Shown: one piece after another, positions 1 through 64,000 of the stretch | Layout: each line of letters starts with the position of its first letter | Numbering within the stretch: position 1 is the first letter of the stretch | From: Chiloscyllium plagiosum | Lineage: Eukaryota | DNA: 64,000 bases | NCBI RefSeq assembly: GCF_004010195.1 | Contig: NC_057756.1 | Location: 9,943,330-10,007,329, forward strand | Direction: 5' to 3' | Made by a program: the position numbers and the translations under genes | The notes under the pieces: model-generated | What the model saw: the letters and a program-made list of their open reading frames with translations, nothing else | Database searches by the model: none | What the model was told of the DNA's origin: nothing

Positions 1-215
1 GTGCTGGAAGAGCACAGCAATTCAGGCAGCATCCGAGGACAGGCAAAATCGACGTTTCGGGCAAGCCTTTATTCCTGATGAAGGGCTTTTGCCCGAAACG
101 TCGATTTTGCCTGTCCTCGGATTTTGCCTGTCCTCGGATGCTGCCTGAATTGCTGTGCTCTTCCAGCACCACTAATCCAGAATCTGGTTTCCAGCATCTG
201 CAGTCATTGTTTTTA
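1..215. mobile_element. Short palindromic Penelope-like terminal-repeat element with hammerhead core
   Basis: Inverted arms; CTGATGA-A-GGGC-TTTT-GCCC-GAAA-CGTC at 75-102. Confidence 0.75.
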
Positions 216-217
216 CC

Positions 218-392
218 AAATTGCCCATAGTGTCCAGGGGTGTGCAGGTTAGGTGAATTGGCCATGCTAAATTGCCTGTCGTGTTAGGTGAAGGGGTAAA
301 TGTAAGGGAATAGGTCTGGGTGGGTTGCTCTTCAGAGTGTCGGTGTGGACTTGTTGGGCTGAAGGGCCTGTTTCCACACTGTAAGTACTCTA
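218..392 (+). mobile_element. HE1-type SINE, 3' part
   Basis: gtgcaggttaggtgaattggccatgctaaattg core and CR1-like tail. Confidence 0.8.
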
Positions 393-935
393 ATAAAACG
401 ATCAAGAACCACAACATACAATCTTTCCCACACAAACCCATACTGTTTTTTGCTAATACGTCCATGTTTTTTCCAAATGTGAGTAAAACTTGTCCCTAAG
501 ATCTTCTCCAATAATTTCCCTGCCTCTGGCATGCTTAGAGATCCCAAATTCTCTAACTTTTCAAACAAAATTATCCAAGAAATGCAGTTGACACTGTCCT
601 TTTCCCAGGCACAGAGGAAATTATACAAAGATCCAGGAACAAAGATGAAACAAACATTAACAGACGTCTACAATCATTAAACAAAATAATATGTAATGTT
701 TTTCATTGATATTACCATTCTTTTGGTCACAAAACAACAAAATAATCAAAATAAATAAAATAACTTCTCCTCTGGCCAGTCAAGTAACAGGACAGGAATA
801 GTGATAAAGGGGTTAAGAAGCACACCATGTTTGCCAGATCTCTTTAACAATAAGAATGTGTGTTCAGTAAGCAGAATAGCTAACTAAAATGCTGCATTTG
901 GTAAACCTTATTGTGTGGATGCATAAGTTGGAATG

Positions 936-1369
936 TGTGAGAGACGATTTCGGTACAAATAGTTAAGATGAGCATGACCTCAGAGTCTAAGGAGAATAGA
1001 GCCGTGGGGGTAGGGTAAAACATGCTTCTCTATAATAAAGGACGAGACATCTGCTGTTACAGAGTAGAAAAACAAGTCCTTGATTGATAAGACCACTAAC
1101 TCTGACAGAGAAGAATAAGTCCTTGACTGATAAGACTACAGGGTAGAAAAACAACTCGGGAAACCGTTGCAGACTTTGTGAGAATGTGAACCTCGTGACT
1201 CTTTAGAGCTATAGAAGGGAGGAGCTTGAACTGTATTTAATCGAAAACTTTGTTAGCCTGGCGCGCCTTTTTTTTTCAAGGGTGCCCAACTCTGCAGACT
1301 TGTTAATAAAACTTTGTTTTCCTGAATTTGTCTAGAGCGATTATTGAGAAGCGATTTTCGTTTCTAACA
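936..1369 (+). mobile_element. Solo LTR (434 bp)
   Basis: TG...CA ends with imperfect 12-bp inverted termini (TGTGAGAGACGA / TCGTTTCTAACA), 5-bp TSD GAATG (931-935, 1370-1374), AATAAA near 1305 and an internal tandem repeat. Confidence 0.8.
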
Positions 1370-1439
1370 GAATGCAACAAAGAAATTTCAAGTGCCCTTT
1401 ACCCAAAGACAATTGGCTCATTGCCTGTTGATGGTTCAC

Positions 1440-1745
1440 TGGTAGCAGCCTGTACTATCTACAAGATGCACTGCAGAAATTCACCAAATATCCTCAGACA
1501 GCGTCTTCCAAACCCACAACCATTTCCACCTAGAAGGACAAGGGCAGGAGATACATGGGAATACCACCATCTGCAAGTTCCCTTCCAAGCCACTGTCCAT
1601 CCTGATTTGGAAATAAATGTTGCTGGATAAAAATCCTGGAATTCCCTCCCTAAGGGCATTGTGTGTCAACCGACAGAGCTCACCCCTACCTTCTGAAGAC
1701 AACTCGGGATGAGCAATAAATGCTGGCCCACAAATGAATTTTTTT
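1440..1745 (+). mobile_element. LINE (CR1/L2-like) 3' fragment; related copies near 53310-53670 and 57830-58015
   Basis: Shared caagttcccttccaag...cctggaattccctccc...aataaatgctggcc motif seen three times in the window. Confidence 0.55.
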
Positions 1746-2639
1746 TAAAGTCATTCCATGAGTAGACTATATTTACTTTGGGCTCACTCTCCCCTGTTAC
1801 AGATTGAAAGAAGCATTTACTGTCCATCTTTATATTACCTGCTAGTTTACACTGAAAGCTTATTTTTTGAAACAAACCATAACTGCAGGAAGCATTAGTC
1901 AATAAACCCAGTGATAAACAGAGACCTAAATCCACTTCCACTAGTTCCAATTCTAAAATAAATAGATATAAATTACAGCGGGGTGACCTTACTGATAGCC
2001 TCCAGCTCTCAAGGTACAGGTTCTGCTCCCTTGGCTGTTTGAAGCTGTTATTCATAAACTGATTTTTGAGAATTGCTCCCGACTGATTAAATAAAACAAA
2101 AACATCGTTGCCATGTGTCTTATCACAGTTTCCTCTTCCAAATATGATAAGTGATTGGTTAGTCACCGCCACCATCACTGGTCATTGCTTGAATACATTT
2201 ATTTTGAGGTGATCATCTTTGTTTCAGAACGATCCATTCCTATGAGGTAATACCGTTAGGAAGGCAACAAGGAATGGAAACAGTAAGGCCCACTCTCTAC
2301 AAACGTTTTCTCTTGTACTCTTCAGCGAGTATGGTAGCTTCAAATCCGCATGTGAATTCAGGTAACCCTTGAACAACCACCTTTGCAACCGTCGGCTGTC
2401 TTATTTTGAAAAAGGAAAAGTTGATCCAATAAATTCTACTCTGACCACATTTCACAAGTTACACACACGGTGTCCCTTTACTGGGCAAGACACATGGCGC
2501 AACTATTTTTGTTTGAACCTGTTACGGAGTTGGTAACAGGGTGACTCCCAGTCCACGATGAGCACAATTGCTCTTTTTCACTGAGTGGCCACACCGACAC
2601 TCAACTCAACACTAGAAAAAAATATTTTTTCTGATGAAG

Positions 2640-3080
2640 CGTTAAATCTGTTTTTCTCCCTCCGCGGATTGTCTCTTACATCCCGGGTACTGTCCCCCTC
2701 CAAACGTCGAATGCTTTCATCTGAATGTCCGTCGGTAGATTCTGAGAGCAGACCGTTATGGTAATGAGGTGGACGTTATGCTAATTAGGTGACCGTTATG
2801 CTAAACCGATCACCGCGCGGCCGATGGGTGGAGCTTCATCACCGCCCGGACCAATAAGGAGAGGGCCGTGGGTGATTGACAAGGCGGTGCGGTGAAAGGG
2901 CGGGAAGCTGACAGGCGGCGGGAAGGAGGTGGTCGGTTTGGTGAAGAGCGGCGATGTGTTCGGGTACCATTTCCGTCAACCGAAGGTCGCTCTGTGCAGA
3001 GGACAAAACGTCTGCGACACAAATCCCCAGCTTGGCGAACAGACCACAACAATGAGCACCCGAGCTACAAATCTTCTCGC
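2640..3080. promoter_or_regulatory. CpG-rich promoter-like island
   Basis: Locally high CpG in otherwise CpG-poor DNA. CCAAT at ~2852, GC box at ~2898, and a triple 20-bp repeat at 2751-2810. Confidence 0.6.
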
Positions 3081-3089
3081 AAACTTTGA

Positions 3090-3945
3090 AGATTGTATCT
3101 CACACATTTGATTTGAGATTTTTGAAGAAGTGAGAGATGATTTATAAGGACAGAGTGGTGGATGTTTCTACATGTCCCTCATGACAGGCAGGTGAAGTGA
3201 CATGGGATCCACGATGAGCTGGTAAGATGGACGTAGAATTGGCTTGGTCATTGAAGACAGAGAGAAGCGTTGGTGTGTCCCTCTGACTGGAGATCTGTGA
3301 GCAGTGGTGTTCTGCGGGGATCAGTGCTGGCACCCCAGTTGTTTGTACAGAGGAACCTCGATTATCCAAATACCAATTATCCGAAAATCGGATTATCCGA
3401 AGGAGATCTCCAGGTCCCAACAGAAACATTACATCAAAAACATGTTTCCAACAGTAACCACGTCTTTTGTTTACAATGATTAAACAGGCTGAACATTTGA
3501 GCAGTGAAATAGCAGATAGAATTGAACCCAGATAAATGCAAGGTGAAACATTTTACATATTGTTTTCACTTAAATGTCAAAGGATAAGAGACAACCTGAT
3601 AGAGGATTACAATATGATGAGAGGCATGGATAGAATGGAGAGTCAGAGTCTTTTTCCCAGTGTAGAGATGTCAGTTAAGAAGGGGACATGGGTTAGAGGT
3701 AAAAGGAGGAAAGTTTAAGGGAGATTTGCAAGGCAAGTTCTTCATGTCGAGAATGGTAAGTGCCTGGAATGCACTGCTAGAGGAGATGGTAAAATAGATG
3801 TCACAACATTTAGCAGACATTTTGACAGATCCATGAATAGGCAGGGAATAGAGAAATATTGACCACATAGAGGCAAAAATGTTCTTGTTTAGAAAGGTGT
3901 TGTGTACCAGTGCAATCTTGGTGGCCAAACAGCCTGTACCTGTCA
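3090..3945 (+). mobile_element. Degenerate CR1 LINE fragments with a Tigger/pogo-like MITE piece (~3345-3480)
   Basis: SGVLRGSVLAPQLF and CR1 3' end; cagaggaacctcgattatcc Tigger-like terminus. Confidence 0.6.
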
Positions 3946-5686
3946 TAGAGTTGCATAACACGGAAACAGACACTTTAGTCCAACTTGTCCATGCTGATCA
4001 GATATTGTAAATTAATCTAGTCACATTTGCCAGTATTTGGCTTGTATTCTTCTAACCCTTTCTTACTCATATACCCATCCAGATGTCTTTTAAATGTTGT
4101 AATTGTATCAGTCTTCCTCTGTTCGCTCATTCAATACACACACCACCCTTTGCATGAAAAAGTTGCCCCTTAGGTCCCTTTTAAATCTTTCCCCTCTCTC
4201 CTAAACCTATACCATCTACTTCTTGACTCCCCCACCCCAGGAGAAAGATGTTGATTTACCCTATCCATGCCCCCCCATGATTTTATAAGTCTCTGTATGG
4301 TCACCCCTCAGCCTCCAATGCTCCAGGGAAAATCGCCCCAGCCTATTCAGCCTTTCCCTATAACTTAAACCCTCCAACCCCAGCAACATCCTTGTAAATC
4401 TTCTCTGAACCCTTTCAGGTTTCACAACATCCTTCCTATAAGATGGAGACTAGTATTGCACACAGTATTCCAAAAGTGGCTGAACCAATATCCTGTGCAA
4501 CCACAACATGACCTCTCAACTCCTCAGTGCTCTGACCAATAAAGGAAAGCATACCAAGTGCCTTCTTCACTGTCCTATTTCACTATCTCTACTTTCAAGG
4601 AACTATGAACCTGCCCTCTAAGGTGTCTTTGTTTAGCAACACTCCCCAGGACCTTAACATTAAGTGTATAAGCCCTGCCCTGATATGCCTTACCAAAATC
4701 CAGCACCTCACAATTATCTAAATTAAACTCCATCTGCCACTCCTCAGCCTATCTGATCAAGATCCCATTGTACTCTGAGATAACCTTCTTCAATGTCCGC
4801 TACACGTACAAATTGGTATCATCTCAGACTTACTAACCATACTCCCTATGTTCACATCCAAATCATTTATATAAATGATGAAAAGCAGTGGACCCAGCAC
4901 TGATCCTTCTGGCGCACCACTGGTCACAGGCCTCCAGTCTGAAAAGCAACCCTCCACCACCACCCTCTAACTTCTACCTGCAATCCAATTCTGTATCCAA
5001 ATGGCTAGTTCTCCGTATTCCATGAGATCTAACCTTGCTAACCAGTCTCCCATGAGAAACTTTGTCGAACGTCATATAGATCACGTCTACTGCTCTGCCC
5101 TCAGCAATCTCTTTGTTACTTCTTCAAATAACTCAATCAAGTTCATGAGACATCCAGGTTTCCCACGCACAAAGCCATGCTGGCTATCCCTAATCTGTCC
5201 TTGCCTTTCCAAATACATGTAAAACCTGTCCCTCAGGATTCCCTCCAACAACTTGCCTACCACTGATGTCCGGCTGACCAGTCTTTAGTTCCTTGGCTTT
5301 TCCTTAGCACCTTTCTGAAATAGTGGCACTACGTTAGCCAACCTCCAGTCTTCCGGCACCTCACCTGTGACTACTGATGATACAAATATCTCAGCAAGGG
5401 ACCAGCAATAAATTCCCTAACTTCCCACAAGAGTTCTAGGGTGCACTCGATCAGGCCCTGGGGATATATCCATTTGCATGCATTTCAAGACATCCAGCAC
5501 TTCCTCCTCTGTAATATGGACATTTTTCAAGATGTCACCATCTATTTCCTCACATTCTATATCTTCCATGTCCTTCTCCATAGTAAACACTGATGCAGAA
5601 TACTTATTTAGTATCTCCCATCTCCTGTGGTTCCACACATAGGCTGTCTTACCGATCTTTGAGAAGTCCTATTCTCTCCCTAGTTA

Positions 5687-6098
5687 CCGTACATACATGA
5701 GTAATAGTCAAATGTTTTTTGACTACTTTTAAAGGTTCAACTTATGGGGTCGACTATTACATGGATACTACTTTTGAGGGGCTGACATTCATGCCCATCA
5801 AATTTCATACTGTATCATTAGCAGAAGCCCAAATGATCTCGAAACAAATAAAAAAAACAAATTATGGTAATTTTGAAAACTCAGTGCGGAACACAACAGC
5901 CAATGGACTGGAAGACCAGGAGCAGAGCGGAACAATCGACAGACTGGAAAGCTGGAGCATTGACTCATAAATGTTGATCTTTTATCTGTGAAGAACTAGG
6001 GTTGACTTTTACATGAGATATATGGAAAACTCTAGGATATGTGGCCAAAAATAGGGGGTTGACTTTTATGAGATCAACTATTCATCAAGTATACGCGG
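5687..6098. mobile_element. Tc1/mariner-superfamily (Tc2/pogo-like) MITE
   Basis: Imperfect TIRs beginning CCG, flanked by TA TSDs (5685-5686, 6099-6100); it splits a CR1 at a TA. Confidence 0.7.
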
Positions 6099-6329
6099 TA
6101 CTCTTTTGTCCTTAATGTATTTATAAAATTCCTTTGGATTCTCCTTAACTGTATTTGCCAAAGCTATCTCATGTCCCCTTTTTGCCCTCCTGATTTCCCT
6201 CTTAAGTATACTCCTTCTGCCTTTATACTTTTTTTTACAGAATTGAGGATGATCAGCCATGATCATAATGAATGGTGGTGCTGGCTCAAAGGGCAGAATG
6301 GCCTACTCCTGCACCTATTGTCTATTATC

Positions 6330-6650
6330 CCTATGGAACCAGGCCCTTTGGCCCAACAAGTTCACACCAACTCTCCAAAGACTCATTCCCCTAACCTAAT
6401 ATCCTATATTTTTACCCCTGACTAAAGCACCTAACCTACACATCCCTGAACACCACGGGCAATTTAGCATGGCTAATTCACCTAACCTGCACACCTTTGG
6501 ATTGTGGGAGGAAACTGGAGCACCCAGAGGAAACCCATATAGACTAGGGGACAACGTGCAATCTCCACACAGACAATCGCCTGAGGCTGGAATTGAACCA
6601 GGTTGCTGGTGCTGAGAGGCAGCAGTGCTAATTAGTGAGCCACTGTGTCT
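6330..6650 (-). mobile_element. HE1-type SINE
   Basis: tRNA-like head and central core on the minus strand. Confidence 0.8.
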
Positions 6651-7639
6651 CCCTCTGGATTCACTCTTCTAAGGATTCATTTGATCTCTGCCGTCAACAT
6701 CTGATATATGCTTCCTTCCTTTTCATAACTCAATTTCTCTTGTCATCAAGCATTCCCTACACCTACCATCCTTGCCCTTCACCTTAACAGGAATATACGT
6801 TCCCTTGACTCGTTATCTAATTTTTGAAGGCTTCACATTTTCTAGCCACCCCTTTACATGTGAACATCTGCCCACAATCAACTTTTGAACATTCTTGCCT
6901 AATATTCTCATAATTGGCTTTCTTCCAATTTATAATTTTAACTTTTAGATCTTCCTGTATTGTTCATTGTTCTTGAGAAGAGAAGGTGAAGTAAATATTT
7001 ACTGAAGCTGTCCTGAATAATGGATTTAATAGAGGTAGCTGGCAGATAGTGCTTCCTCCAGACCAATGGATAGGTCACTCGGGGTTTCAGAACAAAGAAG
7101 TAAAAGAATGAGAAAAAATGCTTCACACAGTGCATTAAGATTTGGAATATGCAAGGATGTTTGAATCAACTTCCATCTGATCTTTGTAATTTGCAGGTTT
7201 GTCAAGGAGAGAGCAAAGAGACAATGCAGGTACAGCAGATAGAATGGCTTCCTCGTGCTGTAAGTTCTCAAGAGGAGGATTTTTATGTTATTATTATTAT
7301 TGACAATTCAAAGCAGCGGAAGCAGATTTGGTAATAACTTTCTAAAGATAATTAAATACTTAAACTGCTAACATCCGTGGCATTGGTTTGTGAATAGGTG
7401 GAAAAGTGGGACTAATTTAATAGCTCTTTGAAAGAGCTGGCAATACATGATGGGCTGAATAACGTCTTACATTGTGTTGTCATGTGATTCTTTAATAATA
7501 ATCTTTGACATTAAAATATTCACAATGCAAACAAATAAATGGAAAATGACTAATCCCTGTTAATTCCACAACAAGAAGTGAACATTGAAAAGGAGAGATG
7601 TACGTGCTGTGATTTTATTCGAAAGAGTGTAGAATAAAT

Positions 7640-10590
7640 TCATAGAGATGAACAGCACGGAAACAGACTCTTCAGTCCAATTCATCCATGCCAAGCAGAT
7701 ATCCCATCCCAATCTAGTCCCACCTGCCAGCACCTGGCCCATATCCCTCCAAACCCTTCCTAGTCATATACCCATCCAGATCCTTTTTAAATGTTGTAAT
7801 TGTACCAGCCTCCACCACTTCATCTGGCAGCTCGTTCCACACATGTACCACTCTCTGTGTGAAAACGTTGCCCTTTAGGTCTCTTTTAATATTTTTCCCC
7901 TCTCACCCTAACCTATGCCCTTTAGTTCTGGACTCCCCCACCCCAGGTAAAAGACCTTCTCTATTTATCCTATCCATGCCCCTCATAATTTTATAAGCCT
8001 CTACAATGTCACCCCTCAGCCTCCGACACTCCAGGGAAAACAACCCTAGCCTATGCAACCTCTCCCTATAGCTCAAATCCTCCAACCCTGTCAACATTCT
8101 CGTAAATCTTTTCTGAACCCTTTCAAGTTTCACGACGTCTTTCCGATAGGAAGGAGACCAGAATTGCGCGCAATATTCCAACAGTGGCCTAACCAATGAC
8201 CTGTACAGCCGCAACATGACCTACCAACCCCTGTAGTCAATATTCTGACTAATAAAAGAAAGCATACCAAACGCCTTCTTCACTATCCTATCTACCTGCG
8301 ATTCCACTTTCAAGGAGCTATGAACCTGCACTCCAAGGTCTTTTTGTTCAGCAACACTCCCTATGACTTTACCATTAAGTGTATAAGTCCTGCTAAGATT
8401 TGCTTTCCCAAAATGCAGCACCTCACATTTATCTAAATTAAACTCCATCTGCCACTTCTCAGCCCATTGGCCTATCTGATCAAGATCCCGTTGTAATCTG
8501 AGGTAACCTTCTTCACTGTCCACTACACCTCTTATTTTGGTGTCATCTGCAAACTTACTAACCATACCTCTTATGCTCACATCCAAATCATTTATATAAA
8601 TGATGAAAAGTAGTGGGCCCAGCATGGATCCTTTCAGGCCTCCAGTCTGAAAAACAACCCTCCACCACCAACCTTTGTCTTCTACCTTTGAGCCATTTCT
8701 GTATCCAAATAGCAAGTTCTCCCTGTATTCCGTGAGATCTAACCTTGCTCACGGGTCTCCCATGGGGAATCTTGTCGAATGCCTTACTGAAGTCCATACA
8801 GATCACATCTGCTCTGCCCTCATCAATCCTGTTTGTTACTTCTTCAAAAAACTCAATCAAGTTGTGAGACATGATTTCCCCACTAAAGCCATGTTGAATA
8901 TCCCTAATCAGTCCTTGCCTTGCCAAATACATGTATATCCTGTCCCCCAGGATTCCCTCCAACAACTTGCCCACCACTGACGTCAGGCTCACTGGTCTAT
9001 AGTACCCTGGCTTGTCCTTACCAGCTTTCTTAAACAGTGGCACCACATTAGCCAACCTCCAGTCTTCCGGCACCTTACCTGTGACTATCGATGATACAAA
9101 CATCTCAGTAATAGGCCCAGCAATCACTTCCCCTGCTTTCCACAGAGTTCTAGGGTACACCTGATCAGGTCCTAGGGATTTATCCACTTTTATGCATTTC
9201 AAGATACCAGCACTTCCTCCTCTGCAATATGGAAATTTTTCAAGATGTCACCATCTATTTCTCTATATTCGATCTCTTCCATGTGCTTTTCCACAGTAAA
9301 TACTGATGCAAAATATTTGTTTAGTATCTGCGTCATCTCCTGCAGCTCCATACAAGGACCGTATTGCTGATCTTTGAGGGGCAAGATTAGAGTGGTGCTG
9401 GAAAAGCACAGCAGGTCAGGCAGCATCCGAGAAGCAGGAAATTCGAAGTTTCAGGCAGAAGCTCTTCATCAGGAATGAAGGGATCCTGCCCAAAACTTTG
9501 ATTTTCCTGCTCCTCCGATGCTGCCTGACCTGCTGTGCTTTTCGAGCACCACTCTAATCTTGACTCTGATCTCCAGCATCTGCAGTCTTTACTTTCGCCT
9601 AGCTGATCCTTGAGGGGGTCTATTCTCTCCTTATTTACCCTTTTGTCCTTAATGTGTTTGGATTCTCCATAACTCTATTTTCCAAAGCTATCTTATGTCC
9701 CCTTTTTGCCCTCCTGATTTCTCTCTTAAGTATACTCCTACTGCCTTTATACTCTTCTAAGGATTCACTCAATCTATCCTGTCTATACCTGACATATGCT
9801 TCCTTCTTTTTTTTAACCAAACGCTCAATTTCTTTAGTCATCCAGCATACCCTATACCTACCAGGCTTTCCTTTCATCCTAACAGGAATATACTGTGTCT
9901 GGACTCTCGTTATCTCATTTCTGAAGGCTTCCTATTTTCCAGCCGTCCCTTTACCTGCAAACATCTGTCCCCAATCAGGTTTTGAAAATTCTTGCTTAAT
10001 ACCATCAAAATTAGCCTTCCTCCAATTTAGAACTTCAAATTTTAGATCTGGTCTATCCTTTTCAATCACTATTTTAAAACAAATAGAATTATGGTCACTG
10101 GCCCCAAAGTGCTCCCCCACTGACACCCCAGTCACCTACCCTGCCTTATTTCCAAGAGTAAGTCAAGTTTTGCACCTTCTCTAGTAGGTACATCCACATA
10201 CTGAATCACTTAACAAATTCCTCTCCATCTAAACCCTTAACACTATGACAGTCCCAGTCGATGTTTGGAAAGTTAAAATCCCATACCATAATCACCCTAT
10301 TCTTTTTACAGATAGCTGCGATCTCCTTACAAATTTGTTTCTCAATTTCCCTCTGACTACTAGGGGATCTACAATACAATCCCAATAAGGTAATCATCCC
10401 TTTCTTACTTCTCAGTTCCACCCAAATAACTTCCCTGGATGTATTTCCAGGAATATCCTCCCTCAGTACAGCTGTAATGCTATCCCTTATCAAAAACGCC
10501 ACTCCCCCTGCTCTCTTGCCTCCCTTTCTGTACTTCAAGCATTTGTATCCTGGAACCTTAAGCTGCCAGTCCTGTCCATCCCTGAGCCAT
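7640..10590 (-). mobile_element. CR1/HER1-type LINE, near-complete frameshifted ORF2 (APE + RT)
   Basis: GGGVA/DFNFPNIDW endonuclease motifs, YRPVSLTS, DFSKAFDK, FADDTK and a CR1 3' UTR. Confidence 0.92.
9383..9600. mobile_element. Short palindromic Penelope-like element inserted in CR1
   Basis: Inverted arms; ~16-bp duplicated flank gctgatc(t/c)ttgagggg. Confidence 0.75.
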
Positions 10591-11075
10591 TATGTCGAGT
10601 AAGCCAATCGATATAGATCATGAAGGCATTTTTGATGAGAAAACTGTGGTTGTGCAAATTCTTTGGAGAAGATAACAGGGGAAAGTTTAAAGGAGAATCA
10701 AGAGGCAGTTGTTTTACACAGAGGGTGGTAGTGCCTAAAATGTGCTACAAGAAGAGATGGGGGAAACAGATACAATGACAATATTTAAGAGGCTTCTTGC
10801 TGGATACATTAATGGTGTGGAGAAAAGGGATACAGATTGCGTAGAGGGAAAAGGATTTTAGTTTAGAAAGGCATTGTATATCAGTGCAGGCTTGGTGGGC
10901 CGAAGGGCCTGTTTCTGTGATGTTCAGTTCTTTGTTCTTCAGTTTTCTTTGTTCTTTCATCACAGCATAGAAATTTTTTTCATCACAGAGTGAAAAGGAT
11001 TGGTTGAGGTAAATAGCAGGTATGTATTAAAGGGAATGCATCTGAATAATCACAGGAGTGTGAAAGGAATAAAAG

Positions 11076-11081
11076 TTTATT
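11076..11081 (-). terminator. Putative poly(A) signal of the IFI44-like gene
   Basis: AATAAA on the minus strand about 105 nt past the stop codon. Confidence 0.45.
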
Positions 11082-11186
11082 CTGATAGGTTGGGATGAAG
11101 AAAGGTGGAATGAAGCACGTGTTTAAACACTGTTGTAGTTTAGATGTTTCTGTGCTGCAATATTATGTTTCAGATTGGATTGTCTA

Positions 11187-11351
11187 TTATTCTGTCATTT
11201 TAAAGTATCTGTTGATGTTTCTGACCAAATTTTCCAATATATACAAAGTGAGTATACATCTCGTCTGTCCTATCTTGTCGCCTCTGCATGTATTTATAAT
11301 GGCAAACATGGTCCTCCTGTCCAACCCAGTGTATTCCGACAGCTTTTGAAA
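11187..11351 (-). CDS. IFI44-like: IFI44-like terminal coding exon 7 (FQKLSEYTGLDRRTMFAIINTCRGDKIGQTRCILTLYILENLVRNINRYFKMTE*)
   Basis: Strong acceptor ctctctgtcctttttctcttag, phase 0, ending TAA TAG. The pattern resembles the IFI44 C-terminal helices. Confidence 0.75.
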   Translation of the reverse strand, partial: FQKLSEYTGLDRRTMFAIINTCRGDKIGQTRCILTLYILENLVRNINRYFKMTE

Positions 11352-11769
11352 CTAAGAGAAAAAGGACAGAGAGGTTTCAAACAGTAAGTATATAAATCTG
11401 TCAAAATGATGACACAATGTAAATCATAAATCTGGTATAAAGTTCACTGAAAAAAATGATCATTATTGTTTATCTTTTATTTGTGCTCAAATTGGCTCAT
11501 ATTTATTGTATGAAAACAGTGGCTATACTTTATTGGCTGCATTTGTGAAAGGGATTACGTAGAGGCTTGTCTGTCAACATATTGGACAGCCATATTTTAC
11601 ACAGCAAGATCCCATAAACAATGTATGAGTGAATCATTTGGTAATGTGATCTTTCAGAGCTGATAGAGGTGTAAACATTGGCCAGGACATAGGGGCTATA
11701 CACTCTCCCATCCCCAAACCTCTCATCCCAGCACACTTTATAGAAGGACTTTACTTTGTTGTTTTTATG

Positions 11770-13064
11770 TCTTTAAAAACTTGGAGAACAAAAATAAAGA
11801 ACTAGTCGTGATTGGAACTCCGTTGACTTTGTTGACTATGAGGTTGTTGATTGGGGCTGTTGAATATTAACAGGGGACGCAACTCCTCTTCATTAACTGT
11901 AATGGTTTGGAAGTCATTTGGAGGATGATGCCTATCTTTTACCAGAACCTGATCACTGTCTGGAACATGGTTGAATCGCATCACGCTTATCCTCTCGCAG
12001 GAGTAGCAGCGGTCGTCAGAGAGCCGTTGCTCAGGAATCTGCACCTCCGTACTCGCGAGTTCAAGTGGCTTTCAGAAGGTATGGCCGTAGCTGCAAGGCC
12101 GTAGCTAGGGTCGAAGACGTGCTGGATGGCGGGAGTCTGGGCTGGATGCTGCCACAGGATGTAGCAAGCAGGGCAGCGGTAGATGTCCGGTTCGTGGCCA
12201 CTGCCATTCGACGCCTTAAAACGGCGGTGCTCGGACTCAACATAGTGCACCAGTTGGACGATGCTCAGATGTGCGGTGGAATCCTATCTGGGTTTACTCC
12301 TGTCCGAACGGAATTAGCCCCAAGGAACCATACTTTCCCCGGGAACCTGTGCCCCACACCTCTTCTCCCTCATCCACCTCCCAGACACGCCTTGGCATGC
12401 CTATTTGCCACCGGGCAGCAGGGATCCCCAATGGAGTGTTGTCTACGTGGGAGTCCGCCCCCTTTCAGGGATCTGGGGTTGAGGATGCTGCATGTGGCAG
12501 TCCCCTACAACTGCAGATTGTGGTGGTTCACGGACTCCCAGCCCAACTGTTTGTTCTGTGGTGCTCTGGCATCCATGGACCATGTATATATTAGGTGTGG
12601 GCACTTGCACTCCCTTTTTGACTTCCTTAAAAACCTCCTCCTCTGTTTTTGGATACACTTCAGTCCCACGCTCCTGATCTTTGAACATCCAATACGGAGG
12701 GGGGAGGGTAGGTCAGAGGACCTCCTCATGGGTCTTCTCCTGGGCCTGGCCAAACTGACTATAAACAGGTCCAGGCAGCGGGCCGTGGAGGGGGTCGTTA
12801 GGGCTGATTGTCTGTCCACCTTCCACGATTTTGTCAGAGCCTGGGTGTCCCTGGAGAAGGAGCACGCTGTGTGCACCAACATTCTCGAGATTTTCAGGGA
12901 AAGGTGGGTGCCGCAGGGAGTGGAGTGTATCATTTCCGTCTCGAACTCTATTTTGATTTAATCCCTGCCCTTCCCTTCACTGTTTGCAGGACTGCCCTCC
13001 GAGAAGGGCACTGCTTGTCACTGGCCAGCTGGTGTTACCTTTCTTCCTGGTGGTGGAAATTGAA
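11770..13064 (+). mobile_element. Tx1/L1-clade LINE, ORF2 3' part
   Basis: ORF 12065..12961 contains a CLFCG...DHVYIRC zinc finger and LLLGLAKLTINRSRQ, typical of the Tx1-type ORF2 C-terminus. Confidence 0.75.
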
Positions 13065-13384
13065 TAGTCTGTGTACGTGTGCAAAGAGACTAATGTTTTA
13101 GGTAATGATAATACATGCCAATGGTTTATCTCTGGTTACTTATAGCTATATTCGAATTACTTGGAATAAATAATATTTCTTGGTTAGAGTAAAACCTAGT
13201 CTATGCTTTTTACCAGTCCTCACTTTCTCCTTGAAAGTCAAGTTAATTAGGGTATTGTGTGTATTTTTATACACTCCTATAAGATTGCAGTTTGATTTAC
13301 AGCAAACTTCCCCTGTGGGTTTGCCTGGGTTTGGATTGGAATGAACTGTGTTGGATACAGAAGCAATGAGGATATGACTGTGGC

Positions 13385-13947
13385 CTCCTCTATATTGGGG
13401 AGACGGGCCGCCTGCTTGCGGAGCGTTTCAGGGAACACCTCTGGGACACCCGGACCAACCAACCCAACCACCCTGTAGCTCAACATTTCAATTCCCCCTC
13501 CCACTCCACCAAGGATATGCAGGTCTTTGGACTCCTCCATCGTCAGACCACAGCGAAACGACGGTTGGAGGAAGAACGCCTCATCTTCCGGCTAGGAACC
13601 CTCCAACCACAAGGGATGAACTCTGATTTCACCAGTTTCCTCATTTCCCCTCCCCCCAGCCTGTCTCAGTCAAATCCATCAAATTCAGCACCGCCTTCCT
13701 AACCTGCAATCTTCTTCCCGACCTCTCCGCCCCCACCCCAGTCTGACCTATCACCCTCACCTTGACCTCTTTCCACCTATCACATTTCCGACGCCCCTCC
13801 CCCAAGTCCCTCCTCCCTATCTTTTATCTTAGCCTGCTGGACCAACTTTCCTCATTCCTGAAGAAGGGCTAATGCCCGAAACGTCGATTCTCCTGTTCCC
13901 TAGATGCTGCCTGACCTGCTGCGCTTTTCCAGCAACACATTTCCATC
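13385..13947 (+). mobile_element. Penelope-like element, GIY-YIG endonuclease and 3' terminal repeat
   Basis: LLYIGETGRLLAERFREH...HFN...EERLIFRLGTLQPQGMN; hammerhead-like CTGAAGA..GAAACGTC at ~13858-13885. Confidence 0.88.
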
Positions 13948-14579
13948 TATTGTAAAAATAACACCAGATTGTGTACTGCAGTTAAGACAGGGAACAACAA
14001 ATATTTTGCTGCAGGTGGCAGTGTTGTTGAGGCTGAGGCTGTAGAAATGGAACAGTTGCAGGAACAGGTTGTGGAAATTTTTCCATTATGTGCAGTGACT
14101 GCAGCTATGGCTAAACTTGAAGCAAAATGTTAGAATACATTAAAATGTAAGAAGTTCCAAAAACAGTAAATTTATATAAATGGGGAGGAAGAATGAAAGT
14201 CTTGCTGTCTGTATATTATGGATTTGTAATTACATGCATTTTGGAAATGACATTTAATTTTCGTTAAGGATGGGGGCACATAAGGACTTTTAGAATGTGT
14301 CGTGCAATGAGAAAGTACTGCTTTTAAAAACAGGAATTTACCAGGATGGCTGCATAATTTCACAGCAAGGCATTTGGTAACTGCTGTGAATTTTTGTTAT
14401 GGCTGTGGGTTCCTTAATATGCAGATGATCCAAAGAGGAGGAGTTGTTCACACATGAAGCTAATTGGTTCTTAGTTAACTGAGCAGGTTGAAGCAAGTCA
14501 TAGAGATACGAAAAGAGAGAAAGACACAAATGATTGTGGAATTGCTTTCCCCAGCAGAATCCAGCAGTAAAACAACATA

Positions 14580-17421
14580 GAATTAAGGGCTTAGATGGAA
14601 TGGAACTTGTTAAGTGTGTTCAGGAAAGTTTCCTAAAGCAGTACATAGAGTGTCATACTTGGGAAGGGGCAAAACACCATCTACTCTTGGGGAATAGGGC
14701 CAGACAGGTGATTGAGATGACAGCTGGGGAGCACTTTAGCAGCAGTGGCCATTGTTCTAATAATTTTAAAATAGCTACAGAGAGGGACAAAACTGATCCA
14801 TAGGTTCAAATTCTAAACTGGGGCAAGACAAATTTTGAAGGAATTAGACAGGAGCTTGCAAGAGTGGATTGGAGTAGTTTGTTTGCAAGCAAAGGAACCT
14901 CTGGCAAGTGATCTTTAATAGTATAATAGCTAGAGTTCATGGTCTATACGTTCCTGTGAGGATGAAGGGCAAGGTTGGCAGGAGTAGGGAACCCAGACAA
15001 GAGATATTGAAGCTGTGACTAGAAACAAAAACGTAGACATGGCTCAGGTAGGGGCAGCTGAGATTGAGAATCCCTGGAGGTATACAGGGGATGCAGGAGT
15101 TTACTGAAGAAGGTAATGAGGAGGGTGGTAAGGGGGCACGAGATAGCTTTGGCCGAGAAGATTATTTAAATTTATTAAAGAAAAACAAGTAACTAGAGAG
15201 AGAAAAGGACCTCTCAAGGACCAAAGTGGACACATATGTATGGAATCAGAGGAAATGGGTGAGTTCCTCAATGAATATTTCTCCTCTGTGTTTGCCATGG
15301 AGAAAGACAAGAAGACTTAAGGAACTTGGGGAAGTTAGTGGTGATATTTTGGGGACAGTCCATTTCACAGTAGAGGAGATATTGAACATGTTAGGATGTA
15401 TGAAGATGGATAAAACTCCTGGTCCTGACCAGATATAGCCAAGAACATTGCAAGAGGCAAGAGAAGAAATTGCAGGTATTTGCATCATCGTTAGCTACAA
15501 GTGAGGTCCCAGAATACTGGACGGGAGCAAATGTTGTGCCCTTATTCAAGAAAGGCTGCAAAGAAGGTAAATTACAAATTGCACAGTAGGTAAATTACAA
15601 GCGAAAATTCTGAAGAATAAGATAAATATGAATTTGGAAAGACAGGGTTTGATTAGGAGTGGTCAGCATGACTTTGTAGATGGAGATCAAGCTTCACAAA
15701 TTTATTAGTTATTTGATGAAATGACTAGGAAAGTTGATTAAGACAGGGCACTAGGAATAGACTGCATGGATTTCAATAAGGCCCTTGATAAGATTCTGCA
15801 CGGTAGGCTTTCTGAAAGAGTAGATCGTATGGAATCCAGGGCAAGCTGGCAAATTGGATATACAATTGGCTTGATAATAGGAAGCAGCAGGTAATAGTGG
15901 AAGGATGTTTGTCGGACTGGAGGCCTGTGACTAGTGGATTGACTCAGGGGTCAGTGCTGGGCCCATTGCTGTTTGTTATCTATATCAATGATTTGGATGA
16001 GAACATACAAGGCATGATTAATAAGTTTGCAGATGACACTAAACTAGGTGCTATCCTGGACAGTGAGGACGGTTATCAGAAATTGCAGCAGGATCTTGAG
16101 CAGCTGGTGAAGTGGGGCCAATAAATGGCAAATGGAGTTTAATACAGATAAATGTGAAATGTTGCAGTTTGGAAAGTCAAATCAAGACAGGAGTTACATT
16201 GTGAATGTTAGGGCCTGAAGGAGTATCGTGGAACAAAGGAACCTTGGAGTTCAGGTGCACACTTCTCTGAAAATGGAGTCATAGGTAGATTAGATTAGAT
16301 TACTTACAGTCTGGAAACAGGCCCTTCGGCCCAACAAGTCCACACCGACCCTCCGAAGACACCCCACCCAGACTCATTGCCCTACATTCACCCCTTCACC
16401 TAACACTACAGGCAATTTAGCATGGCCAATTCACCTAACCTGCACCTAATCTTCGGACTGAGGGAGAAAACTGGAGCACCCGGAGGAAACCTACTCAAAC
16501 ACGGGGAGAATGTGCAAACTCCACACAGATAGTTACCCAAGGTGGGAATTGAACCCGGGTCTCTGGCACGGTGAGGCAGCAGTGCTAACCACTGTACCAC
16601 CGTGCCATCCCAGACACAGCAGTGAAGAAGACTGTTGGCATAATGGCCTTCATCAGTTAGGGCATTGAGTATAGAAGTTAGGAAATTATGTCACAGTTGT
16701 ACAGGACATTGGTGAGGCTGCACTTGGAATATTGTGTTCAGTTTTGGTCACCTTGCTTTGGGAAGAATGTTACTAAACTGGAAATAATGCATAAAAAAAT
16801 TAAAGAATATTGCCAGGACTCAAGGGACTGAGCTTTTGGGAGAGGATGGACTGGTTAGGGCTTTTTTTCTTTCAAATGTAGGAGACTGAGGGGGGATCTT
16901 ACAGAAGTGTATAAGATTCTGAGAAGTATGGATGGGGTGAATGCACTCAGTCTTTTTCCCGAGGTTGGGGAATTGGAGGACGAGAGGCCAACAGTTTAAG
17001 GTTAGAGGGGAAAGAATAAATGGGAACCTGAGGGGCAACTGTTTTACACAGAGGGTGGTATGCATATGGAATGAACTGTTGGTGGAAGTGGTTGAGGCGG
17101 GTACATGAACAACATTTAAAAGGCATTTGGACAAATACATGGAAAGGAAAGATTTAGAATGATATGGGCCAAGTGAAGGGAAATGGGGTCAGCATGGAAT
17201 GACATTTTGGTTGGCATGGATCAGTTTGGGCCAAAGGACCTGTCTCTGTGCTATCTTAGCAGGACTTATACACTTAATGGTAAGGTCCTCAGGAGTGTTG
17301 CTGAACAAAGAGACCTTGGAGTGCAGGTTCATAGCTCCTTGAAAGTGGAGTTGCAGGTAAATAGGATAGTGAAGAAGGCGTTTGGTATTCTTTCCTTTAT
17401 TGGTCAGAGTATTGAGTACAG
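14580..17421 (+). mobile_element. CR1 LINE remnant(s) with nested HE1 SINE (~16287-16611, minus)
   Basis: [27 protein letters not shown] has A/B boxes. Confidence 0.88.
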
Positions 17422-17921
17422 NNNNNNNNNNNNNNNNNNNNNNNNNNNNNNNNNNNNNNNNNNNNNNNNNNNNNNNNNNNNNNNNNNNNNNNNNNNNNNN
17501 NNNNNNNNNNNNNNNNNNNNNNNNNNNNNNNNNNNNNNNNNNNNNNNNNNNNNNNNNNNNNNNNNNNNNNNNNNNNNNNNNNNNNNNNNNNNNNNNNNNN
17601 NNNNNNNNNNNNNNNNNNNNNNNNNNNNNNNNNNNNNNNNNNNNNNNNNNNNNNNNNNNNNNNNNNNNNNNNNNNNNNNNNNNNNNNNNNNNNNNNNNNN
17701 NNNNNNNNNNNNNNNNNNNNNNNNNNNNNNNNNNNNNNNNNNNNNNNNNNNNNNNNNNNNNNNNNNNNNNNNNNNNNNNNNNNNNNNNNNNNNNNNNNNN
17801 NNNNNNNNNNNNNNNNNNNNNNNNNNNNNNNNNNNNNNNNNNNNNNNNNNNNNNNNNNNNNNNNNNNNNNNNNNNNNNNNNNNNNNNNNNNNNNNNNNNN
17901 NNNNNNNNNNNNNNNNNNNNN
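17422..17921. other. Scaffold gap (500 N)
   Basis: Run of N. Confidence 1.
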
Positions 17922-18545
17922 GATTCTCTCAAGGTAAACTTGCAGGTTGAGTCAGCAGTTAGGAAGGCAGGTGTAATGATGGCATTTATTTTGGGAGGAC
18001 TTGAATATAAAAGCAGGATGTACTACTGAGGCTCTATAAGGCTCTAGTCAGACCACTTTTGAAGTACGGTGCACAGTTTTTGGCCACACATCTCAGGAAC
18101 GATATATTGGCCCTGGAATGGGTTCAGAGGATGTTCATGAGAATGGTCCCAGAAATGAAAAGCTTAACATATGAGGAATGTTTGATGACTCTGGGTTTAT
18201 ACTCGACTGAGTTAGAAGGATGAGGGGGAATCTCATAGAATCATCAAGATATATAACATGGAAACAGACCCTTTGGTCCTACTTGTCCATGCCGACCAAA
18301 TATCCCAATCCAATCTAGTCCCACCTGCCAGCACTTGGCCCAAATCCCTACAAACCCTTCCTATTCATATACCCATCCAGATGCCTTTTAAATGTTGCAA
18401 TTGTACCAGCCGCCACCACTTCCTCTGGCAGCTCATTCCATACACGCACCACCCTCTGTGAGAAAAAGTTGCCCCTTAGGTCTCTTTTATATCTTTCCCC
18501 TCTTACCCTAAACCTATGCCCTCTAGTTCTGGACTCCCCCACCTG
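17922..18545. mobile_element. Two abutting CR1 3' fragments in opposite orientation
   Basis: CR1 C-terminal translation on + (17922-18235) and RTRGHRFRVRGER on - (18233-18545). Confidence 0.8.
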
Positions 18546-18549
18546 CTTT

Positions 18550-21250
18550 CCAAAATGCACAACTGGCTCCCTTGGTAGATTAATTGTTTCTGCTTGCCCC
18601 ACAGAACCCATTTCTTCCTACCTCGAATAGATTTCTTCTGCCCTTCTCCAGTCCCTTCCCTGCAATTTCTCTGATGCTTTTACGTCAGTTCCAGAATTTC
18701 CAGTTTGCAGGTTCGACCTGTCTCCTCTTCACCATAGACGTGCAATTCCTTTACATCTCCACTCCCAATCAAGATGATATCAGGACTTTCTGCTTCTTCC
18801 TTGGAAAAAGGCCTGAACTGACCCCATCCACCATCAACCTTCTCCGCCTGGTCGAGCTCATACTCATCCTAAACAACTTCTCTTTTAACTCCTCTCACTT
18901 TCTTCAGGTACCATGGATATCCACATGGGTCTCAGTTATGCCTATCTCTATGTGGGGTAGATGGAATATTCCTTGTCCAGTTGTATTCCTGCCCTCAGGC
19001 ACAACTCTTTCTCTAGTATATCAATGATATAATTGGTGCCCCTTCCCCCTCTCATGCGGAACTGGAAAAGTTGATCAATTTTGCTTCCAATTTCCACCCT
19101 GCTTCCAACTTCCCTTCACCTGGTCCATCTCTGACTCATCCCTCCCCTCCCTCGACATCTCTGTTTCGATTTCTGGGAATAGGTTAGCCATCTATATCCA
19201 CTGTAGACCCACCTACTCTCACAGTTACCTTGACTATATATCCTCACACCCTACTTTCTGTAAAGACTCGATTTCATTCTCCCAGATCCTCCATCTATAT
19301 CAGATCTGTTCTGATGATGACAGATTCAATAAGGGAGCCTCCGAAATATCCATTTTCTTCCCCAGCACTGCTGTTGACATGGGTCTGACCCATTCCCCGC
19401 ATTCAGTATTCACTCCCTCTCTTCCATTCGACAACAACAATAGGGTCCTCCTTGTCCTTATCTATCTTCTCACCAGCATCCACATCCAGAGGATCATTAG
19501 CTGCTATTTCCACCACCTCCAGCAGGATGCCACCACCCAACATAAGAACTCAAAGCAGGAGTAGGCCATCTGGCCCTTTGAGCCTGCTCTGCTATTCAAT
19601 AAGATCATGGCTGATTTTCTCTTGCCTCAGCTTCACTTACCCACCCTCTCACCATAACTCTTAATTCCTTTACTGTTCAAAAATTTTCATCTCAGCATTA
19701 AAAACATTTAGTGAGGAAGGCTCAATCACTTCATTGGGCAGGTAACTGATTCACAAACCTCCGGGTAAAGAAGTTTCATCTCCATTCAGTCCTAAATCTG
19801 CTCCCTCTAATTTTGAGGTTGTGCCCTCTTGTCCTAGTTTCACCTGCCAGTGGAAGCATCATCCCTGCTTATATTAGATTAGATTACTTACAGTGTGGAA
19901 ACAGGCCCTTCGGCCCAACCAGTCCACACCGACCCGCTGAAGCGCAACCCACCCATTCCCCTACATTTACCCCTTTACCTAACACTACGGGCAATTCAGC
20001 ATGGCCAATTCACCTGACCTGCACATCTTTGGACTGTGGGAGGAAACCGGAGCACCCGGAGGAAACCCACACAGACACGGGGAGAATGTGCAAACTCCAC
20101 ACAGTCAGTCGCCTGAGTCAGGAATTGAACCAGGGTCTCTTGCGCTGTGAGGCAGCAGTGCTAACCACTGTGCCGCCCATCTTATCTATTCCCTTCATAA
20201 TTTTATATGTCTCTATAAGATTCACACTCATTCTTCTAAATTCCAATGAATAATCCCAGTCCAATTACTCAGTCTCTTCTTATAAGCCAAACCCCTCAAC
20301 TCCGGAATCAATCCAGTGAACCTCCTCTGCACCCCTTCTAGTGCTAGTACATCCTTTCTCAAGGAGACCAAAACTACACGCAGTACTTCAGGTGTGGCCT
20401 CACCAGCACCCTATATAGTTGCAACATAACCTCCCTGCTTTTACACTCAATTCCTTCAGCAATGAAGGACAAAATTACATTTGCTTTCCTAATTTCCTGT
20501 TGTACCTGCAGACCATTCTTCAGTAATTCATGCACAAGGACACCAAGGTTCTTCTGCACAGCAGCGTGCTGCAATTTCTTAGCATTCAAGTAATATCCTT
20601 GTAACAGCAATAGCCACATATTCCCCTCCATTACCTGTCTGCCTTCCACAGGAACTGTTCCTTCTGGGACACTCTTTGGTCCCACTAACCCTCACCCCAC
20701 AGTCCCATGGCACCTTTCCCTTCTACTGCAGAAGGTGTAACATCTGTCCATTTACCTCCCTCCTCAGTATGCAAAGACCCAAACGTATCTTCCAGGTGAA
20801 GCAGCACTTTACCTGCACTTTGCTTAATCTAGTCTAATGCTTTTGCTTCTCGCAATGTGGTCTCCTCTACACTGGGGACAGAAGTGTAGTCTGGGTGACT
20901 GCTTTGCAGAACACCTATGTTCTGACCACAAAAAGACTCTGAGATTCCAGTTGCCTGCCACACAGCACCTTATTCCCTGGCCAACATCTTCATCTCAGGC
21001 TTGCTGCAGTGCACCAGTGAAGCTCAGCTCAAGCTAGAAGAACAGCACCTCATTTTCTGCTTGGCAAGTCCATGGCTTTCTGCACTCAATATTGAGGTCA
21101 ACAATTTTAGGGTTTGAGACACCTTCTCCAATGTCGTTACCCCAACCCTGACACACCATGCCTTGTTATCAGATGGTTTGTTATTGCACACAACTCGTTG
21201 TTAGCCACTAATAGTCTCCATTAGTAGCTATTTATTCTCCTCAGCTAATT
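18550..21250 (+). mobile_element. Degenerate Penelope-like element (RT to GIY-YIG), interrupted by CR1 (~19540-20600, minus) and HE1 SINE (~19874-20180, minus)
   Basis: LFTIDVQFLY, ELILILNNFSFNSSHFLQ RT motifs and a downstream GIY-YIG remnant. Confidence 0.8.
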
Positions 21251-23329
21251 GTTATTCACCACCTTGACTGTCCAACAGTTCATCTTATCTTAACCAACTT
21301 ATTTTTCCTTCAGTAGCTAATTCAAGCTGTGACTTTGAATTTGATCAGTCAGTGACTTTTCATAAGCAAACCAGCCATCCTGTGCCTCTTGCAAACCAGT
21401 GGAAGCATTCGAGTAAAGAAAAGATCATGGAGAAATCTCTGAGTCAGCAAAAACCCACTAAACAGATCTTGCAAAAGGTTTTTCCAGTTTTCTCTCCATT
21501 CGTGTAATTTTTTCCCATTTTTAAATTTCTCTGCATTTATATTTGTGCAGGAAATAGTTCATAAGGGTTTGGAGTTTTAATTTCTCAAGTTTACTTCAAT
21601 TTATTGGTTACCTGTGACTAGATTTTAATTACCTCAAATAATTAGTGACTCTGGTTAAGTACGAACTCTAGTCCATGATTCCTATCAACTTGGGTTAAAA
21701 AATCACGCAGTTTGGGGATTTTACATAATCTTTCAAAATCTTTAGTTTTTGTGATGATTCCAGGAATAGTGAGGCTTGATTTTCAGTGTGCTATCCCAGA
21801 CGAGTCTTCACAAAATGCAAAGGCCAAAACAGCCTCAAAAAGTTGTGTCAATATTCATACAAAGCATAATAGGTGTTAGGTTCAAACAGCACCAATAATC
21901 ATACCAAATTCCAAGGGAATCACATGCAGGGGGTGGAGGACAGAAATGACAATGGTGTTGAAGAAGAAGCTGAGTAAGCTGTGTGAAATCAACTTTAGTA
22001 CCGAGATGTTGTATGAACAGATTGAAACATTCTGTTATCCTTCACAGCCACACATTCCCCAAGCCTCATCAATGCCAAATGATGCCATTTGCCCACTCAC
22101 ATGACACCTCATATCTCCGACAACACCCCTTGTCCTTTAAGCACCCCAGTGACCGCTGATATCTCCAAAGCCAATCTACGTCTCTCTTCCCAACCCCTAT
22201 GGCCCTGATGTCACCCATGACAACTCAGTGCTGACTCAGTCCCAACCTATATCCCACAGCTTCCTTTGCCTTTACAGCACCATTCTAACTCATGGTCTCC
22301 CCACTATGGGCAGACCTCAGGAGCGACGCTGAGAGGAAACAAAATGAAGCTGTAATTGCAGATTTTATTTAAAAAGATTTACTCATTCATAAAAAACACA
22401 TTCTCTCTTTAAATTCCTCCAACTCCTTAATTTTGCATACACGTAAAGACTCTATTCAATTAGTGAATGCCTTGTGAAAGCACATATTTGGATTCTTAGC
22501 CCAACATGAAAGACTTTCCATCTCTTGAAGCTATTAATCAAACTGTGAAAGAAAGGCCCCTCATCGTAGTAAAGGTAATCATATGGCATGATTTCTATAA
22601 TGGTGGCTCCCTGGTTTATGTCAGTAGACATAATGACATTGCAAGCACTGAATATTATAAATGGTAGACTTTTTTAAACTAAAAGGGCAATGGATTTAAA
22701 TACTGAGCAAGCTTGACCATTTCACTGATATTATTCCCTTTTTATGCATTTTCATGTCTCCACTTGGCAAACACAAAAATAACTTTCTCCTAAAGTGTTA
22801 CCTTGACTGATCAAAAAGGGATCTTTGGACCTATCTAGAGGGTCTGTTGTCTCTCCAAATAACCTGGGAAGCTCTTCAATGTGCAGTTTCTTCCATGAAC
22901 CACGAGTGTGAAAGATTCAATCTGTTTCCATCCCCTGAAACTCCCACTTCACCTTCTTCACTAATGAGTGTTGGGTTTAAGGATAGAACTTCCAGAACTG
23001 GGGCTAAGTTAGAGTCTCCTTTCATTCCTGTTAAACAATTGAGGACATAGAAAATAGTTGAATTGTAACTGAGAAATTAAAAGCTCGTGTTAAATATTAC
23101 CATTTTCTCCATAGTTATGATTGCAATATGATTGGTTGACTTCTAGCAATGATTTGTGAGAAGTGTGACTCAGACTCAAGTGCTTTTACATAAGAAGAAA
23201 TTCTATACACATGTATATAGTTGTTTCAGGTTGACATTAAATGCAGGAAATACTCATCATGTCAGGCAGCATCTGCACAGAGAGGGACAAAGTTAACATT
23301 GAAAAATAACTGTTCGTCTCACTGCAAAT

Positions 23330-23560
23330 AGGAGAAAATGAGGACTGCAGATGTTGGAGATCAGAGTCAAAAAGTGCAGTGCTGGAAAAGCACAGCTGGT
23401 CCGGCAGCATCGGAGGACTAGGAGAGTTGACATTTTGAGCATAAGCTCTTCATCATCACATTCCCGATAAAGGGCTTATGCCTGAAACATGTATTCTTCT
23501 GCTCCTCGGATACTGCCTGACCAGCTGTGCTTTTCCAGTGTCACACTTTTTGACTCACCA
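23330..23560. mobile_element. Short palindromic Penelope-like element
   Basis: gaggactgcagatg...ctggaaaagcacagc arm and its inverted counterpart. Confidence 0.7.
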
Positions 23561-24099
23561 CAGATAATGTCTGGCCTGCTTTTGTGTTGAAACAATTAAG
23601 TGATTTCATTCACAAGGATCAAGATGAGATGAATTGGGGCAAAATATCAAAAATGGGAAGAGGCAAAAGTTGTAGCTGAGTTTGACAGAAAGAGAGAGGG
23701 ATGTTCTGACTAATTGACCTAACACTGAGATGGAATTAATCTAGATCTGTGTAATGTTAATGAATGTGATGATCAGGCCTACTCTGATCAGCTGATGAAT
23801 ACCTCCAGCAGATAAACAACTTAGTACTCACAAGTAGATTTTGAATCACTACACTGAAAGTGATCTTTACTCAACATAGTAATCTCCGAAAATTCTGCAT
23901 GCACACAAACACCCTATTGAGGACTGCCCTATCTACAAACAAGTGGTGGAATAATCGCCTTAAACTCAACAACTGAGGAGGCAGTCACTTGACTCAAGGG
24001 ATATGGATTTGCTGAATCAATAAATAAGTGCTCAGGAATTGTAAGTATTTATGCTGTTGGGAACATTCAGTATAACAGAAACATTTTTCTTTGATTTAG

Positions 24100-24259
24100 T
24101 TGCATGAATTTAATCCCAGTTTTGAAGATAAACATTCAATCATTCCAGAAAATATCATTCATGGAGTGGCTTTCGTTTTTGATATGAACACATTCGACAA
24201 CATTGATCCGTATATAATGAAACAGTTTCAGGAGCTCCAAACTCTTGTGGCTCAGAAAT
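24100..24259 (+). CDS. IFI44-like: IFI44-like exon 5 (160 nt; LHEFNPSFEDKHSIIPENIIHGVAFVFDMNTFDNIDPYIMKQFQELQTLVAQK)
   Basis: Acceptor tttctttgatttag and donor gtaagt. FNP...IHGVAFVFD matches the IFI44 hallmark FNP...IHCVAFVFD. Confidence 0.85.
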
Positions 24260-24352
24260 GTAAGTCTCCATTTTGCTTTCAGACTTATAACCTTTATTGC
24301 CATTCAGTACCCTGTTGAACATTAATATTTTTACTGAATTCTATCTTTTCAG

Positions 24353-24450
24353 ATATTTACAGGATTGTGATTGGGACCAAATTTGACCAATTAGGGATAC
24401 CAGAGAGACATTATAGTTACATATACAACTACAAGCTGCTACAAGAGAAG
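24353..24450 (+). CDS. IFI44-like: IFI44-like exon 6 (98 nt; YIYRIVIGTKFDQLGIPERHYSYIYNYKLLQEK), G4 TKxD
   Basis: Acceptor ctatcttttcag and donor gtaata after a 93-nt intron. Phase 1 continues exon 5; carries a TKFD motif. Confidence 0.8.
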
Positions 24451-25039
24451 GTAATAGTTTTAGTGCATAGTATCACGTATATTGATGTCAGTACAATTTT
24501 TTTTAGTTTGTGATATGGGTATTATTGGAAAGGTTAGTACTGATTGCCCATCATGTATCACCATTGACAAAGTAGTGTGTTGCATTCATGAAATGCTACA
24601 GTTAATTGACTGAAGATGTTTTGATACAGTAATCCCCAAGTTTCGACATTGGTCTGGACTCTTAGCCCCCAGCTCCTCCAATTAACTAAATGTGTCAATG
24701 TGAGGATGGAAGGGCTGAATGGGGCACTCAAATACACTCAATTCAGGAAGCAGGTTTTAGCCTGAAGATATCTCTCAGTGAGGGGGCACAGGCAGACAGG
24801 AGAACATTCATTGGTCTTCTAAGTCAGAGGGTGTAGGCAAAACTCCCATTGCTGAAACATCAGCCTAAAGTCTAGACTGATGCTCCATACTGAGAGAGTG
24901 CAGCACAGTTAGAGATGAATTGTCCAGAATGTGATGCTTAACTGAAGCTCTGCCTGCCTCTCTAGGCACAATTCAAAACACAATCAGTGCTACAATGCAC
25001 TGGACTAATGCACCATAAATCTAGCTCTTTTTTTGTCTA

Positions 25040-28000
25040 GAGTTCATTTGTTCAGTAGATATAGGAGTAGAATTAGGCCATTTGGCCCATTGAGTCTGCT
25101 CCGCCATTTCATCATGGCTGATATGCTCCTCGCCCCCATTTTCCTGTCTTCTCCCCATAACCCTCGACCCATTAGCAATTAAAAATCCCGCCTAGCTCCT
25201 CCTTAAATTTACTCACTGTCCCAGTATCCACCACACTTTGGGATAGCGAATTGCACAGATTCACAATCCTTTGGGAGAAGTAGTTTTTCTTCAACTCTGT
25301 TTCAAATGTGCTACCCCTTATCCTAAGACTATGTTAGAATGCCCCACAGGAGGAAGCATCTACTCTACATCTAGTTTATCCAGACCTTTCATCATCTTGA
25401 AAACATCAATTTGATCTCCCCGCATTCTTCCAAATTCCAGAGATTTCAGGCATAAATTGTTCAATCTCTCTCCATATGACAAAACCCTCATCTTTGGGAT
25501 CAATCTTGTAAAACTCCTTTGAACCGCCTCCAATGGCACTACATCTTTCCTCAAATAAGGGGACCAAAACTGAGCACAATACTCCAGGTGTGGTCTTATC
25601 AATGCCTTGTGTAGTTGCAACAATACTTCCTTACATTTATATTCTATTCATTTAGCTTTAAAAGCCAACATTCCATTCACTTTCTTTATTATCTGGATGG
25701 CTGAATGCTAGTTTTCTGTGACTCATGAATGAGCACACCCAGATCCCTCTGTACCGTAGCACCCCAAGGTCTCTCCCCATTTAGATAATAGGTTGCCTTC
25801 CATTTTTCTGACCAAAATGCATGACCTCACACTTATCCACATTAAAATGCATCTGCCACATTTTGGTCCACTTTCCTAACACTTCCTCATTGCATTATGC
25901 TGCCTATTTTTGTGTCATCTGCAAATTTGCCTTTGAGCCTCTATCCCTGCATCCAAGTCATTAATATTGATTATAAATAGCTGGGGCCCAAGGACTGAAC
26001 CCTGTGGCACCGCACTAGTTATTTATTGCATCCAGAAAAATAAAATTTATCCTGACTCTCTGTCTTCTGTCCATCAGTCAGTCACCTATCCAAGCTAATA
26101 CATTACGTATAATCCCATATGATCCAATATTGTGAATTAATGTTTTGTGTGACACCTTATCAAATGCCTTCCGGAAGTCCAGATATTTTACATCTACAGG
26201 ATCCCCTTGATCCACTTTGCTTGTTACATCTTCAAAGAATTCTAGCAAATTAGTCAAACATGATTTTCCTTTTGCAAAACCATGCTGAATCTGACGAATA
26301 GCGTTTTGACTTTCCAAGTGTTTTGATATTGCTTTTTTGATCATTGATTCCAAGCAAATGTACACACAGTGCGTCCAGTTGACCCGATTTTCAGACCAAG
26401 GTTGATGGAAAGCACAGACCTACACTAACCAAGAATTAATTCCGATGATTAAATACAGCTACAGATAAAAGGATACAAGCTATTGGCACATCACACTACC
26501 AACTAAAAATCTAATCATTTGATAAATTCCACCCCCAATGAAAAACACAGACAAAACAGTGAAAACAGACTAACGATGGAGGTAAACAAAAACTGGAAAC
26601 TCCATTGATTAGTCTTTGCTTCTTAGTCTCAATGTTGAGGTGAATCGTCTTTGGCTCACCAGGCCCTTGGTGTTCAATTGTCTTTCTTTTAATACTCCCA
26701 CTAGTTTGTAAGTGGCAAATAAATTAAATTAAAGAGTGGATGATGCATTTGTACAATGCTTCTCATTTCTAAATTCAAACATTATTGTTCACAATTGCTG
26801 CAGGCAGGAAAACTGGTTTTATAGAGTCATAGAGATGTACCGTACAGAAACAGACCCTTCAGTCCAACTCGTCCACACCGACTGGATATCCCAACCCAAT
26901 CCAATCCCACCTGCTGGCACTTGGTCCATATCCCTCCAAACCTTTCCTATTCATATAACCATCCAGATGCCTTTAAAATGTTGCAATTGACTAGCCTCTA
27001 TCACTTCCTCTGGCAGCTCATTCCATACACATACCACTCTGTGTGAAAAAGTTACCCCTTAGGTCACTTTTATATCTTTCCCCTCTCACCCTAAACCTAT
27101 GCCCTCTACTTCTGGACTCCCCTACCCCACGGGGGTAAGACCTTGTCTATTTATCCTATCCATGCCCCTCATGATTTTATAAACCTCTATAAGGTCACCC
27201 CACAGCCTCCGATGCTCCAGGGAAAACAGCCCCAGGCCATTCAACCTCTCCCTGTAGCTCAAATCCTCCAACCCTGGAAACTCCCTGTAAATCTTTTCTG
27301 AACCCTTTCAAGTTTCACAACATATTTCCAATAGGAAGGAGACCAGAATTGCATGCAATATTCCAACAGTGGTCTAAAAAATGTCCTGTACAGCTGCAAC
27401 ATGACCTCCCAACCCCTGTACTCAAGACTCTGACCAATAAAGGAAAGCATACCAAATGCCTTCTTCACTATGTAAACACCTGTGACTCCACTATGAACCT
27501 GCACTCCAAGGTCTCTTTGTTTAGCAACACTCCCTAGGACCTTACCATTAAGAGTATAAATCCTGCTAAGTTAGCACAAACTGATCCATGCCGACCAAAA
27601 TATCATTCCATGCGAACCCCATTTCCCTGCACTTGGCCCATATTGTTCTAAACCTTTCCTTTCCATGTATTTGTCCAAATGCCTTTTAAATGTTGTTCAT
27701 GTACCTGCCTCAACTACTTCCACCAACAGTTCATTCCATATGCATACCACCCTCTGTGTAAATAAGTTGCCCCTCATGTTCCCATTTATTCTTTCCCCTC
27801 TTACCTTAAACTGATGGCCTCTCATCCTCCAATTCCCCAACCTCGGGGAAAAGACTGAGTGCATTCACCCCATCCATACCTCTCAGAATCTTATACACTT
27901 CTGTAAGATCCCCCCTCAGTCTCCGACACTTAAAAGAAAAAAAGTCCTAACCAGTCCAACCTCTCCAAAAAGCTCAGTCCCTTGAGTCCTGGCAATATTC

Positions 28001-30175
28001 TTTAATTCTTTTTCTGCATTATTTCCAGTTTAATAACATTCTTCCCAAAGCAAGGTGACCAAAACTGAACACAGTACTCCAAGTGCAGCCTCACCAATGT
28101 CCTGTACAACTGTGACATAATTTCCTAACTTCTGTATTCAATGTCCTAACTGATGAAGGCCATTGTGCCAACAGTCTTCTTCACTGCTCTGTCTGGGGTG
28201 GCACGGTGGCACAGTGGTTAGCACTGCTGCCTCGCAGCACCACAGACCTGGGTTCAATTCCTGTCTCGGGCAACTGTCTGTGTGGAGTTTGCATATTCTC
28301 CCAGTGTCTGCGTGGGTTTCCTCCCACAGTCTAAAGATGTGCAGGTTAGGTGAATTGGCCATGCTAAATTGCCTGTAGAGTTAGGTGAAGGGGTAAATAA
28401 AAGGGTTGCTCTTCGGAGGGTCGGTGTTGACTTGTTGGGCCGAAGGGCCTGTTTCGACACTATAAGTAATCTAATCTACTTATGACTCCACTTTCAGAGA
28501 ATTGTACGCCTGAACTCTCTTTGTTCCACTATACTCCTTAAGGACCTACCATTCACATTGATTTGACTTTCCAAAATGCAACACTTCACATTTATCTGTA
28601 TCAAACTCCATTTGCCATTTCTTGGCCCCACTTCACCAGCTGCTCAAGATCCAGCTGCAATTTCTGATAACCATCCTCACTGTCCACGATAACACCTAGT
28701 TTAGTGTCATCTGCAAACGTATTAATCATGCCTTGTACATTCTCATCCAAATCATTGATACAGATAACAAACAGCAATGGGCCCAGCATTGACCCTGGGC
28801 ACACCGCTAGTCACAGGCCTCCAGTCCGACAAACACCCTTCCACTATTACCCTCAGCTTCCTACTATCAAGCCAATTGTATATCCACTTTGCCAGCTTGC
28901 CCTGGATTCCATACGATCTAACCTTTCAGAAAGCCTACCATGCGGAATCTTATCTAGGGCCTTACTGAAATCCATACAGACTATTCCTAGTGCCCTGCCT
29001 TCATCAACCTTCCTTGTCACTTCATCAAAGAACTCTAATAAATTTGTGAGACGTGATCTCCTAGCTAAAAAGTCATGCTGACTACTCCTAATCAAACCCT
29101 GTCTTTCCAAATGCATGTTTATCTTATTCTTCAGAATTTTCGCTCGTAATTTACCTACCACAGATGTCAGGCCTACTGGTCTATAGTTCCCATGTATTCT
29201 TTGCAGCCCTTCTTTAATAAGGGCACAACATTTGTTTCCATCCAGTATTCTAGGACCTCACCTGTAGCTCACGATGATGCAATTATATCAACCAGGGTAC
29301 CTGCAATTTCTTCTTTCGCCTCTTGCAGTGTTCTTGGCTGTATCTGGTCAGGACCAGGAGATTTATCCATCTTCATACATTCTAACATGTTCAATACCTC
29401 CTCTACTGTGATATGGACTGTCCCCAAAATATCACCGCTAACTTCCCCAAGTTCCTTAGTCTTCTTGTCTTTCTCCGCGGCAAACACAGAGGTGAAATAT
29501 TCGTTGAGGACCTCACCCATTTCCTCTGATACATATGTGTCCACTTTGGTTCTTGAGAGGTCCTTTTCTCTCTATAGTTACTCGTTTTCCTTTAATATAT
29601 TTAAATAATCTTCTCGGCCAAAACTATCTTGTGTCCCCATTACCTTCTTCAGTAATCTCCTGCATCCCCTGTATACCTCCAGGGATTCTCAACCTCAGCT
29701 GCTCCTACCTGAGCCATGCCTCCTTTTATTTTTCTGGTCACAGCCTCAATATCTCTTGTCCTGGGTTCCCTACTCCTGCCAAACTTGCCCGTCACCCTCA
29801 GAGGAACATATAGATCATGAACTCTAGCTATTATACTATTAAATACCACTTGCCAGAGGTCCCTTTGCCTGCAAACAAACTACTCCAATCCACCCCTGTA
29901 AGCTCCTGTCCAATTCCTTCGAACTTTGCCTTGCCCCAGTTTAGAATTTGAACCTGTGGACCAGTTTTGTCTCTCTCTGTAGCAATTTTAAAAATATTAG
30001 AACAATGGCCACTGGTCCTAAAGTGCTCCCTCAGCTGTCATCTCAGTCACCTGTCCTGCCCTATTTCCCAAGAGTTGGTGGTGTTTTGCCCCTTCCCAAG
30101 TACGACACTCCATATAATGCTTCAGGAAACTTTCCTGAACACACTTAACAAGTTCCATTCCATCAAAGCCCTTAA
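25040..30175 (-). mobile_element. Cluster of CR1 LINE remnants (~25040-26355, ~26820-27570, ~27575-30175) with HE1 SINE at ~28196-28480 (+)
   Basis: QHGFAKGKSCLTNLLEFFE, FADDTK and IRPHLEYCAQFWSP translations. Confidence 0.88.
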
Positions 30176-30736
30176 TTCTATGTTGTTTTACTGCTGGCTT
30201 CTGCTGGGGAAAGCAATTCCACAATCATGTGTGCCTTTCTCTCTTTTTGTATCTCTATGACTTGCTTCAACCTGCTCAGTTAACTAAGAACCAATTAGCT
30301 TCATGAGTGAATAACTCTTCCTCTTTGGATCATCTGCATATTACAGGAATCCACAGCCATAACAAAAATTCGCAGCAGTTACCAAATGGTGAAATTATGC
30401 AGCCATCCTGGTAAATTCCTGTTTTTAAAAACAGTACTTTCTCATTGCACTACACATTCTAAAAGTCCTTATGTGCCCCCATCCTTAAGGAAAATTAAAT
30501 GTCATTTCCAAAATGCATGTAATTACAAATCCATAATATATAGACTGCAAGACTTTCATTCTTCCTCCCCATTTATATAAATTTATGTTTTGGAACTTAT
30601 TACATTTTAATGTATTCTAACATTTTACTTCAAGTTTAGCCATAGCTGCAGTCACTGCACGTAATGGAAAAATTTCCACAACCTGTTCCTGCAACTATTC
30701 CATTTCTACAGCCTCAGCTGGACTTTCCGTGATTAT

Positions 30737-30957
30737 TGCTGAAAACGTGTTGCTGGAAAAGCGCAGCAGGTCAGGCATCATCCAGGGAAGAGGACAATCG
30801 ACGTTTCGGGCATAAGCCCTTCTTCAGGAATTCCTGAAGAAGGGCTTATGCCCGAAACGTTGATTCTCCTGTTCCCTGGATGCTGCCTGACCTGCTGCGC
30901 TTTTCCAGCAATACATTTTCAGCTCTGATCTCCAGCATCTGCAGTCCTCACTTTCTC
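30737..30957. mobile_element. Short palindromic Penelope-like element with two hammerhead cores
   Basis: Symmetry centre ttcaggaa|ttcctgaa at 30830/30831; TSD CTTTCCGTGATTAT (30723-30736, 30958-30971). Confidence 0.85.
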
Positions 30958-31464
30958 CTTTCCGTGATTATAGGCAAAGTTATGCTTTCACTCTTGCAAC
31001 AGCATTCCCCAGAAGTAAATGAACTCCATTTATTCACATGTAATTTCTAAACAACCCAACTCCTATACTCACAACAAGAAGTCACCGTCCAATGAAATCT
31101 CAAATCATAGAAATGGACTGTAAAAAGGGAAATACACTATTTATCTCTCTAGCTATTCATCTGAAAACATCTTGATTTTCAAAGAAGTCCCTGGAGAGTT
31201 TGCATAGTTCCTGTATCTCTTGTCAATCGACTTGGCTGCTTGCTTTGAAGAAAAAGAGATTATCTTTGCTTGAGATGAAAACAAACCTTCAAACCCTTCA
31301 TAAAACTGTTCATAAAACCTATATAGCTTATGTCATTCATTTACAATGCCTTTTTCTGGTCTCTTAGTTAATCTAGTGTTCGTCTGATCAGAACATGCCC
31401 TGTGTGAAGCTATGCAGTTGCCTGTACTCAAGTGATGTTCAAAAATGTGTGGATGGAAAAGCGC

Positions 31465-32220
31465 TGCAGGTCATCCTTCGTCATTTCTGCCACCTCCAAA
31501 CGGACCCCACCACCAAGGATATATTTCCCTCCCAAACCCTATCAGCGTTCCAAAAAGACCACTCCCTCCACGACTCCCTTGTCAGATCCACAGCCCCCAC
31601 CAACCCAACCTCCACTCGCGGCACCTTCCCCTGCAACCGCAAGAAATGCAAAACTTGCACCCACACCTCCCCCCTCACTTCCCTCCAAGGCCCCAAGGGA
31701 TACTTCCATATCCATCAAAAATTCACCTGCACCTCCACACACATCATTTACTGCATCCGCTGCACCCGATGTGGCCTCCTCTACATTGGGGAGANNNNNN
31801 NNNNNNNNNNNNNNNNNNNNNNNNNNNNNNNNNNNNNNNNNNNNNNNNNNNCCCTCATTTCCCCTCCCCCCACCTTGTCTCAACCAAACCCCTCGAACTC
31901 AGCACCGCCTTCCTAACCTGCAATCTTCTTCCTGACCTCTCCGCCCTATCACCCTCATCTTAACTTCCTTCCACCTATCGCATTTCCAACGCCCCTCCCC
32001 CAAGTCCCTCCTCCCTACCTTTTATCTTAGCCTGCTGGACACATTTTCCTCATTCCTGAAGAAGGGCTTATGCCCGAAACGTCGATTCTCCTGCTCCTTT
32101 GATGCTGCCTGACCTGCTGCGCTTTTCCAGCAACACATTTTTAAGCTCTGACCTGCTGCGCTTTTCCAGCAACACATTTTTAAGCTTTGATTGCCAGCAT
32201 CTGCAGTCCTCACTTTCTCA
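31465..32220 (+). mobile_element. Penelope-like element 3' part (GIY-YIG and terminal repeat)
   Basis: FTCTSTHIIYCIRCTRCGLLYIGE; hammerhead-like core at ~32056-32083. Confidence 0.88.
31795..31851. other. Small assembly gap (57 N)
   Basis: Run of N inside a Penelope-like element. Confidence 1.
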
Positions 32221-32629
32221 AGGGATGTTCCCCAAGCTCAGGCTGATGGGTGAGGGGGTTCATTTACATTGGGCCTTGTCATTGATAGAAGCATTGATTG
32301 AGTCAAGCTTCCTAAAAAAGGAGGCATGATGTAAGATGATGCTGCCCCCAACTCCAAGTTGACTGCTGGGAGTTGGTTTCTTGCGGATTGTTCATTCTTC
32401 TCATTGGCACTGAGGCTGGCATCCCATCACTAATCATCTCTTATTCACAAATACGTCGACTTTGACAACAGCACTGACTCTCACTGGGTCAGGCATCAGA
32501 GTGTCCAATATCCCTGCCAGTCATCCTTTTACTTTAGCCAGGGCTCCTTGATTGGACCAGAAGTGATAACCCCAATCAGGAAACTCATATTCAGCTGGCT
32601 GACCTTGTAAAAACCATCTCACTCAGGCT

Positions 32630-34170
32630 GTTTCCTTAAATTCTGGAACCTTTGCCTATGTATCTGAGGTACTAACACATATGCAGCCAATATAGCTTTC
32701 TTCACTGTATTATAATCTCAAGTATTCTTCTCTGACAGTGATGCATAGATTTCCTGTGCTTTTACTGTTAACTTACTCTGCATGAGAAATATCTAGACGT
32801 CTTTTCCCAATTAATTTGTCTTGCCATTTTTTCAAACGTCATGAAGAATGCCTTCACATGCTTTTCCTCAAACTTCACGCAGGACTGTTTAAAGCTTAAA
32901 TTCTTACTGGACTTAAATTATGATTCAAATGCTCCCCACCAGAACCTGCATCTAATATTTCCTGTATCAACTGTGCCATTTAAAAATTATATTCATATTC
33001 TCTCATTTTCTCTTCTCTTTGTAATTCTAAATCTAGTATTCTCATTTCCATTTTTCAATTCCACTCCTTCTCCTAATCTTTTGCTGTCCTTATCTTTTCC
33101 TCACCTTTGGAGTTCTATTTCCAATTTAATCACTCTCTTGTCATACTCATGCTGCTTTCACTGAAGTTGAACATTTCAATACCTTAAGTACTTTTCCCTT
33201 TCTGTATTTCCACTAAACCCAAGTGCAGTGCTAGTACCACAATTCGCCTTATCTTTTTTTCAAGTCAGGCAATGCCTTGAGCAAACCTTGAGTTTACCCA
33301 CTAAGACAATCAACTTTGATTTTGAAATTTCCTTTAAGACTGGCAGCAACAACACTGCCACCTGCAGCAAAATATTTGTTGTTCCCTGTCTTAACTGCAA
33401 TACACAATCTGGTGTTATTTTTACAATACCACACTCATATCCTCATTGCTTCTGTTTCCAACACAGTTCAATCCAATCCAAACCCAGGCAAACCCACAGG
33501 GGAAGTTTGCTGTAAATCAAACCGCAATCTTATAGGAGTGTATAAAAATACACACAATACCCTAACTTATTTGACTTTCAAACCAAGCTTGGTAAAAAGC
33601 ACAGACTAGGTTTTACTCTAACCAAGAAATATTAATTATTCCAAGTAATTCAAATATAGCTAAAAGTAACCAGAGATAAACCATTGGCATGTACTATCAT
33701 TACCTAAAACATTAATCTCTTTGCACACGTACACAGACTAATCACACAGGTTGAAAAACTGTAAAGCCAGCTCAACTGATTCCAATTTGAGATAATCTTC
33801 ATTGTGCTTTGGTGTCCAGTCATTTTTTTTTGAATACTTCCACTTGTTTGTTGGTGTTGCAGAATGGTCAGTTCACATATGAAATGTCTCTGATTTACCA
33901 ATTTAAAAGTTTGCTTTTACTGCAAAGTACAGAGAACTTGTGATAGGGAGACGAACTGCACAGACATCTGTCTTTATCTCTCTGTGTGTCTGCACCTATA
34001 ACTTGTTTCCACTTCCAACTTGTTCAGTTCGCTGAGAACCAGTTTGCTTTAGTTGCAAACAACCCCTTAGCTCCTAAATAGCTGAACATTGTTTTAGTGG
34101 CTGTGGCTGGTTACAGAATTCAGAATAGCATTCAAATTCCTGGCTGTGAAATTATGCAGCCATCCTGGTG
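32630..34170 (-). mobile_element. Old Gypsy-type LTR retrotransposon remnant (gag and upstream region)
   Basis: Lys/Glu-rich coiled-coil-like minus-strand composition. A linked segment near 30640-30720 reads FPLRAVTAAMAK, resembling Gypsy protease ends. Confidence 0.4.
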
Positions 34171-34195
34171 GAGCTCTTTTGGAAAACAGTTCTGA

Positions 34196-37100
34196 ACTAA
34201 CTGCACAGAGGTCGGTATCCCATCACCAAGTCACCTTCATTTACTTGTGCACAGTACACTGGCTGTGGATAGCCTGCTCAGAGTCATTTCTCAAAAAGAG
34301 ATTCTAATCTCCTGGGTATATTTTCTAATCAACCATCCAAAGACATTATCATGCACCTCTAGAGTAGGCAGGACTTGAATCCAGGATTCCTGGGCTAGAG
34401 TTAGGAACAATACTGCTGCACCACAAGAATCACTCTCCTAGTTATATTGGTCAGCCAGGGCTTTCTTGACTGACCCAGGTTAATAACCCCAATCATCGAC
34501 CTCATCGTCAACAAGGTTAATCTGGTTCCAATCCCTACATCCATACGCATCCAAATCAGGTCTTTGGCCATTTTCACCTCAGCTCCAGTTTCTGTGAGCT
34601 GGACTCTGACATGAGTGGCATATACCAGACGGTAAACCGCCTCTTGCACCTGCAGTGCCTCAGGAGATTTTTCTCCTCTCCCTCCAGCAATAATGGCATT
34701 AAAGCTGCATCCATCTCGGACTCTGAGGTTTACTCAAGATGGAGGGGAGAATGTACAGTTTTCAACAGGCCTTCTGGCGGTTTTGAGGGACTCCTGCCCA
34801 TTTGCAAGGTAACAGCTTTCAGGTTAAGATTAGATTAGATTAGATTACTTACAGTGTGGAAACAGGCCCTTCGGCCCAACAAGTCCACACTGACCCGCAA
34901 CCCACCCAGACCCATTCCCCTACATTTATCCCTTCACCTAACACTACGGGCAATTTAGCATGGCCAATTCACCTAAACTGCACATTTTTGGGCTGTGGGA
35001 GGAAACCGGAGCACCCGGGGGAAACTCACGCAGACACGGGGAGAATGTGCAAACTCCACACAGTCAGTCGCCTGAGGCAGGAATTGAACCCGGGACTCTA
35101 GCACTGTGAGGCAGCAGTGCTAACCACTGTGCCATTGTGCCACCCGTATACAGGTGATCCACATGTTTGTTCAGGATTCTATCACATACACAAATGTGCT
35201 AAGTGATGGGACTTGACCTCATATCAACTTTGCCTTGTAACCATTCAGGGCCACTTTCATCATTCCCACACCAAAGTTTATCCCCTGAATAAAATTGACT
35301 CTCTCGCTTAGAGGAGTCTTGTGGCTGGCATTAGCATTCCTGCTGCCATTTCACCCTCTCCCCAGGACTGGGAACATCAGGTTTAACCGGGTACAGAGTC
35401 TTCTCCCATCAGCAACTCTGCTGGAGCTATCCCTGTTGTTGAATGTGGGGTGGTACTATAAACAAACAGGAACTGGGTCAGTTTGGTAATAATTGACACT
35501 TTAGGCTGCTTCTTTAAGCCTGCCTTTAACATTTGGACTGTTCTTTCCGCTAGACCGTTGGATATTGAATGACATGAAACTGTTCTGATGTGCTGAATGC
35601 CATTGGACTTTAAAAAATACTTGAATTCCCTGCTGGTAAATAACGCTTCATTGCCCGTGACAAATTTTTCCAGAAGTCTGTGTATGGCAAACAATGCTCA
35701 CAGTTTCTCAATCATTATCTCCGAGTTTGCAGAACAAACTTTATGCATGTCCAGCTACTTTGAATGGGCATCCACAATGAGTAAGAACATTGAGCCTATG
35801 ATAAGAGCCGACATAGTTGATGATCAACTGAGTCCAGCGTTTTCCTGGACATTTCCATGAATGTAGGGGCACTGCTGATGACAATGTTTGCCCTTGTTGG
35901 CACTCTGAGCACTGCCCTACCAACGCAGCCACGTCATTATCCAACCCTAGCCACCAGACATAGCTTCTTGTGAGCATCTTCATCTTGGAAACCTCTGGAT
36001 GACCTTGGTGGAGTCTAGCCAGTCTCTGGCAGTGACCTTTACTCGGGACAATCACTCTTGCTCCCAGCAGCAATATGCCATCCTCTACGGTGATCTGGTC
36101 TCACCGAGTCCAGTAAAGGTTTAATCCTGGTTGTGATGGCCCTTCTGTTTGCTCCATGGCCACCAGATGTTTTAGTTTCACTAGCCCAGGACCTTTTTAT
36201 GTCCACAGTCAGATATTGTCAGCAGTGACTGGAAGAGTGCCCAGAAGTTCAAAACCAAACCGGACTGTTCTGGAGAGGCACTGCTGATGGAGTATCTGCT
36301 AATGGGAGGCGGCTCAAGGCATCCACATGAGCTACTTGGCTTCCTGGTCAGTGTTCCAAACTTTACTTGAACACGCTGAGAATAAGGGCCCAGCGTTAAA
36401 TTCTATCAGAAGCTACGGGCATCACCGTCGTGTCTTCCTTCAGTAGCCCCAGGAAGGGTTTGTGATCTGTTACAATGACAAATTAGCATCTGTAAAGGTA
36501 GTAGTAGCACTTCCTCACACCAAAGATAACTACCAAAACTTTCTTCTCTATTGAGGCGTATTTGCATCTGGCATCAGCCAAAGTCCTGGAAGTATATGCT
36601 AATCAGTCATTCCTCTCCATTGGGCCATCAGTGAATCAACACTGTCCCAATACTGTGTTGGGATTGGGGGGAATCATCATATGTCAGCTTTATCTCCCAG
36701 TTTGGATCATCGGGGTCAACAGCTGAGATGATGATAGCTGCTTCTTCACTTCCCTACAGGCTACTTCTTGGCTACACAACTATTTCCAATGACTCTTTTT
36801 CAATAACAGATGCAAGGATGCCAAAGTAAAAGCCAATTTATATATGAATTTTCCATAATAATTCATTAACCTGAGAAAAATCTAAGCTCCAGTACAGACG
36901 TGGGAGCCAAGGCTCCTTTGATGGCTCTCATTTTCACTTCCAAAAGGAGTAACCCAGGTTTGTTGACTCTAACCGAAGTAGGCTACTTGGGGTGTCTGGA
37001 AGAAACATTTAAGCACTATTATTTTATTAGTTTTCCTGGTTATTTACACATCATCAAGATAAATGACAACCTCGTGTAGCCCTTGTAAAATGTTCTCCAT

Positions 37101-37350
37101 GGACCACTGGTAAAGGTTGCAGGCTGATGATACCCTAAATGGCAATCTTGTATATTGATATAAACCCTTATGGGTATTAATTGTAGCATACCTCTGGGAC
37201 TCCTCATCCAGTCATAATTGTGGGTAGGTGTGGCTCATGTCCAGTTTCATAAAGGATAGCTCTTCCCTCCCCCCCCCTGCATTAACTCTGCATATAAATC
37301 CTCTATGCAAGGGATCAGGTATTTATCCAGCTGCAAGTAGTTTACCATTT
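34196..37350 (-). mobile_element. Degenerate Gypsy/Ty3 pol (RT, RNase H, integrase) with LTR-like end; HE1 SINE nested at ~34826-35146
   Basis: LHQGHPEVSKMKMLTRSYVWW, FTSREFKYFLKSNGIQH, SNGLAERTVQ and TTPHSTTG integrase motifs. Confidence 0.85.
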
Positions 37351-37369
37351 GCTTAAAATCCCCTCAAAG

Positions 37370-37665
37370 GCATCATGGTAGCCTACAAGCTTACCAATAC
37401 ACTTAAACAGCAGCTAATGAACCCAAAGGATCCATTAGATACTACCAGCAAAACTAAATGGCATTTACAAAATACCATGCAAGAACTGTAAAAGACTATA
37501 TTGGACAAACAAGCAGGAAACTCGCAACCAGGATACATGAACATCAACTAGCTAGTGGGACAGAATCATAGGACACACATTCTGTGTCCTATAATCCTGC
37601 CCCACTAGCTATCTGATGAGACTTTTAACTTAAAATCAATAAACACACGTTACCAACCCATCAAC
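37370..37665 (+). mobile_element. Penelope-like (Poseidon-type) GIY-YIG fragment
   Basis: IYKIPCKNC..YIGQTSRKLATRIHEHQLA. Confidence 0.7.
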
Positions 37666-38323
37666 TTTCTTTAAGCACCGTTCAGACTTGATAATGTTAC
37701 TTTCAAACGTTTGTCTATATACGACTCCTGATCCCTCTATCCTTGCACCGCCGCTCAATTCGTGTCATTCTGAAATATTTCCGATTAGAGAAGGAACGCG
37801 CAGTGTAAACCCAAAGGAAGAGAGGCAAATAGATTCAGATAAAAATATTACTTTGAATTGAATGCAGGGCATTGCGGAGATCCTCAATTTCACGAGAAAC
37901 TTTGTACACGAACAGAACACATGGCATCTTGAGATCCCCATCAGGTGCGGGACTGTCCATCAGAATAGTTTTGTGTACATTTCCTTGTCCGTAACATTCC
38001 ACTGGTATAAAAGATAACTCATGCTGAGTCAGGCATTATGGCACATAACGGATAATTTATTTATTATCTGCAGCAACATGCTTCACCCTTGTACCTTGTC
38101 TCAATCAACGACCAGAGGTCTCCCTGCGCCCTCACATGCTTCTATTACCGAATAACTTCCTAGTCCGCCTTTTCTACCCTCTTCCTTAAACCCACTCCGA
38201 ATAGTCTTACTACCCACTCCTCCCCTGCCACTCTCCCATTTTTCCTACTCCTTACACTCTGCACCTCCTCTTCCTGACTTCTTCCCTCCCTCTCCATATG
38301 AGCCAGACCTCATCCCCCCTCCT

Positions 38324-38524
38324 AGAAGAAAGTGAGGTCTGCAGATGCTGGAGATCAGAGCTGAAAATGTGTTGCTGGAACAGCGCAGGTCAGGCAGCAT
38401 CCAAGGAACAGGAGAATCGACGTTTCGGGCATTCCTGAAGAAGGGCTTATGCCCGAAACGTCGATTCTCCTGTTCCTTGGATGCTGCCTGACATGCTGCG
38501 CTGTTCCAGCAACACATTTTCAGC
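38324..38524. mobile_element. Short palindromic Penelope-like element with hammerhead core
   Basis: Inverted arms; CTGAAGA-A-GGGC-TTAT-GCCC-GAAACGTC; duplicated ctcatcccc flank. Confidence 0.8.
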
Positions 38525-39054
38525 TCATCCCCTCCTACCTTTGTAACGCAGTCCAAGGATTGCTCTGCTGCAGCAGGAAGGAAGCAAGTTCACGACATGG
38601 ACCTGGACCCAGATCGGAAGCAGATGACGGCTAAGGGTTTGGAGCCGGTTTCTGATTATCTTCAGCAGCCAGGTGCAGATGAGGATTCCGATCCTGATTA
38701 CCTTCAGGATCAGGGTATGGATCCACACAACGAACTGAACCAAGTAATAAATTACCATTCCCATTCTTCCGAAGCAGATTTCTGGTCAGCATATAACTCC
38801 GTCTTCCCATTGGCTCCCAATGGAGTTGCTCTCTTTTCTCATTGGTCCCATTGTACAGCTCCCTTTGGTCCCGCCCACTTTACCCATTGGAGGACTGATA
38901 GGTCACTCAACGCTGCCCAATAAACTTGTTGAACTATAACCCGGTGTTGTGTGAGTTTTAACCGTAAACGTGTTGGATTGGAACCTGGTGTTGTGTGAGT
39001 TTTAACTTCGCCAAGACAAAACAAAATCTGCAGATGCTGGAATCCAAGGTAGAC

Positions 39055-40280
39055 AGGCAGGAGGCTGGAAGAACTCAGCAAGGCAGGCAGCATCAGGAGG
39101 GACAGGCAGGAGGCTGGGGGAACACAGCAAGGCGGGCAGCACCAGGAGGGTCAGGCAGGAGGCTGGGGGAACACAGCAAGGCAGGCAGCATCAGGAGGGT
39201 CAGGCAGGAGGCTGGGGGAACACAGCAAGCAGGCAGCATTCAGGAGGGTCAGGCAGGAGGCTGGGGGAACACAGCAAGGCAGGCAGCATCAGGAGGGTCA
39301 GGCAGGAGGCTGGGGGAACACAGCAAGGCAGGCAGCATCAGGAGGGTCAGGCAGGAGGCTGGGGGAACACAGCAAGGCAGGCAGCATCAGGAGGGTCAGG
39401 CAGGAGGCTGGGGGAACACAGCAAGGCAGGCAGCATCAGGAGGGTCAGGCAGGAGGCTGGGGGAACACAGCAAGGCAGGCAGCATCAGGAGGGTCAGGCA
39501 GGAGGCTGGGGGAACACAGCAAGGCAGGCAGCATCAGGAGGGTCAGGCAGGAGGCTGGGGGAACACAGCAAGGCAGGCAGCATCAGGAGGGTCAGGCAGG
39601 AGGCTGGGGGAACACAGCAAGGCAGGCAGCATCAGGAGGGTCAGGCAGGAGGCTGGGGGAACACAGCAAGGCAGGCAGCATCAGGAGGGTCAGGCAGGAG
39701 GCTGGGGGAACACAGCAAGGCAGGCAGCATCAGGAGGGTCAGGCAGGAGGCTGGGGGAACACAGCAAGGCAGGCAGCATCAGGAGGGACAGGCAGGAGGC
39801 TGGGGGAACACAGCAAGGCAGGCAGCATCAGGAGGGTCAGGCAGGAGGCTGGGGGAACACAGCAACACAGCAAGTCAGGCAGCATCAGGAGGGACAGGCA
39901 GGAGGCTGGGGGAACACAGCAAGGGAGGCAGCATCAGGAGGGACAGGCAGGAGGCTGGGGGAACACAGCAAGGCGGGCAGCACCAGGAGGGTCAGGCAGG
40001 AGGCTGGGGGAACACAGCAAGGCAGGCAGCATCAGGAGGGTCAGGCAGGAGGCTGGGGGAACACAGCAAGGCAGGCAGCATCAGGAGGGTCAGGCAGGAG
40101 GCTGGGGGAACACAGCAAGGCAGGCAGCATCAGGGCGGGATAGGCAGGAGGAACACAGCAAGCCAGGCAGCATCAGGGGGGACAGGCAGGAGGGTGGGAG
40201 AACACAGCAAGCCAGGCAGCATCAGGAGGCTGGAAGAACTCAGCAAGCCAGGCAGCATCAGGAGGGACAGGCAGGAGGCT
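39055..40280 (+). repeat. 49-bp minisatellite, about 25 copies
   Basis: Unit gtcaggcaggaggctgggggaacacagcaaggcaggcagcatcaggagg; period 49 (for example 39301 and 39350). Confidence 0.95.
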
Positions 40281-40299
40281 GTAGGAACACTTAGTGTTC

Positions 40300-41006
40300 T
40301 TGTTTTGGAGACTAAGTGTAGTGTTATGGCAGCGCAGGCAGCGGAATATTCCTCCTGCAGGATGTTTGAGGTAGGGGTGACCACCGATGCTCCTGCCGAC
40401 TTCACCTGCAGGAAGTGCAGCCAGCGCCAGCTCCTCAAAGACCACGTTAGGGAACTGGAGCTGGAGTTGGATGAACTGAGGTTATTCGAGAGGCTCAGAG
40501 GGTGATAGAAGCTACAGGGACATAGTTACCCCAGAGAACAGAGGTAGCTGGGTAACAGTTAGAGGTGGGAAGGGGAGGAAGCAGGCAGTGCAGGGATCCC
40601 CTGTGGTCGTTCCCCTCAACAATAAGTATACCGCTTTGGATACTGTTGGGGGGGGACGGCCTAACAGGGGTAAGCTGCAGTGACCGGATCTCTGGCACGA
40701 GGTCTGGCTCTGAGGCCCAGAAGGGAAAGGGTGAGAGTAGGAGAGCGCTAGTTATAGGAGACTCTATAGTTAGAGGGACAGACAGGCGGTTCTGTGGACA
40801 TGGGCGAGACTCTCGGATGGTTTGTTGCCTCCCGGGTGCCAGGATCCTTAAGGGGGAGGGTGTGCAGCCAGAAGTCGAGGTGCACATTGGCACGAACGAC
40901 AGAGGTAGGAAGAGGGTTTGGGAAGTCATTCAGGAGCTCAGGGAGTTAGTCTGGAAGCTAAAAGCTAGGACGAACAGAGTCGTCATCTCTGGGTTGTTGC
41001 CGGTGC
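40300..41006 (+). mobile_element. CR1 LINE ORF1 (zinc finger, coiled coil, SGNH-esterase-like), truncated by the gap
   Basis: FTCRKC..VRELELELDELR; ALVIGDSIVRG..MVCCLPGAR..VHIGTND. Confidence 0.85.
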
Positions 41007-41506
41007 NNNNNNNNNNNNNNNNNNNNNNNNNNNNNNNNNNNNNNNNNNNNNNNNNNNNNNNNNNNNNNNNNNNNNNNNNNNNNNNNNNNNNNNNNNNNNN
41101 NNNNNNNNNNNNNNNNNNNNNNNNNNNNNNNNNNNNNNNNNNNNNNNNNNNNNNNNNNNNNNNNNNNNNNNNNNNNNNNNNNNNNNNNNNNNNNNNNNNN
41201 NNNNNNNNNNNNNNNNNNNNNNNNNNNNNNNNNNNNNNNNNNNNNNNNNNNNNNNNNNNNNNNNNNNNNNNNNNNNNNNNNNNNNNNNNNNNNNNNNNNN
41301 NNNNNNNNNNNNNNNNNNNNNNNNNNNNNNNNNNNNNNNNNNNNNNNNNNNNNNNNNNNNNNNNNNNNNNNNNNNNNNNNNNNNNNNNNNNNNNNNNNNN
41401 NNNNNNNNNNNNNNNNNNNNNNNNNNNNNNNNNNNNNNNNNNNNNNNNNNNNNNNNNNNNNNNNNNNNNNNNNNNNNNNNNNNNNNNNNNNNNNNNNNNN
41501 NNNNNN
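41007..41506. other. Scaffold gap (500 N)
   Basis: Run of N. Confidence 1.
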
Positions 41507-42240
41507 GTAAATTTAAGGAGGAGTTAGGCAGATTTTTAATTACTAATGGGTTGAAGGTTATGGGGAGAAGACAGGAAAATGGAGTTGAGAAGCATATCAG
41601 CCGTGATCAAATGGCGGAGCAGACTTAATGGGCCAAATGGCCTAATTCTGCTCCTATATCTTATGAACGAATGAATTCCTGAAAAAAAAGAGTTAGTTTT
41701 ATGGTGCATTAGTCTAGTGCATTGTAGCCTAGAGAGGCAGGCAGAGCTTCAGTTAAGCATCACATTCTGGACAATTCATCTCTAACTGTGCTGCACTCCC
41801 TCAGTATGGAGTGTCATTCTAGACTTTAGGCTGATGTTTCAGCAATGGGAGTTTTGCCTACACCCTCTGACTTAGAAGACCAATGAATGTTCTCATGTCT
41901 GCCTGTGCTCCCTCACAGAGAGATATCTTCAGGCTAAAACCTGCTTCCTGAATTGAGTGTATTTGAGTGCCCCGTTCAGCCCTTCCATCCTCACATTGAC
42001 ACATTCAGTTAATTGGAGGAGCTTGGGGCTGAGAGTCCACGCCAATGTCAAAACTTGGGGATTACTGTATCAAAACATCTTCAGTCAATTAACTGTAGCA
42101 TTTCACAAATGCAACACACTACTTTGTCAATGGTGATACATGATGGGCAATCAGTACTAACCTTTCCAAAAATACCCATATCACAAACCTTTTAAAAAAT
42201 TGTACTGACATCAATATATACGTGATTCTACGAATTAAAC

Positions 42241-42254
42241 TATTACCTTCTCTT
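42241..42254 (-). pseudogene. Remnant of IFI44-like exon 6 (last 8 nt AAGAGAAG plus gtaata donor) at a deletion junction
   Basis: Reverse complement reads ...ggcttgctgcag|aagagaag|gtaata, fusing sequence equivalent to 21009 with 24443 of the middle contig. Confidence 0.8.
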
Positions 42255-43608
42255 CTGCAGCAAGCCTGAGATGAAGTTGTTGGCCAGGGAATAAGGTGCT
42301 GCGTGGCAGGCAACTGGAATCTCAGAGTCTTTTTGTGGTCAGAACATAGGTGTTCTGCAAAACAGTCACCCAGTCGACACTTCTGTCCCCAGTGTAGAGG
42401 AGACCACATTGCGAGAAGCAAAAGCATCAGACTAGATTAAGTGAAGTGCAGGTAAAGTGCTGCTTCACCTGGAAGATATGTTTGGGTCTTTGCATACTGG
42501 GGAGGGAGGTAAATGGACAGATGTTACACCTTCTGCAGTAGTAGGGAAAGGTGCCATGGGACTGTGGGGTGAGGGTTAGTGGGACTGAAGGGTGTCCCAG
42601 AAGGAACAGTCGCTGTGGAAGGCGGACAGGTAATGGAGGGGAATATGTGGCTATTACTGTTACAAGGATATTACTTGAATGCTAAGAAATTGCAGAACGC
42701 TGCTGTGCAGAAGAACCTTGGTGTCCTTGTGCATGAATTGCAGAAGAATGGTCTGCAGGTACAATAGGAAGTTAGGAAGGCAAATGTAGTTTTGTCCTTC
42801 ATTGCTAAAGGAATTGAGTGTAAAAGCAGGGAGGTTATGTTTCATCTCTATAGGGTGCTAGTGAGGCCACACCTGGAGTACTGCGTGTAGTTTTGGTCTC
42901 CTTTAGAAAGGATGTACTGGCACTCAAAGGGGTGCAGAGGATGTTCACTGGATTGATTCCAGAGTTGAGGGGTTTGGCTTATAAGAAGAGACTGAGTAAA
43001 TAGGCTGGGATTATGTTCATTGGAATTTAGAAGAATGAGTGTGAATCTTATAGAAACATATAAAATTGTGAAGGGAATACATAAGATAGAAGCAGGGAGG
43101 ATGCTTCCACTGGCAGGTGAAACTAGGACAAGAGGGCACAGCCTCAAAATTAGAGGGAGCAGATTTAGGACTGAATGGAGATGAAACTTCTTTACCCGGA
43201 GGTTTGTGAATCTATGAAATTGCCTGCCCAATGAAGTGATTGAGCCTTCCTCACTAAATGTTTTTAATGCTGAGATGAAAATTTTTGAACAGTAAAGGAA
43301 TTAAGAGTTATGGTGAGAGGGTGGGTAAGTGAAGCTGAGGCAAGAGAAAATCAGCCATGATCTTATTGAATAGCAGAGCAGGCTCAAAGGGCCAGATGGC
43401 CTACTCCTGCTATGAGTTCTTATGTTGGGTGGTGGCATCCTGCTGGAGGTGGTGGAAATAGCAGCTAATGATCCTCTGGATGTGGATGCTGGTGAGAAGA
43501 TAGATAAGGACAAGGAGGACCCTATTGTTGTTGTCGAAGGGAAGAGATGGGGTGAATACTGAATGCGGGAGATGGGTCAGACCCATGTCAACAGCGGTGC
43601 TGGGGAAG

Positions 43609-43938
43609 GTTAGATTAGATTACATTAGATTAGATTACATTACAGTGTGGAAACAGGCCCTTCGGCCCAACAAGTCCACACCGACCCGCCGAAGCGAAAC
43701 CCACCCATACCCCTACATTTACCCCTTACCTAACACTACGGGCAATTTAGCATGGCCAATTCACCTGACCCTGCACATCTTTTGGACTGTGGGAGGAAAC
43801 CGGAGCACCCGGAGGAAACCCACGCAGACACGGGGAGAACGTGCAAACTCCACACAGTCAGTCGCCTGAGGCGGGAATTGAACCCGGGTCTCAGGCGCTG
43901 TGAGGCAGCAGTGCTAACCACTGTGCCACCGTGCCACC
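43609..43938 (-). mobile_element. HE1-type SINE, full length
   Basis: A box TGGCACAGTGG, B box GGTTCAATTCC and (TAATC)n tail on the minus strand. Confidence 0.9.
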
Positions 43939-44869
43939 AAGACGATGGATATTTCGGAGACTCCCTTATTGAATCTGTTAGCATCAGAACAGATCTGATA
44001 TAGATGGAGAATCTAGGAGAATGAAATCGAGTCTTTACAGAAAGTAGGGTGTGAGGATATATAGTGAAGGTAACTGTGAGAGTTGGTGGATATAGATGGC
44101 GAACCTATCCCCAGAAATCGAAACAGAGGTGTCAAGGGAGGGGAGGGAGGAGTCAGTGATGGACCAGCTGAAGGGAAGAAGGGCTCATGCCCGAAACATC
44201 GATTCTCCTGCTCCTTGGATGCTGCCTGACCTGCTGCGCTTTTCCAGCAACACATTTTCAGCTCTGATCTCCAGCATCTGCAGTCCTCACTTTCTCCAGG
44301 TGAAGGGAAGAGCAGGGTGGAATTGGAAGCAAAATTGATCAACTTTTCCAATTCTGCATGAGAGGGGGAAAGGGCACCAATTATATCATTGATATACTAG
44401 AGAAAGAGTTGTGCCTGAGGGCAGGAATACAACTGAAACAAGGAATATTCCATCTATCCCACATAGAGATAGGCATAACTGAGACCCATGTGGATATCCA
44501 AGGTACCTGAAGAAAGTGAGAAGAGTTAAAAGAGAAGTTGTTTAGGATGAGGATGAGCTCGGCCAGGCGGAGAAGGTTGATGGTGGATGGGGTCAGTTCA
44601 GGCCTTTTTCCAAGGAAGAAGCAGAGTCCTGATACCATCTTGATTGGGAGTGGAGATGTAAAGGAATTGCACGTCAATGGTGAAGAGGAGACAGATCGAA
44701 CCTGCAAACTGGAAATTCTGGAACTGAAAGCGTCAGAGAAATTGCAAATATAAGTGGGAAGGGAACTGGAGAAGGGCAGAAGAAATCTATTCGAGGTAGG
44801 AAGAAATGGGTTCTGTGGGGCAAGCAGAAACAATTAATCTTTCAAGGGAGTGACTTGTGGATTTTGGGA

Positions 44870-47800
44870 AGGAGGTGGGGCAGTCCAGAACTGGAGGGAA
44901 AAGTTTAGGGTAAGAGGGGAAATATATTAAAGAGACCTAAGGGGCAACTTTTTCACACAGAGGGTGGTATGTATATGGAATGAGCTGCCAGAGAAATGGT
45001 GGAGGCTAGTACAATTGCAACATTTAAAAGGCATCTGGATGGGTATATGAATAGGAAGGGTTTGTATGGATTTGGGCCAGGTACTGGCAGGTGGGACTAG
45101 ATTGGATTGGGATATCTGGTCGGTGTGGACAAGTTGGACTGAAGGGTCTGTTTCCGTGCTATATATCTCGATGACTCTATGAGATTCCCCCTCATCCTTC
45201 TCAACTCAGTCGAGTATAAACCCAGAGTTATCAAACGTTCCTCATATGTTAAGCTTTTCATTTCTGGGACCATTCTCATGAACGTCCTCTGAATCCGTTC
45301 CAGGGCCAATATATCCTTCCTAAGATATGTGGCCCAAAACTGTGCACCGTACTTCAAATGTGGTCTGACTAGGGCCTTATAGACCCTCAGTATTACATCC
45401 TGCTTTTATACTCAAGTCCTCCCAAAATAAATGCATTTTTACACTTGCCTTCCTAACTGCTGACTCAACCTGAAAGTTTACCTTGAAAGAATCCAGGACG
45501 AGAACTCCCAAGTCTCTTTGCACTTCTGAATTTTCTCCCCATTTAGAAAAAAGTCCATGCCTCTATTCTTCCTACCAAAGTGCATGACTTCACACTTTCC
45601 CACGTTCTACTCCATCTGCTATTTCTTTGCCCACTCTCCTAACCTTCTACAGTCTCCCTGCCTCCTCAATGTTATCTGTCCCTCTACCTATCTTCATATT
45701 AATGGCGAACTTAGCCAGAATGCCCTGAATTCCTTTATCTAGACATTTAATGTGTAAAGTGAAAAGTCGTGGTCCCAACACTGAGCCTTGCAGAACACCA
45801 CTTGTCACTGATTGCCATCCTGAGAAGGATCCTTTTATCCTCACTCTCTGCTTCCTGCCAGGAAGCCAAGCTTCTACCCATACTAGCACCTTGCCTCAGT
45901 CAACATGGACCCTTATCTTACACAGCACCCTCCTGTGCAGTATCTTGTCAAAGGCCTTCTTGAAATCCAGGCAGATAACATCCATTGGCTCTCCTTGGTC
46001 TAACTTGCTTGTTACTTCCTCAAAGAACTTTAGCAGATTTGGCAGGCATGACCTCCCCTTGATGTAATCATACTGACTTTGCCCTATTTTACCATACACT
46101 TCAAAGTATTCAGAAATCTCATCCTTCATGATGGATTCCAGGATCTTACCCATTACAGAGTTTAGGCTAATCAGTCTGTAATTTTTTTGTCTTTTGCCTT
46201 ACTCCCTTTTCAAACAGGAGTGTCACATTAGCAATTTTCAAGTCCTCTGGGACCCGCCCTGATTCTAACGATGTGGTAAGATAATTTTTGATGAAAAAGG
46301 TAAATGCCTCTCAAAATACATTTTCATTCTTCAGTGAGGGAGGTGTGGTGTAATATATGGACTTATACAGAAATTTGTAAAATATTACTTATTGTAAGTT
46401 TGGGTTTCTGGTGTTTGAGTTTGTATCCAAACTTTGTACATCTGATTGATGTTAATAATTAACTTAGGTATTTCTGTAGCGATAGTCATTTCTTTTAAAA
46501 CAGTTTAGGGACTGGAGCTTTACAATGGCCTTTATTTGTTTGCTTGGAATATCTGGAACTTATTTGTTTTAAGCTGAAGGGAAACAGCCAGAGCAGAAAG
46601 ATGGACAGTAATGACTGCAGATGTGAAACTTGGAAGGGTTCAGAAAAGATTTACAAGGATGTTGCCAGGTTTGGAGGGTTTGAGCAATAGGGAGAGGCTG
46701 AATAGGCTGGGGTTGTTTTCCCTGGAGCATTGGAGCTGAGGGATGGCCTTATAGAGGTTTGTTTATAAAATCATGAGGGACATGGATAGGGTAAGTAGAC
46801 AAAATCTTTTCCTCGGGGTGGGGGAGTCCAGAACTAAAGGGCATAGGTTTTGGGTGAGAGAAGAAAAATATAAGAGGACCCTAAGGGGAAATGGTTTCAA
46901 GCAGAAGGTGGTGCGTATATGGAATGAGCTGCCAGAGGAAGTAATGAAGGTTGATACAATTGCAGGTTTTAAGAGGCATCTGGATGGTATATGAACAAGA
47001 AGGGTTTAGAGGGATATGAGCCAAGTGCTGGCAGATGGGACTAGATTAGGTTAGGATATTTGGTCAGCATGGACAAGTTGGACCGAAGGGTCTGTTTCCG
47101 TGCTGTACTTCCCTATGGCCCTATGGCTCTATGACTCTTTGCTGGAAGTCAGAGTCAATAGATGTGAAGCTGGAAAGGCACAGCAGATCAGACAGCATCC
47201 AAGGTGCAAGAAAGTCAATGTTTTGGGTCTGGGGATTGGGTGGGGCAAGGGTAGGTGGGATGGTGATAGTTGGATGCATGTAGGGAGTTATTGTGATTGT
47301 TCATTGTGAAGGGTGAAGTGGATAGGTGAGTAGGAGGATGGACAGGTGAGGACAGGTGAGGGAGGTGGTGAGGAGAGAGAGGGCTGGAGAATTCAATACT
47401 GTGGCCATTGGGCTATGAGATCCCCAGGCAAAATATGAGGCGTTGTTCCTTCAATTATCAAGGAAGCAATATTAGGACATTTGGAAAGTCAAAATGCTAT
47501 CCATCAGAGCCGAATGGTTTAATGAAGGGCAAATCATGTTTGATAAGTTGCTGGACTTCTTCAAAGATGCAACAAGTAAAGTAGATCATAGGATGCTGTA
47601 GATGTAACACATCTGGACTTCCTGAAGGTGTTTGATAAGGTGCTGCACAAAAAGTTAATTAACGAGGTTGGATTATACGAGATTAGGAGTAATTTATTAG
47701 CCTGCATCGATGACTGGCTGATGGACAGAAGACTGACAGTTGGGATAAATGGGGTTTCTTCTGGAGGGCAAGATGTAACTAGTGGGGTGCCAGAGGGTTT

Positions 47801-48970
47801 GGTCCTTGGACCCCAGCTATTTACAATCTACATTGATGACTTAGATACAGGGATAGAAGGCTCTACAGCCAAATTTGCGAATGTCACAAAAATAGGCGGG
47901 GTGGCAAATTACAATGAGGAAATAAGAATCTTGCATCCGGATATAGATAGGTTGGGAGAGTGGGCCAAAATATGGCAGATGGAGAATAATGTAGATAAGT
48001 GAGAGATCATGCATTTGGGTTGAGAAAATGGGAAGATGATCTTTTATCTTAATGGGGAGAGACTTCGGGGTGCTCTGGTACAGAGGGATCTAGATGCACT
48101 CATTCATGAGTCATAGAAAACTAGCATGCAGGCACTGCGGATAATATATTTATAGCTAAAGGAATGGAATATAAAGGTAACGAAGCATTGTTGCAACTAT
48201 ACAAGGTATTGGTGAGACTGCACCTGAAGTATTGTGCACAGTTTTGATCGCTACAGCAGACAAGTGGGCACGAAGGCAGGAGTTCCAACAGTTCTATCAG
48301 ATCAACGACCACATACAGATGTGACCTCTGTGACCAGTACTGTCACTCCAGCATTGGTCTCTTCGGTCACAAGCGAAAAGCCAGAACAACGAGGATGCAA
48401 CCCGTGGTCAACCATGACTGAAAGAGGCCTCACTCACTTTGATCCCCTTATTTAAGGAAAGCTGTAGTGGCATAGAAGGCAATTCAGAGGAAGTTCGCAA
48501 AATTGATCCCAGACATGAGAGGTTTGTTGTATGAAGAGAGCTTGAACAATTTAGGCCTATACACTTTGGAATTTAGAACAATGAGGAGATATCACATTGA
48601 GGTTTTCAAGATGATAAAAGGTGTGGATAAAACAGACATGGAGCAGATGCTTCCTCTTGTGAGGCATTCTAGGACGAGAGGTCATAGTCTTAGGATAAGG
48701 AGTAGCAAATTTAAAACAGACTTGAGGAGAAACTATTTCTCCCAAAGAGTTGTGAATCTGTGGAATTTGCTACCCCAAAGTGCAAATGGGACGGTGAGTA
48801 AATTTAAGGAGGAGTTAGACAGATTTTTAATTAGTAACGGTTTGAAGGGATATGGAGAGAAGACAGAAAAATGGGTGTGAGGAGCATATCAGACATGATG
48901 GAGTGGTGGACCAAATGCAATGGGCTCAATGGTCTAATTCTGCTCCTATATCTTATGATCTTATGAACTA
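44870..48970. mobile_element. Cluster of CR1 remnants (+ 44870-45180, - 45180-46270, + 46625-47140, + 47455-48970) with a Penelope-like fragment at ~47140-47455
   Basis: RT and C-terminal CR1 translations in the ORF track. Confidence 0.8.
48250..48437 (+). mobile_element. RTE-clade LINE 3' fragment inserted in CR1
   Basis: YRCDLCDQYCHSSIGLFGHKRK C2H2-like terminus, (CACT)n tail, 7-bp TSD TTTGATC. Confidence 0.7.
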
Positions 48971-49129
48971 GTTTATGTCTGGCTTTGACAGTAGAGGAGG
49001 CCAAGGATGGACATCTCTCCAAGGGAGTGGGAGGGGAAATTGAAATGGATGGCTAACTGAAGTTCAGGTTTGTTGATGCGTGCAGGGCACAGATGCTGCT
49101 TGAATCGATCCCCGAGTCTGCTATCCACC

Positions 49130-52100
49130 CACTTTAAGTTGGCATCAACATCAGTATGTTGAGTCCATGATAGGGCTGGCATAACTGATGTATAACTGAA
49201 TCCAGGGTTTACCCTGTCAGTCCCAACTATGTTGGTACTCTGGGCACTGCCCCACCAATGTGGCTACATTTGTAACTAATCCTGGGCACCAGACATAACT
49301 TCTCACTAACATCTTGATTTTGGACACCCTTGAATGACCCTGCTGGAGTTAAACGAATACCTGATAGTGACCTTTAATCAGACAAGTCACTCTTGCTCCT
49401 CATAATAAAATGCCTGTCCTCTACAGTGATCTGGTCTAACTGAATCTAGAAAGATTTCAGTTCTGATTGCGGTGTACCTTTTGATTCCCCCATCACCACC
49501 AGCTGTTTTAGTTTGCCAGGACCGGATTGTTTGGTGTCCATAGGCTAATATTATCAGCGGTGACCGGAAGGGTGTCCAGAAAATTTAAAACCACAATAGA
49601 CTCTTGGTGTTTCTGCCAGTGGGAGGAGGCTCAAGGCATCCACATTTGTGACTTGGCCTCTCAGGTGGTGTTCCAACTTGTAATTGTTCGCACTTAGAAT
49701 GACAGCTGAATTTGACCTGATGCAATGGACAGCACACCTTGTCCACTTTGATTAGCCCTAGCAGGGGTTTGTGGTCTGTTACTATTATCAATAGAGGTAT
49801 CGGTGGAACTTTCTCACACCAAATGTTCCTTCTACATCGAGATTATCTTCAGTCAGCATCAGCCGAAGTCAAGGACGCATACGCTACTGGGCATTCCTCT
49901 CCATTGGGTCATCTGTGAACCACCATGACCCTGATACTGTATGGGGAGGCATTGCCTGTCAGCACTATAGCTTGCTTGGGATTGTACTGTGCCAGCATCT
50001 TAGATTAGATTACTTAGATTACTTACAGTGTGGAAACAGGCCCTTCGGCCCAACAAGTCCACACCGACCCGCCGAAGCGCAACCCACCCTGACCCATTCC
50101 CTTACATTTACTCCTTCACCTAACATTACGGGCAATTTAGCATGGCCAATTCACCTAACTTGCACATTTTTGGACTGTGGAAGGAAACCAGAGCACCCGG
50201 AGGAAACCCATGCAGACAAGGGGAGAATGTGCAAACTCCACACAATCAGTCGCCTGAGGCGGGTATTGAACCCGGGTCTCTGGCGCTGTGTGGCAGCAGT
50301 GATGACAGTTGCTTCTTCATTTCCCTAAAGGTTATGTCCTGGCGACAAGACCATTCCCACTTTTCCAATAGTCGATGTAAGGATGCCAGAATGGAGGCCA
50401 GGGTAATTATCAATTTTCCATCATAATTCACCATTCCGAGGGAAGACCTAACCTCCGGTACAGACATGGGAGCCAGGGCACCTTTGATCAACCTTACTTT
50501 CTCTTCTGATGGATGTAATCTGGTCTTGTCAATTCTTTAACTAAAGTAGGTCACTTGGGGCACATGGAACACACATTTTTCCTTTTTAAGGTGTATGCCT
50601 GCCTTGAAAAATTTCTGAGGACTATGTTCAGTAAATGCCCTACCCTGTTATGAGCATGTAATCCTGATAAATGGCAACCTGGGTTAGATCTTGTAAAATG
50701 TTCTCCATCGTTCACCGAAAAATGGCACAGGCTGATGATTCCCGAAATGGCAGTCTCAGATATTGGAACAAACCTTTCTGGATATTAGTTGTAGCTTACT
50801 TCTGGAAATCCTCATCTAACTGCAATTTCAGGTACACATGGCTCATGAAGCTTTGTGAAGAACAGCCCACCCTGCTAGCTCTGTGTACAAGTTGTCAGTG
50901 TGAGGGACTGGATATTTATCCAGCTGTGAGAAGCAGTTTACAGTCTGTTTCAAATCCTCACAAAGGTGAACTGACCTGTTAGGCTTCATAATTGGTACGA
51001 CTGGTGCTTCCTATTCCGCAAACTGGATTGGTTTGAGGATTCCTTCACTTTCCGGCCTCCTGATTTCTGCTTGTACATTTGTCCATAAGGCAAATAGCAC
51101 TGAGCAGGCCTTGCAGAATTGCGGAAATGTTTCCTGGGCAATAAGTAAGACACCTTTGATAGTCCCTAGAGCTTCCTGAAAAAAATCTGTGTTTAATTGG
51201 GACTTCTCTCAGGCAGCCATTTTCTAATTGAAAAATGTTGAGCCAATAAAGATGAATCATTCTCAAATAATTTCACCCCATCAGTCTTGGGCCTGAGCCT
51301 TTTACTATAATCAGTGGAAACTGAAGTAGCTGTTACAAATACGCGAATCGAACCAAAGTTGTACCCTTAATCTGTAAAGATTCTCCAGTATAAGTTCTCA
51401 GTCTAGCCAAGGTCTTACCCAAACTTAATGGTTGGAGTTTAGAGTGAAATTTGTTAAAGACTGGTCTTGTGATAAATGACATAGCCAAATCAGTATTGAT
51501 TCCATTAGAACCAGATGACCATTTAACCAAATGTTTGTTTTGATTTTGTTCTGATTTGGATGTTGCTAAGCAATTTAACTGTTCCAAGTTGGCTTTTCAG
51601 GTTGTGCACTTTCCTGAGTATTGGCCTATGAGTTCTTTTACTCAATTCAGGCCTAGTGGGACTCTTTTGCTGTCTCAAGTCTGCATACCAACAGCAAATA
51701 CAATGGTTTGCTGGCCCAGACCCTGAAGAAAATTTTAACCATTTGGCTCAGGCTTGGCTTTGTTTTGGGGTTTTGCTGTGGGCTGACCGAGTGTCCCTCT
51801 GTTCAGGTGATGTCCTGATTGAGGCTATGCAATTGCTTTCACTCAAGTGGTGACCCCCCCCAAACTGGCTGGCCTGGTGAAGGTGTCCACTTCCAGTGAC
51901 ATTCTCTGTAACTCATATGCTCCAGTTGCCGTCTTTTCTAATGACGGGGTCAGTTTCAGTGCCTGTTTGAAGTCCAATTGGGCTTCAGCTCGAAGGGACT
52001 TTTGCATGGTTACATCATTAACTTCACATGCCAACAGTCTCTCAGCATCTCATTCAGGGTTAACCCAAATCACATGCTTATTTCAGTCGTCTAAACCTTA

Positions 52101-52831
52101 TCAAAGATCCCAATAAGGATTCCCCTGGTTCTCAAATTGCCAAGTAAAACCAATAGTGTCTCAGAATTAGAAGAGACTTGAGGCTGTAATATTCCTTAAT
52201 TATGTATGTCATCTCTTGAAAGGTTGTAATATCTGGTGCCTCAGGAAACATTTGGCATGTCAGGAGAATTACTCTTTTTTTTCCCCAACCAAAACAGAAA
52301 ATGCTGGAAAATCTCAGCAGGTCTGGCAGCATCTGTAAGGAGAGAAAAGAGCTGACGTTTCAAGTCTAACTGACCCTTTGTCAAAGCTCCTTGACAAATT
52401 TGCTTTTACTCTGTTTTTTTATCTGCCCTAGTGCTATTTGCCCAGAAAAATAATACTCTTTCCACATATTGGGCCCAGTCTTTGATGGCAGGATTGAACA
52501 AGTCAAGCTTCCCAAACAACAGCATAATGCCAGAAATGCTACCCCCAACTCAAAGACAATTATTGTGAGCCAATTTCTTCAGGAGGGTTTTTTTTCTCGT
52601 TACCACAGAAATAACATAGGCTGATATCCCATCACTAAGTCACCCTTTATTTACATGTAGAGAGTTCTTGAACTGATCCTGCTCCGCACAACCAGCTCTC
52701 AATGAACAGAATCTCTGACACTCCTGTTTATATTTGTCAGGCAGGGCTTCCTGAGTGGATCTGTTAACAGCCCCAATCAGAGTTCTCATATTCTATGAGG
52801 TTGACCTGACTGACCCAGTTATAACCATTAC
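49130..52831 (-). mobile_element. Degenerate Gypsy/Ty3 element (gag-pol, LTR-like at ~52620-52831); HE1 SINE nested at ~49998-50300
   Basis: IIVTDHKPLLG (RNase H), SSLGMVNY, LRTYTGE (protease) and LDFKQALK (gag). Confidence 0.82.
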
Positions 52832-52834
52832 ATC

Positions 52835-53260
52835 TTCCATTCGCAAATGTCCCCAGTCCTTGCCCTCTTCCTGCTCCCCTCAGCCATTCTCCTGTCCTTC
52901 TTGACCTCCTCCAACTTCCTCCCCATCCTTCCATCCTCTCTCCCATTGGCCTCCTTCCACTTTCCCACGGCCTCCACGTGTGTTCCCCCAATCTCATCCC
53001 TGGCTTCCTCCTGCATGAACCCTCCGCCATTGACCTCTTCCCAGTTTACCCCTTCCTTATTGGCCTCCACCCACTCAAACCCTCCCATATCCACCTCCTC
53101 TCGCTTGTCCCCATTAGCCTTGCCCAGCTCTTCCACCACATGATTTTCACTTGTCTCTCCATTTCCATTCCTTTCCCTACCACCTCTCTCAGGCCAATCC
53201 ACTCTGCAGTCTTCTCCCCCTTACATCATCCACAATTCAGCTGTCATTCCCTCTCAAATA
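52835..53260. repeat. C/T-rich low-complexity tract
   Basis: Strong pyrimidine strand bias. Confidence 0.7.
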
Positions 53261-53809
53261 CATGTAACCCTCAAGAAGACAACATCCAGGACAAATCAGC
53301 TTGACTGACAGCACATCCACTCCCTCCACCATTGACACCTAATTGCAGCAATGCAGAAACTTACCAAGAATTCTTAAACAGCACTTTCCAAACCTATAAC
53401 CTTTACCATCTAGAAGAACAACGCAGCAAATAAATGGGAATACCAACCCCTGCAAGATCAAATCCCAGGTCATTCACCATCCTGACTTGGAAAAATATTG
53501 CCATTCCTTTACTGTCACTAGGTCGAAATCCTGGAATTCTCTCCCTATTAGTCTTGGAAATGTACCTACATCCCAAAGAATACAATGGTTCAAGAAGACA
53601 GCTCATTACCCAAGGGCAGTGAGGGAAGGATGATAAATGTGGCCCGAGTTGGCAATGCCTAGTCCTGTAAATGTTTTAAAAATATAGTTCATACCTGATG
53701 TGTAGAGACTAGGCCTCTTAATTATTACACATTTTTCACTCCAATGTTTTTTTTTATTTTAATGAGAATCTTTAAAGTGTCAAAGTGCATACTAATGGAG
53801 GATACTCAC

Positions 53810-53938
53810 ATCGGTTCCTGGTAGTATTCTTCCCTCAAGGATCATATTGAAAACTTGCATTGGATCGTTTTTATTTTCGAGTGCATTCCAACCAGCCAGA
53901 TCCCAAAACCTGAGATAGTTTGACCCACAGTAATTGAG
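53810..53938 (-). CDS. IFI44-like: IFI44-like exon 4 (129 nt; LNYCGSNYLRFWDLAGWNALENKNDPMQVFNMILEGRILPGTD), G3 DxxG
   Basis: Acceptor tgtaacag and donor gtgagt; phase 0/0 with no stops. FWDLAG is a DxxG motif, and ILEGRI corresponds to the IFI44 ILxG motif. Confidence 0.8.
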
Positions 53939-55139
53939 CTGTTACATGAGAACAAGTATGAATGTAATTACATTAAAATACAGTGGTTTACAGGTTACAT
54001 CATCAAGTTACAAACAGTCTCCTGCCTGCCACATGTAGGTTTAAGAACAGAAATGAAAGTTTGGTAGATCAGCTCATCACGGGTTCCTGAAGTACAGAAA
54101 GTATGAATTGGAAAGTATGAGTTTGCAATGTCACAAGCTGTAGACACTGACAGTGCACATGAAGCCACAAGCAGACAGATGAAGACACTGACTACGCAGA
54201 AAAACTAACCATCAGATAAGCTGCTGAGGCAATGAGAAGAAACATAAGAAGATATACCAAACAGAGCCAAAGATGTGCAGGAGCTGTGGACTATCACATG
54301 AATTTACAATTGGAAGCAAATGTTCTTGACAGGCGTCAATCTGCAGTTTGTAGAAAGGCCAATTATTGAGAAAAGGTGTGCAGAGTGAAGCAGGAAAGAA
54401 AATCTATAAATTTCCTGAGCCAGAGCAACAGGATAACTGGGGAGGAAAATAAATCAAAGCATTTGTAGACTGGAAAATGGCAGTGAATTTGACAACACAA
54501 TAGGCACAGGAATCATATAACTGTGTGAAATGTCCAGGTGTGATAGTTCCAGGGAAAATAAGTTCATGCACCATTCCAATCTGGAAGACAAAGTTTTTCA
54601 ACTGCTACAATTGTAAAGAAAACATTTTTTATTTTAATTACAGGATAGCAGATCAGCTTGGCAAAGTGGGAAAATGATTATGGAAGGAATCTATACTTAA
54701 GAGCAAATCATTGAAATTCATTGTCAATTGTGTTTACACCACTGTTTTGTTCAAGCTGAGGAAGGAGTTTGTTTGCAGATGAGCAGAAAGTGATATTTGG
54801 CTGGCAACAGGTAGCTGATTGATTTGTGAGGCTGTGACCAGTTGGATCACAAAGGCTTTCAGTCAGACTACAAATGTCTGATTGACTCCTGGATGTTGAG
54901 ATGCTGCTGGATGCAAACAATACTTACACATATGTTTGGACTGCTGCAAGATGCAGATGTTGTGTCTTCCTCTTCAGTAAAATCCTGGCACAAACAAATG
55001 TTTTGTCTTTTTTCTCTAGTAAAATAGTTACAGCTTGTATAATTTCCCTCACTAATTGCTGCAGGCTGGGATCTTTAACCAATATTGATGAAACTTGCAA
55101 TTAATGTATAAATTGCCTGTAACTCCAATGAAGAACTGA

Positions 55140-55780
55140 AAAGTAGATAGGGCAGTTAAGGAGGAGTATGATGTGTTGGCTTTCATTAGCAGGGGTTTGA
55201 GTTTAAGAGCTGCGAGGTTATACTGTAGTTCTATAAAGTCCTGGCTAGACCACACTTGGAATATTGTGTTCAGTTGTGGTCGCCTCATTACAGGAAGGAT
55301 GTGGAAGCTTTAGAGAGAGTGCAGAGATGATTTACCAGGATGCTGCCTGGACTGGAGGCCATATCTTATGAAGAAGGGTTCAGGGAGCTAAGGCTTTTCT
55401 CATTGGAGCAAAGAAGGGTGAGAGGCAACTTGATTGAGATGTACAAGATGTTGAGAGGCATAGATACAGTGAATATTCAGAGACTTTTTCCCAGGGCAGA
55501 AATGGCTATCACAAGGGGACATAATTTTAAGGTTTAGGGGAGATGTCTGTGATTGGCTCTTTATACAGAGAGTTGTGGGTGTGTGGAACACACTGCCAAT
55601 GGTGGTGTTAGAGTAGATACTTTAGAGATACTTAAGCGACTCTTGGATAGGTACATAGATGACAGCAAAATGAAGGGTATGTAAGTTAGTTGATCTTAGA
55701 GTAGGATAAAAGGTTGGCACAACATCAAGGGTCAAAGGGCCTGTACTGTGCCATATTGTTCTATTTTCTATGTTCTAAAA
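55140..55780 (+). mobile_element. CR1 LINE 3' end
   Basis: [27 protein letters not shown]. Confidence 0.85.
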
Positions 55781-56869
55781 AAATCTAGAGAGAAGAGATT
55801 GAAGAACAGAAAATCATTGCAAGCAAAAGTATCATCTCAGTGAACCCTGTGAACTGGGGCCATGAACTGCTGCCCTAGTACTTTTTCCTCCACCCATCAG
55901 ACCATTGTTTCTTGATGGTTGGCATGTGTGTCTTGGCTTAGTAAGTCTTTCAACTAGCTATGTTTCATGTCACCAGCTCATAGCTGTTTCCCTGTGTTCA
56001 GCATCTACTTATTTGTAAAACTAAAAATAATTCTTGTTAAGTTCAAAAACCTGGCCCATGTTTTATGTTCACCTGAGTCTAGCTGACAAGTAAATTGGAA
56101 CTTGGTAATGGCTCTGGGACTCCGGTGAAGCATGACAAGGTATAAGGTCTCATGGCCAGATTAGTTGATTTAGATCTGGTACCAGATTTAGAAATTGGCA
56201 CTGCAAATGACAAAGGATTTACTGCAGGTTGCAGAATTGTCCCTGATAGAGTTAAATGCATTTTCAAAGTCCCAGCCAATTGATTTGGCAGGTAAACTAG
56301 AGGTAGCGTTGCTTGACAGAGCCAGGATGGCTGAAGTCATTGAAGTACAAACACCGTACTTCGGTTTAGAAGAGGGAGAGTATGTACTCTGAGTCATGAA
56401 ACATTGGAATTAAGTGATATTTAATTATGGTTGAAGCAGTTTGAACATGTGGAAAAAATAAAGAAACTAGAGGTGGCAGAAAATTAAAGATCAAAATAAG
56501 ATAAGGAAACGGTGATGGAATTGAAAACAATGAAAATGGAAATGAAATGATTGCAAATAAAGATTTGGGAGACAGAGCAAGATAGACTGATAGAGTCAAA
56601 CAGCACAGATGCTTCGGCCTAACTCATCCATGCCGACCAGGTTTCCTAAACTGAACAAGTCCATTTGCCTGTGTTTGGCCCATATCCCTCTGAACCCTTC
56701 CTATCCGTGTATCTATTCAAATGTCTTTTAAATATTGTAATTATACCCACCTCTACCACTTCCTCTGACAACTCATACCATACACACACCACTCTCTCTG
56801 TGAAAAAGTTGCCCCTCAAGTCCCTTTTAAATCTTTCCCCTCTCACCTTAAACTTATGCCCACTAGGAG

Positions 56870-57570
56870 AGTGTTGAGTCCTCTGAATCAGAAATGACCG
56901 AATTGGCCAAAGATATCTAAGAGGAGAGTGAAATTCTAGTACGATGTGAAATTCTAAGAGGCAAGCTCCCGTGCATTATATGCCGCCTATGTCAGACACC
57001 GAGTCGGAAGAACCTAACCCGGTGCTGAAATACTGCAGAAGTCTCGCCAAGAAAAAGCATCAGCCTATGTCCTTGGACTCAGAGTCAGAAAGATGTAGTG
57101 ATTGTAACAACGGCAGCCAACTGGACCTCAGAGGTAATGAGTTCCTTGTTTGGAACTATTAACATGGGAGAAAGTGAGGACTGCAGATGCTGGAGATCAG
57201 AATTGAAAAGTATGGCGCTGGAAAAGCACAGCAGGTCAGGCAGCATCCAAGAAGCAGGAGAGTCAACGATTTGGACATAAGCCTTCATCAGGAATGTGGG
57301 ATATTTCTGATGAAGGGCTTATGCCCAAACTGTCAACTCTCTTGCTCAGTGGATGCTGCCTGACCTGCTGTGCTTTTCCAGCGCCACACGTTTTGACACT
57401 GTTAATCTGGCCCAGTCAGGGAGCTCTGGCTGACAGATAAAAAAAGAGTGTCAGAGATACTGACATCCTGATGCCTGACTCTATATGAGGCAGTACTATA
57501 GTTATGGACTGATCATATATAAATAAAGGGACAGTTGGTGATGGGCTACCAACCTCTGGGGACTTATTTC
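56870..57570 (+). mobile_element. Gypsy 3' end and LTR fragment, with a palindromic Penelope-like insertion at ~57167-57400
   Basis: Similar to the reverse complement of 34200-34760 and 52620-52830. Confidence 0.55.
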
Positions 57571-58024
57571 AGGGAGAAAGCAGGGGTCATGAAAAAGCAC
57601 TGGTGGGTATAATTGGGTTGTATCCCAAGAAGTTCTCTAAACTACCAAGTGGATGAGGATAGCCAAGGAAAGACTAGGGCCCATTAGGGACAAAGGGAAG
57701 GTAATTTGTATGTGGAGCTAGAGGACATCAGTAGGAGGTAGTTCTTCTATAACGCAATTGTTGCATTCTTGTGCACACCCGCGTTACAGAAGAATCGCTT
57801 TTTAGAAACAGTCTTTGCCATTTAATGGAGATCCATGGGAATGCCGTCGCCTACAAGCTCCCCTCCAACCCACACTACACCCTGCTTTGGAAATACATCA
57901 CCATGCTTACAGTGACTTTGGGTCAAAATCCTGGAATCTCCACCCGAATAGCATTGCATTTGCACCCACCCTGTGGACTGCAGCAGTTCAAGTTGGCAGA
58001 TCATCACCACCTTCTCTACGGCAT

Positions 58025-60245
58025 TACAGTCATAGAGATGTACAGCATGGAAACAGACCCTTCGGTCCAACCCGTCCATGCCAACCAAATATCCCAACCC
58101 AATCTAGTCCCACCTGCCAGCACCCGGCCCATATCCCTCCAAACCCTTCCTATTCATATACCCATCCAAATGCCTCTTAAATGTTGCAATTGTACCAGCC
58201 TCCACCACTTCCTCTGGCAGCTCATTCCATTCCACCCTTTGCATGAAAAAGTTGCCCTTTATGTCACTTTTATATCTTTCTCCTCTCACCCTAAACCTAT
58301 GCCCTCTAGTTCTGGACTTCCCGACCCCAAGGAAAAGACTTTGTCTATTTATCCTATTCATGCTCCTCATAATTTTGTAAACCTCTATAGGGTCACCCCT
58401 CAGCCTCCAACGCTCCAAAGAAAACAGCCCCTCCCAATAGCTCAAATCCTCCAACCTTGGCAACATTCTTGTAAATCTTTTCTGAACCCTTTCAAGTTTC
58501 AGAACATCTTTCCGATAGGAAGGAGACCAGAATTGCACGCAATATTCCAACAGTGGCCTAACCCAATATCCTGTACAGCCGCAACATGACCTCCCAACTC
58601 CTGTACTCAATACTCTGACAAACAAAGGAAAGCATACCAAGCGCCTTCTTCACTATCCTATCTACCTGCGACTCCACTTTCAAGGAGCTATGAACCTGCA
58701 CTCCAAGGTATCTTTGTTCAGCAACACTCCCTAGGACCTTACCATTAAGTGTATAAATCCTGCTAAGATTTGCTTTCCCAAAATGCAAAATGTCGCATTT
58801 ATCGAACTTAAACTCCATCTGCCACTTCTCAGCCCATTGGCCCATCTGATCAAGATCCTGTTGTAATCTGAGGTAACCTTCTTTGCTGGAGGAGAAAGTG
58901 AGGACTGCAGATGCTGGAGATCAGAGCTGAAAATGTGTTGCTGGAAAAGCGCAGCAAGTCAGGCAGCATCCAAGAAACAGGAGAATCGACGTTTCAGGCA
59001 TAAGCCCTTCGTCAGGAATGTTTCCATGCTGTACATCTCTATGACTGTAATGCCCTCTTTCCTCATTCCTGACGAAGGGCTTATGCCCGAAACGTCAATT
59101 CTCCTGTTCCTTGGATGCTGCCTGACCTGCTGCGCTTTTCCAGCAACACATTTTCAGCTCTAAACTTCTTCGCTGTCCACTACACCTCCAATTTTGGTGT
59201 CATCTGCAAATGTACTAACTATATCTGTTATGCTCACATCAAATCATTTATATAAATGATGAAAAGTAGAGGACACAGCACGGATCTTTGTGGCACTCCA
59301 CTGGTCACAGACCTCCAGCCTGAAAAACAACCCTCCACCACCACCCTCTGCCTTCTACCTTTGAACCAATTCTGTATCCAAATGACTAGTTCTCCCTGCA
59401 TTCCATGAGATCTAACCTTGCTGACCAGTCTACCATGGGGAAACCTTGTTGAACGCCTTACTGAAGTCCATATAGATTACATCTACCGCTCTGCCATCAT
59501 CAATCCTCTTTGTTACTTATTCAAGAAACTCAATCAAGTTTGTGAGACATGATTTCCCACGCAAAAAGCCATGCTGACTATCCCTAATCAGTCCTTGCCT
59601 TTCCAAATACATGTACATCCTGTCTCTCAGGATCCCCTCCAACAACTTGTCCACCACCGAGGTCAGGCTCACCGGTCTATAGTTCCCTGGCTTGTCCTTA
59701 CCACTTTTCTTAAACAGTAGCACCACGTTAGCCAGCCTTCAGTCTTCCGGCACTTCACCTGTGACTATGGATGATACAAATATCTCAGCAAGAGGCCCAG
59801 CAATCACTTCTCTAGCTTCCCACAGTGTTCTAGGGTACACATGATCAGGTCCTGGGGATTTATCCACCTTTATGCATTTCAAGACATCCAGCACTTCCTC
59901 CTCTGGAATATGGACATTTTTCAAGATGTCACAACCTATTTCCCTACATTCTATATCTTCTATGTCCTTTTCCACAGTAAATACTGATGCAAAATGCTCG
60001 TTATTATCTCCCCCATTGTCTGCGGCTCCACACAAAGGCCACCTTGCTGATCTTTGAGTGGCCCTATTCTCTCCCTAGTTACCCATTTGTCTTTAACGAA
60101 TTTGTAAAACCCCTTTGGATTCTCCTTAACTCTATTTGCCAAAGCTATCTCATGTTCCCTTTTTGCCCTCCTGATTTCCCTCTTAAGTATACTCCTACTG
60201 CCTTTATACTCTTCTAAGGATTCACTCGATCTCTTCTGTCTATCA
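58025..60245 (-). mobile_element. CR1/HER1 LINE ORF2 remnant with a palindromic Penelope-like insertion at ~58889-59160
   Basis: NYRPVSLTS, SQHGFLRGKSCLTNL and VRPLLEYCVQFWSP. Confidence 0.9.
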
Positions 60246-60537
60246 GGAATGGGCAAGAAATGCTGGCACAGCCAGTAACACTCTCGTCTCATAACTGAAT
60301 ATAAAATTAGTGATATGACCTAAGTGATACCATCAATGGTAGTTTGTGAGAAGAACACACGTTATGAGTCCACAATAAATAGTTCAGGTCACAATGTCCA
60401 AGAAAACTAATTAATATGTCTAATATATCACTACCTCTCAAATTGGTGTTTAAAGAAAAGGGGCAGTTGGAATTTGATTAGTCTTCAAATAAAAAAGGTC
60501 AAAAAGTCGTTTGGATAGTGGCCTAAGTACATCATTT

Positions 60538-60840
60538 GGGTGGCATGGTGGCACAGTGGTTAGCACTGCTGCCTCACAGCACCAGAGACCCGGGTTCAAT
60601 TCCCACCTCAGGTGACTGTGTGGAGTTTGCACATTCTCCCCGTGACTGCGTGGGTTTGCTTTGGTTTCCCCCCACAATCCAAAAATGTGCAGGTTAGGTG
60701 GATTGGCCATGCTAAATTGCCCATTGTGTTAGGTGAAGGGGTAAATGTAGGGGAATGGGTCTGGGTGGGTTGCGCTTTGGCGGGTCGGTGTGGACTTGTT
60801 GGACCAAAGGGCCTGTTTCCACACTGTAAGTAATCTAATA
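60538..60840 (+). mobile_element. HE1-type SINE, full length
   Basis: tRNA-derived head (TGGCACAGTGG, GGTTCAATTCC), core and tail. Confidence 0.9.
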
Positions 60841-61006
60841 ATTTCTCAGAAGTCATGTGACTTCAGTCAACTGCCTCCTAGGATGTCTGTGGTGTTAATA
60901 GATGAAATATTTATCCTGCCTGACCTGTTGTGCTTTCCAAGCAACACACTCTCAACTCTGATCTCCAGCATCTTCAGTCCTCACTTTCTCCTACCCATCC
61001 AAGATA

Positions 61007-61067
61007 GCCTTGATCTATTTACTCTGCTTGCCTGAGTTTAAGGCAGGCAGAGTAAATAGATCAAGGC
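61007..61067. repeat. Inverted repeat/hairpin: 27-bp arms (26/27 complementary), 7-nt loop
   Basis: gccttgatctatttactctgcttgcct-gagttta-aggcaggcagagtaaatagatcaaggc. Confidence 0.9.
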
Positions 61068-62088
61068 ACTAGTTTTGTTTTGGACTTCACAGCAGAAGAG
61101 TCAAGTCATGTCATGTCGACCAGTCAACCAATGGAAGTGGTTTCCAGTCTGTGGAGCTTTCAAGCTGTGACAGCCCTTGTGGACATACTTGTTAGAATGA
61201 AGACTGTTTAGGCTATCAGAACTGGGTAAGGTTCATGGCTCCAGTCTCAAAAATGAATCGTAGAATCAAAAATTAGTCTCAGCATCCAAGAGAAAGAAAC
61301 TGGGAAGAGTCAGTTCAGTAAAGATTTAAAAATTATTTCTCTGTAATTGACTATGTCAAAAGATAATCTTTGTAAATAGTCTGAAACATTGTGTTGCTGC
61401 TTGTGTTGAGACCTTTCTATCTGTCTTCAATATATTGAAAATAATGTTTATTTCTTATGTTCGAGAGTTAAAGAATATTTCCAACCCCATAAATGTATTT
61501 CACTAACTCAGCACTCCAACAGTCAACTGCAAAAAAGTTAAATAATTAAACATATGCTACATCAAACCAAGTTTGAATCTGGAATCAGAACAGAATCTTC
61601 TTTAGTTCGTAACATTGGAACAGTATGGGTTGTAGATTTTAAAGAAGGAAGGATATTAAATATTGTTATATTATCCTATTGGCTCAGTGTTTCCTGTAAT
61701 GACTACATTTCCAAAGCACTTTGTTGGCAAGAAAGTGTTTTGGCATTTAGTGGCCATGCTTTCATCAAGGTGTGACTCCAGCCCTACACTGATGTGCTGA
61801 TACTTAACTGCCTTCTGAAATGGCTCAGCACACTACTTGCTGTTGCTGTTGTGCAAAATGATTAGAAAATCCAGGAAGTCCAGTAGAAGAGACATACTGG
61901 TCCATTTGTATTATATACTTTTAAACAGAGCTTCATTAGAACCAGTACATTCATTTCCAGGTATTACTCCTGTTTTGACCGGTTTGTTTTTATCCCTTTG
62001 GATCCTCTCATCAGAGTTGGACAATAAACAGGATTGCCAGTTGCAGCAACATACAAAGAATTATTAAAATAAAAGCAGCAGACAGTAC

Positions 62089-62290
62089 CGTGGGTGTGAG
62101 AGATTTCCGATTCCGCTCAATTGGAGCAAGGTTCGTTATTCTTCCTTTTGGATCCAGAGCTGAGAGAAATGTGTTAATGGTGGCTGATATACCAGCTCCC
62201 TCCATTCCAAACAGCAAGATGTTTATATACTTCCCACATTCTCTGGGAGGCTGGTAGTCCAACAGATAGTCCCTCAGAGATTCCAGCTTT
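62089..62290 (-). CDS. IFI44-like: IFI44-like exon 3 (202 nt; KLESLRDYLLDYQPPRECGKYINILLFGMEGAGISATINTFLSALDPKGRITNLAPIERNRKSLTPT), G1/G2 region
   Basis: Acceptor ttttttggcag and donor gtactg. ILLFGxxGAGxS..IN.F.S resembles the IFI44 P-loop segment (RILLLGPIGAGKSSFFNS). Overlaps ORF 62011..62262. Confidence 0.85.
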
Positions 62291-62386
62291 CTGCCAAAAA
62301 AATATAAGAAGGGTGTAAAAAGTTAAAATTGAAGTGCTTTTTGTTTACATAATTTATGAATTGATTTGGCTGGTCCAGAAACTCAC

Positions 62387-62432
62387 CGTCGGTTGAAAAC
62401 TGGACTGTGAACAGCATTATCATTCGAATAAG
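62387..62432 (-). CDS. IFI44-like: IFI44-like exon 2 (46 nt; SYSNDNAVHSPVFNRR)
   Basis: Acceptor ctctttttatttcag and donor gtgagt; phases 1 and 2 match the neighbouring exons. Confidence 0.75.
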
Positions 62433-62514
62433 CTGAAATAAAAAGAGAATGTATTAAATTATTTAGTTTAAAATACGAGTATAGAATCAGAGAACCACAA
62501 AATTATTGACTTAC

Positions 62515-62524
62515 AGCTTCCCAT
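62515..62524 (-). CDS. IFI44-like: IFI44-like gene, coding exon 1 (ATG GGA AGC T | gtaagt)
   Basis: Minus strand reads ccagacATGGGAAGCT followed by a consensus gtaagt donor. Phase 1 joins exon 2 in frame (M-G-S-S). Confidence 0.7.
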
Positions 62525-62559
62525 GTCTGGACTCAGCCCAGGTACAAACTCTAATCTGT

Positions 62560-62595
62560 GAAACAGAAACGACCTAAGGCGGGTTTGGAAATTCC
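62560..62595 (-). promoter_or_regulatory. ISRE/IRF motif (GAAACAGAAAC, 62560-62570) and NF-kB-like site (GGAAATTCC, 62587-62595)
   Basis: Matches GAAANNGAAA and the RelA-type GGAATTTCC, 36-71 bp upstream of the ATG. A second kB-like GGAATTTTCC lies near 62804-62813. Confidence 0.55.
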
Positions 62596-63299
62596 GGACT
62601 CTGCCTCTTGCTTCTGCTCAGCGATGGATTTGGTGACAGAAAGAGAACTTGCTCAGCAGGAAGATGGTTTAATTCTTATATATTTATTCTTTCATTGCCG
62701 TTCCTCAGCACCTTTAAGCTGTAAGTCTCCAACATTAATGAATGAAAATGCTATTCTCTTTTGCATGATATTTGCTTTGCCCTCATGTCGGAAACAAAGG
62801 GCTGGAATTTTCCATTCGAGTTGTGAACCAAATTGTCTGAGGTAAGACATGATTAACCCTCCCAAGACTTTAACATTATTCCTAAATACCCAGAATTGTC
62901 AGCACTGTCCAGCTGACCCCTAACCAATGAATTGAAGCTCTATGGTAATGTGCAAATGTCCCTTTGTAGAAAATGGATAGACTGTGTCAAATACAAAGAA
63001 ATTTCTTCAAGGTGGGTATACATCTGCTGCTCTCTCGGACAGGATTTCTGATTTAATCTTTCTTTTTGTTCACCATCATTACTTTCATTTTCTCTGCTGG
63101 GTTTTGACACAGCCTAACCATTTTCTCATATTCTTAGCCCTCATTATTATTTATTCAGCTTCTTTTCAGTCCTGGCTTACTCTCAATAATCCTCTTGTCT
63201 GCCTGCTCTGGAATCTGTCTCCATCTATCCCCTCACCTCTCCCCCACATCCACCCACAACAATCTCATCTTCGCTGTAAATATTATATTTTCGTAACTG

Positions 63300-63970
63300 C
63301 TGTCTGTTCTGATGAAGAGACACCAGACTCAATACAGCTGTTCTTTCTCTCCACTGATGCTGCTAGATCTGCTGAGTTTCTCCAGCAAATTTTCTTTTTG
63401 TTTTAGAATCTCCAGCATTTGGGAATGGAGGATTTGAGTTACAAGGAGAGGCTGGATAGGCTGGAACATTATTCACTGGAACATAGGAGCTGAAGGGTAT
63501 AGATAAGATGATTGGCACAAGTCTTTTCCCTAAGGTGGGGCTTTCAAAACGAGGGAGCATATTTTTAAGGTGAGAGGAGAAAGATTTTAAAAAGACACGA
63601 GGGGAGTTTTATTTTTCTCTCAGAGAGTGGTTCATATGTGGAATGAACTTCCAGAGTAGATGCTGTTACAGTTACAACGTTTAAAAGACATTCCAACAAG
63701 TACATGATTAAGAAATATTTTGGGGGAAATGGGCCAAGGACAGGCAGGTGGGACTAGTTTAGTTTGGGATGATGGTTGGCACAGACTGCTTGAACTAAAA
63801 AGGTTGTTTCAGTACTGTATGACTCAATGACTTTACCCTTCCTGAAGAAGGGCCTGTGCCCGAAACGTCGAATCTCCTGTTCCCTGGATGCTGCCTGACC
63901 TGCTGTGCTGTTCCAGCAATAAAGTTTCAACTTTGATCTCCAGCATCTGCAGACCTCACTTTCTCCTTCC
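63300..63970 (+). mobile_element. Penelope-like terminal repeats (~63300-63420, ~63838-63970) flanking a CR1 3' end
   Basis: CTGAAGA-A-GGGC-CTGT-GCCC-GAAACGTC at ~63842-63869; CR1 3' UTR between the repeats. Confidence 0.75.
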
Positions 63971-64000
63971 CCCACCTCCAACACTCTCCATCCACCTGCA

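Follow-up and report, generated by a model that had tools for sequence, protein, structure and literature searches.

The window analysed here, a 64,000-nt stretch of the Chiloscyllium plagiosum genome, contains, as read from its sequence, one real, intact, single-copy bamboo-shark gene that is present in full. Its predicted 269-aa product is an IFI44-like protein consisting of the G domain only and is not a canonical IFI44. Two of its seven exons face the other way in the assembly, and an ordinary gene combined with an assembly error is the likely situation. The best explanation as a whole, which we consider probable, is an intact single-copy gene for a G-domain-only IFI44-like protein whose induction and membrane anchoring are suggested by motifs and of which one scaffold piece, termed M, has been reversed.

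The gene model comprises the following features.

62515-62524, minus strand: exon 1, coding part (10 nt; ATGGGAAGCT, then gtaagt), encoding MGS... and identical in sequence to exon 1 of paralog L005
62387-62432, minus strand: exon 2 (46 nt)
62089-62290, minus strand: exon 3 (202 nt), with the P-loop GMEGAGIS and SLTPT (G2-like); 99% identical to P0002
53810-53938, minus strand: exon 4 (129 nt), with FWDLAGW (G3, DxxG)
24100-24259, plus strand: exon 5 (160 nt), with the IHGVAFVFD strand
24353-24450, plus strand: exon 6 (98 nt), with GTKFD (G4-like)
11187-11351, minus strand: exon 7, coding part (165 nt, TAA stop included)
11076-11081, minus strand: candidate poly(A) signal AATAAA, read directly 106-111 nt past the stop

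The joined exons (10+46+202+129+160+98+165) amounted to 810 nt, corresponding to 269 codons and a single terminal stop, and AG and GT were found at six of six acceptors and six of six donors, respectively. Exon joining and translation thus confirmed the proposal of an earlier note on this DNA that seven GT-AG segments encode a stop-free 269-aa protein, and its assignment of exons 1-4 and 7 to the minus strand and of exons 5-6, between two 500-N gaps, to the plus strand was likewise correct. All five motifs that it had named were found at the expected places in the six-frame translation, namely GMEGAGIS at 62185-62208(-), LTPT at 62089-62100(-), DLAG at 53891-53902(-), IHGVAFVFD at 24157-24183(+), and TKFD at 24376-24387(+); the label G1-like held in part, the Walker-A lysine being absent (GAGIS, not GAGKS). 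When single exons were searched against Pfam, a sub-threshold AIG1 match on exon 3 was the sole outcome, because single exons are too short.

The stitched product was aligned without gaps to P0002, an annotated 269-aa protein of Chiloscyllium punctatum ("uncharacterized protein"), and was identical to it at 262 of 269 residues. Because the joined product agrees to this extent with an independent database protein, the exon model is far beyond chance. P0002, the orthologue, is one colinear annotated protein on a 76.7-Mb record, whereas the exons of the window gene are distributed over three scaffold pieces and two strands. In a tblastn search of the window with P0002, four strong matches (E 4e-25 to 3e-46) spanned exons 2-7, and all remaining matches had E values of at least 1.1. 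A single occurrence of each exon was found in the window, and the 3.56-Gb genome likewise contained one at high identity (at least 73%), paralogs reaching 60% at most. Since each exon is single-copy, the suggestion that the product may be a chimera of two copies was not supported. The seven residues that differ from P0002 comprised three derived in P0002, one derived in the window, and three that could not be polarised, indicating no excess of decay in the window copy; the number of replacements, seven over 269 residues, could fit a relaxation of constraint.

The scaffold pieces and a local duplication around exons 5-6 were mapped as follows.

17422-17921, 31795-31851, and 41007-41506: N runs of 500, 57, and 500 nt, respectively
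17922-41006, no strand assigned: piece M (23 kb, between the 500-N gaps), which holds the 57-N gap, carries exons 5-6 on the plus strand, and is probably mis-oriented
17922-25212, plus strand: duplication copy 1, with exons 5-6 intact; genome-wide, its non-repeat parts were found just twice
41507-45493, minus strand: duplication copy 2, on the gene strand in intron 4, with five colinear blocks at 89-97% identity
42255-42261, minus strand: deletion junction in copy 2, where exon 6 is reduced to its final few bases and the donor (AAGAGAAG followed by GTAATAG), with short microhomology

A 3.4-kb segment containing exon 5 and almost the whole of exon 6 is missing from copy 2. A duplication is therefore involved, as had been suspected, in that the neighbourhood of exons 5-6 is present twice, but the exons themselves are not duplicated, having been deleted in that copy. 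As assembled, the two copies form inverted repeats that are 92-97% identical over about 3 kb in three blocks upstream of exon 5, and both genome-wide occurrences of the unique parts lie inside the window. A haplotig explanation was rejected, and the copies are not haplotypes, because they have diverged by 3-10% and carry independent SINE-like insertions (19875-20178 in M and 43609-43938 in the right flank, B). All four contig ends had repeat sequence at the end itself or immediately beyond it, namely in the left flank, A (13854-17421), in B (41507-41680), and at both ends of M, where one repeat starts where M begins and the right end (40291-41006) is a high-copy repeat. An 87% match between the A end (13854-17421) and M (27416-30831) was considered and rejected as a second segmental duplicate; both stretches most likely belong to a LINE-type repeat that retains reverse-transcriptase remnants and has many other copies. 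A degenerate exon-7 copy in M, indicated by a weak tblastn match (35833-35990, E 7.7), was also rejected, nucleotide support being absent. The exon-deleted duplicate in intron 4 is of interest as an example of local duplications that mislead assembly and at the same time provide material for genuine rearrangement.

Mis-orientation of a scaffold piece is the likeliest cause of the opposite-strand exons 5-6, and we hold it with considerable confidence: their strand would be the result of the 23-kb piece M, between its two 500-N scaffold joins, having been placed backwards. The reversed exons lie in the sole piece that is bounded on both sides by scaffold gaps. Flipping M would give the order exon 4 (53810), exon 5, exon 6, and exon 7 (11351), restoring colinearity; the introns before exon 5 and after exon 6 would measure about 18.5 kb and 22.6 kb, gaps excluded, and the diverged exon-less duplicate would become a direct repeat just upstream, inside intron 4. 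Genome searches with the contig-end sequences yielded no third contig across either gap, and GC skew across the gaps did not discriminate between the two orientations.

That the assembled orientation is real appears improbable. Under this explanation, recombination between the inverted 4-7 kb duplicates flipped exons 5-6 in the individual or species, so that the gene is broken here or yields an in-frame exon 4-to-7 product of 183 aa, and the functional orientation is retained in the sister species. The mechanism allows for a true inversion, since one recombination between the inverted 92-97% repeats could invert the exon 5-6 segment, and a crossover of this kind would be expected to turn a colinear gene into exactly the assembled layout; moreover, the end of exon 4 and the start of exon 7 are both in phase 0, so the reading frame survives if exons 5-6 are skipped, and no C. 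plagiosum protein of this gene was found in a collection of 5.8 billion proteins. However, the reversed exons sit between two scaffold joins, where orientation is least reliable, and the breakpoints of a recombination would be expected inside repeats, not at gaps. In addition, the splice sites of exons 5-6 are intact, 2 of their about 86 residues differ from P0002, which is no worse than in the other exons, and gene-breaking inversions are rare a priori. It seems quite improbable that the layout is real and that the gene exists in "on" (colinear) and "off" (split) orientations, whether polymorphic within bamboo sharks or differing between the two Chiloscyllium species. Function would then depend wholly on the orientation of the other copy, because the gene-strand copy has already lost exons 5-6; if true, recombination between inverted duplicates in intron 4 would flip a segment of an interferon-type gene.

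The chance appears very slim that M is misplaced, that is, a contig from a second, otherwise collapsed gene copy or a false duplication, the 269 aa then being derived from two loci. Homology of M to both flanks (copy 2 in B and the 87% match in A) could mislead a scaffolder, the gene-strand duplicate is without exons 5-6, and near-identical duplicates may have been collapsed, a case in which read depth is the discriminator. These points are opposed by the absence of a second copy of any exon above 60% identity genome-wide, by the occurrence of the unique duplication parts only twice, both in the window, and by the nature of the A-M match as a LINE-type repeat with many other copies. Furthermore, the divergence and the independent insertions show that the copies are not haplotypes, and exons 5-6 of M resemble P0002 no less closely than the flank exons do. 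Flagging a probable orientation error in this 10.7-Mb shark scaffold is of value for curation.

The P-loop of the product reads GMEGAGIS, and the Walker-A position is occupied by isoleucine (codon ATA) in the window gene and in P0002, as opposed to lysine in 27/27 other aligned members. Because this lysine is replaced, the protein probably serves as a scaffold or regulator that does not bind or hydrolyse GTP normally, or it is losing function; the change may have rendered it inactive. An explanation that applies whatever the state of the assembly, and that we consider rather unlikely, is that the gene is a decaying or non-catalytic member in which the K-to-I change abolished nucleotide binding in the ancestor of both Chiloscyllium species, the ORF merely not yet having been disrupted. 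The confinement of isoleucine to the orthologue pair is in line with this, as is the Pfam result: P0002 had no match above cut-off, including any GTPase match, while the K-bearing paralog P0001 matched MMR_HSR1 at 35 bits. On the other side, neither the ORF nor any of the 12 splice sites is disrupted, the MGxxxS start, DxxG, TKxD, and the ISRE are preserved, and the ORF encodes 269 aa in both Chiloscyllium species. Deletion of the G1 region in human IFI44 left its antiviral effect against RSV in place (Busse et al. 2020, preprint), which suggests that loss of the lysine need not mean loss of function. An orthologue pair that lost the Walker-A lysine and kept everything else is of modest biological interest.

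Upstream of the start codon, two promoter elements were recognised.

62560-62570, minus strand: ISRE core (GTTTCTGTTTC on the gene strand = GAAACAGAAAC), 36-46 nt upstream of the ATG
62587-62595, minus strand: kappaB-like site GGAATTTCC (GGGGATTTCC in paralog L005), upstream of the ISRE, a conserved block in the promoter alignment with L005

Matches to GAAANNGAAAC numbered three in the 64 kb versus 0.78 expected, and paralog L005 (60% identity in exon 3) carries GTTTCACTTTC 39-49 nt upstream of its identical exon 1. By its resemblance to the kappaB consensus, 62587-62595 is a putative site of this kind. The two elements just upstream of the ATG suggest that the gene would be inducible by interferon or infection, and their conserved distance from the start codon offers a testable handle on the age of interferon control in this family.

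No C. plagiosum protein resembling the gene was found in the 5.8-billion-protein collection at lengths of 30-471 aa. In an older C. punctatum assembly, the gene is represented by a 78-aa fragment alone, the reading frame of which runs on into intron 6; this and the missing C. plagiosum model are consistent with the earlier note's expectation that automated annotation would fragment the gene. The gene is not unknown, because the newer C. punctatum assembly annotates the full 269 aa. No RNA-labelled sequencing run was present among the 11 entries that carry all or part of exon 7 and the 3′ UTR, the kind of these entries being unknown or guessed. For curation, a complete immune gene has been recovered for which no C. 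plagiosum protein model was found in the collection.

The search for relatives returned 52 matches, 28 of which carry the NCBI name IFI44-like; the named source organisms were all sharks or rays, and one row was from Logan only. Full-length shark and ray relatives showed 51-58% identity at 99-100% query coverage. The gene belongs to a shark and ray subfamily of ~269-aa proteins, with a tandem cluster on the same scaffold, and the short IFI44-like proteins of this group (~269-290 aa; P0006 of Hypanus sabinus, P0012 of Mobula hypostoma, and P0024 of Mustelus asterias) share its length class, its MGxxxS start, its G3 and G4 motifs, and the arrangement in tandem clusters on one scaffold. The start MGxxx[ST] was present in 25 of 28 aligned relatives and suggests N-myristoylation, by which the protein would be lipid-anchored to a membrane. 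IFI44-like mini-proteins that lack TLDc and are probably myristoylated thus appear to have expanded in tandem in sharks and rays; among the literature listings searched by title and abstract, no printed description of this subfamily was found. The window gene differs from all 27 others aligned, which read GAGKS, in sharing GAGIS with the C. punctatum orthologue only, and it extends over more than 51 kb with repeat-filled introns, compared to about 10 kb for a neighbouring paralog (encoding P0032) whose exons 3, 4, 5-6, and 7 are all on one strand.

In the AF2 model of the protein (pLDDT 85.4, pTM 0.87), DLAG follows strand 3 and TKFD follows strand 5. The nearest solved folds were GIMAP7/GIMAP2, Toc34, EngB, the EF-Tu G domain, and Irga6 (E 7.5e-6 to 7e-5, TMq 0.36-0.51), and in the ESM Atlas a structural TM of 0.84-0.85 was reached with IFI44-named clusters bearing TLD and MMR_HSR1. 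Roles in immunity are known for the GIMAP and IRG GTPases as well. GIMAP/AIG1, Toc34, and IRG (Irga6) have the TRAFAC G-domain topology in common with the shark protein, but sequence identity is merely 11-16%; for GIMAP/AIG1, fold similarity was TMq 0.42-0.48, and the Pfam AIG1 profile (PF04548) scored 17.2 bits on P0002 versus a gathering cut-off of 27, over just 21 residues around the P-loop. The shark protein is outside these three families.

The relationship to mammalian IFI44 and IFI44L is closer. A profile of 28 shark and ray relatives, searched against 1.84 billion representatives, matched a Mustela-cluster IFI44 (E 4.1e-17, profile 22-267 to residues 168-422) and a Myotis IFI44L (E 6.4e-18), the mammalian matches covering profile positions 22-267. 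Pairwise BLASTP against mammalian IFI44/IFI44L gave E values of 3e-8 and 5e-10 at 23-26% identity, with mammalian IHCVALVFD and IHCVAYVLD opposite shark IHGVAFVFD. The BLASTP and profile searches thus returned significant matches to both mammalian proteins, and the IFI44-family membership claimed earlier holds for the C-terminal G-domain half but not for the N-terminal TLDc domain, which is absent. No TLD match (TLDc, Pfam PF07534) was detected in P0002 at E<=1, the P-loop begins at residue 47, after the MG start common to 25/28 relatives, and TLD scored above cut-off in 10 of 10 sampled relatives of 439-481 aa; for these reasons the protein is placed in the G-domain-only class. With mammalian IFI44/IFI44L it shares the whole C-terminal G domain, the ILL(F/L)G-x-x-GAG P-loop context, the IHxVA(F/Y/L)V-D strand, a non-glutamine residue after DxxG, and an ISRE in the promoter region. 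The G3 DxxG (DLAG) and the IHxVAxVxD strand (IHGVAFVFD) are both present, and D99, G102, I149, H150, and V152 are invariant or nearly so. The shark product differs from the mammalian proteins of about 440-450 aa in its length of 269 aa, its lack of TLDc, its MGxxxS start, and the replacement of the Walker-A lysine by isoleucine.

The seven coding segments of the IFI44-like gene, extracted by script from the window DNA, were bounded by AG at six of six acceptors and by GT at six of six donors, with donors of strong consensus (gtaagt, gtgagt) at several exons. Their concatenation (810 nt) yielded 269 codons and a single terminal TAA, reproducing the stop-free 269-aa chain that the earlier note had proposed, and all of the motifs quoted with it were found at their positions by six-frame translation. 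The seven-exon observation was thus confirmed, and the accompanying interpretation was essentially supported. An AATAAA was read directly in the DNA 106–111 nt 3′ of the stop codon.

Exons of the gene, whose strand is minus (window positions)
62515–62524, minus strand, exon 1 (10 nt, coding part)
62387–62432, minus strand, exon 2 (46 nt)
62089–62290, minus strand, exon 3 (202 nt)
53810–53938, minus strand, exon 4 (129 nt)
24100–24259, plus strand, exon 5 (160 nt)
24353–24450, plus strand, exon 6 (98 nt)
11187–11351, minus strand, exon 7 (165 nt)

A protein search with exon 3 alone retrieved P0002, a 269-aa protein named 'uncharacterized protein [Chiloscyllium punctatum]'. The joined window product was identical to P0002 at 262 of 269 positions without gaps. 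Exon 7 accounts for four of the differences, and exons 3, 5, and 6 for one apiece. The gene is not new, its orthologue being already annotated in this sister species. In tblastn, P0002 gave one match per exon in the window, the remaining matches having E values of at least 1.1. The window holds a real, single-copy gene. The possibility that the product was a chimera of two copies was unsupported at the exon level, because every exon occurs once: matches of at least 73% identity in the species' own 3.56-Gb assembly were the window's exons only, and paralogs in the same genome reached at most 60%.

Those on the window's own scaffold form a tandem cluster around it.

IFI44-like paralogs found by genome search
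~9.82 Mb, plus strand, same scaffold
10.07–10.08 Mb, minus strand, same scaffold
10.12 Mb, minus strand, same scaffold
two small contigs, further paralogs

The paralog at 10.07–10.08 Mb encodes P0032, 'interferon-induced protein 44-like isoform X2 [Chiloscyllium plagiosum]', which matched the locus at 64/64 residues of exon 7 and 43/45 of exon 4; a stretch of about 10 kb holds its exons 3, 4, 5–6, and 7, all in the same direction. P0032 has 391 aa, of which about 120 form an N-terminal extension. A small unplaced contig (G000:C101878:17101-24414) has paralog exons 40–50% identical to P0002, with exons 5, 6, and 7 on the plus strand and exon 3 downstream of them on the minus strand; it may have been mis-joined as well, or it may contain fragments of two genes that converge.

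Proteins of the window species resembling the gene were absent from the searched collection with the full-length query (147–471 aa and 30–146 aa), as were matches to exon 3 from this species among collection proteins of at least 119 aa; these negatives cover the collection only, and other annotations may differ. An older C. punctatum assembly contains P0078, a 78-aa 'hypothetical protein' that comprises part of exon 5 together with exon 6 and then reads on into intron 6, a fragment of the kind that the earlier note had predicted from automated annotation.

The reversed exons 5 and 6 sit in M, the only one of the three window pieces with scaffold gaps at both ends.

Pieces set by the 500-N runs, and N runs
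1–17421, piece A
17422–17921, N run (500)
17922–41006, piece M
31795–31851, N run (57)
41007–41506, N run (500)
41507–64000, piece B

M 17922–25212 (plus strand) was found to be a segmental duplicate of B 45493–41507 (minus strand), unnoticed in the earlier reading. The copies share five colinear blocks of 92, 89, 97, 95, and 90% identity, and the non-repeat parts (M 20601–21009 and 24435–25040) occur only twice genome-wide, both times in the window. A separate SINE-like insertion is present in each (M 19875–20178; B 43609–43938), which marks the copies as paralogous duplicates of some age rather than haplotypes. Within intron 4, on the strand of the gene, the B copy lacks a counterpart of M 21010–24434, which comprises exon 5 and exon 6 except its last few bases; short microhomology was present at the deletion junction (B 42255–42261), where AAGAGAAG followed by GTAATAG was retained.

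At each of the four contig ends flanking the two gaps, repeat sequence was located either at the end itself or immediately past it.

Contig ends
end of A, LINE-type repeat (reverse-transcriptase remnants elsewhere in the window)
start of M, exactly where a high-copy repeat begins in the duplicate copy
right end of M, high-copy repeat
start of B, first ~170 nt a high-copy repeat

Orientation errors are expected for repeat-ended contigs joined by scaffolding alone. When M was flipped, exons 4, 5, 6, and 7 fell in order on a single strand, and the duplicate copies became direct repeats across gap 2, which is the typical layout of tandem duplication and a typical assembler break point. M was most probably placed backwards in scaffolding, so that exons 5 and 6 would only appear to lie on the opposite strand; this reading is favoured because the reversed exons coincide with a gap-bounded piece and are preserved as well as the others. 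A true inversion of the exon 5–6 segment is mechanistically possible, since the copies are inverted repeats as assembled and a single crossover in the blocks upstream of exon 5 would turn a gene with colinear exons into the arrangement seen in the assembly. However, the reversed stretch coincides with the gap-bounded piece, exons 5 and 6 are no worse preserved than the rest, and three of the seven differences from P0002 were derived in P0002 and one in the window gene, three not being polarisable. On this sequence evidence, a real inversion is improbable, much less likely than mis-orientation of M.

Several other repeats were recorded. A G-rich minisatellite near the right end of M (39054–40229; 49-nt unit, 24 copies, 94% matches) opens long spurious ORFs. 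Strong GC-skew blocks in the window are due to the LINE-type copies, one of which contains broken reverse-transcriptase ORFs at 8221–9247 on the minus strand (Pfam RVT_1, E 1e-9). The seven SINE-like copies are 80–94% alike, and two are independent insertions into the duplicate copies.

Dispersed repeats
3942–5688, 7634–9382, 13854–17421, 26821–30831, 58025–60096, LINE-type copies, 65–88% alike
16286–16615, 19869–20177, 28196–28478, 34827–35145, SINE-like ~310-nt repeat, first four
43615–43947, 49999–50301, 60530–60839, SINE-like ~310-nt repeat, last three

The ISRE core GAAANNGAAAC had three matches in the window, where 0.78 were expected; one of them is close to the start codon.

62560–62570, ISRE core, 36–46 nt upstream of the ATG

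In the ~9.82-Mb paralog, exon 3 is 60% identical and exon 1 is identical (ATGGGAAGCT followed by GTAAG); GTTTCACTTTC stands 39–49 nt upstream as the sole such match in the 3.2-kb locus. A block a short distance upstream of the ISRE (GGAATTTCC / GGGGATTTCC) is also conserved between the two genes, and we take it to resemble a putative kappaB site. The other two window matches, 19163–19173 (minus strand) and 44114–44124 (plus strand), are the same word, GAAATCGAAAC; they represent one duplicated site and are not independent, because they occupy corresponding places in the duplicate copies.

The full-length P0002 search yielded 52 proteins, one of them a Logan-only row; every named source was a shark or ray, the rest being unnamed. 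Many had 269–270 aa and 51–58% identity over 99–100% of the length. The NCBI name 'interferon-induced protein 44-like' was borne by 28 of the 52, and since such names are automatic, the link to IFI44 was tested directly. A profile of 28 members selected from the 52 as near-full-length, run against 1.84 billion representatives, gave 825 matches at E ≤ 1e-3, of which 211 reached E ≤ 1e-10, including mammalian IFI44 (Mustela/Lutra cluster, E 4.1e-17) and IFI44L (Myotis, E 6.4e-18). Ten relatives of 439–481 aa, matched in their C-terminal half, were chosen among the 150 matches listed, and all ten had a TLDc domain above the Pfam cut-off; they also included an IFI44-like protein from sturgeon and TLDc/IFI44-like proteins from molluscs. 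BLASTP of P0002 gave 26% identity to Myotis IFI44L (E 5e-10) and 23% to Mustela IFI44 (E 3e-8).

In the ESM Atlas, the nearest clusters by features were all 'IFI44-like', and those by structure included clusters named 'Interferon-induced protein 44' that carry TLD and MMR_HSR1 (TM 0.84–0.85, ~255 residues). The AlphaFold2 model built with the alignment (pLDDT 85.4, pTM 0.87) had the canonical G-domain order, strands 1, 3, and 5 leading into the P-loop, DLAG, and TKFD, respectively; the nearest solved folds were GIMAP7/GIMAP2, Toc34, EngB, the EF-Tu G domain, and Irga6. Pfam returned a sub-threshold AIG1 match only and no TLD domain in P0002. The proposed IFI44 membership therefore held for the G domain but not for the TLDc half: with one present and the other absent, the protein is 'IFI44-like', not canonical IFI44.

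Two features of relatives were also recorded. P0001 (Mustelus asterias, 559 aa) has two complete tandem IFI44-like G domains, GAGKS in both, and may be a real fusion or adjacent genes merged by the gene predictor. The predicted ray isoforms P0036, P0039–P0041, and P0043 (226–227 aa) are about 43 aa short of 269–270 aa. This shortfall equals exon 4 of the window gene in size, so gene predictions in the family may include skipping of exon 4.

MGxxx[ST], the usual N-myristoylation pattern, starts 25 of the 28 aligned members, and the alignment shows little or no variation at D99 and G102 (DxxG) or at T191 (TKxD/E). The Walker-A lysine, present in 27/27 other members, is I (codon ATA) in the window gene and P0002; because of this replacement, the pair probably lacks normal GTP binding or hydrolysis. 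According to Busse et al. (2020, bioRxiv), RSV restriction by human IFI44 survives deletion of the G1 region, so it is conceivable that the window protein functions despite the missing lysine.

Of some interest are the architecture of putative myristoylation type that lacks TLDc, the loss of the Walker lysine, the conservation of the ISRE, and the duplicate with its exons deleted; the gene itself is unremarkable within its immune gene family, which is known and expanded. The IFI44 family is also known to have expanded in fish: Levraud et al. (2019, bioRxiv) give 19 zebrafish members, seven of them interferon-stimulated. In mammalian IFI44L and IFI44, the P-loop contexts align with P0002, and IHCVAYVLD and IHCVALVFD stand opposite the shark IHGVAFVFD.

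Follow-up and report, generated by a model that had tools for sequence, protein, structure and literature searches.

Short hammerhead-bearing palindromes in a shark genome as probable single insertions of a Penelope-like element

What is the short palindrome at 30723–30971 of a shark interferon-induced gene region, and how did it arise? It is flanked by a target-site duplication (TSD), carries a minimal hammerhead motif on each strand and has several relatives in the 64-kb stretch of DNA analyzed here (the window). The initial annotation offered two answers: a non-autonomous, ribozyme-bearing hairpin retroelement, or recurrent extreme truncation products of a Penelope-like element (PLE). We find that the palindromes are the short extreme of the published PLE insertion unit, a layout that has already been described, and that the reading as a new ribozyme element does not hold. 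Each palindrome is probably one insertion event of an endonuclease-bearing PLE, assembled at the target.

Anatomy of the palindromes and their parent element

Two inverted pLTR copies make up the palindrome. The tail-less arm (30737–30831, − strand) starts 4 nt before its hammerhead core (30800–30827, − strand, GUC triplet, 0 mismatches) and stops at the tail-less PLE end. The tailed arm (30830–30959, + strand) likewise begins 4 nt before its core (30834–30861, + strand, GUU triplet, one mismatch) and runs to the tail end; the PLE tail of ~35 nt (30926–30959, + strand) is present on this arm only and pairs back with the arm through a conserved 7-bp stem. The arms meet in a 2-nt overlap, the AT at 30830–30831, which the sequence assigns to both as a microhomology. 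The left TSD (30723–30736, + strand, 14 bp) is identical at 14/14 positions to the right one (30958–30971, + strand). The reading frame that the insertion interrupts resembles what we take to be a decayed LTR-retrotransposon.

Inverted repeats were detected at 1, 9377, 23364, 30731, 38358, 57206 and 58918, in agreement with the loci of the initial annotation, and together with several single arms they form one repeat group. Six palindromes are complete and measure 203–276 bp; the seventh (1–216), from another subfamily and with a 17-nt duplication (105–138) in its tailed arm, is truncated by the window edge. An older palindrome inside a LINE (9382–9601) has a 16-bp TSD (15/16) and a centre overlap of 4 nt, and two others have degenerate TSDs: an old one at 23330–23556 (12 bp, 9/12) and an older one with a short spacer at 57167–57397 (13 bp, 10/13). 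The remaining two are young. One (38324–38526) has a tailed arm that begins in the stem II loop, a centre overlap of 3 nt and a TSD of 14–16 bp with a slip in a C run, and the other (58889–59164), also inside a LINE, has a TSD of 10/11 and a centre (59019–59054) that is a 36/36 inverted copy of 58020–58055. The half units noted earlier are likewise borne out as single tailed arms: one at 44175–44297 (+ strand) has a 16-bp TSD (15/16) and an empty site in a paralogous block, and one from another subfamily lies at 63839–63968 (+ strand). Further fragments of the family occur at 60913 and 47140.

Among the six palindromes with both flanks in view, TSDs are clear in four and degenerate in two, and empty paralogous sites confirm those at 9383 and 58889 as well as that of the single arm at 44175. 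The long TSDs noted earlier are present, with a corrected range of 11–16 bp, and a search at the single arms at 63839 and 60913 found none. All six palindromes with both ends in view are asymmetric, one arm being ~35 nt longer at its outer end. The same shape is formed by at least five subfamilies, 71–85% identical to one another, across which the 7-bp arm–tail stem is kept. Each of its pairs holds in 9–11 of 11 rows, without covariation, and the stem may serve the enzyme for recognition. At 38307–38324, 23554–23556, 44296–44297 and 13379–13383 the element end is identical to the target DNA over 2–5 nt, which suggests base-paired priming or joining. Small unrelated palindromes are found at 37542–37618 and 60999–61073; the former directly follows a decayed GIY-YIG-like frame (~37460–37540) and may belong to a second PLE family. 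The left edge of a tandem array of ~49-bp units (39052–40290) is similar to the pLTR arm read on the opposite strand.

This anatomy is that of the PLE insertion unit as described by Arkhipova et al. 2013 (PMC3846280) and Craig et al. 2021 (PMC8557442): head-to-head inverted pLTRs within a TSD, a 30–40-bp tail on one arm, an adjoining inverted 5′-truncated copy, a short overlap or palindrome at the junction, and microhomology at 5′ joints. Compared with the unit in these accounts, the arms here are usually 95–130 nt long and without an ORF, the units are very abundant, and the TSDs span 11–16 bp rather than the 8–10 bp given for rotifers (PMC3846280).

The parent is visible in two ORF-bearing copies. 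One lies ~500 bp from the focus palindrome (31427–32230, + strand, with 57 N inside), and has the same ends and anatomy with unequal arms: within a 14-bp TSD (31427–31440 and 32217–32230) are an inverted tail-less stub of 33 nt (31441–31473) and a long, 5′-truncated tailed arm that codes for a CX4CxxC linker and the start of a GIY-YIG domain. A ~45-nt tandem duplication (32107–32190) spans its tail-less end. The other copy (13384–13947, + strand) is 5′-truncated and tail-less, codes for the C-terminal half of GIY-YIG and, when compared with its empty paralogous site, lacks a TSD. Each of these two copies (13384 and 31441) codes for half a GIY-YIG domain, and both end in the same hammerhead core (at 13858 and 32056), as first annotated. 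CX4CxxC and the CxxC that precedes YIG are found in P0002 and the histidines in P0001, so that the CCHH residues are present. The window fragments alone gave no Pfam match; they align at 72–90% with shark proteins that carry RVT_1 followed by GIY-YIG, matches that in those proteins mostly fall below the Pfam cut-offs, and the closest protein is from Chiloscyllium punctatum (90%). By the linker and endonuclease motifs in its sequence, and with the definitions given in PMC8557442, the parent is classed as an endonuclease-bearing PLE of the Neptune/Nematis type. The short arms are 91–96% identical to the ORF-bearing copies, and no private lineage sets the monomers apart. Older PLE reverse-transcriptase fragments lie at 18506–19564 and 44304–44905, with the single arm at 44175 in the same paralogous block.

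The host gene (11187–62442, − strand, by exon prediction and protein match) encodes an interferon-induced protein 44-like. Its six coding exons have canonical splice sites and match a 269-aa protein, which the Atlas groups with clusters of interferon-induced protein 44-like (score 0.99, TM 0.92), and one exon is 96% identical to a C. punctatum protein; together with the element's own best match, this identifies the source as a carpet shark. Many of the copies had been placed in introns of an interferon-type gene. Five of the seven do lie within the gene span; the gene is not an interferon, and because it takes up 80% of the window these five amount to no enrichment. A motif search, and a Pfam search of 464 ORFs of ≥38 aa outside repeats, gave no interferon-family match. 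Exons 4 and 5 (24100–24259 and 24353–24450) lie on the + strand, opposite to the other four, and the block 17922–41006, flanked by two 500-N gaps, probably has the wrong orientation in the scaffold. Its reversal would also convert the inverted duplications to tandem ones. The paralogous blocks within the gene (17922–25212 versus 41507–45493 and 13061–17421 versus 27416–33744, 88–97% identity) carry different deletions and are the source of the empty sites. Decayed LTR-retrotransposon pol pieces, with integrase, RNase H and RT Pfam matches, occur at 35744–37211 and 49220–50966.

The hammerhead core and the fold of the RNA

The core motif is found 12 times in the window at ≤3 mismatches, compared with 0 in 100 shuffles, and its loops vary as reported (TTTT, TTAT, TAAT, TCAT, CTGT). 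It has the CUGANGA and GAAA boxes, an NUH triplet, the G10.1–C11.1 pair, an extra base after A9 and self-complementary positions 15.2/16.2. Stem II is paired in 96.8% of cells (16 rows). Stem covariation is weak, with one double change in each of 2/7 pairs, a result equalled by 19–36 of 500 shuffles. The annotated PLE origin and the minimal type I motif with a self-complementary stem III position stand, and the core, the extra base before stem II, the closing G–C pair and the 15.2/16.2 complementarity are shared with the metazoan PLE hammerheads of Cervera and de la Pena 2014 (PMC4209133). Differences from these are a stem II of 4 bp and a helix I made up of 2 bp, a mismatch and one further pair (84.6% pairing across the three pairs), compared with a helix I of 4–5 bp in that account and 2 bp in D. 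virilis. An Rfam search at E ≤1 returned no hammerhead. Its 10 matches are all to microRNA hairpin models far below the cut-offs, and a microRNA precursor reading of the hairpins was rejected.

Cores on both strands had been described for the best copies, and two cores within 2 mismatches are indeed found in two palindromes (30737 and 58889); the other five lack such a pair. In Schistosoma, pairs of minimal hammerheads on opposite strands lie 100–700 bp apart (PMC4209133), according to a study that also describes most such motifs as solo copies of truncated PLEs. The cores here are 6–53 nt apart, and we map unit boundaries and TSDs that the accessible text of that study does not. Because the two cores lie on opposite strands, one transcript contains one sense core and its antisense, which rules out an in-cis dimer of the back-to-back hammerheads. 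The predicted fold of the focus RNA has −172 kcal/mol, versus −122 kcal/mol with the core held free (z = −25), so that the anticipated hairpin is indeed predicted and is ~50 kcal/mol more stable than the core-free fold. According to this model, the hammerhead in read-through intron RNA would most likely be buried in the long hairpin and inactive. Related minimal hammerheads are reported to cleave poorly, only as dimers or with protein (PMC11167929, PMC4209133).

Aligned RNA reads cover both strands, and 94% continue into unlike sequence. No pile-up of RNA ends was called in one poly(A) single-cell run, of which 2% was read and whose library type makes it a weak test. The read pattern fits passive read-through. 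The hammerhead cleavage site was also considered as the usual 5′ end of copies and is ruled out, since the arms keep the core upstream of that site. Among the joints listed from public contigs, one opposite-strand joint falls at 13886, the first base after the cut, and three fall at 13888. This minority hints at possible cDNAs of hammerhead-cleaved RNA.

The 5′ boundary of the copies

All genome-wide statements draw on four runs (two of DNA contigs, each from a different species, one of raw single-cell RNA reads and a fourth that is presumed to be RNA) aligned at 80% likeness to a single reference, 13340–14000. Mean depth over the core exceeded the upstream mean 7.0-fold and 8.8-fold in the DNA contigs, 17.8-fold in the raw RNA reads and 62.7-fold in the run guessed to be RNA, and the ratio of the lowest core bin to the highest upstream bin was 3.5, 4.1, 7.7 and 20.3. 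By this comparison short copies are several-fold commoner than long ones, with the caveats that depth in contigs does not measure copy number and that the step is inflated by subfamilies whose upstream DNA is less than 80% alike. A pile of loose 5′ ends is found at 13854 in 4/4 runs (282, 303, 206 and 49 records), and the agreement among these ends of 0.32–0.40 indicates varied flanks. The length distribution, whose randomness would have spoken against a discrete family, is thus non-random, with its pile-up 4 nt before the core in all four runs. The other 5′ piles among the best 24 of 1626 rows are at 13903 and 13685, where diverged subfamilies contribute short stretches of homology, or at the next base, 13855. 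An AG 26 nt before 13854 was tried as the boundary and discarded, as the loose ends show no common upstream exon (agreement 0.32).

The A at 13854 belongs to an initiator-like motif, YYANWYY, the initiator consensus; 11 such sites occur in 562 bp. In 3/4 runs the consensus has a G immediately before this A. A G also precedes the start in six of the seven joints at 13854–13857 listed among the best 12 of 56 joints that have intervening letters and are of unstated kind (p ~0.007 if A, G and T are equally likely). In the window, 0 of 11 listed arms have it (one row being off register), several of them being explained by overlap with the partner arm. In L1 and SVA, copying of the cap is given as the origin of an extra untemplated G (PMC3287187, PMC11702581); the G at the joints could instead come from the partner arm or a subfamily variant. 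On these sequence patterns, the boundary where copies begin may be the start of the element's RNA. The D. virilis PLE starts 46 nt before its intron, well upstream of its hammerhead (PMC2377424, PMC4209133), and the start proposed here is therefore not general. In the accessible literature we found neither a 5′ boundary defined to the base, with its initiator-like motif and extra G, nor a centre asymmetry of the kind that argues for double priming.

Assembly at the target and the alternatives

We propose that a palindrome forms in four steps. The enzyme would cut both target strands 11–16 nt apart, giving rise to the TSD, and each 3′ end would then prime reverse transcription within the pLTR, at the tail end or ~35 nt upstream, as in vitro work suggests (PMC11167929). 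The use of two priming sites would explain why the tail is on one arm and absent from the other. The template would mostly be the 5′ pLTR copy, so that synthesis runs off after 95–130 nt at the RNA start, the initiator-like A; because the pLTR is also present at the RNA's 5′ end, priming there must yield a short run-off cDNA. Finally, as the junction sequences themselves show, the cDNA ends are joined through a 2–4-nt microhomology or a locally templated patch. Extension of only one end would leave a single arm, use of the 3′ pLTR as template would produce a long ORF-bearing arm, as at 31441, and the hammerhead would be carried along uncut. We consider it quite likely that cutting, double priming and end joining took place together in this way, and place slightly better than even confidence in the boundary being a capped RNA start.

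Two known systems resemble this scheme. In vitro assays of the Anolis Poseidon element (Frangieh et al. 2024, PMC11167929) show that both DNA strands are cut and extended, that two internal reverse-transcription starts bracket the tail, and that uncut RNA is the main substrate. This element belongs to a different clade from ours, and the accessible account describes neither palindromic short insertions nor a fixed 5′ boundary. LINE-1 twin priming (PMC11702581) shares the priming of both target ends, an intact 12–18-bp TSD and microhomology end joining at the centre. In L1 the two arms derive from neighbouring parts of a single RNA, whereas both arms here copy the same part from two fixed starts.

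The arms and centres of the seven palindromes, few as these loci are, bear on how the two halves came together. No centre is shared: 7/7 differ, three being overlaps (of 2, 3 and 4 nt), one a templated patch and others short spacers. The differences extend to the three young copies, which have arms 92–97% identical between loci. The patch at 58889 includes that locus's unique flank, its source is ~1 kb away, and its centre had no match in six other LINE ends. Not one alignment column separates tailed from tail-less arms, 4/7 loci have variants confined to their own two arms, and the mate arm is the nearest neighbour for 9/14 arms (in the oldest copy the mates rank 10th and 11th). The palindromes consequently do not look, in their sequence, like copies of one hairpin master, as they should if palindromic masters were transcribed, re-inserted whole by the PLE enzyme and left to diverge at their centres through breakage and repair. 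This form of non-autonomous element would account for the narrow, discrete size range, the sharp 5′ boundary and the high abundance; palindrome centres are fragile (PMC7999016), so that the centre differences and the templated patch could postdate insertion, and putative non-autonomous PLE derivatives are known in Chlamydomonas (PMC8557442). We nevertheless judge it very improbable. The subfamilies, at least five, that converge on one shape count against it, as do outer ends that both match known reverse-transcription start types, a hairpin of such stability that it would be a poor template, and RNA reads that mostly continue into unlike sequence with no end pile-up called. In the accessible literature, Repbase/Dfam entries excluded, our searches met with no account of a shark PLE family that is both palindromic and non-autonomous. 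What stands of the initial annotation is its second answer, recurrent products of the parent element.

The arms could also be related by self-priming, in which one cDNA folds back near the hammerhead, the second arm is copied from it, and an endonuclease cut at the tail boundary creates the tail-less end. Such a model has been published for rotifer PLEs (PMC3846280), and it would explain the 2–4-nt overlaps at three centres and the variants that are private to both arms of the same palindrome at 4/7 loci. However, at the centre it is the tail-less arm that extends further upstream in 4/7 copies (the tailed arm does so in one, and the two are about equal in two), and a 36-nt local patch separates the arms at 58889. 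A fold-back copy cannot exceed its template at the centre or gain a missing tail, and two cDNAs therefore fit better; later deletions at the centre could rescue self-priming, which we regard as unlikely. Less probable again, in our estimate, is a mobile ~130-nt monomer RNA, SINE- or retrozyme-like, expressed from dispersed copies, with palindromes built on site from two monomer cDNAs. The excess of short copies, the arm–tail stem kept across subfamilies and the 62.7-fold core enrichment in the run guessed to be RNA would suit it. Yet the monomers begin at the motif's A, without an upstream promoter region, they form no lineage apart from the ORF-bearing copies, and no discrete RNA ends are found. 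The non-LTR retrozymes of Li, Clavereau and Pollet (2026, 10.64898/2026.07.22.740005) are similarly protein-free and pLTR-derived with a type I hammerhead; they form head-to-tail tandems of at least two units with hammerheads on the same strand, in contrast to the inverted pairs and solo arms here, and the word 'palindrom' is absent from the main text of that report.

Assembly at the target by double priming has a broader counterpart, which we put forward tentatively: most PLE copies in these sharks may be 'strong-stop'-like cDNAs, begun inside the 5′ pLTR and run off at a capped RNA start 4 nt before the hammerhead, with the cap copied as an extra G; an enzyme dimer would do so at both target strands simultaneously.

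The origin of tandem and inverted PLE structures is stated to be undefined in PMC8557442. Because nothing but the ends and the joint is left in the minimal units, which are very numerous, sequence alone can separate fold-back from double priming; they also allow the PLE RNA start to be predicted to the base and make the PLE mechanism testable. The 100-bp RNA hairpins scattered through introns would be a likely load on dsRNA sensing and editing. If the joints at 13886–13888 do come from cleaved RNA, they would be the first in vivo trace of hammerhead cleavage. If the 'strong-stop'-like reading is true, the genome would contain a very large archive from which the PLE start site can be mapped and in which insertion from two templates by double priming is documented in vivo.

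Follow-up and report, generated by a model that had tools for sequence, protein, structure and literature searches.

IFI44 is among the most used interferon-signature genes, and its biochemistry is still open; in a 2019 paper, it is said to lack homology to GTPases (PMC6712396). The human proteins IFI44 and IFI44L (444 and 452 aa, respectively) are interferon-stimulated and combine a TLDc domain with a G domain. The TLDc domain of IFI44 is N-terminal, and mEAK7, another TLDc protein, is described as myristoylated (bioRxiv 10.1101/2025.05.24.655954), while in zebrafish, ifi44 is reported to have expanded to 19 members (bioRxiv 10.1101/693333).

The IRGs are likewise interferon-related P-loop GTPases, with paralogue clusters, tandem forms, and a subgroup in which the P-loop Lys is replaced. 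An MGxxxS start is reported for 11 mouse IRGs, ISRE promoters are reported for IRGs, and in the GMS subgroup, the P-loop Lys is changed to Met (PMC1297648). The GMS proteins are reported to regulate Irga6, holding the myristoylated protein in its GDP-bound form (PMC2581590, PMC1297648), and are reported not to be myristoylated themselves (PMC2581590).

Here, we examine an IFI44-like gene in a 64,000-nt stretch of Chiloscyllium plagiosum DNA (the window). Judged by its sequences, the family to which this gene belongs appears to be a widespread, apparently undescribed variant of IFI44 that carries a myristoylation signal and is IRG-like in design only. The signal is solid at the level of the family, and the window copy is a poor representative of it. 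Across the titles and abstract openings of the non-subscription literature, we find no TLDc-less or myristoylated IFI44, with the proviso that the supplements of bioRxiv 10.1101/693333 may show zebrafish ifi44 architectures; in the same literature check on IFI44, PMC13030082 contains one general mention.

Gene layout in the window

The start of the gene lies on the minus strand near the end of the window. The coding part of the ATG exon, comprising Met-Gly-Ser and the first base of codon 4, is 10 nt long (62515..62524, minus strand) and is identified by the sequence, its splice flanks, and a RefSeq orthologue; a GTAAGT donor follows at 62514 on the minus strand. The ATG at 62524 has a good Kozak context, with G at both -3 and +4, and is preceded by a 31-nt leader that is open in frame and free of ATG (62525..62555, minus strand). 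Directly above this leader is an AG (62557-62556) that is a possible acceptor for a non-coding upstream exon, and if the leader is instead unspliced, an in-frame TGA is reached at 62620-62618 (the neighbouring ORF spans 62468-62617). The first exon is thus at least 41 nt long, and only its coding part is 10 nt. Coding exon 2 (62387..62432, minus strand; 46 nt, residues 4-19) encodes Ser6 and is supported by the sequence, mapping, RNA depth in run X2, and its flanks, a pyrimidine-rich AG upstream and GTGAGT downstream. Of the two micro-exons in the original prediction, the 46-nt exon 2 therefore stands, whereas the first is a micro-exon only in its coding part. Coding exon 3 (62089..62290, minus strand; 202 nt), supported by the sequence, mapping, and the ends of X2 contigs, contains helix 1, the P-loop GMEGAGIS, and switch I. 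When exons 1-3 are spliced, the protein starts MGSSYS and Gly47 of the P-loop lies 46 residues past Met1, in good agreement with the roughly 45 residues that had been proposed.

The 269-aa RefSeq protein XP_072409828.1 of C. punctatum (hereafter P0003), retrieved with exon 3, has an N-terminus identical to the MGSSYS of the window. It maps onto seven window exons, all with canonical splice sites, with 262/269 residues matching, and is by this measure the orthologue of the window gene. Its start and the splice sites bear out the predicted MGSSYS start across a 10-nt coding segment and a 46-nt exon. Mapping of P0003 and splice flanks also place coding exon 4 (53810..53938, minus strand; 129 nt), with the G3 motif DLAG and an ILEGR motif, and the terminal coding exon 7 (11187..11351, minus strand; 165 nt including the stop). 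Intact exon 5 (24100..24259, plus strand; 160 nt) and exon 6 (24353..24450, plus strand; 98 nt, with the G4 motif TKFD) are found by mapping and self-comparison on a second copy in the opposite orientation.

This arrangement reflects an unusual assembly. The window, repeat-rich shark DNA, is interrupted by three N gaps (17422-17921, 31795-31851, and 41007-41506), and the contig between the two 500-N gaps (17922..41006, plus strand) is, by self-comparison, an inverted second copy of the region from intron 4 to intron 6. This contig matches 45493-41507 and 17421-13061 at 89-95% identity when read in the opposite orientation, carries repeat insertions of its own, and has no exon 7. The second copy may represent a paralogue, an internal duplication, or a strongly diverged haplotype that scaffolding put here. 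The gap-free contig with exons 1-4 shows, by self-comparison, a deletion junction (42247..42261, minus strand), where 3433 nt equivalent to 21010-24442 are gone at 42255, with GCTGC microhomology at the junction. Exon 5 is thereby lost entirely, and all that survives of exon 6 is its final 8 nt together with the donor. A transcript that joined exon 4 directly to exon 7 would stay in frame and encode a 183-aa protein without G4. With exon 5 and most of exon 6 missing beside exons 1-4, the product may thus be this skip form or nothing. At the junction (42247-42261, minus strand), the AG left there, the exon-6 remnant, and the original donor together form a possible 8-nt micro-exon that would shift the frame.

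A family-profile search of the window yields no further exon copies. Relative to P0003, exons 1-6 have 3 mismatches in 215 residues, whereas exon 7 has 4 in 54 (Fisher p = 0.03). This contrast gives a hint that the true partner of exons 1-4 may be the intact inverted copy, through a chimeric or collapsed assembly or an internal duplication. A simple mis-orientation of the middle contig of a single gene is ruled out by the 89-95% identical second copy together with the deletion in the first.

RNA and promoter

Among the four RNA runs compared with the window, X2, which has a different organism label, is the most informative on splicing. The alignments of two of its contigs break off precisely at 62290 and 62089, with 118 and 159 unaligned letters continuing beyond the exon-3 edges, and depth over the pair of bins containing exon 2 is 5.1 and 6.6. 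Splicing of exon 3 is thereby supported in a relative. Run X1, which has the matching organism label, gives a single unspliced contig of 317 nt, and exons 1-3 are without depth in X3 and in X8, for which about 2% of the run was read. The ATG exon has zero depth in 4/4 runs, and the alignment of RNA to the window is dominated by repeats at 63320-64000 and lists no transcript start or end sites.

Upstream of the ATG by 34-46 nt is an ISRE-like 13-mer, RNGAAANNGAAAC (62558..62570, plus strand). It is the sole match in 64 kb to what we take to be the ISRE consensus, against 0.37 expected, and for a looser core, 6 matches are counted where 4.4 would be expected, both figures applying to a motif that was spotted before the chance test was run. 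The pyrimidine tract of the putative acceptor at 62557-62556 falls on this same element, which could therefore act as a promoter element, as a splice signal, or in both roles. A kB-like site seen in the sequence (62587..62596, minus strand) agrees at 9/10 positions with what is presumably the kB consensus. Two further features of this region are a TATA-like TATATAAG at 62675-62682 (minus strand), some 150 nt before the ATG, and, at 62695, an upstream ORF of 3 codons in the same frame.

A G-domain-only IFI44-like family

Three protein searches yielded a homologue set of 71 elasmobranch clusters and one teleost protein. The TLDc domain (PF07534) is found in 0/72 of these homologues at E <= 1e-4, and it is detected neither in P0003 at E <= 1 nor in the 18 upstream minus-strand ORFs. 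For comparison, ESM Atlas clusters with TLDc have the domain in 79-98% of their members. Kinship with IFI44 is supported by both features and structure: P0003 has a feature score of 0.99 to an IFI44-like Atlas cluster, and its model aligns to IFI44 and IFI44-like Atlas clusters with TM 0.84-0.92, including TM 0.84-0.85 over 252-255 residues for the TLDc-bearing IFI44 clusters. RefSeq already labels many of the homologues IFI44-like. The shark proteins thus share the G-domain family of IFI44/IFI44L, with a lineage-specific expansion, and differ from the human proteins in their length of 269 aa, the absence of TLDc, an N-terminal MGxxxS(K), and, in the window copy, a Walker A Lys replaced by Ile.

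The AlphaFold model of P0003 (pLDDT 85.8) has a P-loop GTPase fold in which residues 1-3 are disordered. The best Foldseek matches are GIMAP2 (E 5.5e-7, TMq 0.49), GIMAP7, and Toc33/34 (TMq 0.52-0.53), while VIA-align places EngB, Sar1, and GIMAP4 in a tie (Z 13.9-14.5). The GIMAP and Toc33/34 proteins are the top solved-structure matches in Foldseek, at an identity of 12-20%; the AIG1 Pfam match reaches 17.2 bits, under the cut-off of 27, septins are weak profile matches, and the best PDB profile match has E = 0.016, with no close solved structure. GIMAP proteins are moreover anchored by C-terminal hydrophobic segments and not by an N-terminal lipid. Taken together, these comparisons show an elasmobranch family of ~270-aa, G-domain-only IFI44-like proteins with a predicted TRAFAC-type GTPase fold, as the original prediction of a compact, TLDc-less, GTPase-fold-only IFI44 subfamily had it.

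A teleost protein, P0082 (Metynnis hypsauchen MHYP_G00093250), is the only homologue reached by sequence search toward bony-fish and mammalian IFI44. With P0003, it gives an hhalign value of 97.6% at an identity of only ~25%. Like the shark proteins, it has only the G domain, with MGGTSSK at an internal Met38, and it carries no functional annotation; unlike them, it has a longer Pro/Thr-rich linker, and a very long branch joins it to the shark family. Its motif and that of the sharks may reflect shared ancestry or convergence. The TLDc-less design is shared by P0082 and by further chordate IFI44-like Atlas clusters of 290-328 aa, which list no TLD. The design is therefore no chondrichthyan speciality, and a shark-specific innovation is ruled out.

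Several other architectures are seen. The ESM Atlas includes chordate IFI44-like clusters with Ig I-set domains ahead of the G domain, as well as plant, mollusc, and fungal look-alike clusters, so that the front module in this family is apparently freely exchanged. P0002 of Mustelus asterias (559 aa) has an MGxxxS start and two tandem IFI44-type G domains and may be a merged gene model. In P0076, P0077, and P0054 (Hemitrygon, Mobula), a repeated, Pfam-negative domain of ~100 aa is fused before the G domain, and in the C. punctatum isoform models P0005 and P0057, the G domain is interrupted by a 37-aa insert resembling what is presumably an exonised CR1-type LINE fragment. A search with exon 3 only, against representatives, returned five shark or ray proteins and one unrelated bacterial match.

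IRG membership is ruled out by size, fold, and exon structure. IRGs are ~47 kDa with helical domains and one long coding exon (PMC1297648), whereas the shark protein has 269 aa and seven exons, and Foldseek alignments to Irga6/IIGP1 give TM by query 0.36-0.41 with an rmsd of 11. The proposed resemblance to IRGs thus holds for design and does not extend to fold, size, or exon kinship.

Conservation of the N-terminal signal

An MGxxx[ST] start that precedes the P-loop by 40 or more residues is present in 43/71 clusters, spanning sharks, rays, and skates and representing 14 named species and one Logan protein, with stingray and manta paralogues and isoforms weighing heavily in these cluster counts. 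The remaining clusters include 5 with the motif behind a modelled in-frame extension, 13 with other N-termini, and 10 that are N-truncated. By chance, the motif is rare: only 21 of the 1801 ATG-initiated hexapeptides in the window (1.2%) read MGxxx[ST]. Among the 45 MG-starters, residue 6 is Ser in 44, residue 7 is Lys in 34, and residue 10 is Cys in 31, the Cys being found mainly in rays and skates. MGxxxS occurs in most branches of the family tree, and several sharks (P0033, P0068-P0073) form a clade in which long stretches of acidic, repetitive sequence extend the N-terminus, the MGxxxS start being kept in some members.

Conservation is sharply confined within the N-terminus. Across 10 MG-starting shark proteins spread over the tree (a comparison that leaves out P0069, which has MG but no Ser6 and whose start is probably internal, and the isoform P0005), residue 6 is Ser in 10/10, while residues 3, 4, 5, and 7 each have five to six states. 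Ser6 is retained in P0002, P0006, P0022, and P0033 despite inserts after the first codons, which may be partial duplicates of exon 2. Three Logan-assembled contigs (1168-1465 nt) encode 269-aa proteins that start MGSNYSK, consistent with spliced transcripts beginning at this Met. A PROSITE-type myristoylation pattern, in the form we assume it to have, fits 40/45 MG-starters, including the window protein. In NMT substrates, Ser5-Lys6 (numbered after Met removal) is reported to be a recognition element (PMC4224572). The comparison shows Gly2 and Ser6 to be under what appears to be selection, with neighbours that vary as in NMT substrates. Loss of Gly2/Ser6 in homologues had been set as a refutation of the lipid-signal proposal, and the refutation fails: both residues are kept in sharks, rays, and skates, and the suggested chondrichthyan survey for MGxxxS-initiated IFI44-like proteins returns MGxxx[ST] starts in 43 of the 71 elasmobranch clusters.

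The window copy is less well equipped. It has Asn7 instead of Lys7, lacks Cys within residues 3-15, and is without a basic patch (3 K/R vs 2 D/E in residues 7-22). Lacking Lys7, Cys, and a basic patch, it would be at best a weak membrane binder, and to call this copy membrane-anchored, as had been done, is too strong.

Nucleotide site of the window copy

The P-loop of the window copy, GMEGAGIS, has lost the Walker A lysine (Lys53 to Ile). This Lys is kept in 65/68 aligned homologues and is missing from P0003 and from two ray proteins whose loops have degenerated throughout. Of the 76 positions that are at least 90% conserved in the other rows (46/71 rows kept for coverage), P0003 is off consensus at 6: K53I, T70I, G77E, Y90C, L116F, and P125L. 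All six fall within residues 53-125 and are present in the window, and T70I and G77E lie in switch I; the number is high, not extreme, as seven other rows of the 46 have six or more. A motif check of the window gene finds G3 DLAG, finds G4 TKFD on the second copy only, and finds no intact GxxGxGKS. An intact sister paralogue, P0058, starts MGNSYSK and has a GKS loop, and its branch in the tree is 0.24 compared with 0.44 for the P0003 lineage. From these substitutions, the window copy is most likely a nucleotide-site-degenerate paralogue that no longer hydrolyses GTP, and probably a pseudo-GTPase or a decaying paralogue. In P0076/P0077, both the P-loop and G3 are dead, making these a second, independent pseudo-GTPase lineage.

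Proposed function and alternatives

The explanation that we favour, and hold to be more likely than not, is that the two small exons encode the genuine N-terminus of a G-domain-only IFI44-like family and that the window lineage is a degenerate, lipid-tagged paralogue. The Met would be removed and myristate placed on Gly2 by N-myristoyltransferase, giving weak, reversible membrane binding, so that myristate would take over from TLDc the task of bringing the G domain to membranes. The conserved Cys10 of rays and skates may add palmitate and thereby strengthen binding. Genes of the family would be interferon-induced through the proximal putative ISRE, and members that retain an intact GKS loop would be GTP-binding proteins with a role at membranes, either in antiviral defence or in the feedback that controls it. 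The window/P0003 lineage, if it works at all, may be a lipid-tethered scaffold or decoy beside the intact sister gene. Restriction of RSV by human IFI44/IFI44L is reported to be independent of the predicted GTP-binding region (PMC7459546), and thus a copy with an altered P-loop need not be useless. Together with a report that IFI44 acts through FKBP5 (PMC6712396), this makes a scaffold role plausible. A complex prediction of P0003, P0058, and GTP/Mg, made without alignments, scored 0.17 against a mark of 0.34 and weighs neither for nor against a partnership.

Alternatively, the locus may be a decaying duplicate or null allele in which the motif is passive inheritance, the nucleotide site having eroded before the 3.4-kb deletion broke the gene. 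The deletion in the gap-free exon 1-4 contig (exon 5 gone, 8 nt of exon 6 left), K53I with five more radical changes, the loss of Lys7, the very low RNA depth, and the existence of the intact P0058 all fit such decay. We nonetheless consider it unlikely, though the strongest of the alternatives, as the C. punctatum orthologue, despite sharing all six changes, is open over the full 269 aa, the splice sites are canonical, the RNA contigs of a related organism respect the exon-3 boundaries, and the mismatch contrast between exons 1-6 and exon 7 (p = 0.03) fits a pairing of exons 1-4 with the intact copy and a chimeric or collapsed assembly. The proposal that MGxxxS is no lipid signal in vivo, either because an in-frame extension lies upstream or because Gly2 is N-acetylated and Ser6 structural, strikes us as improbable. 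The start Met is the same in P0003 and in the three Logan-derived proteins, residues 1-3 are disordered in the model, and Gly2 and Ser6 stay constant amid variation at residues 3-5 and 7-10, as in NMT substrates. A possible acceptor AG with its pyrimidine tract does lie 31 nt of open leader above the start, only 1.5 kb is visible upstream, the ATG exon has no RNA depth, and in-frame extensions are modelled in 5/71 homologues and in the teleost protein, but these extensions are unrelated between lineages.

The parallels with IRGs raise a more elaborate scenario, a convergent system in which myristoylated GKS members would be membrane effectors and the GIS copy would hold them inactive. By analogy, the P-loop change is at the same position as the Lys-to-Met change of GMS IRGs (PMC1297648), the control of Irga6 by GMS proteins is a precedent (PMC2581590), and the paralogue expansion, tandem P0002, and the P-loop-dead lineage P0076/P0077 parallel IRG tandems and quasi-IRGs. 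However, GIS occurs in one genus only (1/71 clusters and the window), unlike the old GMS clade, the IRG helical domains are absent, and in the literature covered, a membrane-disrupting activity of IFI44 is not reported, leaving this scenario doubtful. The same low credence applies to its broadest form, an IRG-like fish defence built on the IFI44 G domain, in which the myristoylation exon and TLDc would be interchangeable and a GIS paralogue would regulate its GKS sister as IRGM does Irga6.

Implications and further features of the window

The favoured reading of a lipid-tagged, G-domain-only family bears on IFI44 at large. That a G domain and a myristoylation signal alone are kept in sharks, rays, and skates would make the G domain the functional core of IFI44, probably acting at membranes. 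It also predicts that the mammalian TLDc is a membrane- or V-ATPase-type address. V-ATPase binding by the IFI44 TLDc finds no support in PMC8608904, in which Ifi44 never occurs. The family offers a natural minimal construct for structure determination, GTPase assays, and a simple G2A test. The window copy is the poorer test object because of its damaged nucleotide site and the deletion, and an intact P0058-type sister is better suited.

Beyond the gene, a tandem array at 38968-40290 of the window has a ~98-nt unit that is like the local SINE and is open in several frames. By eye, 35386-35697 (minus strand) resembles a fragment of what we take to be an LTR-retrotransposon integrase, and 11975-12958 (plus strand) resembles a fragment of what is presumably the C-terminal zinc-binding region of a LINE.
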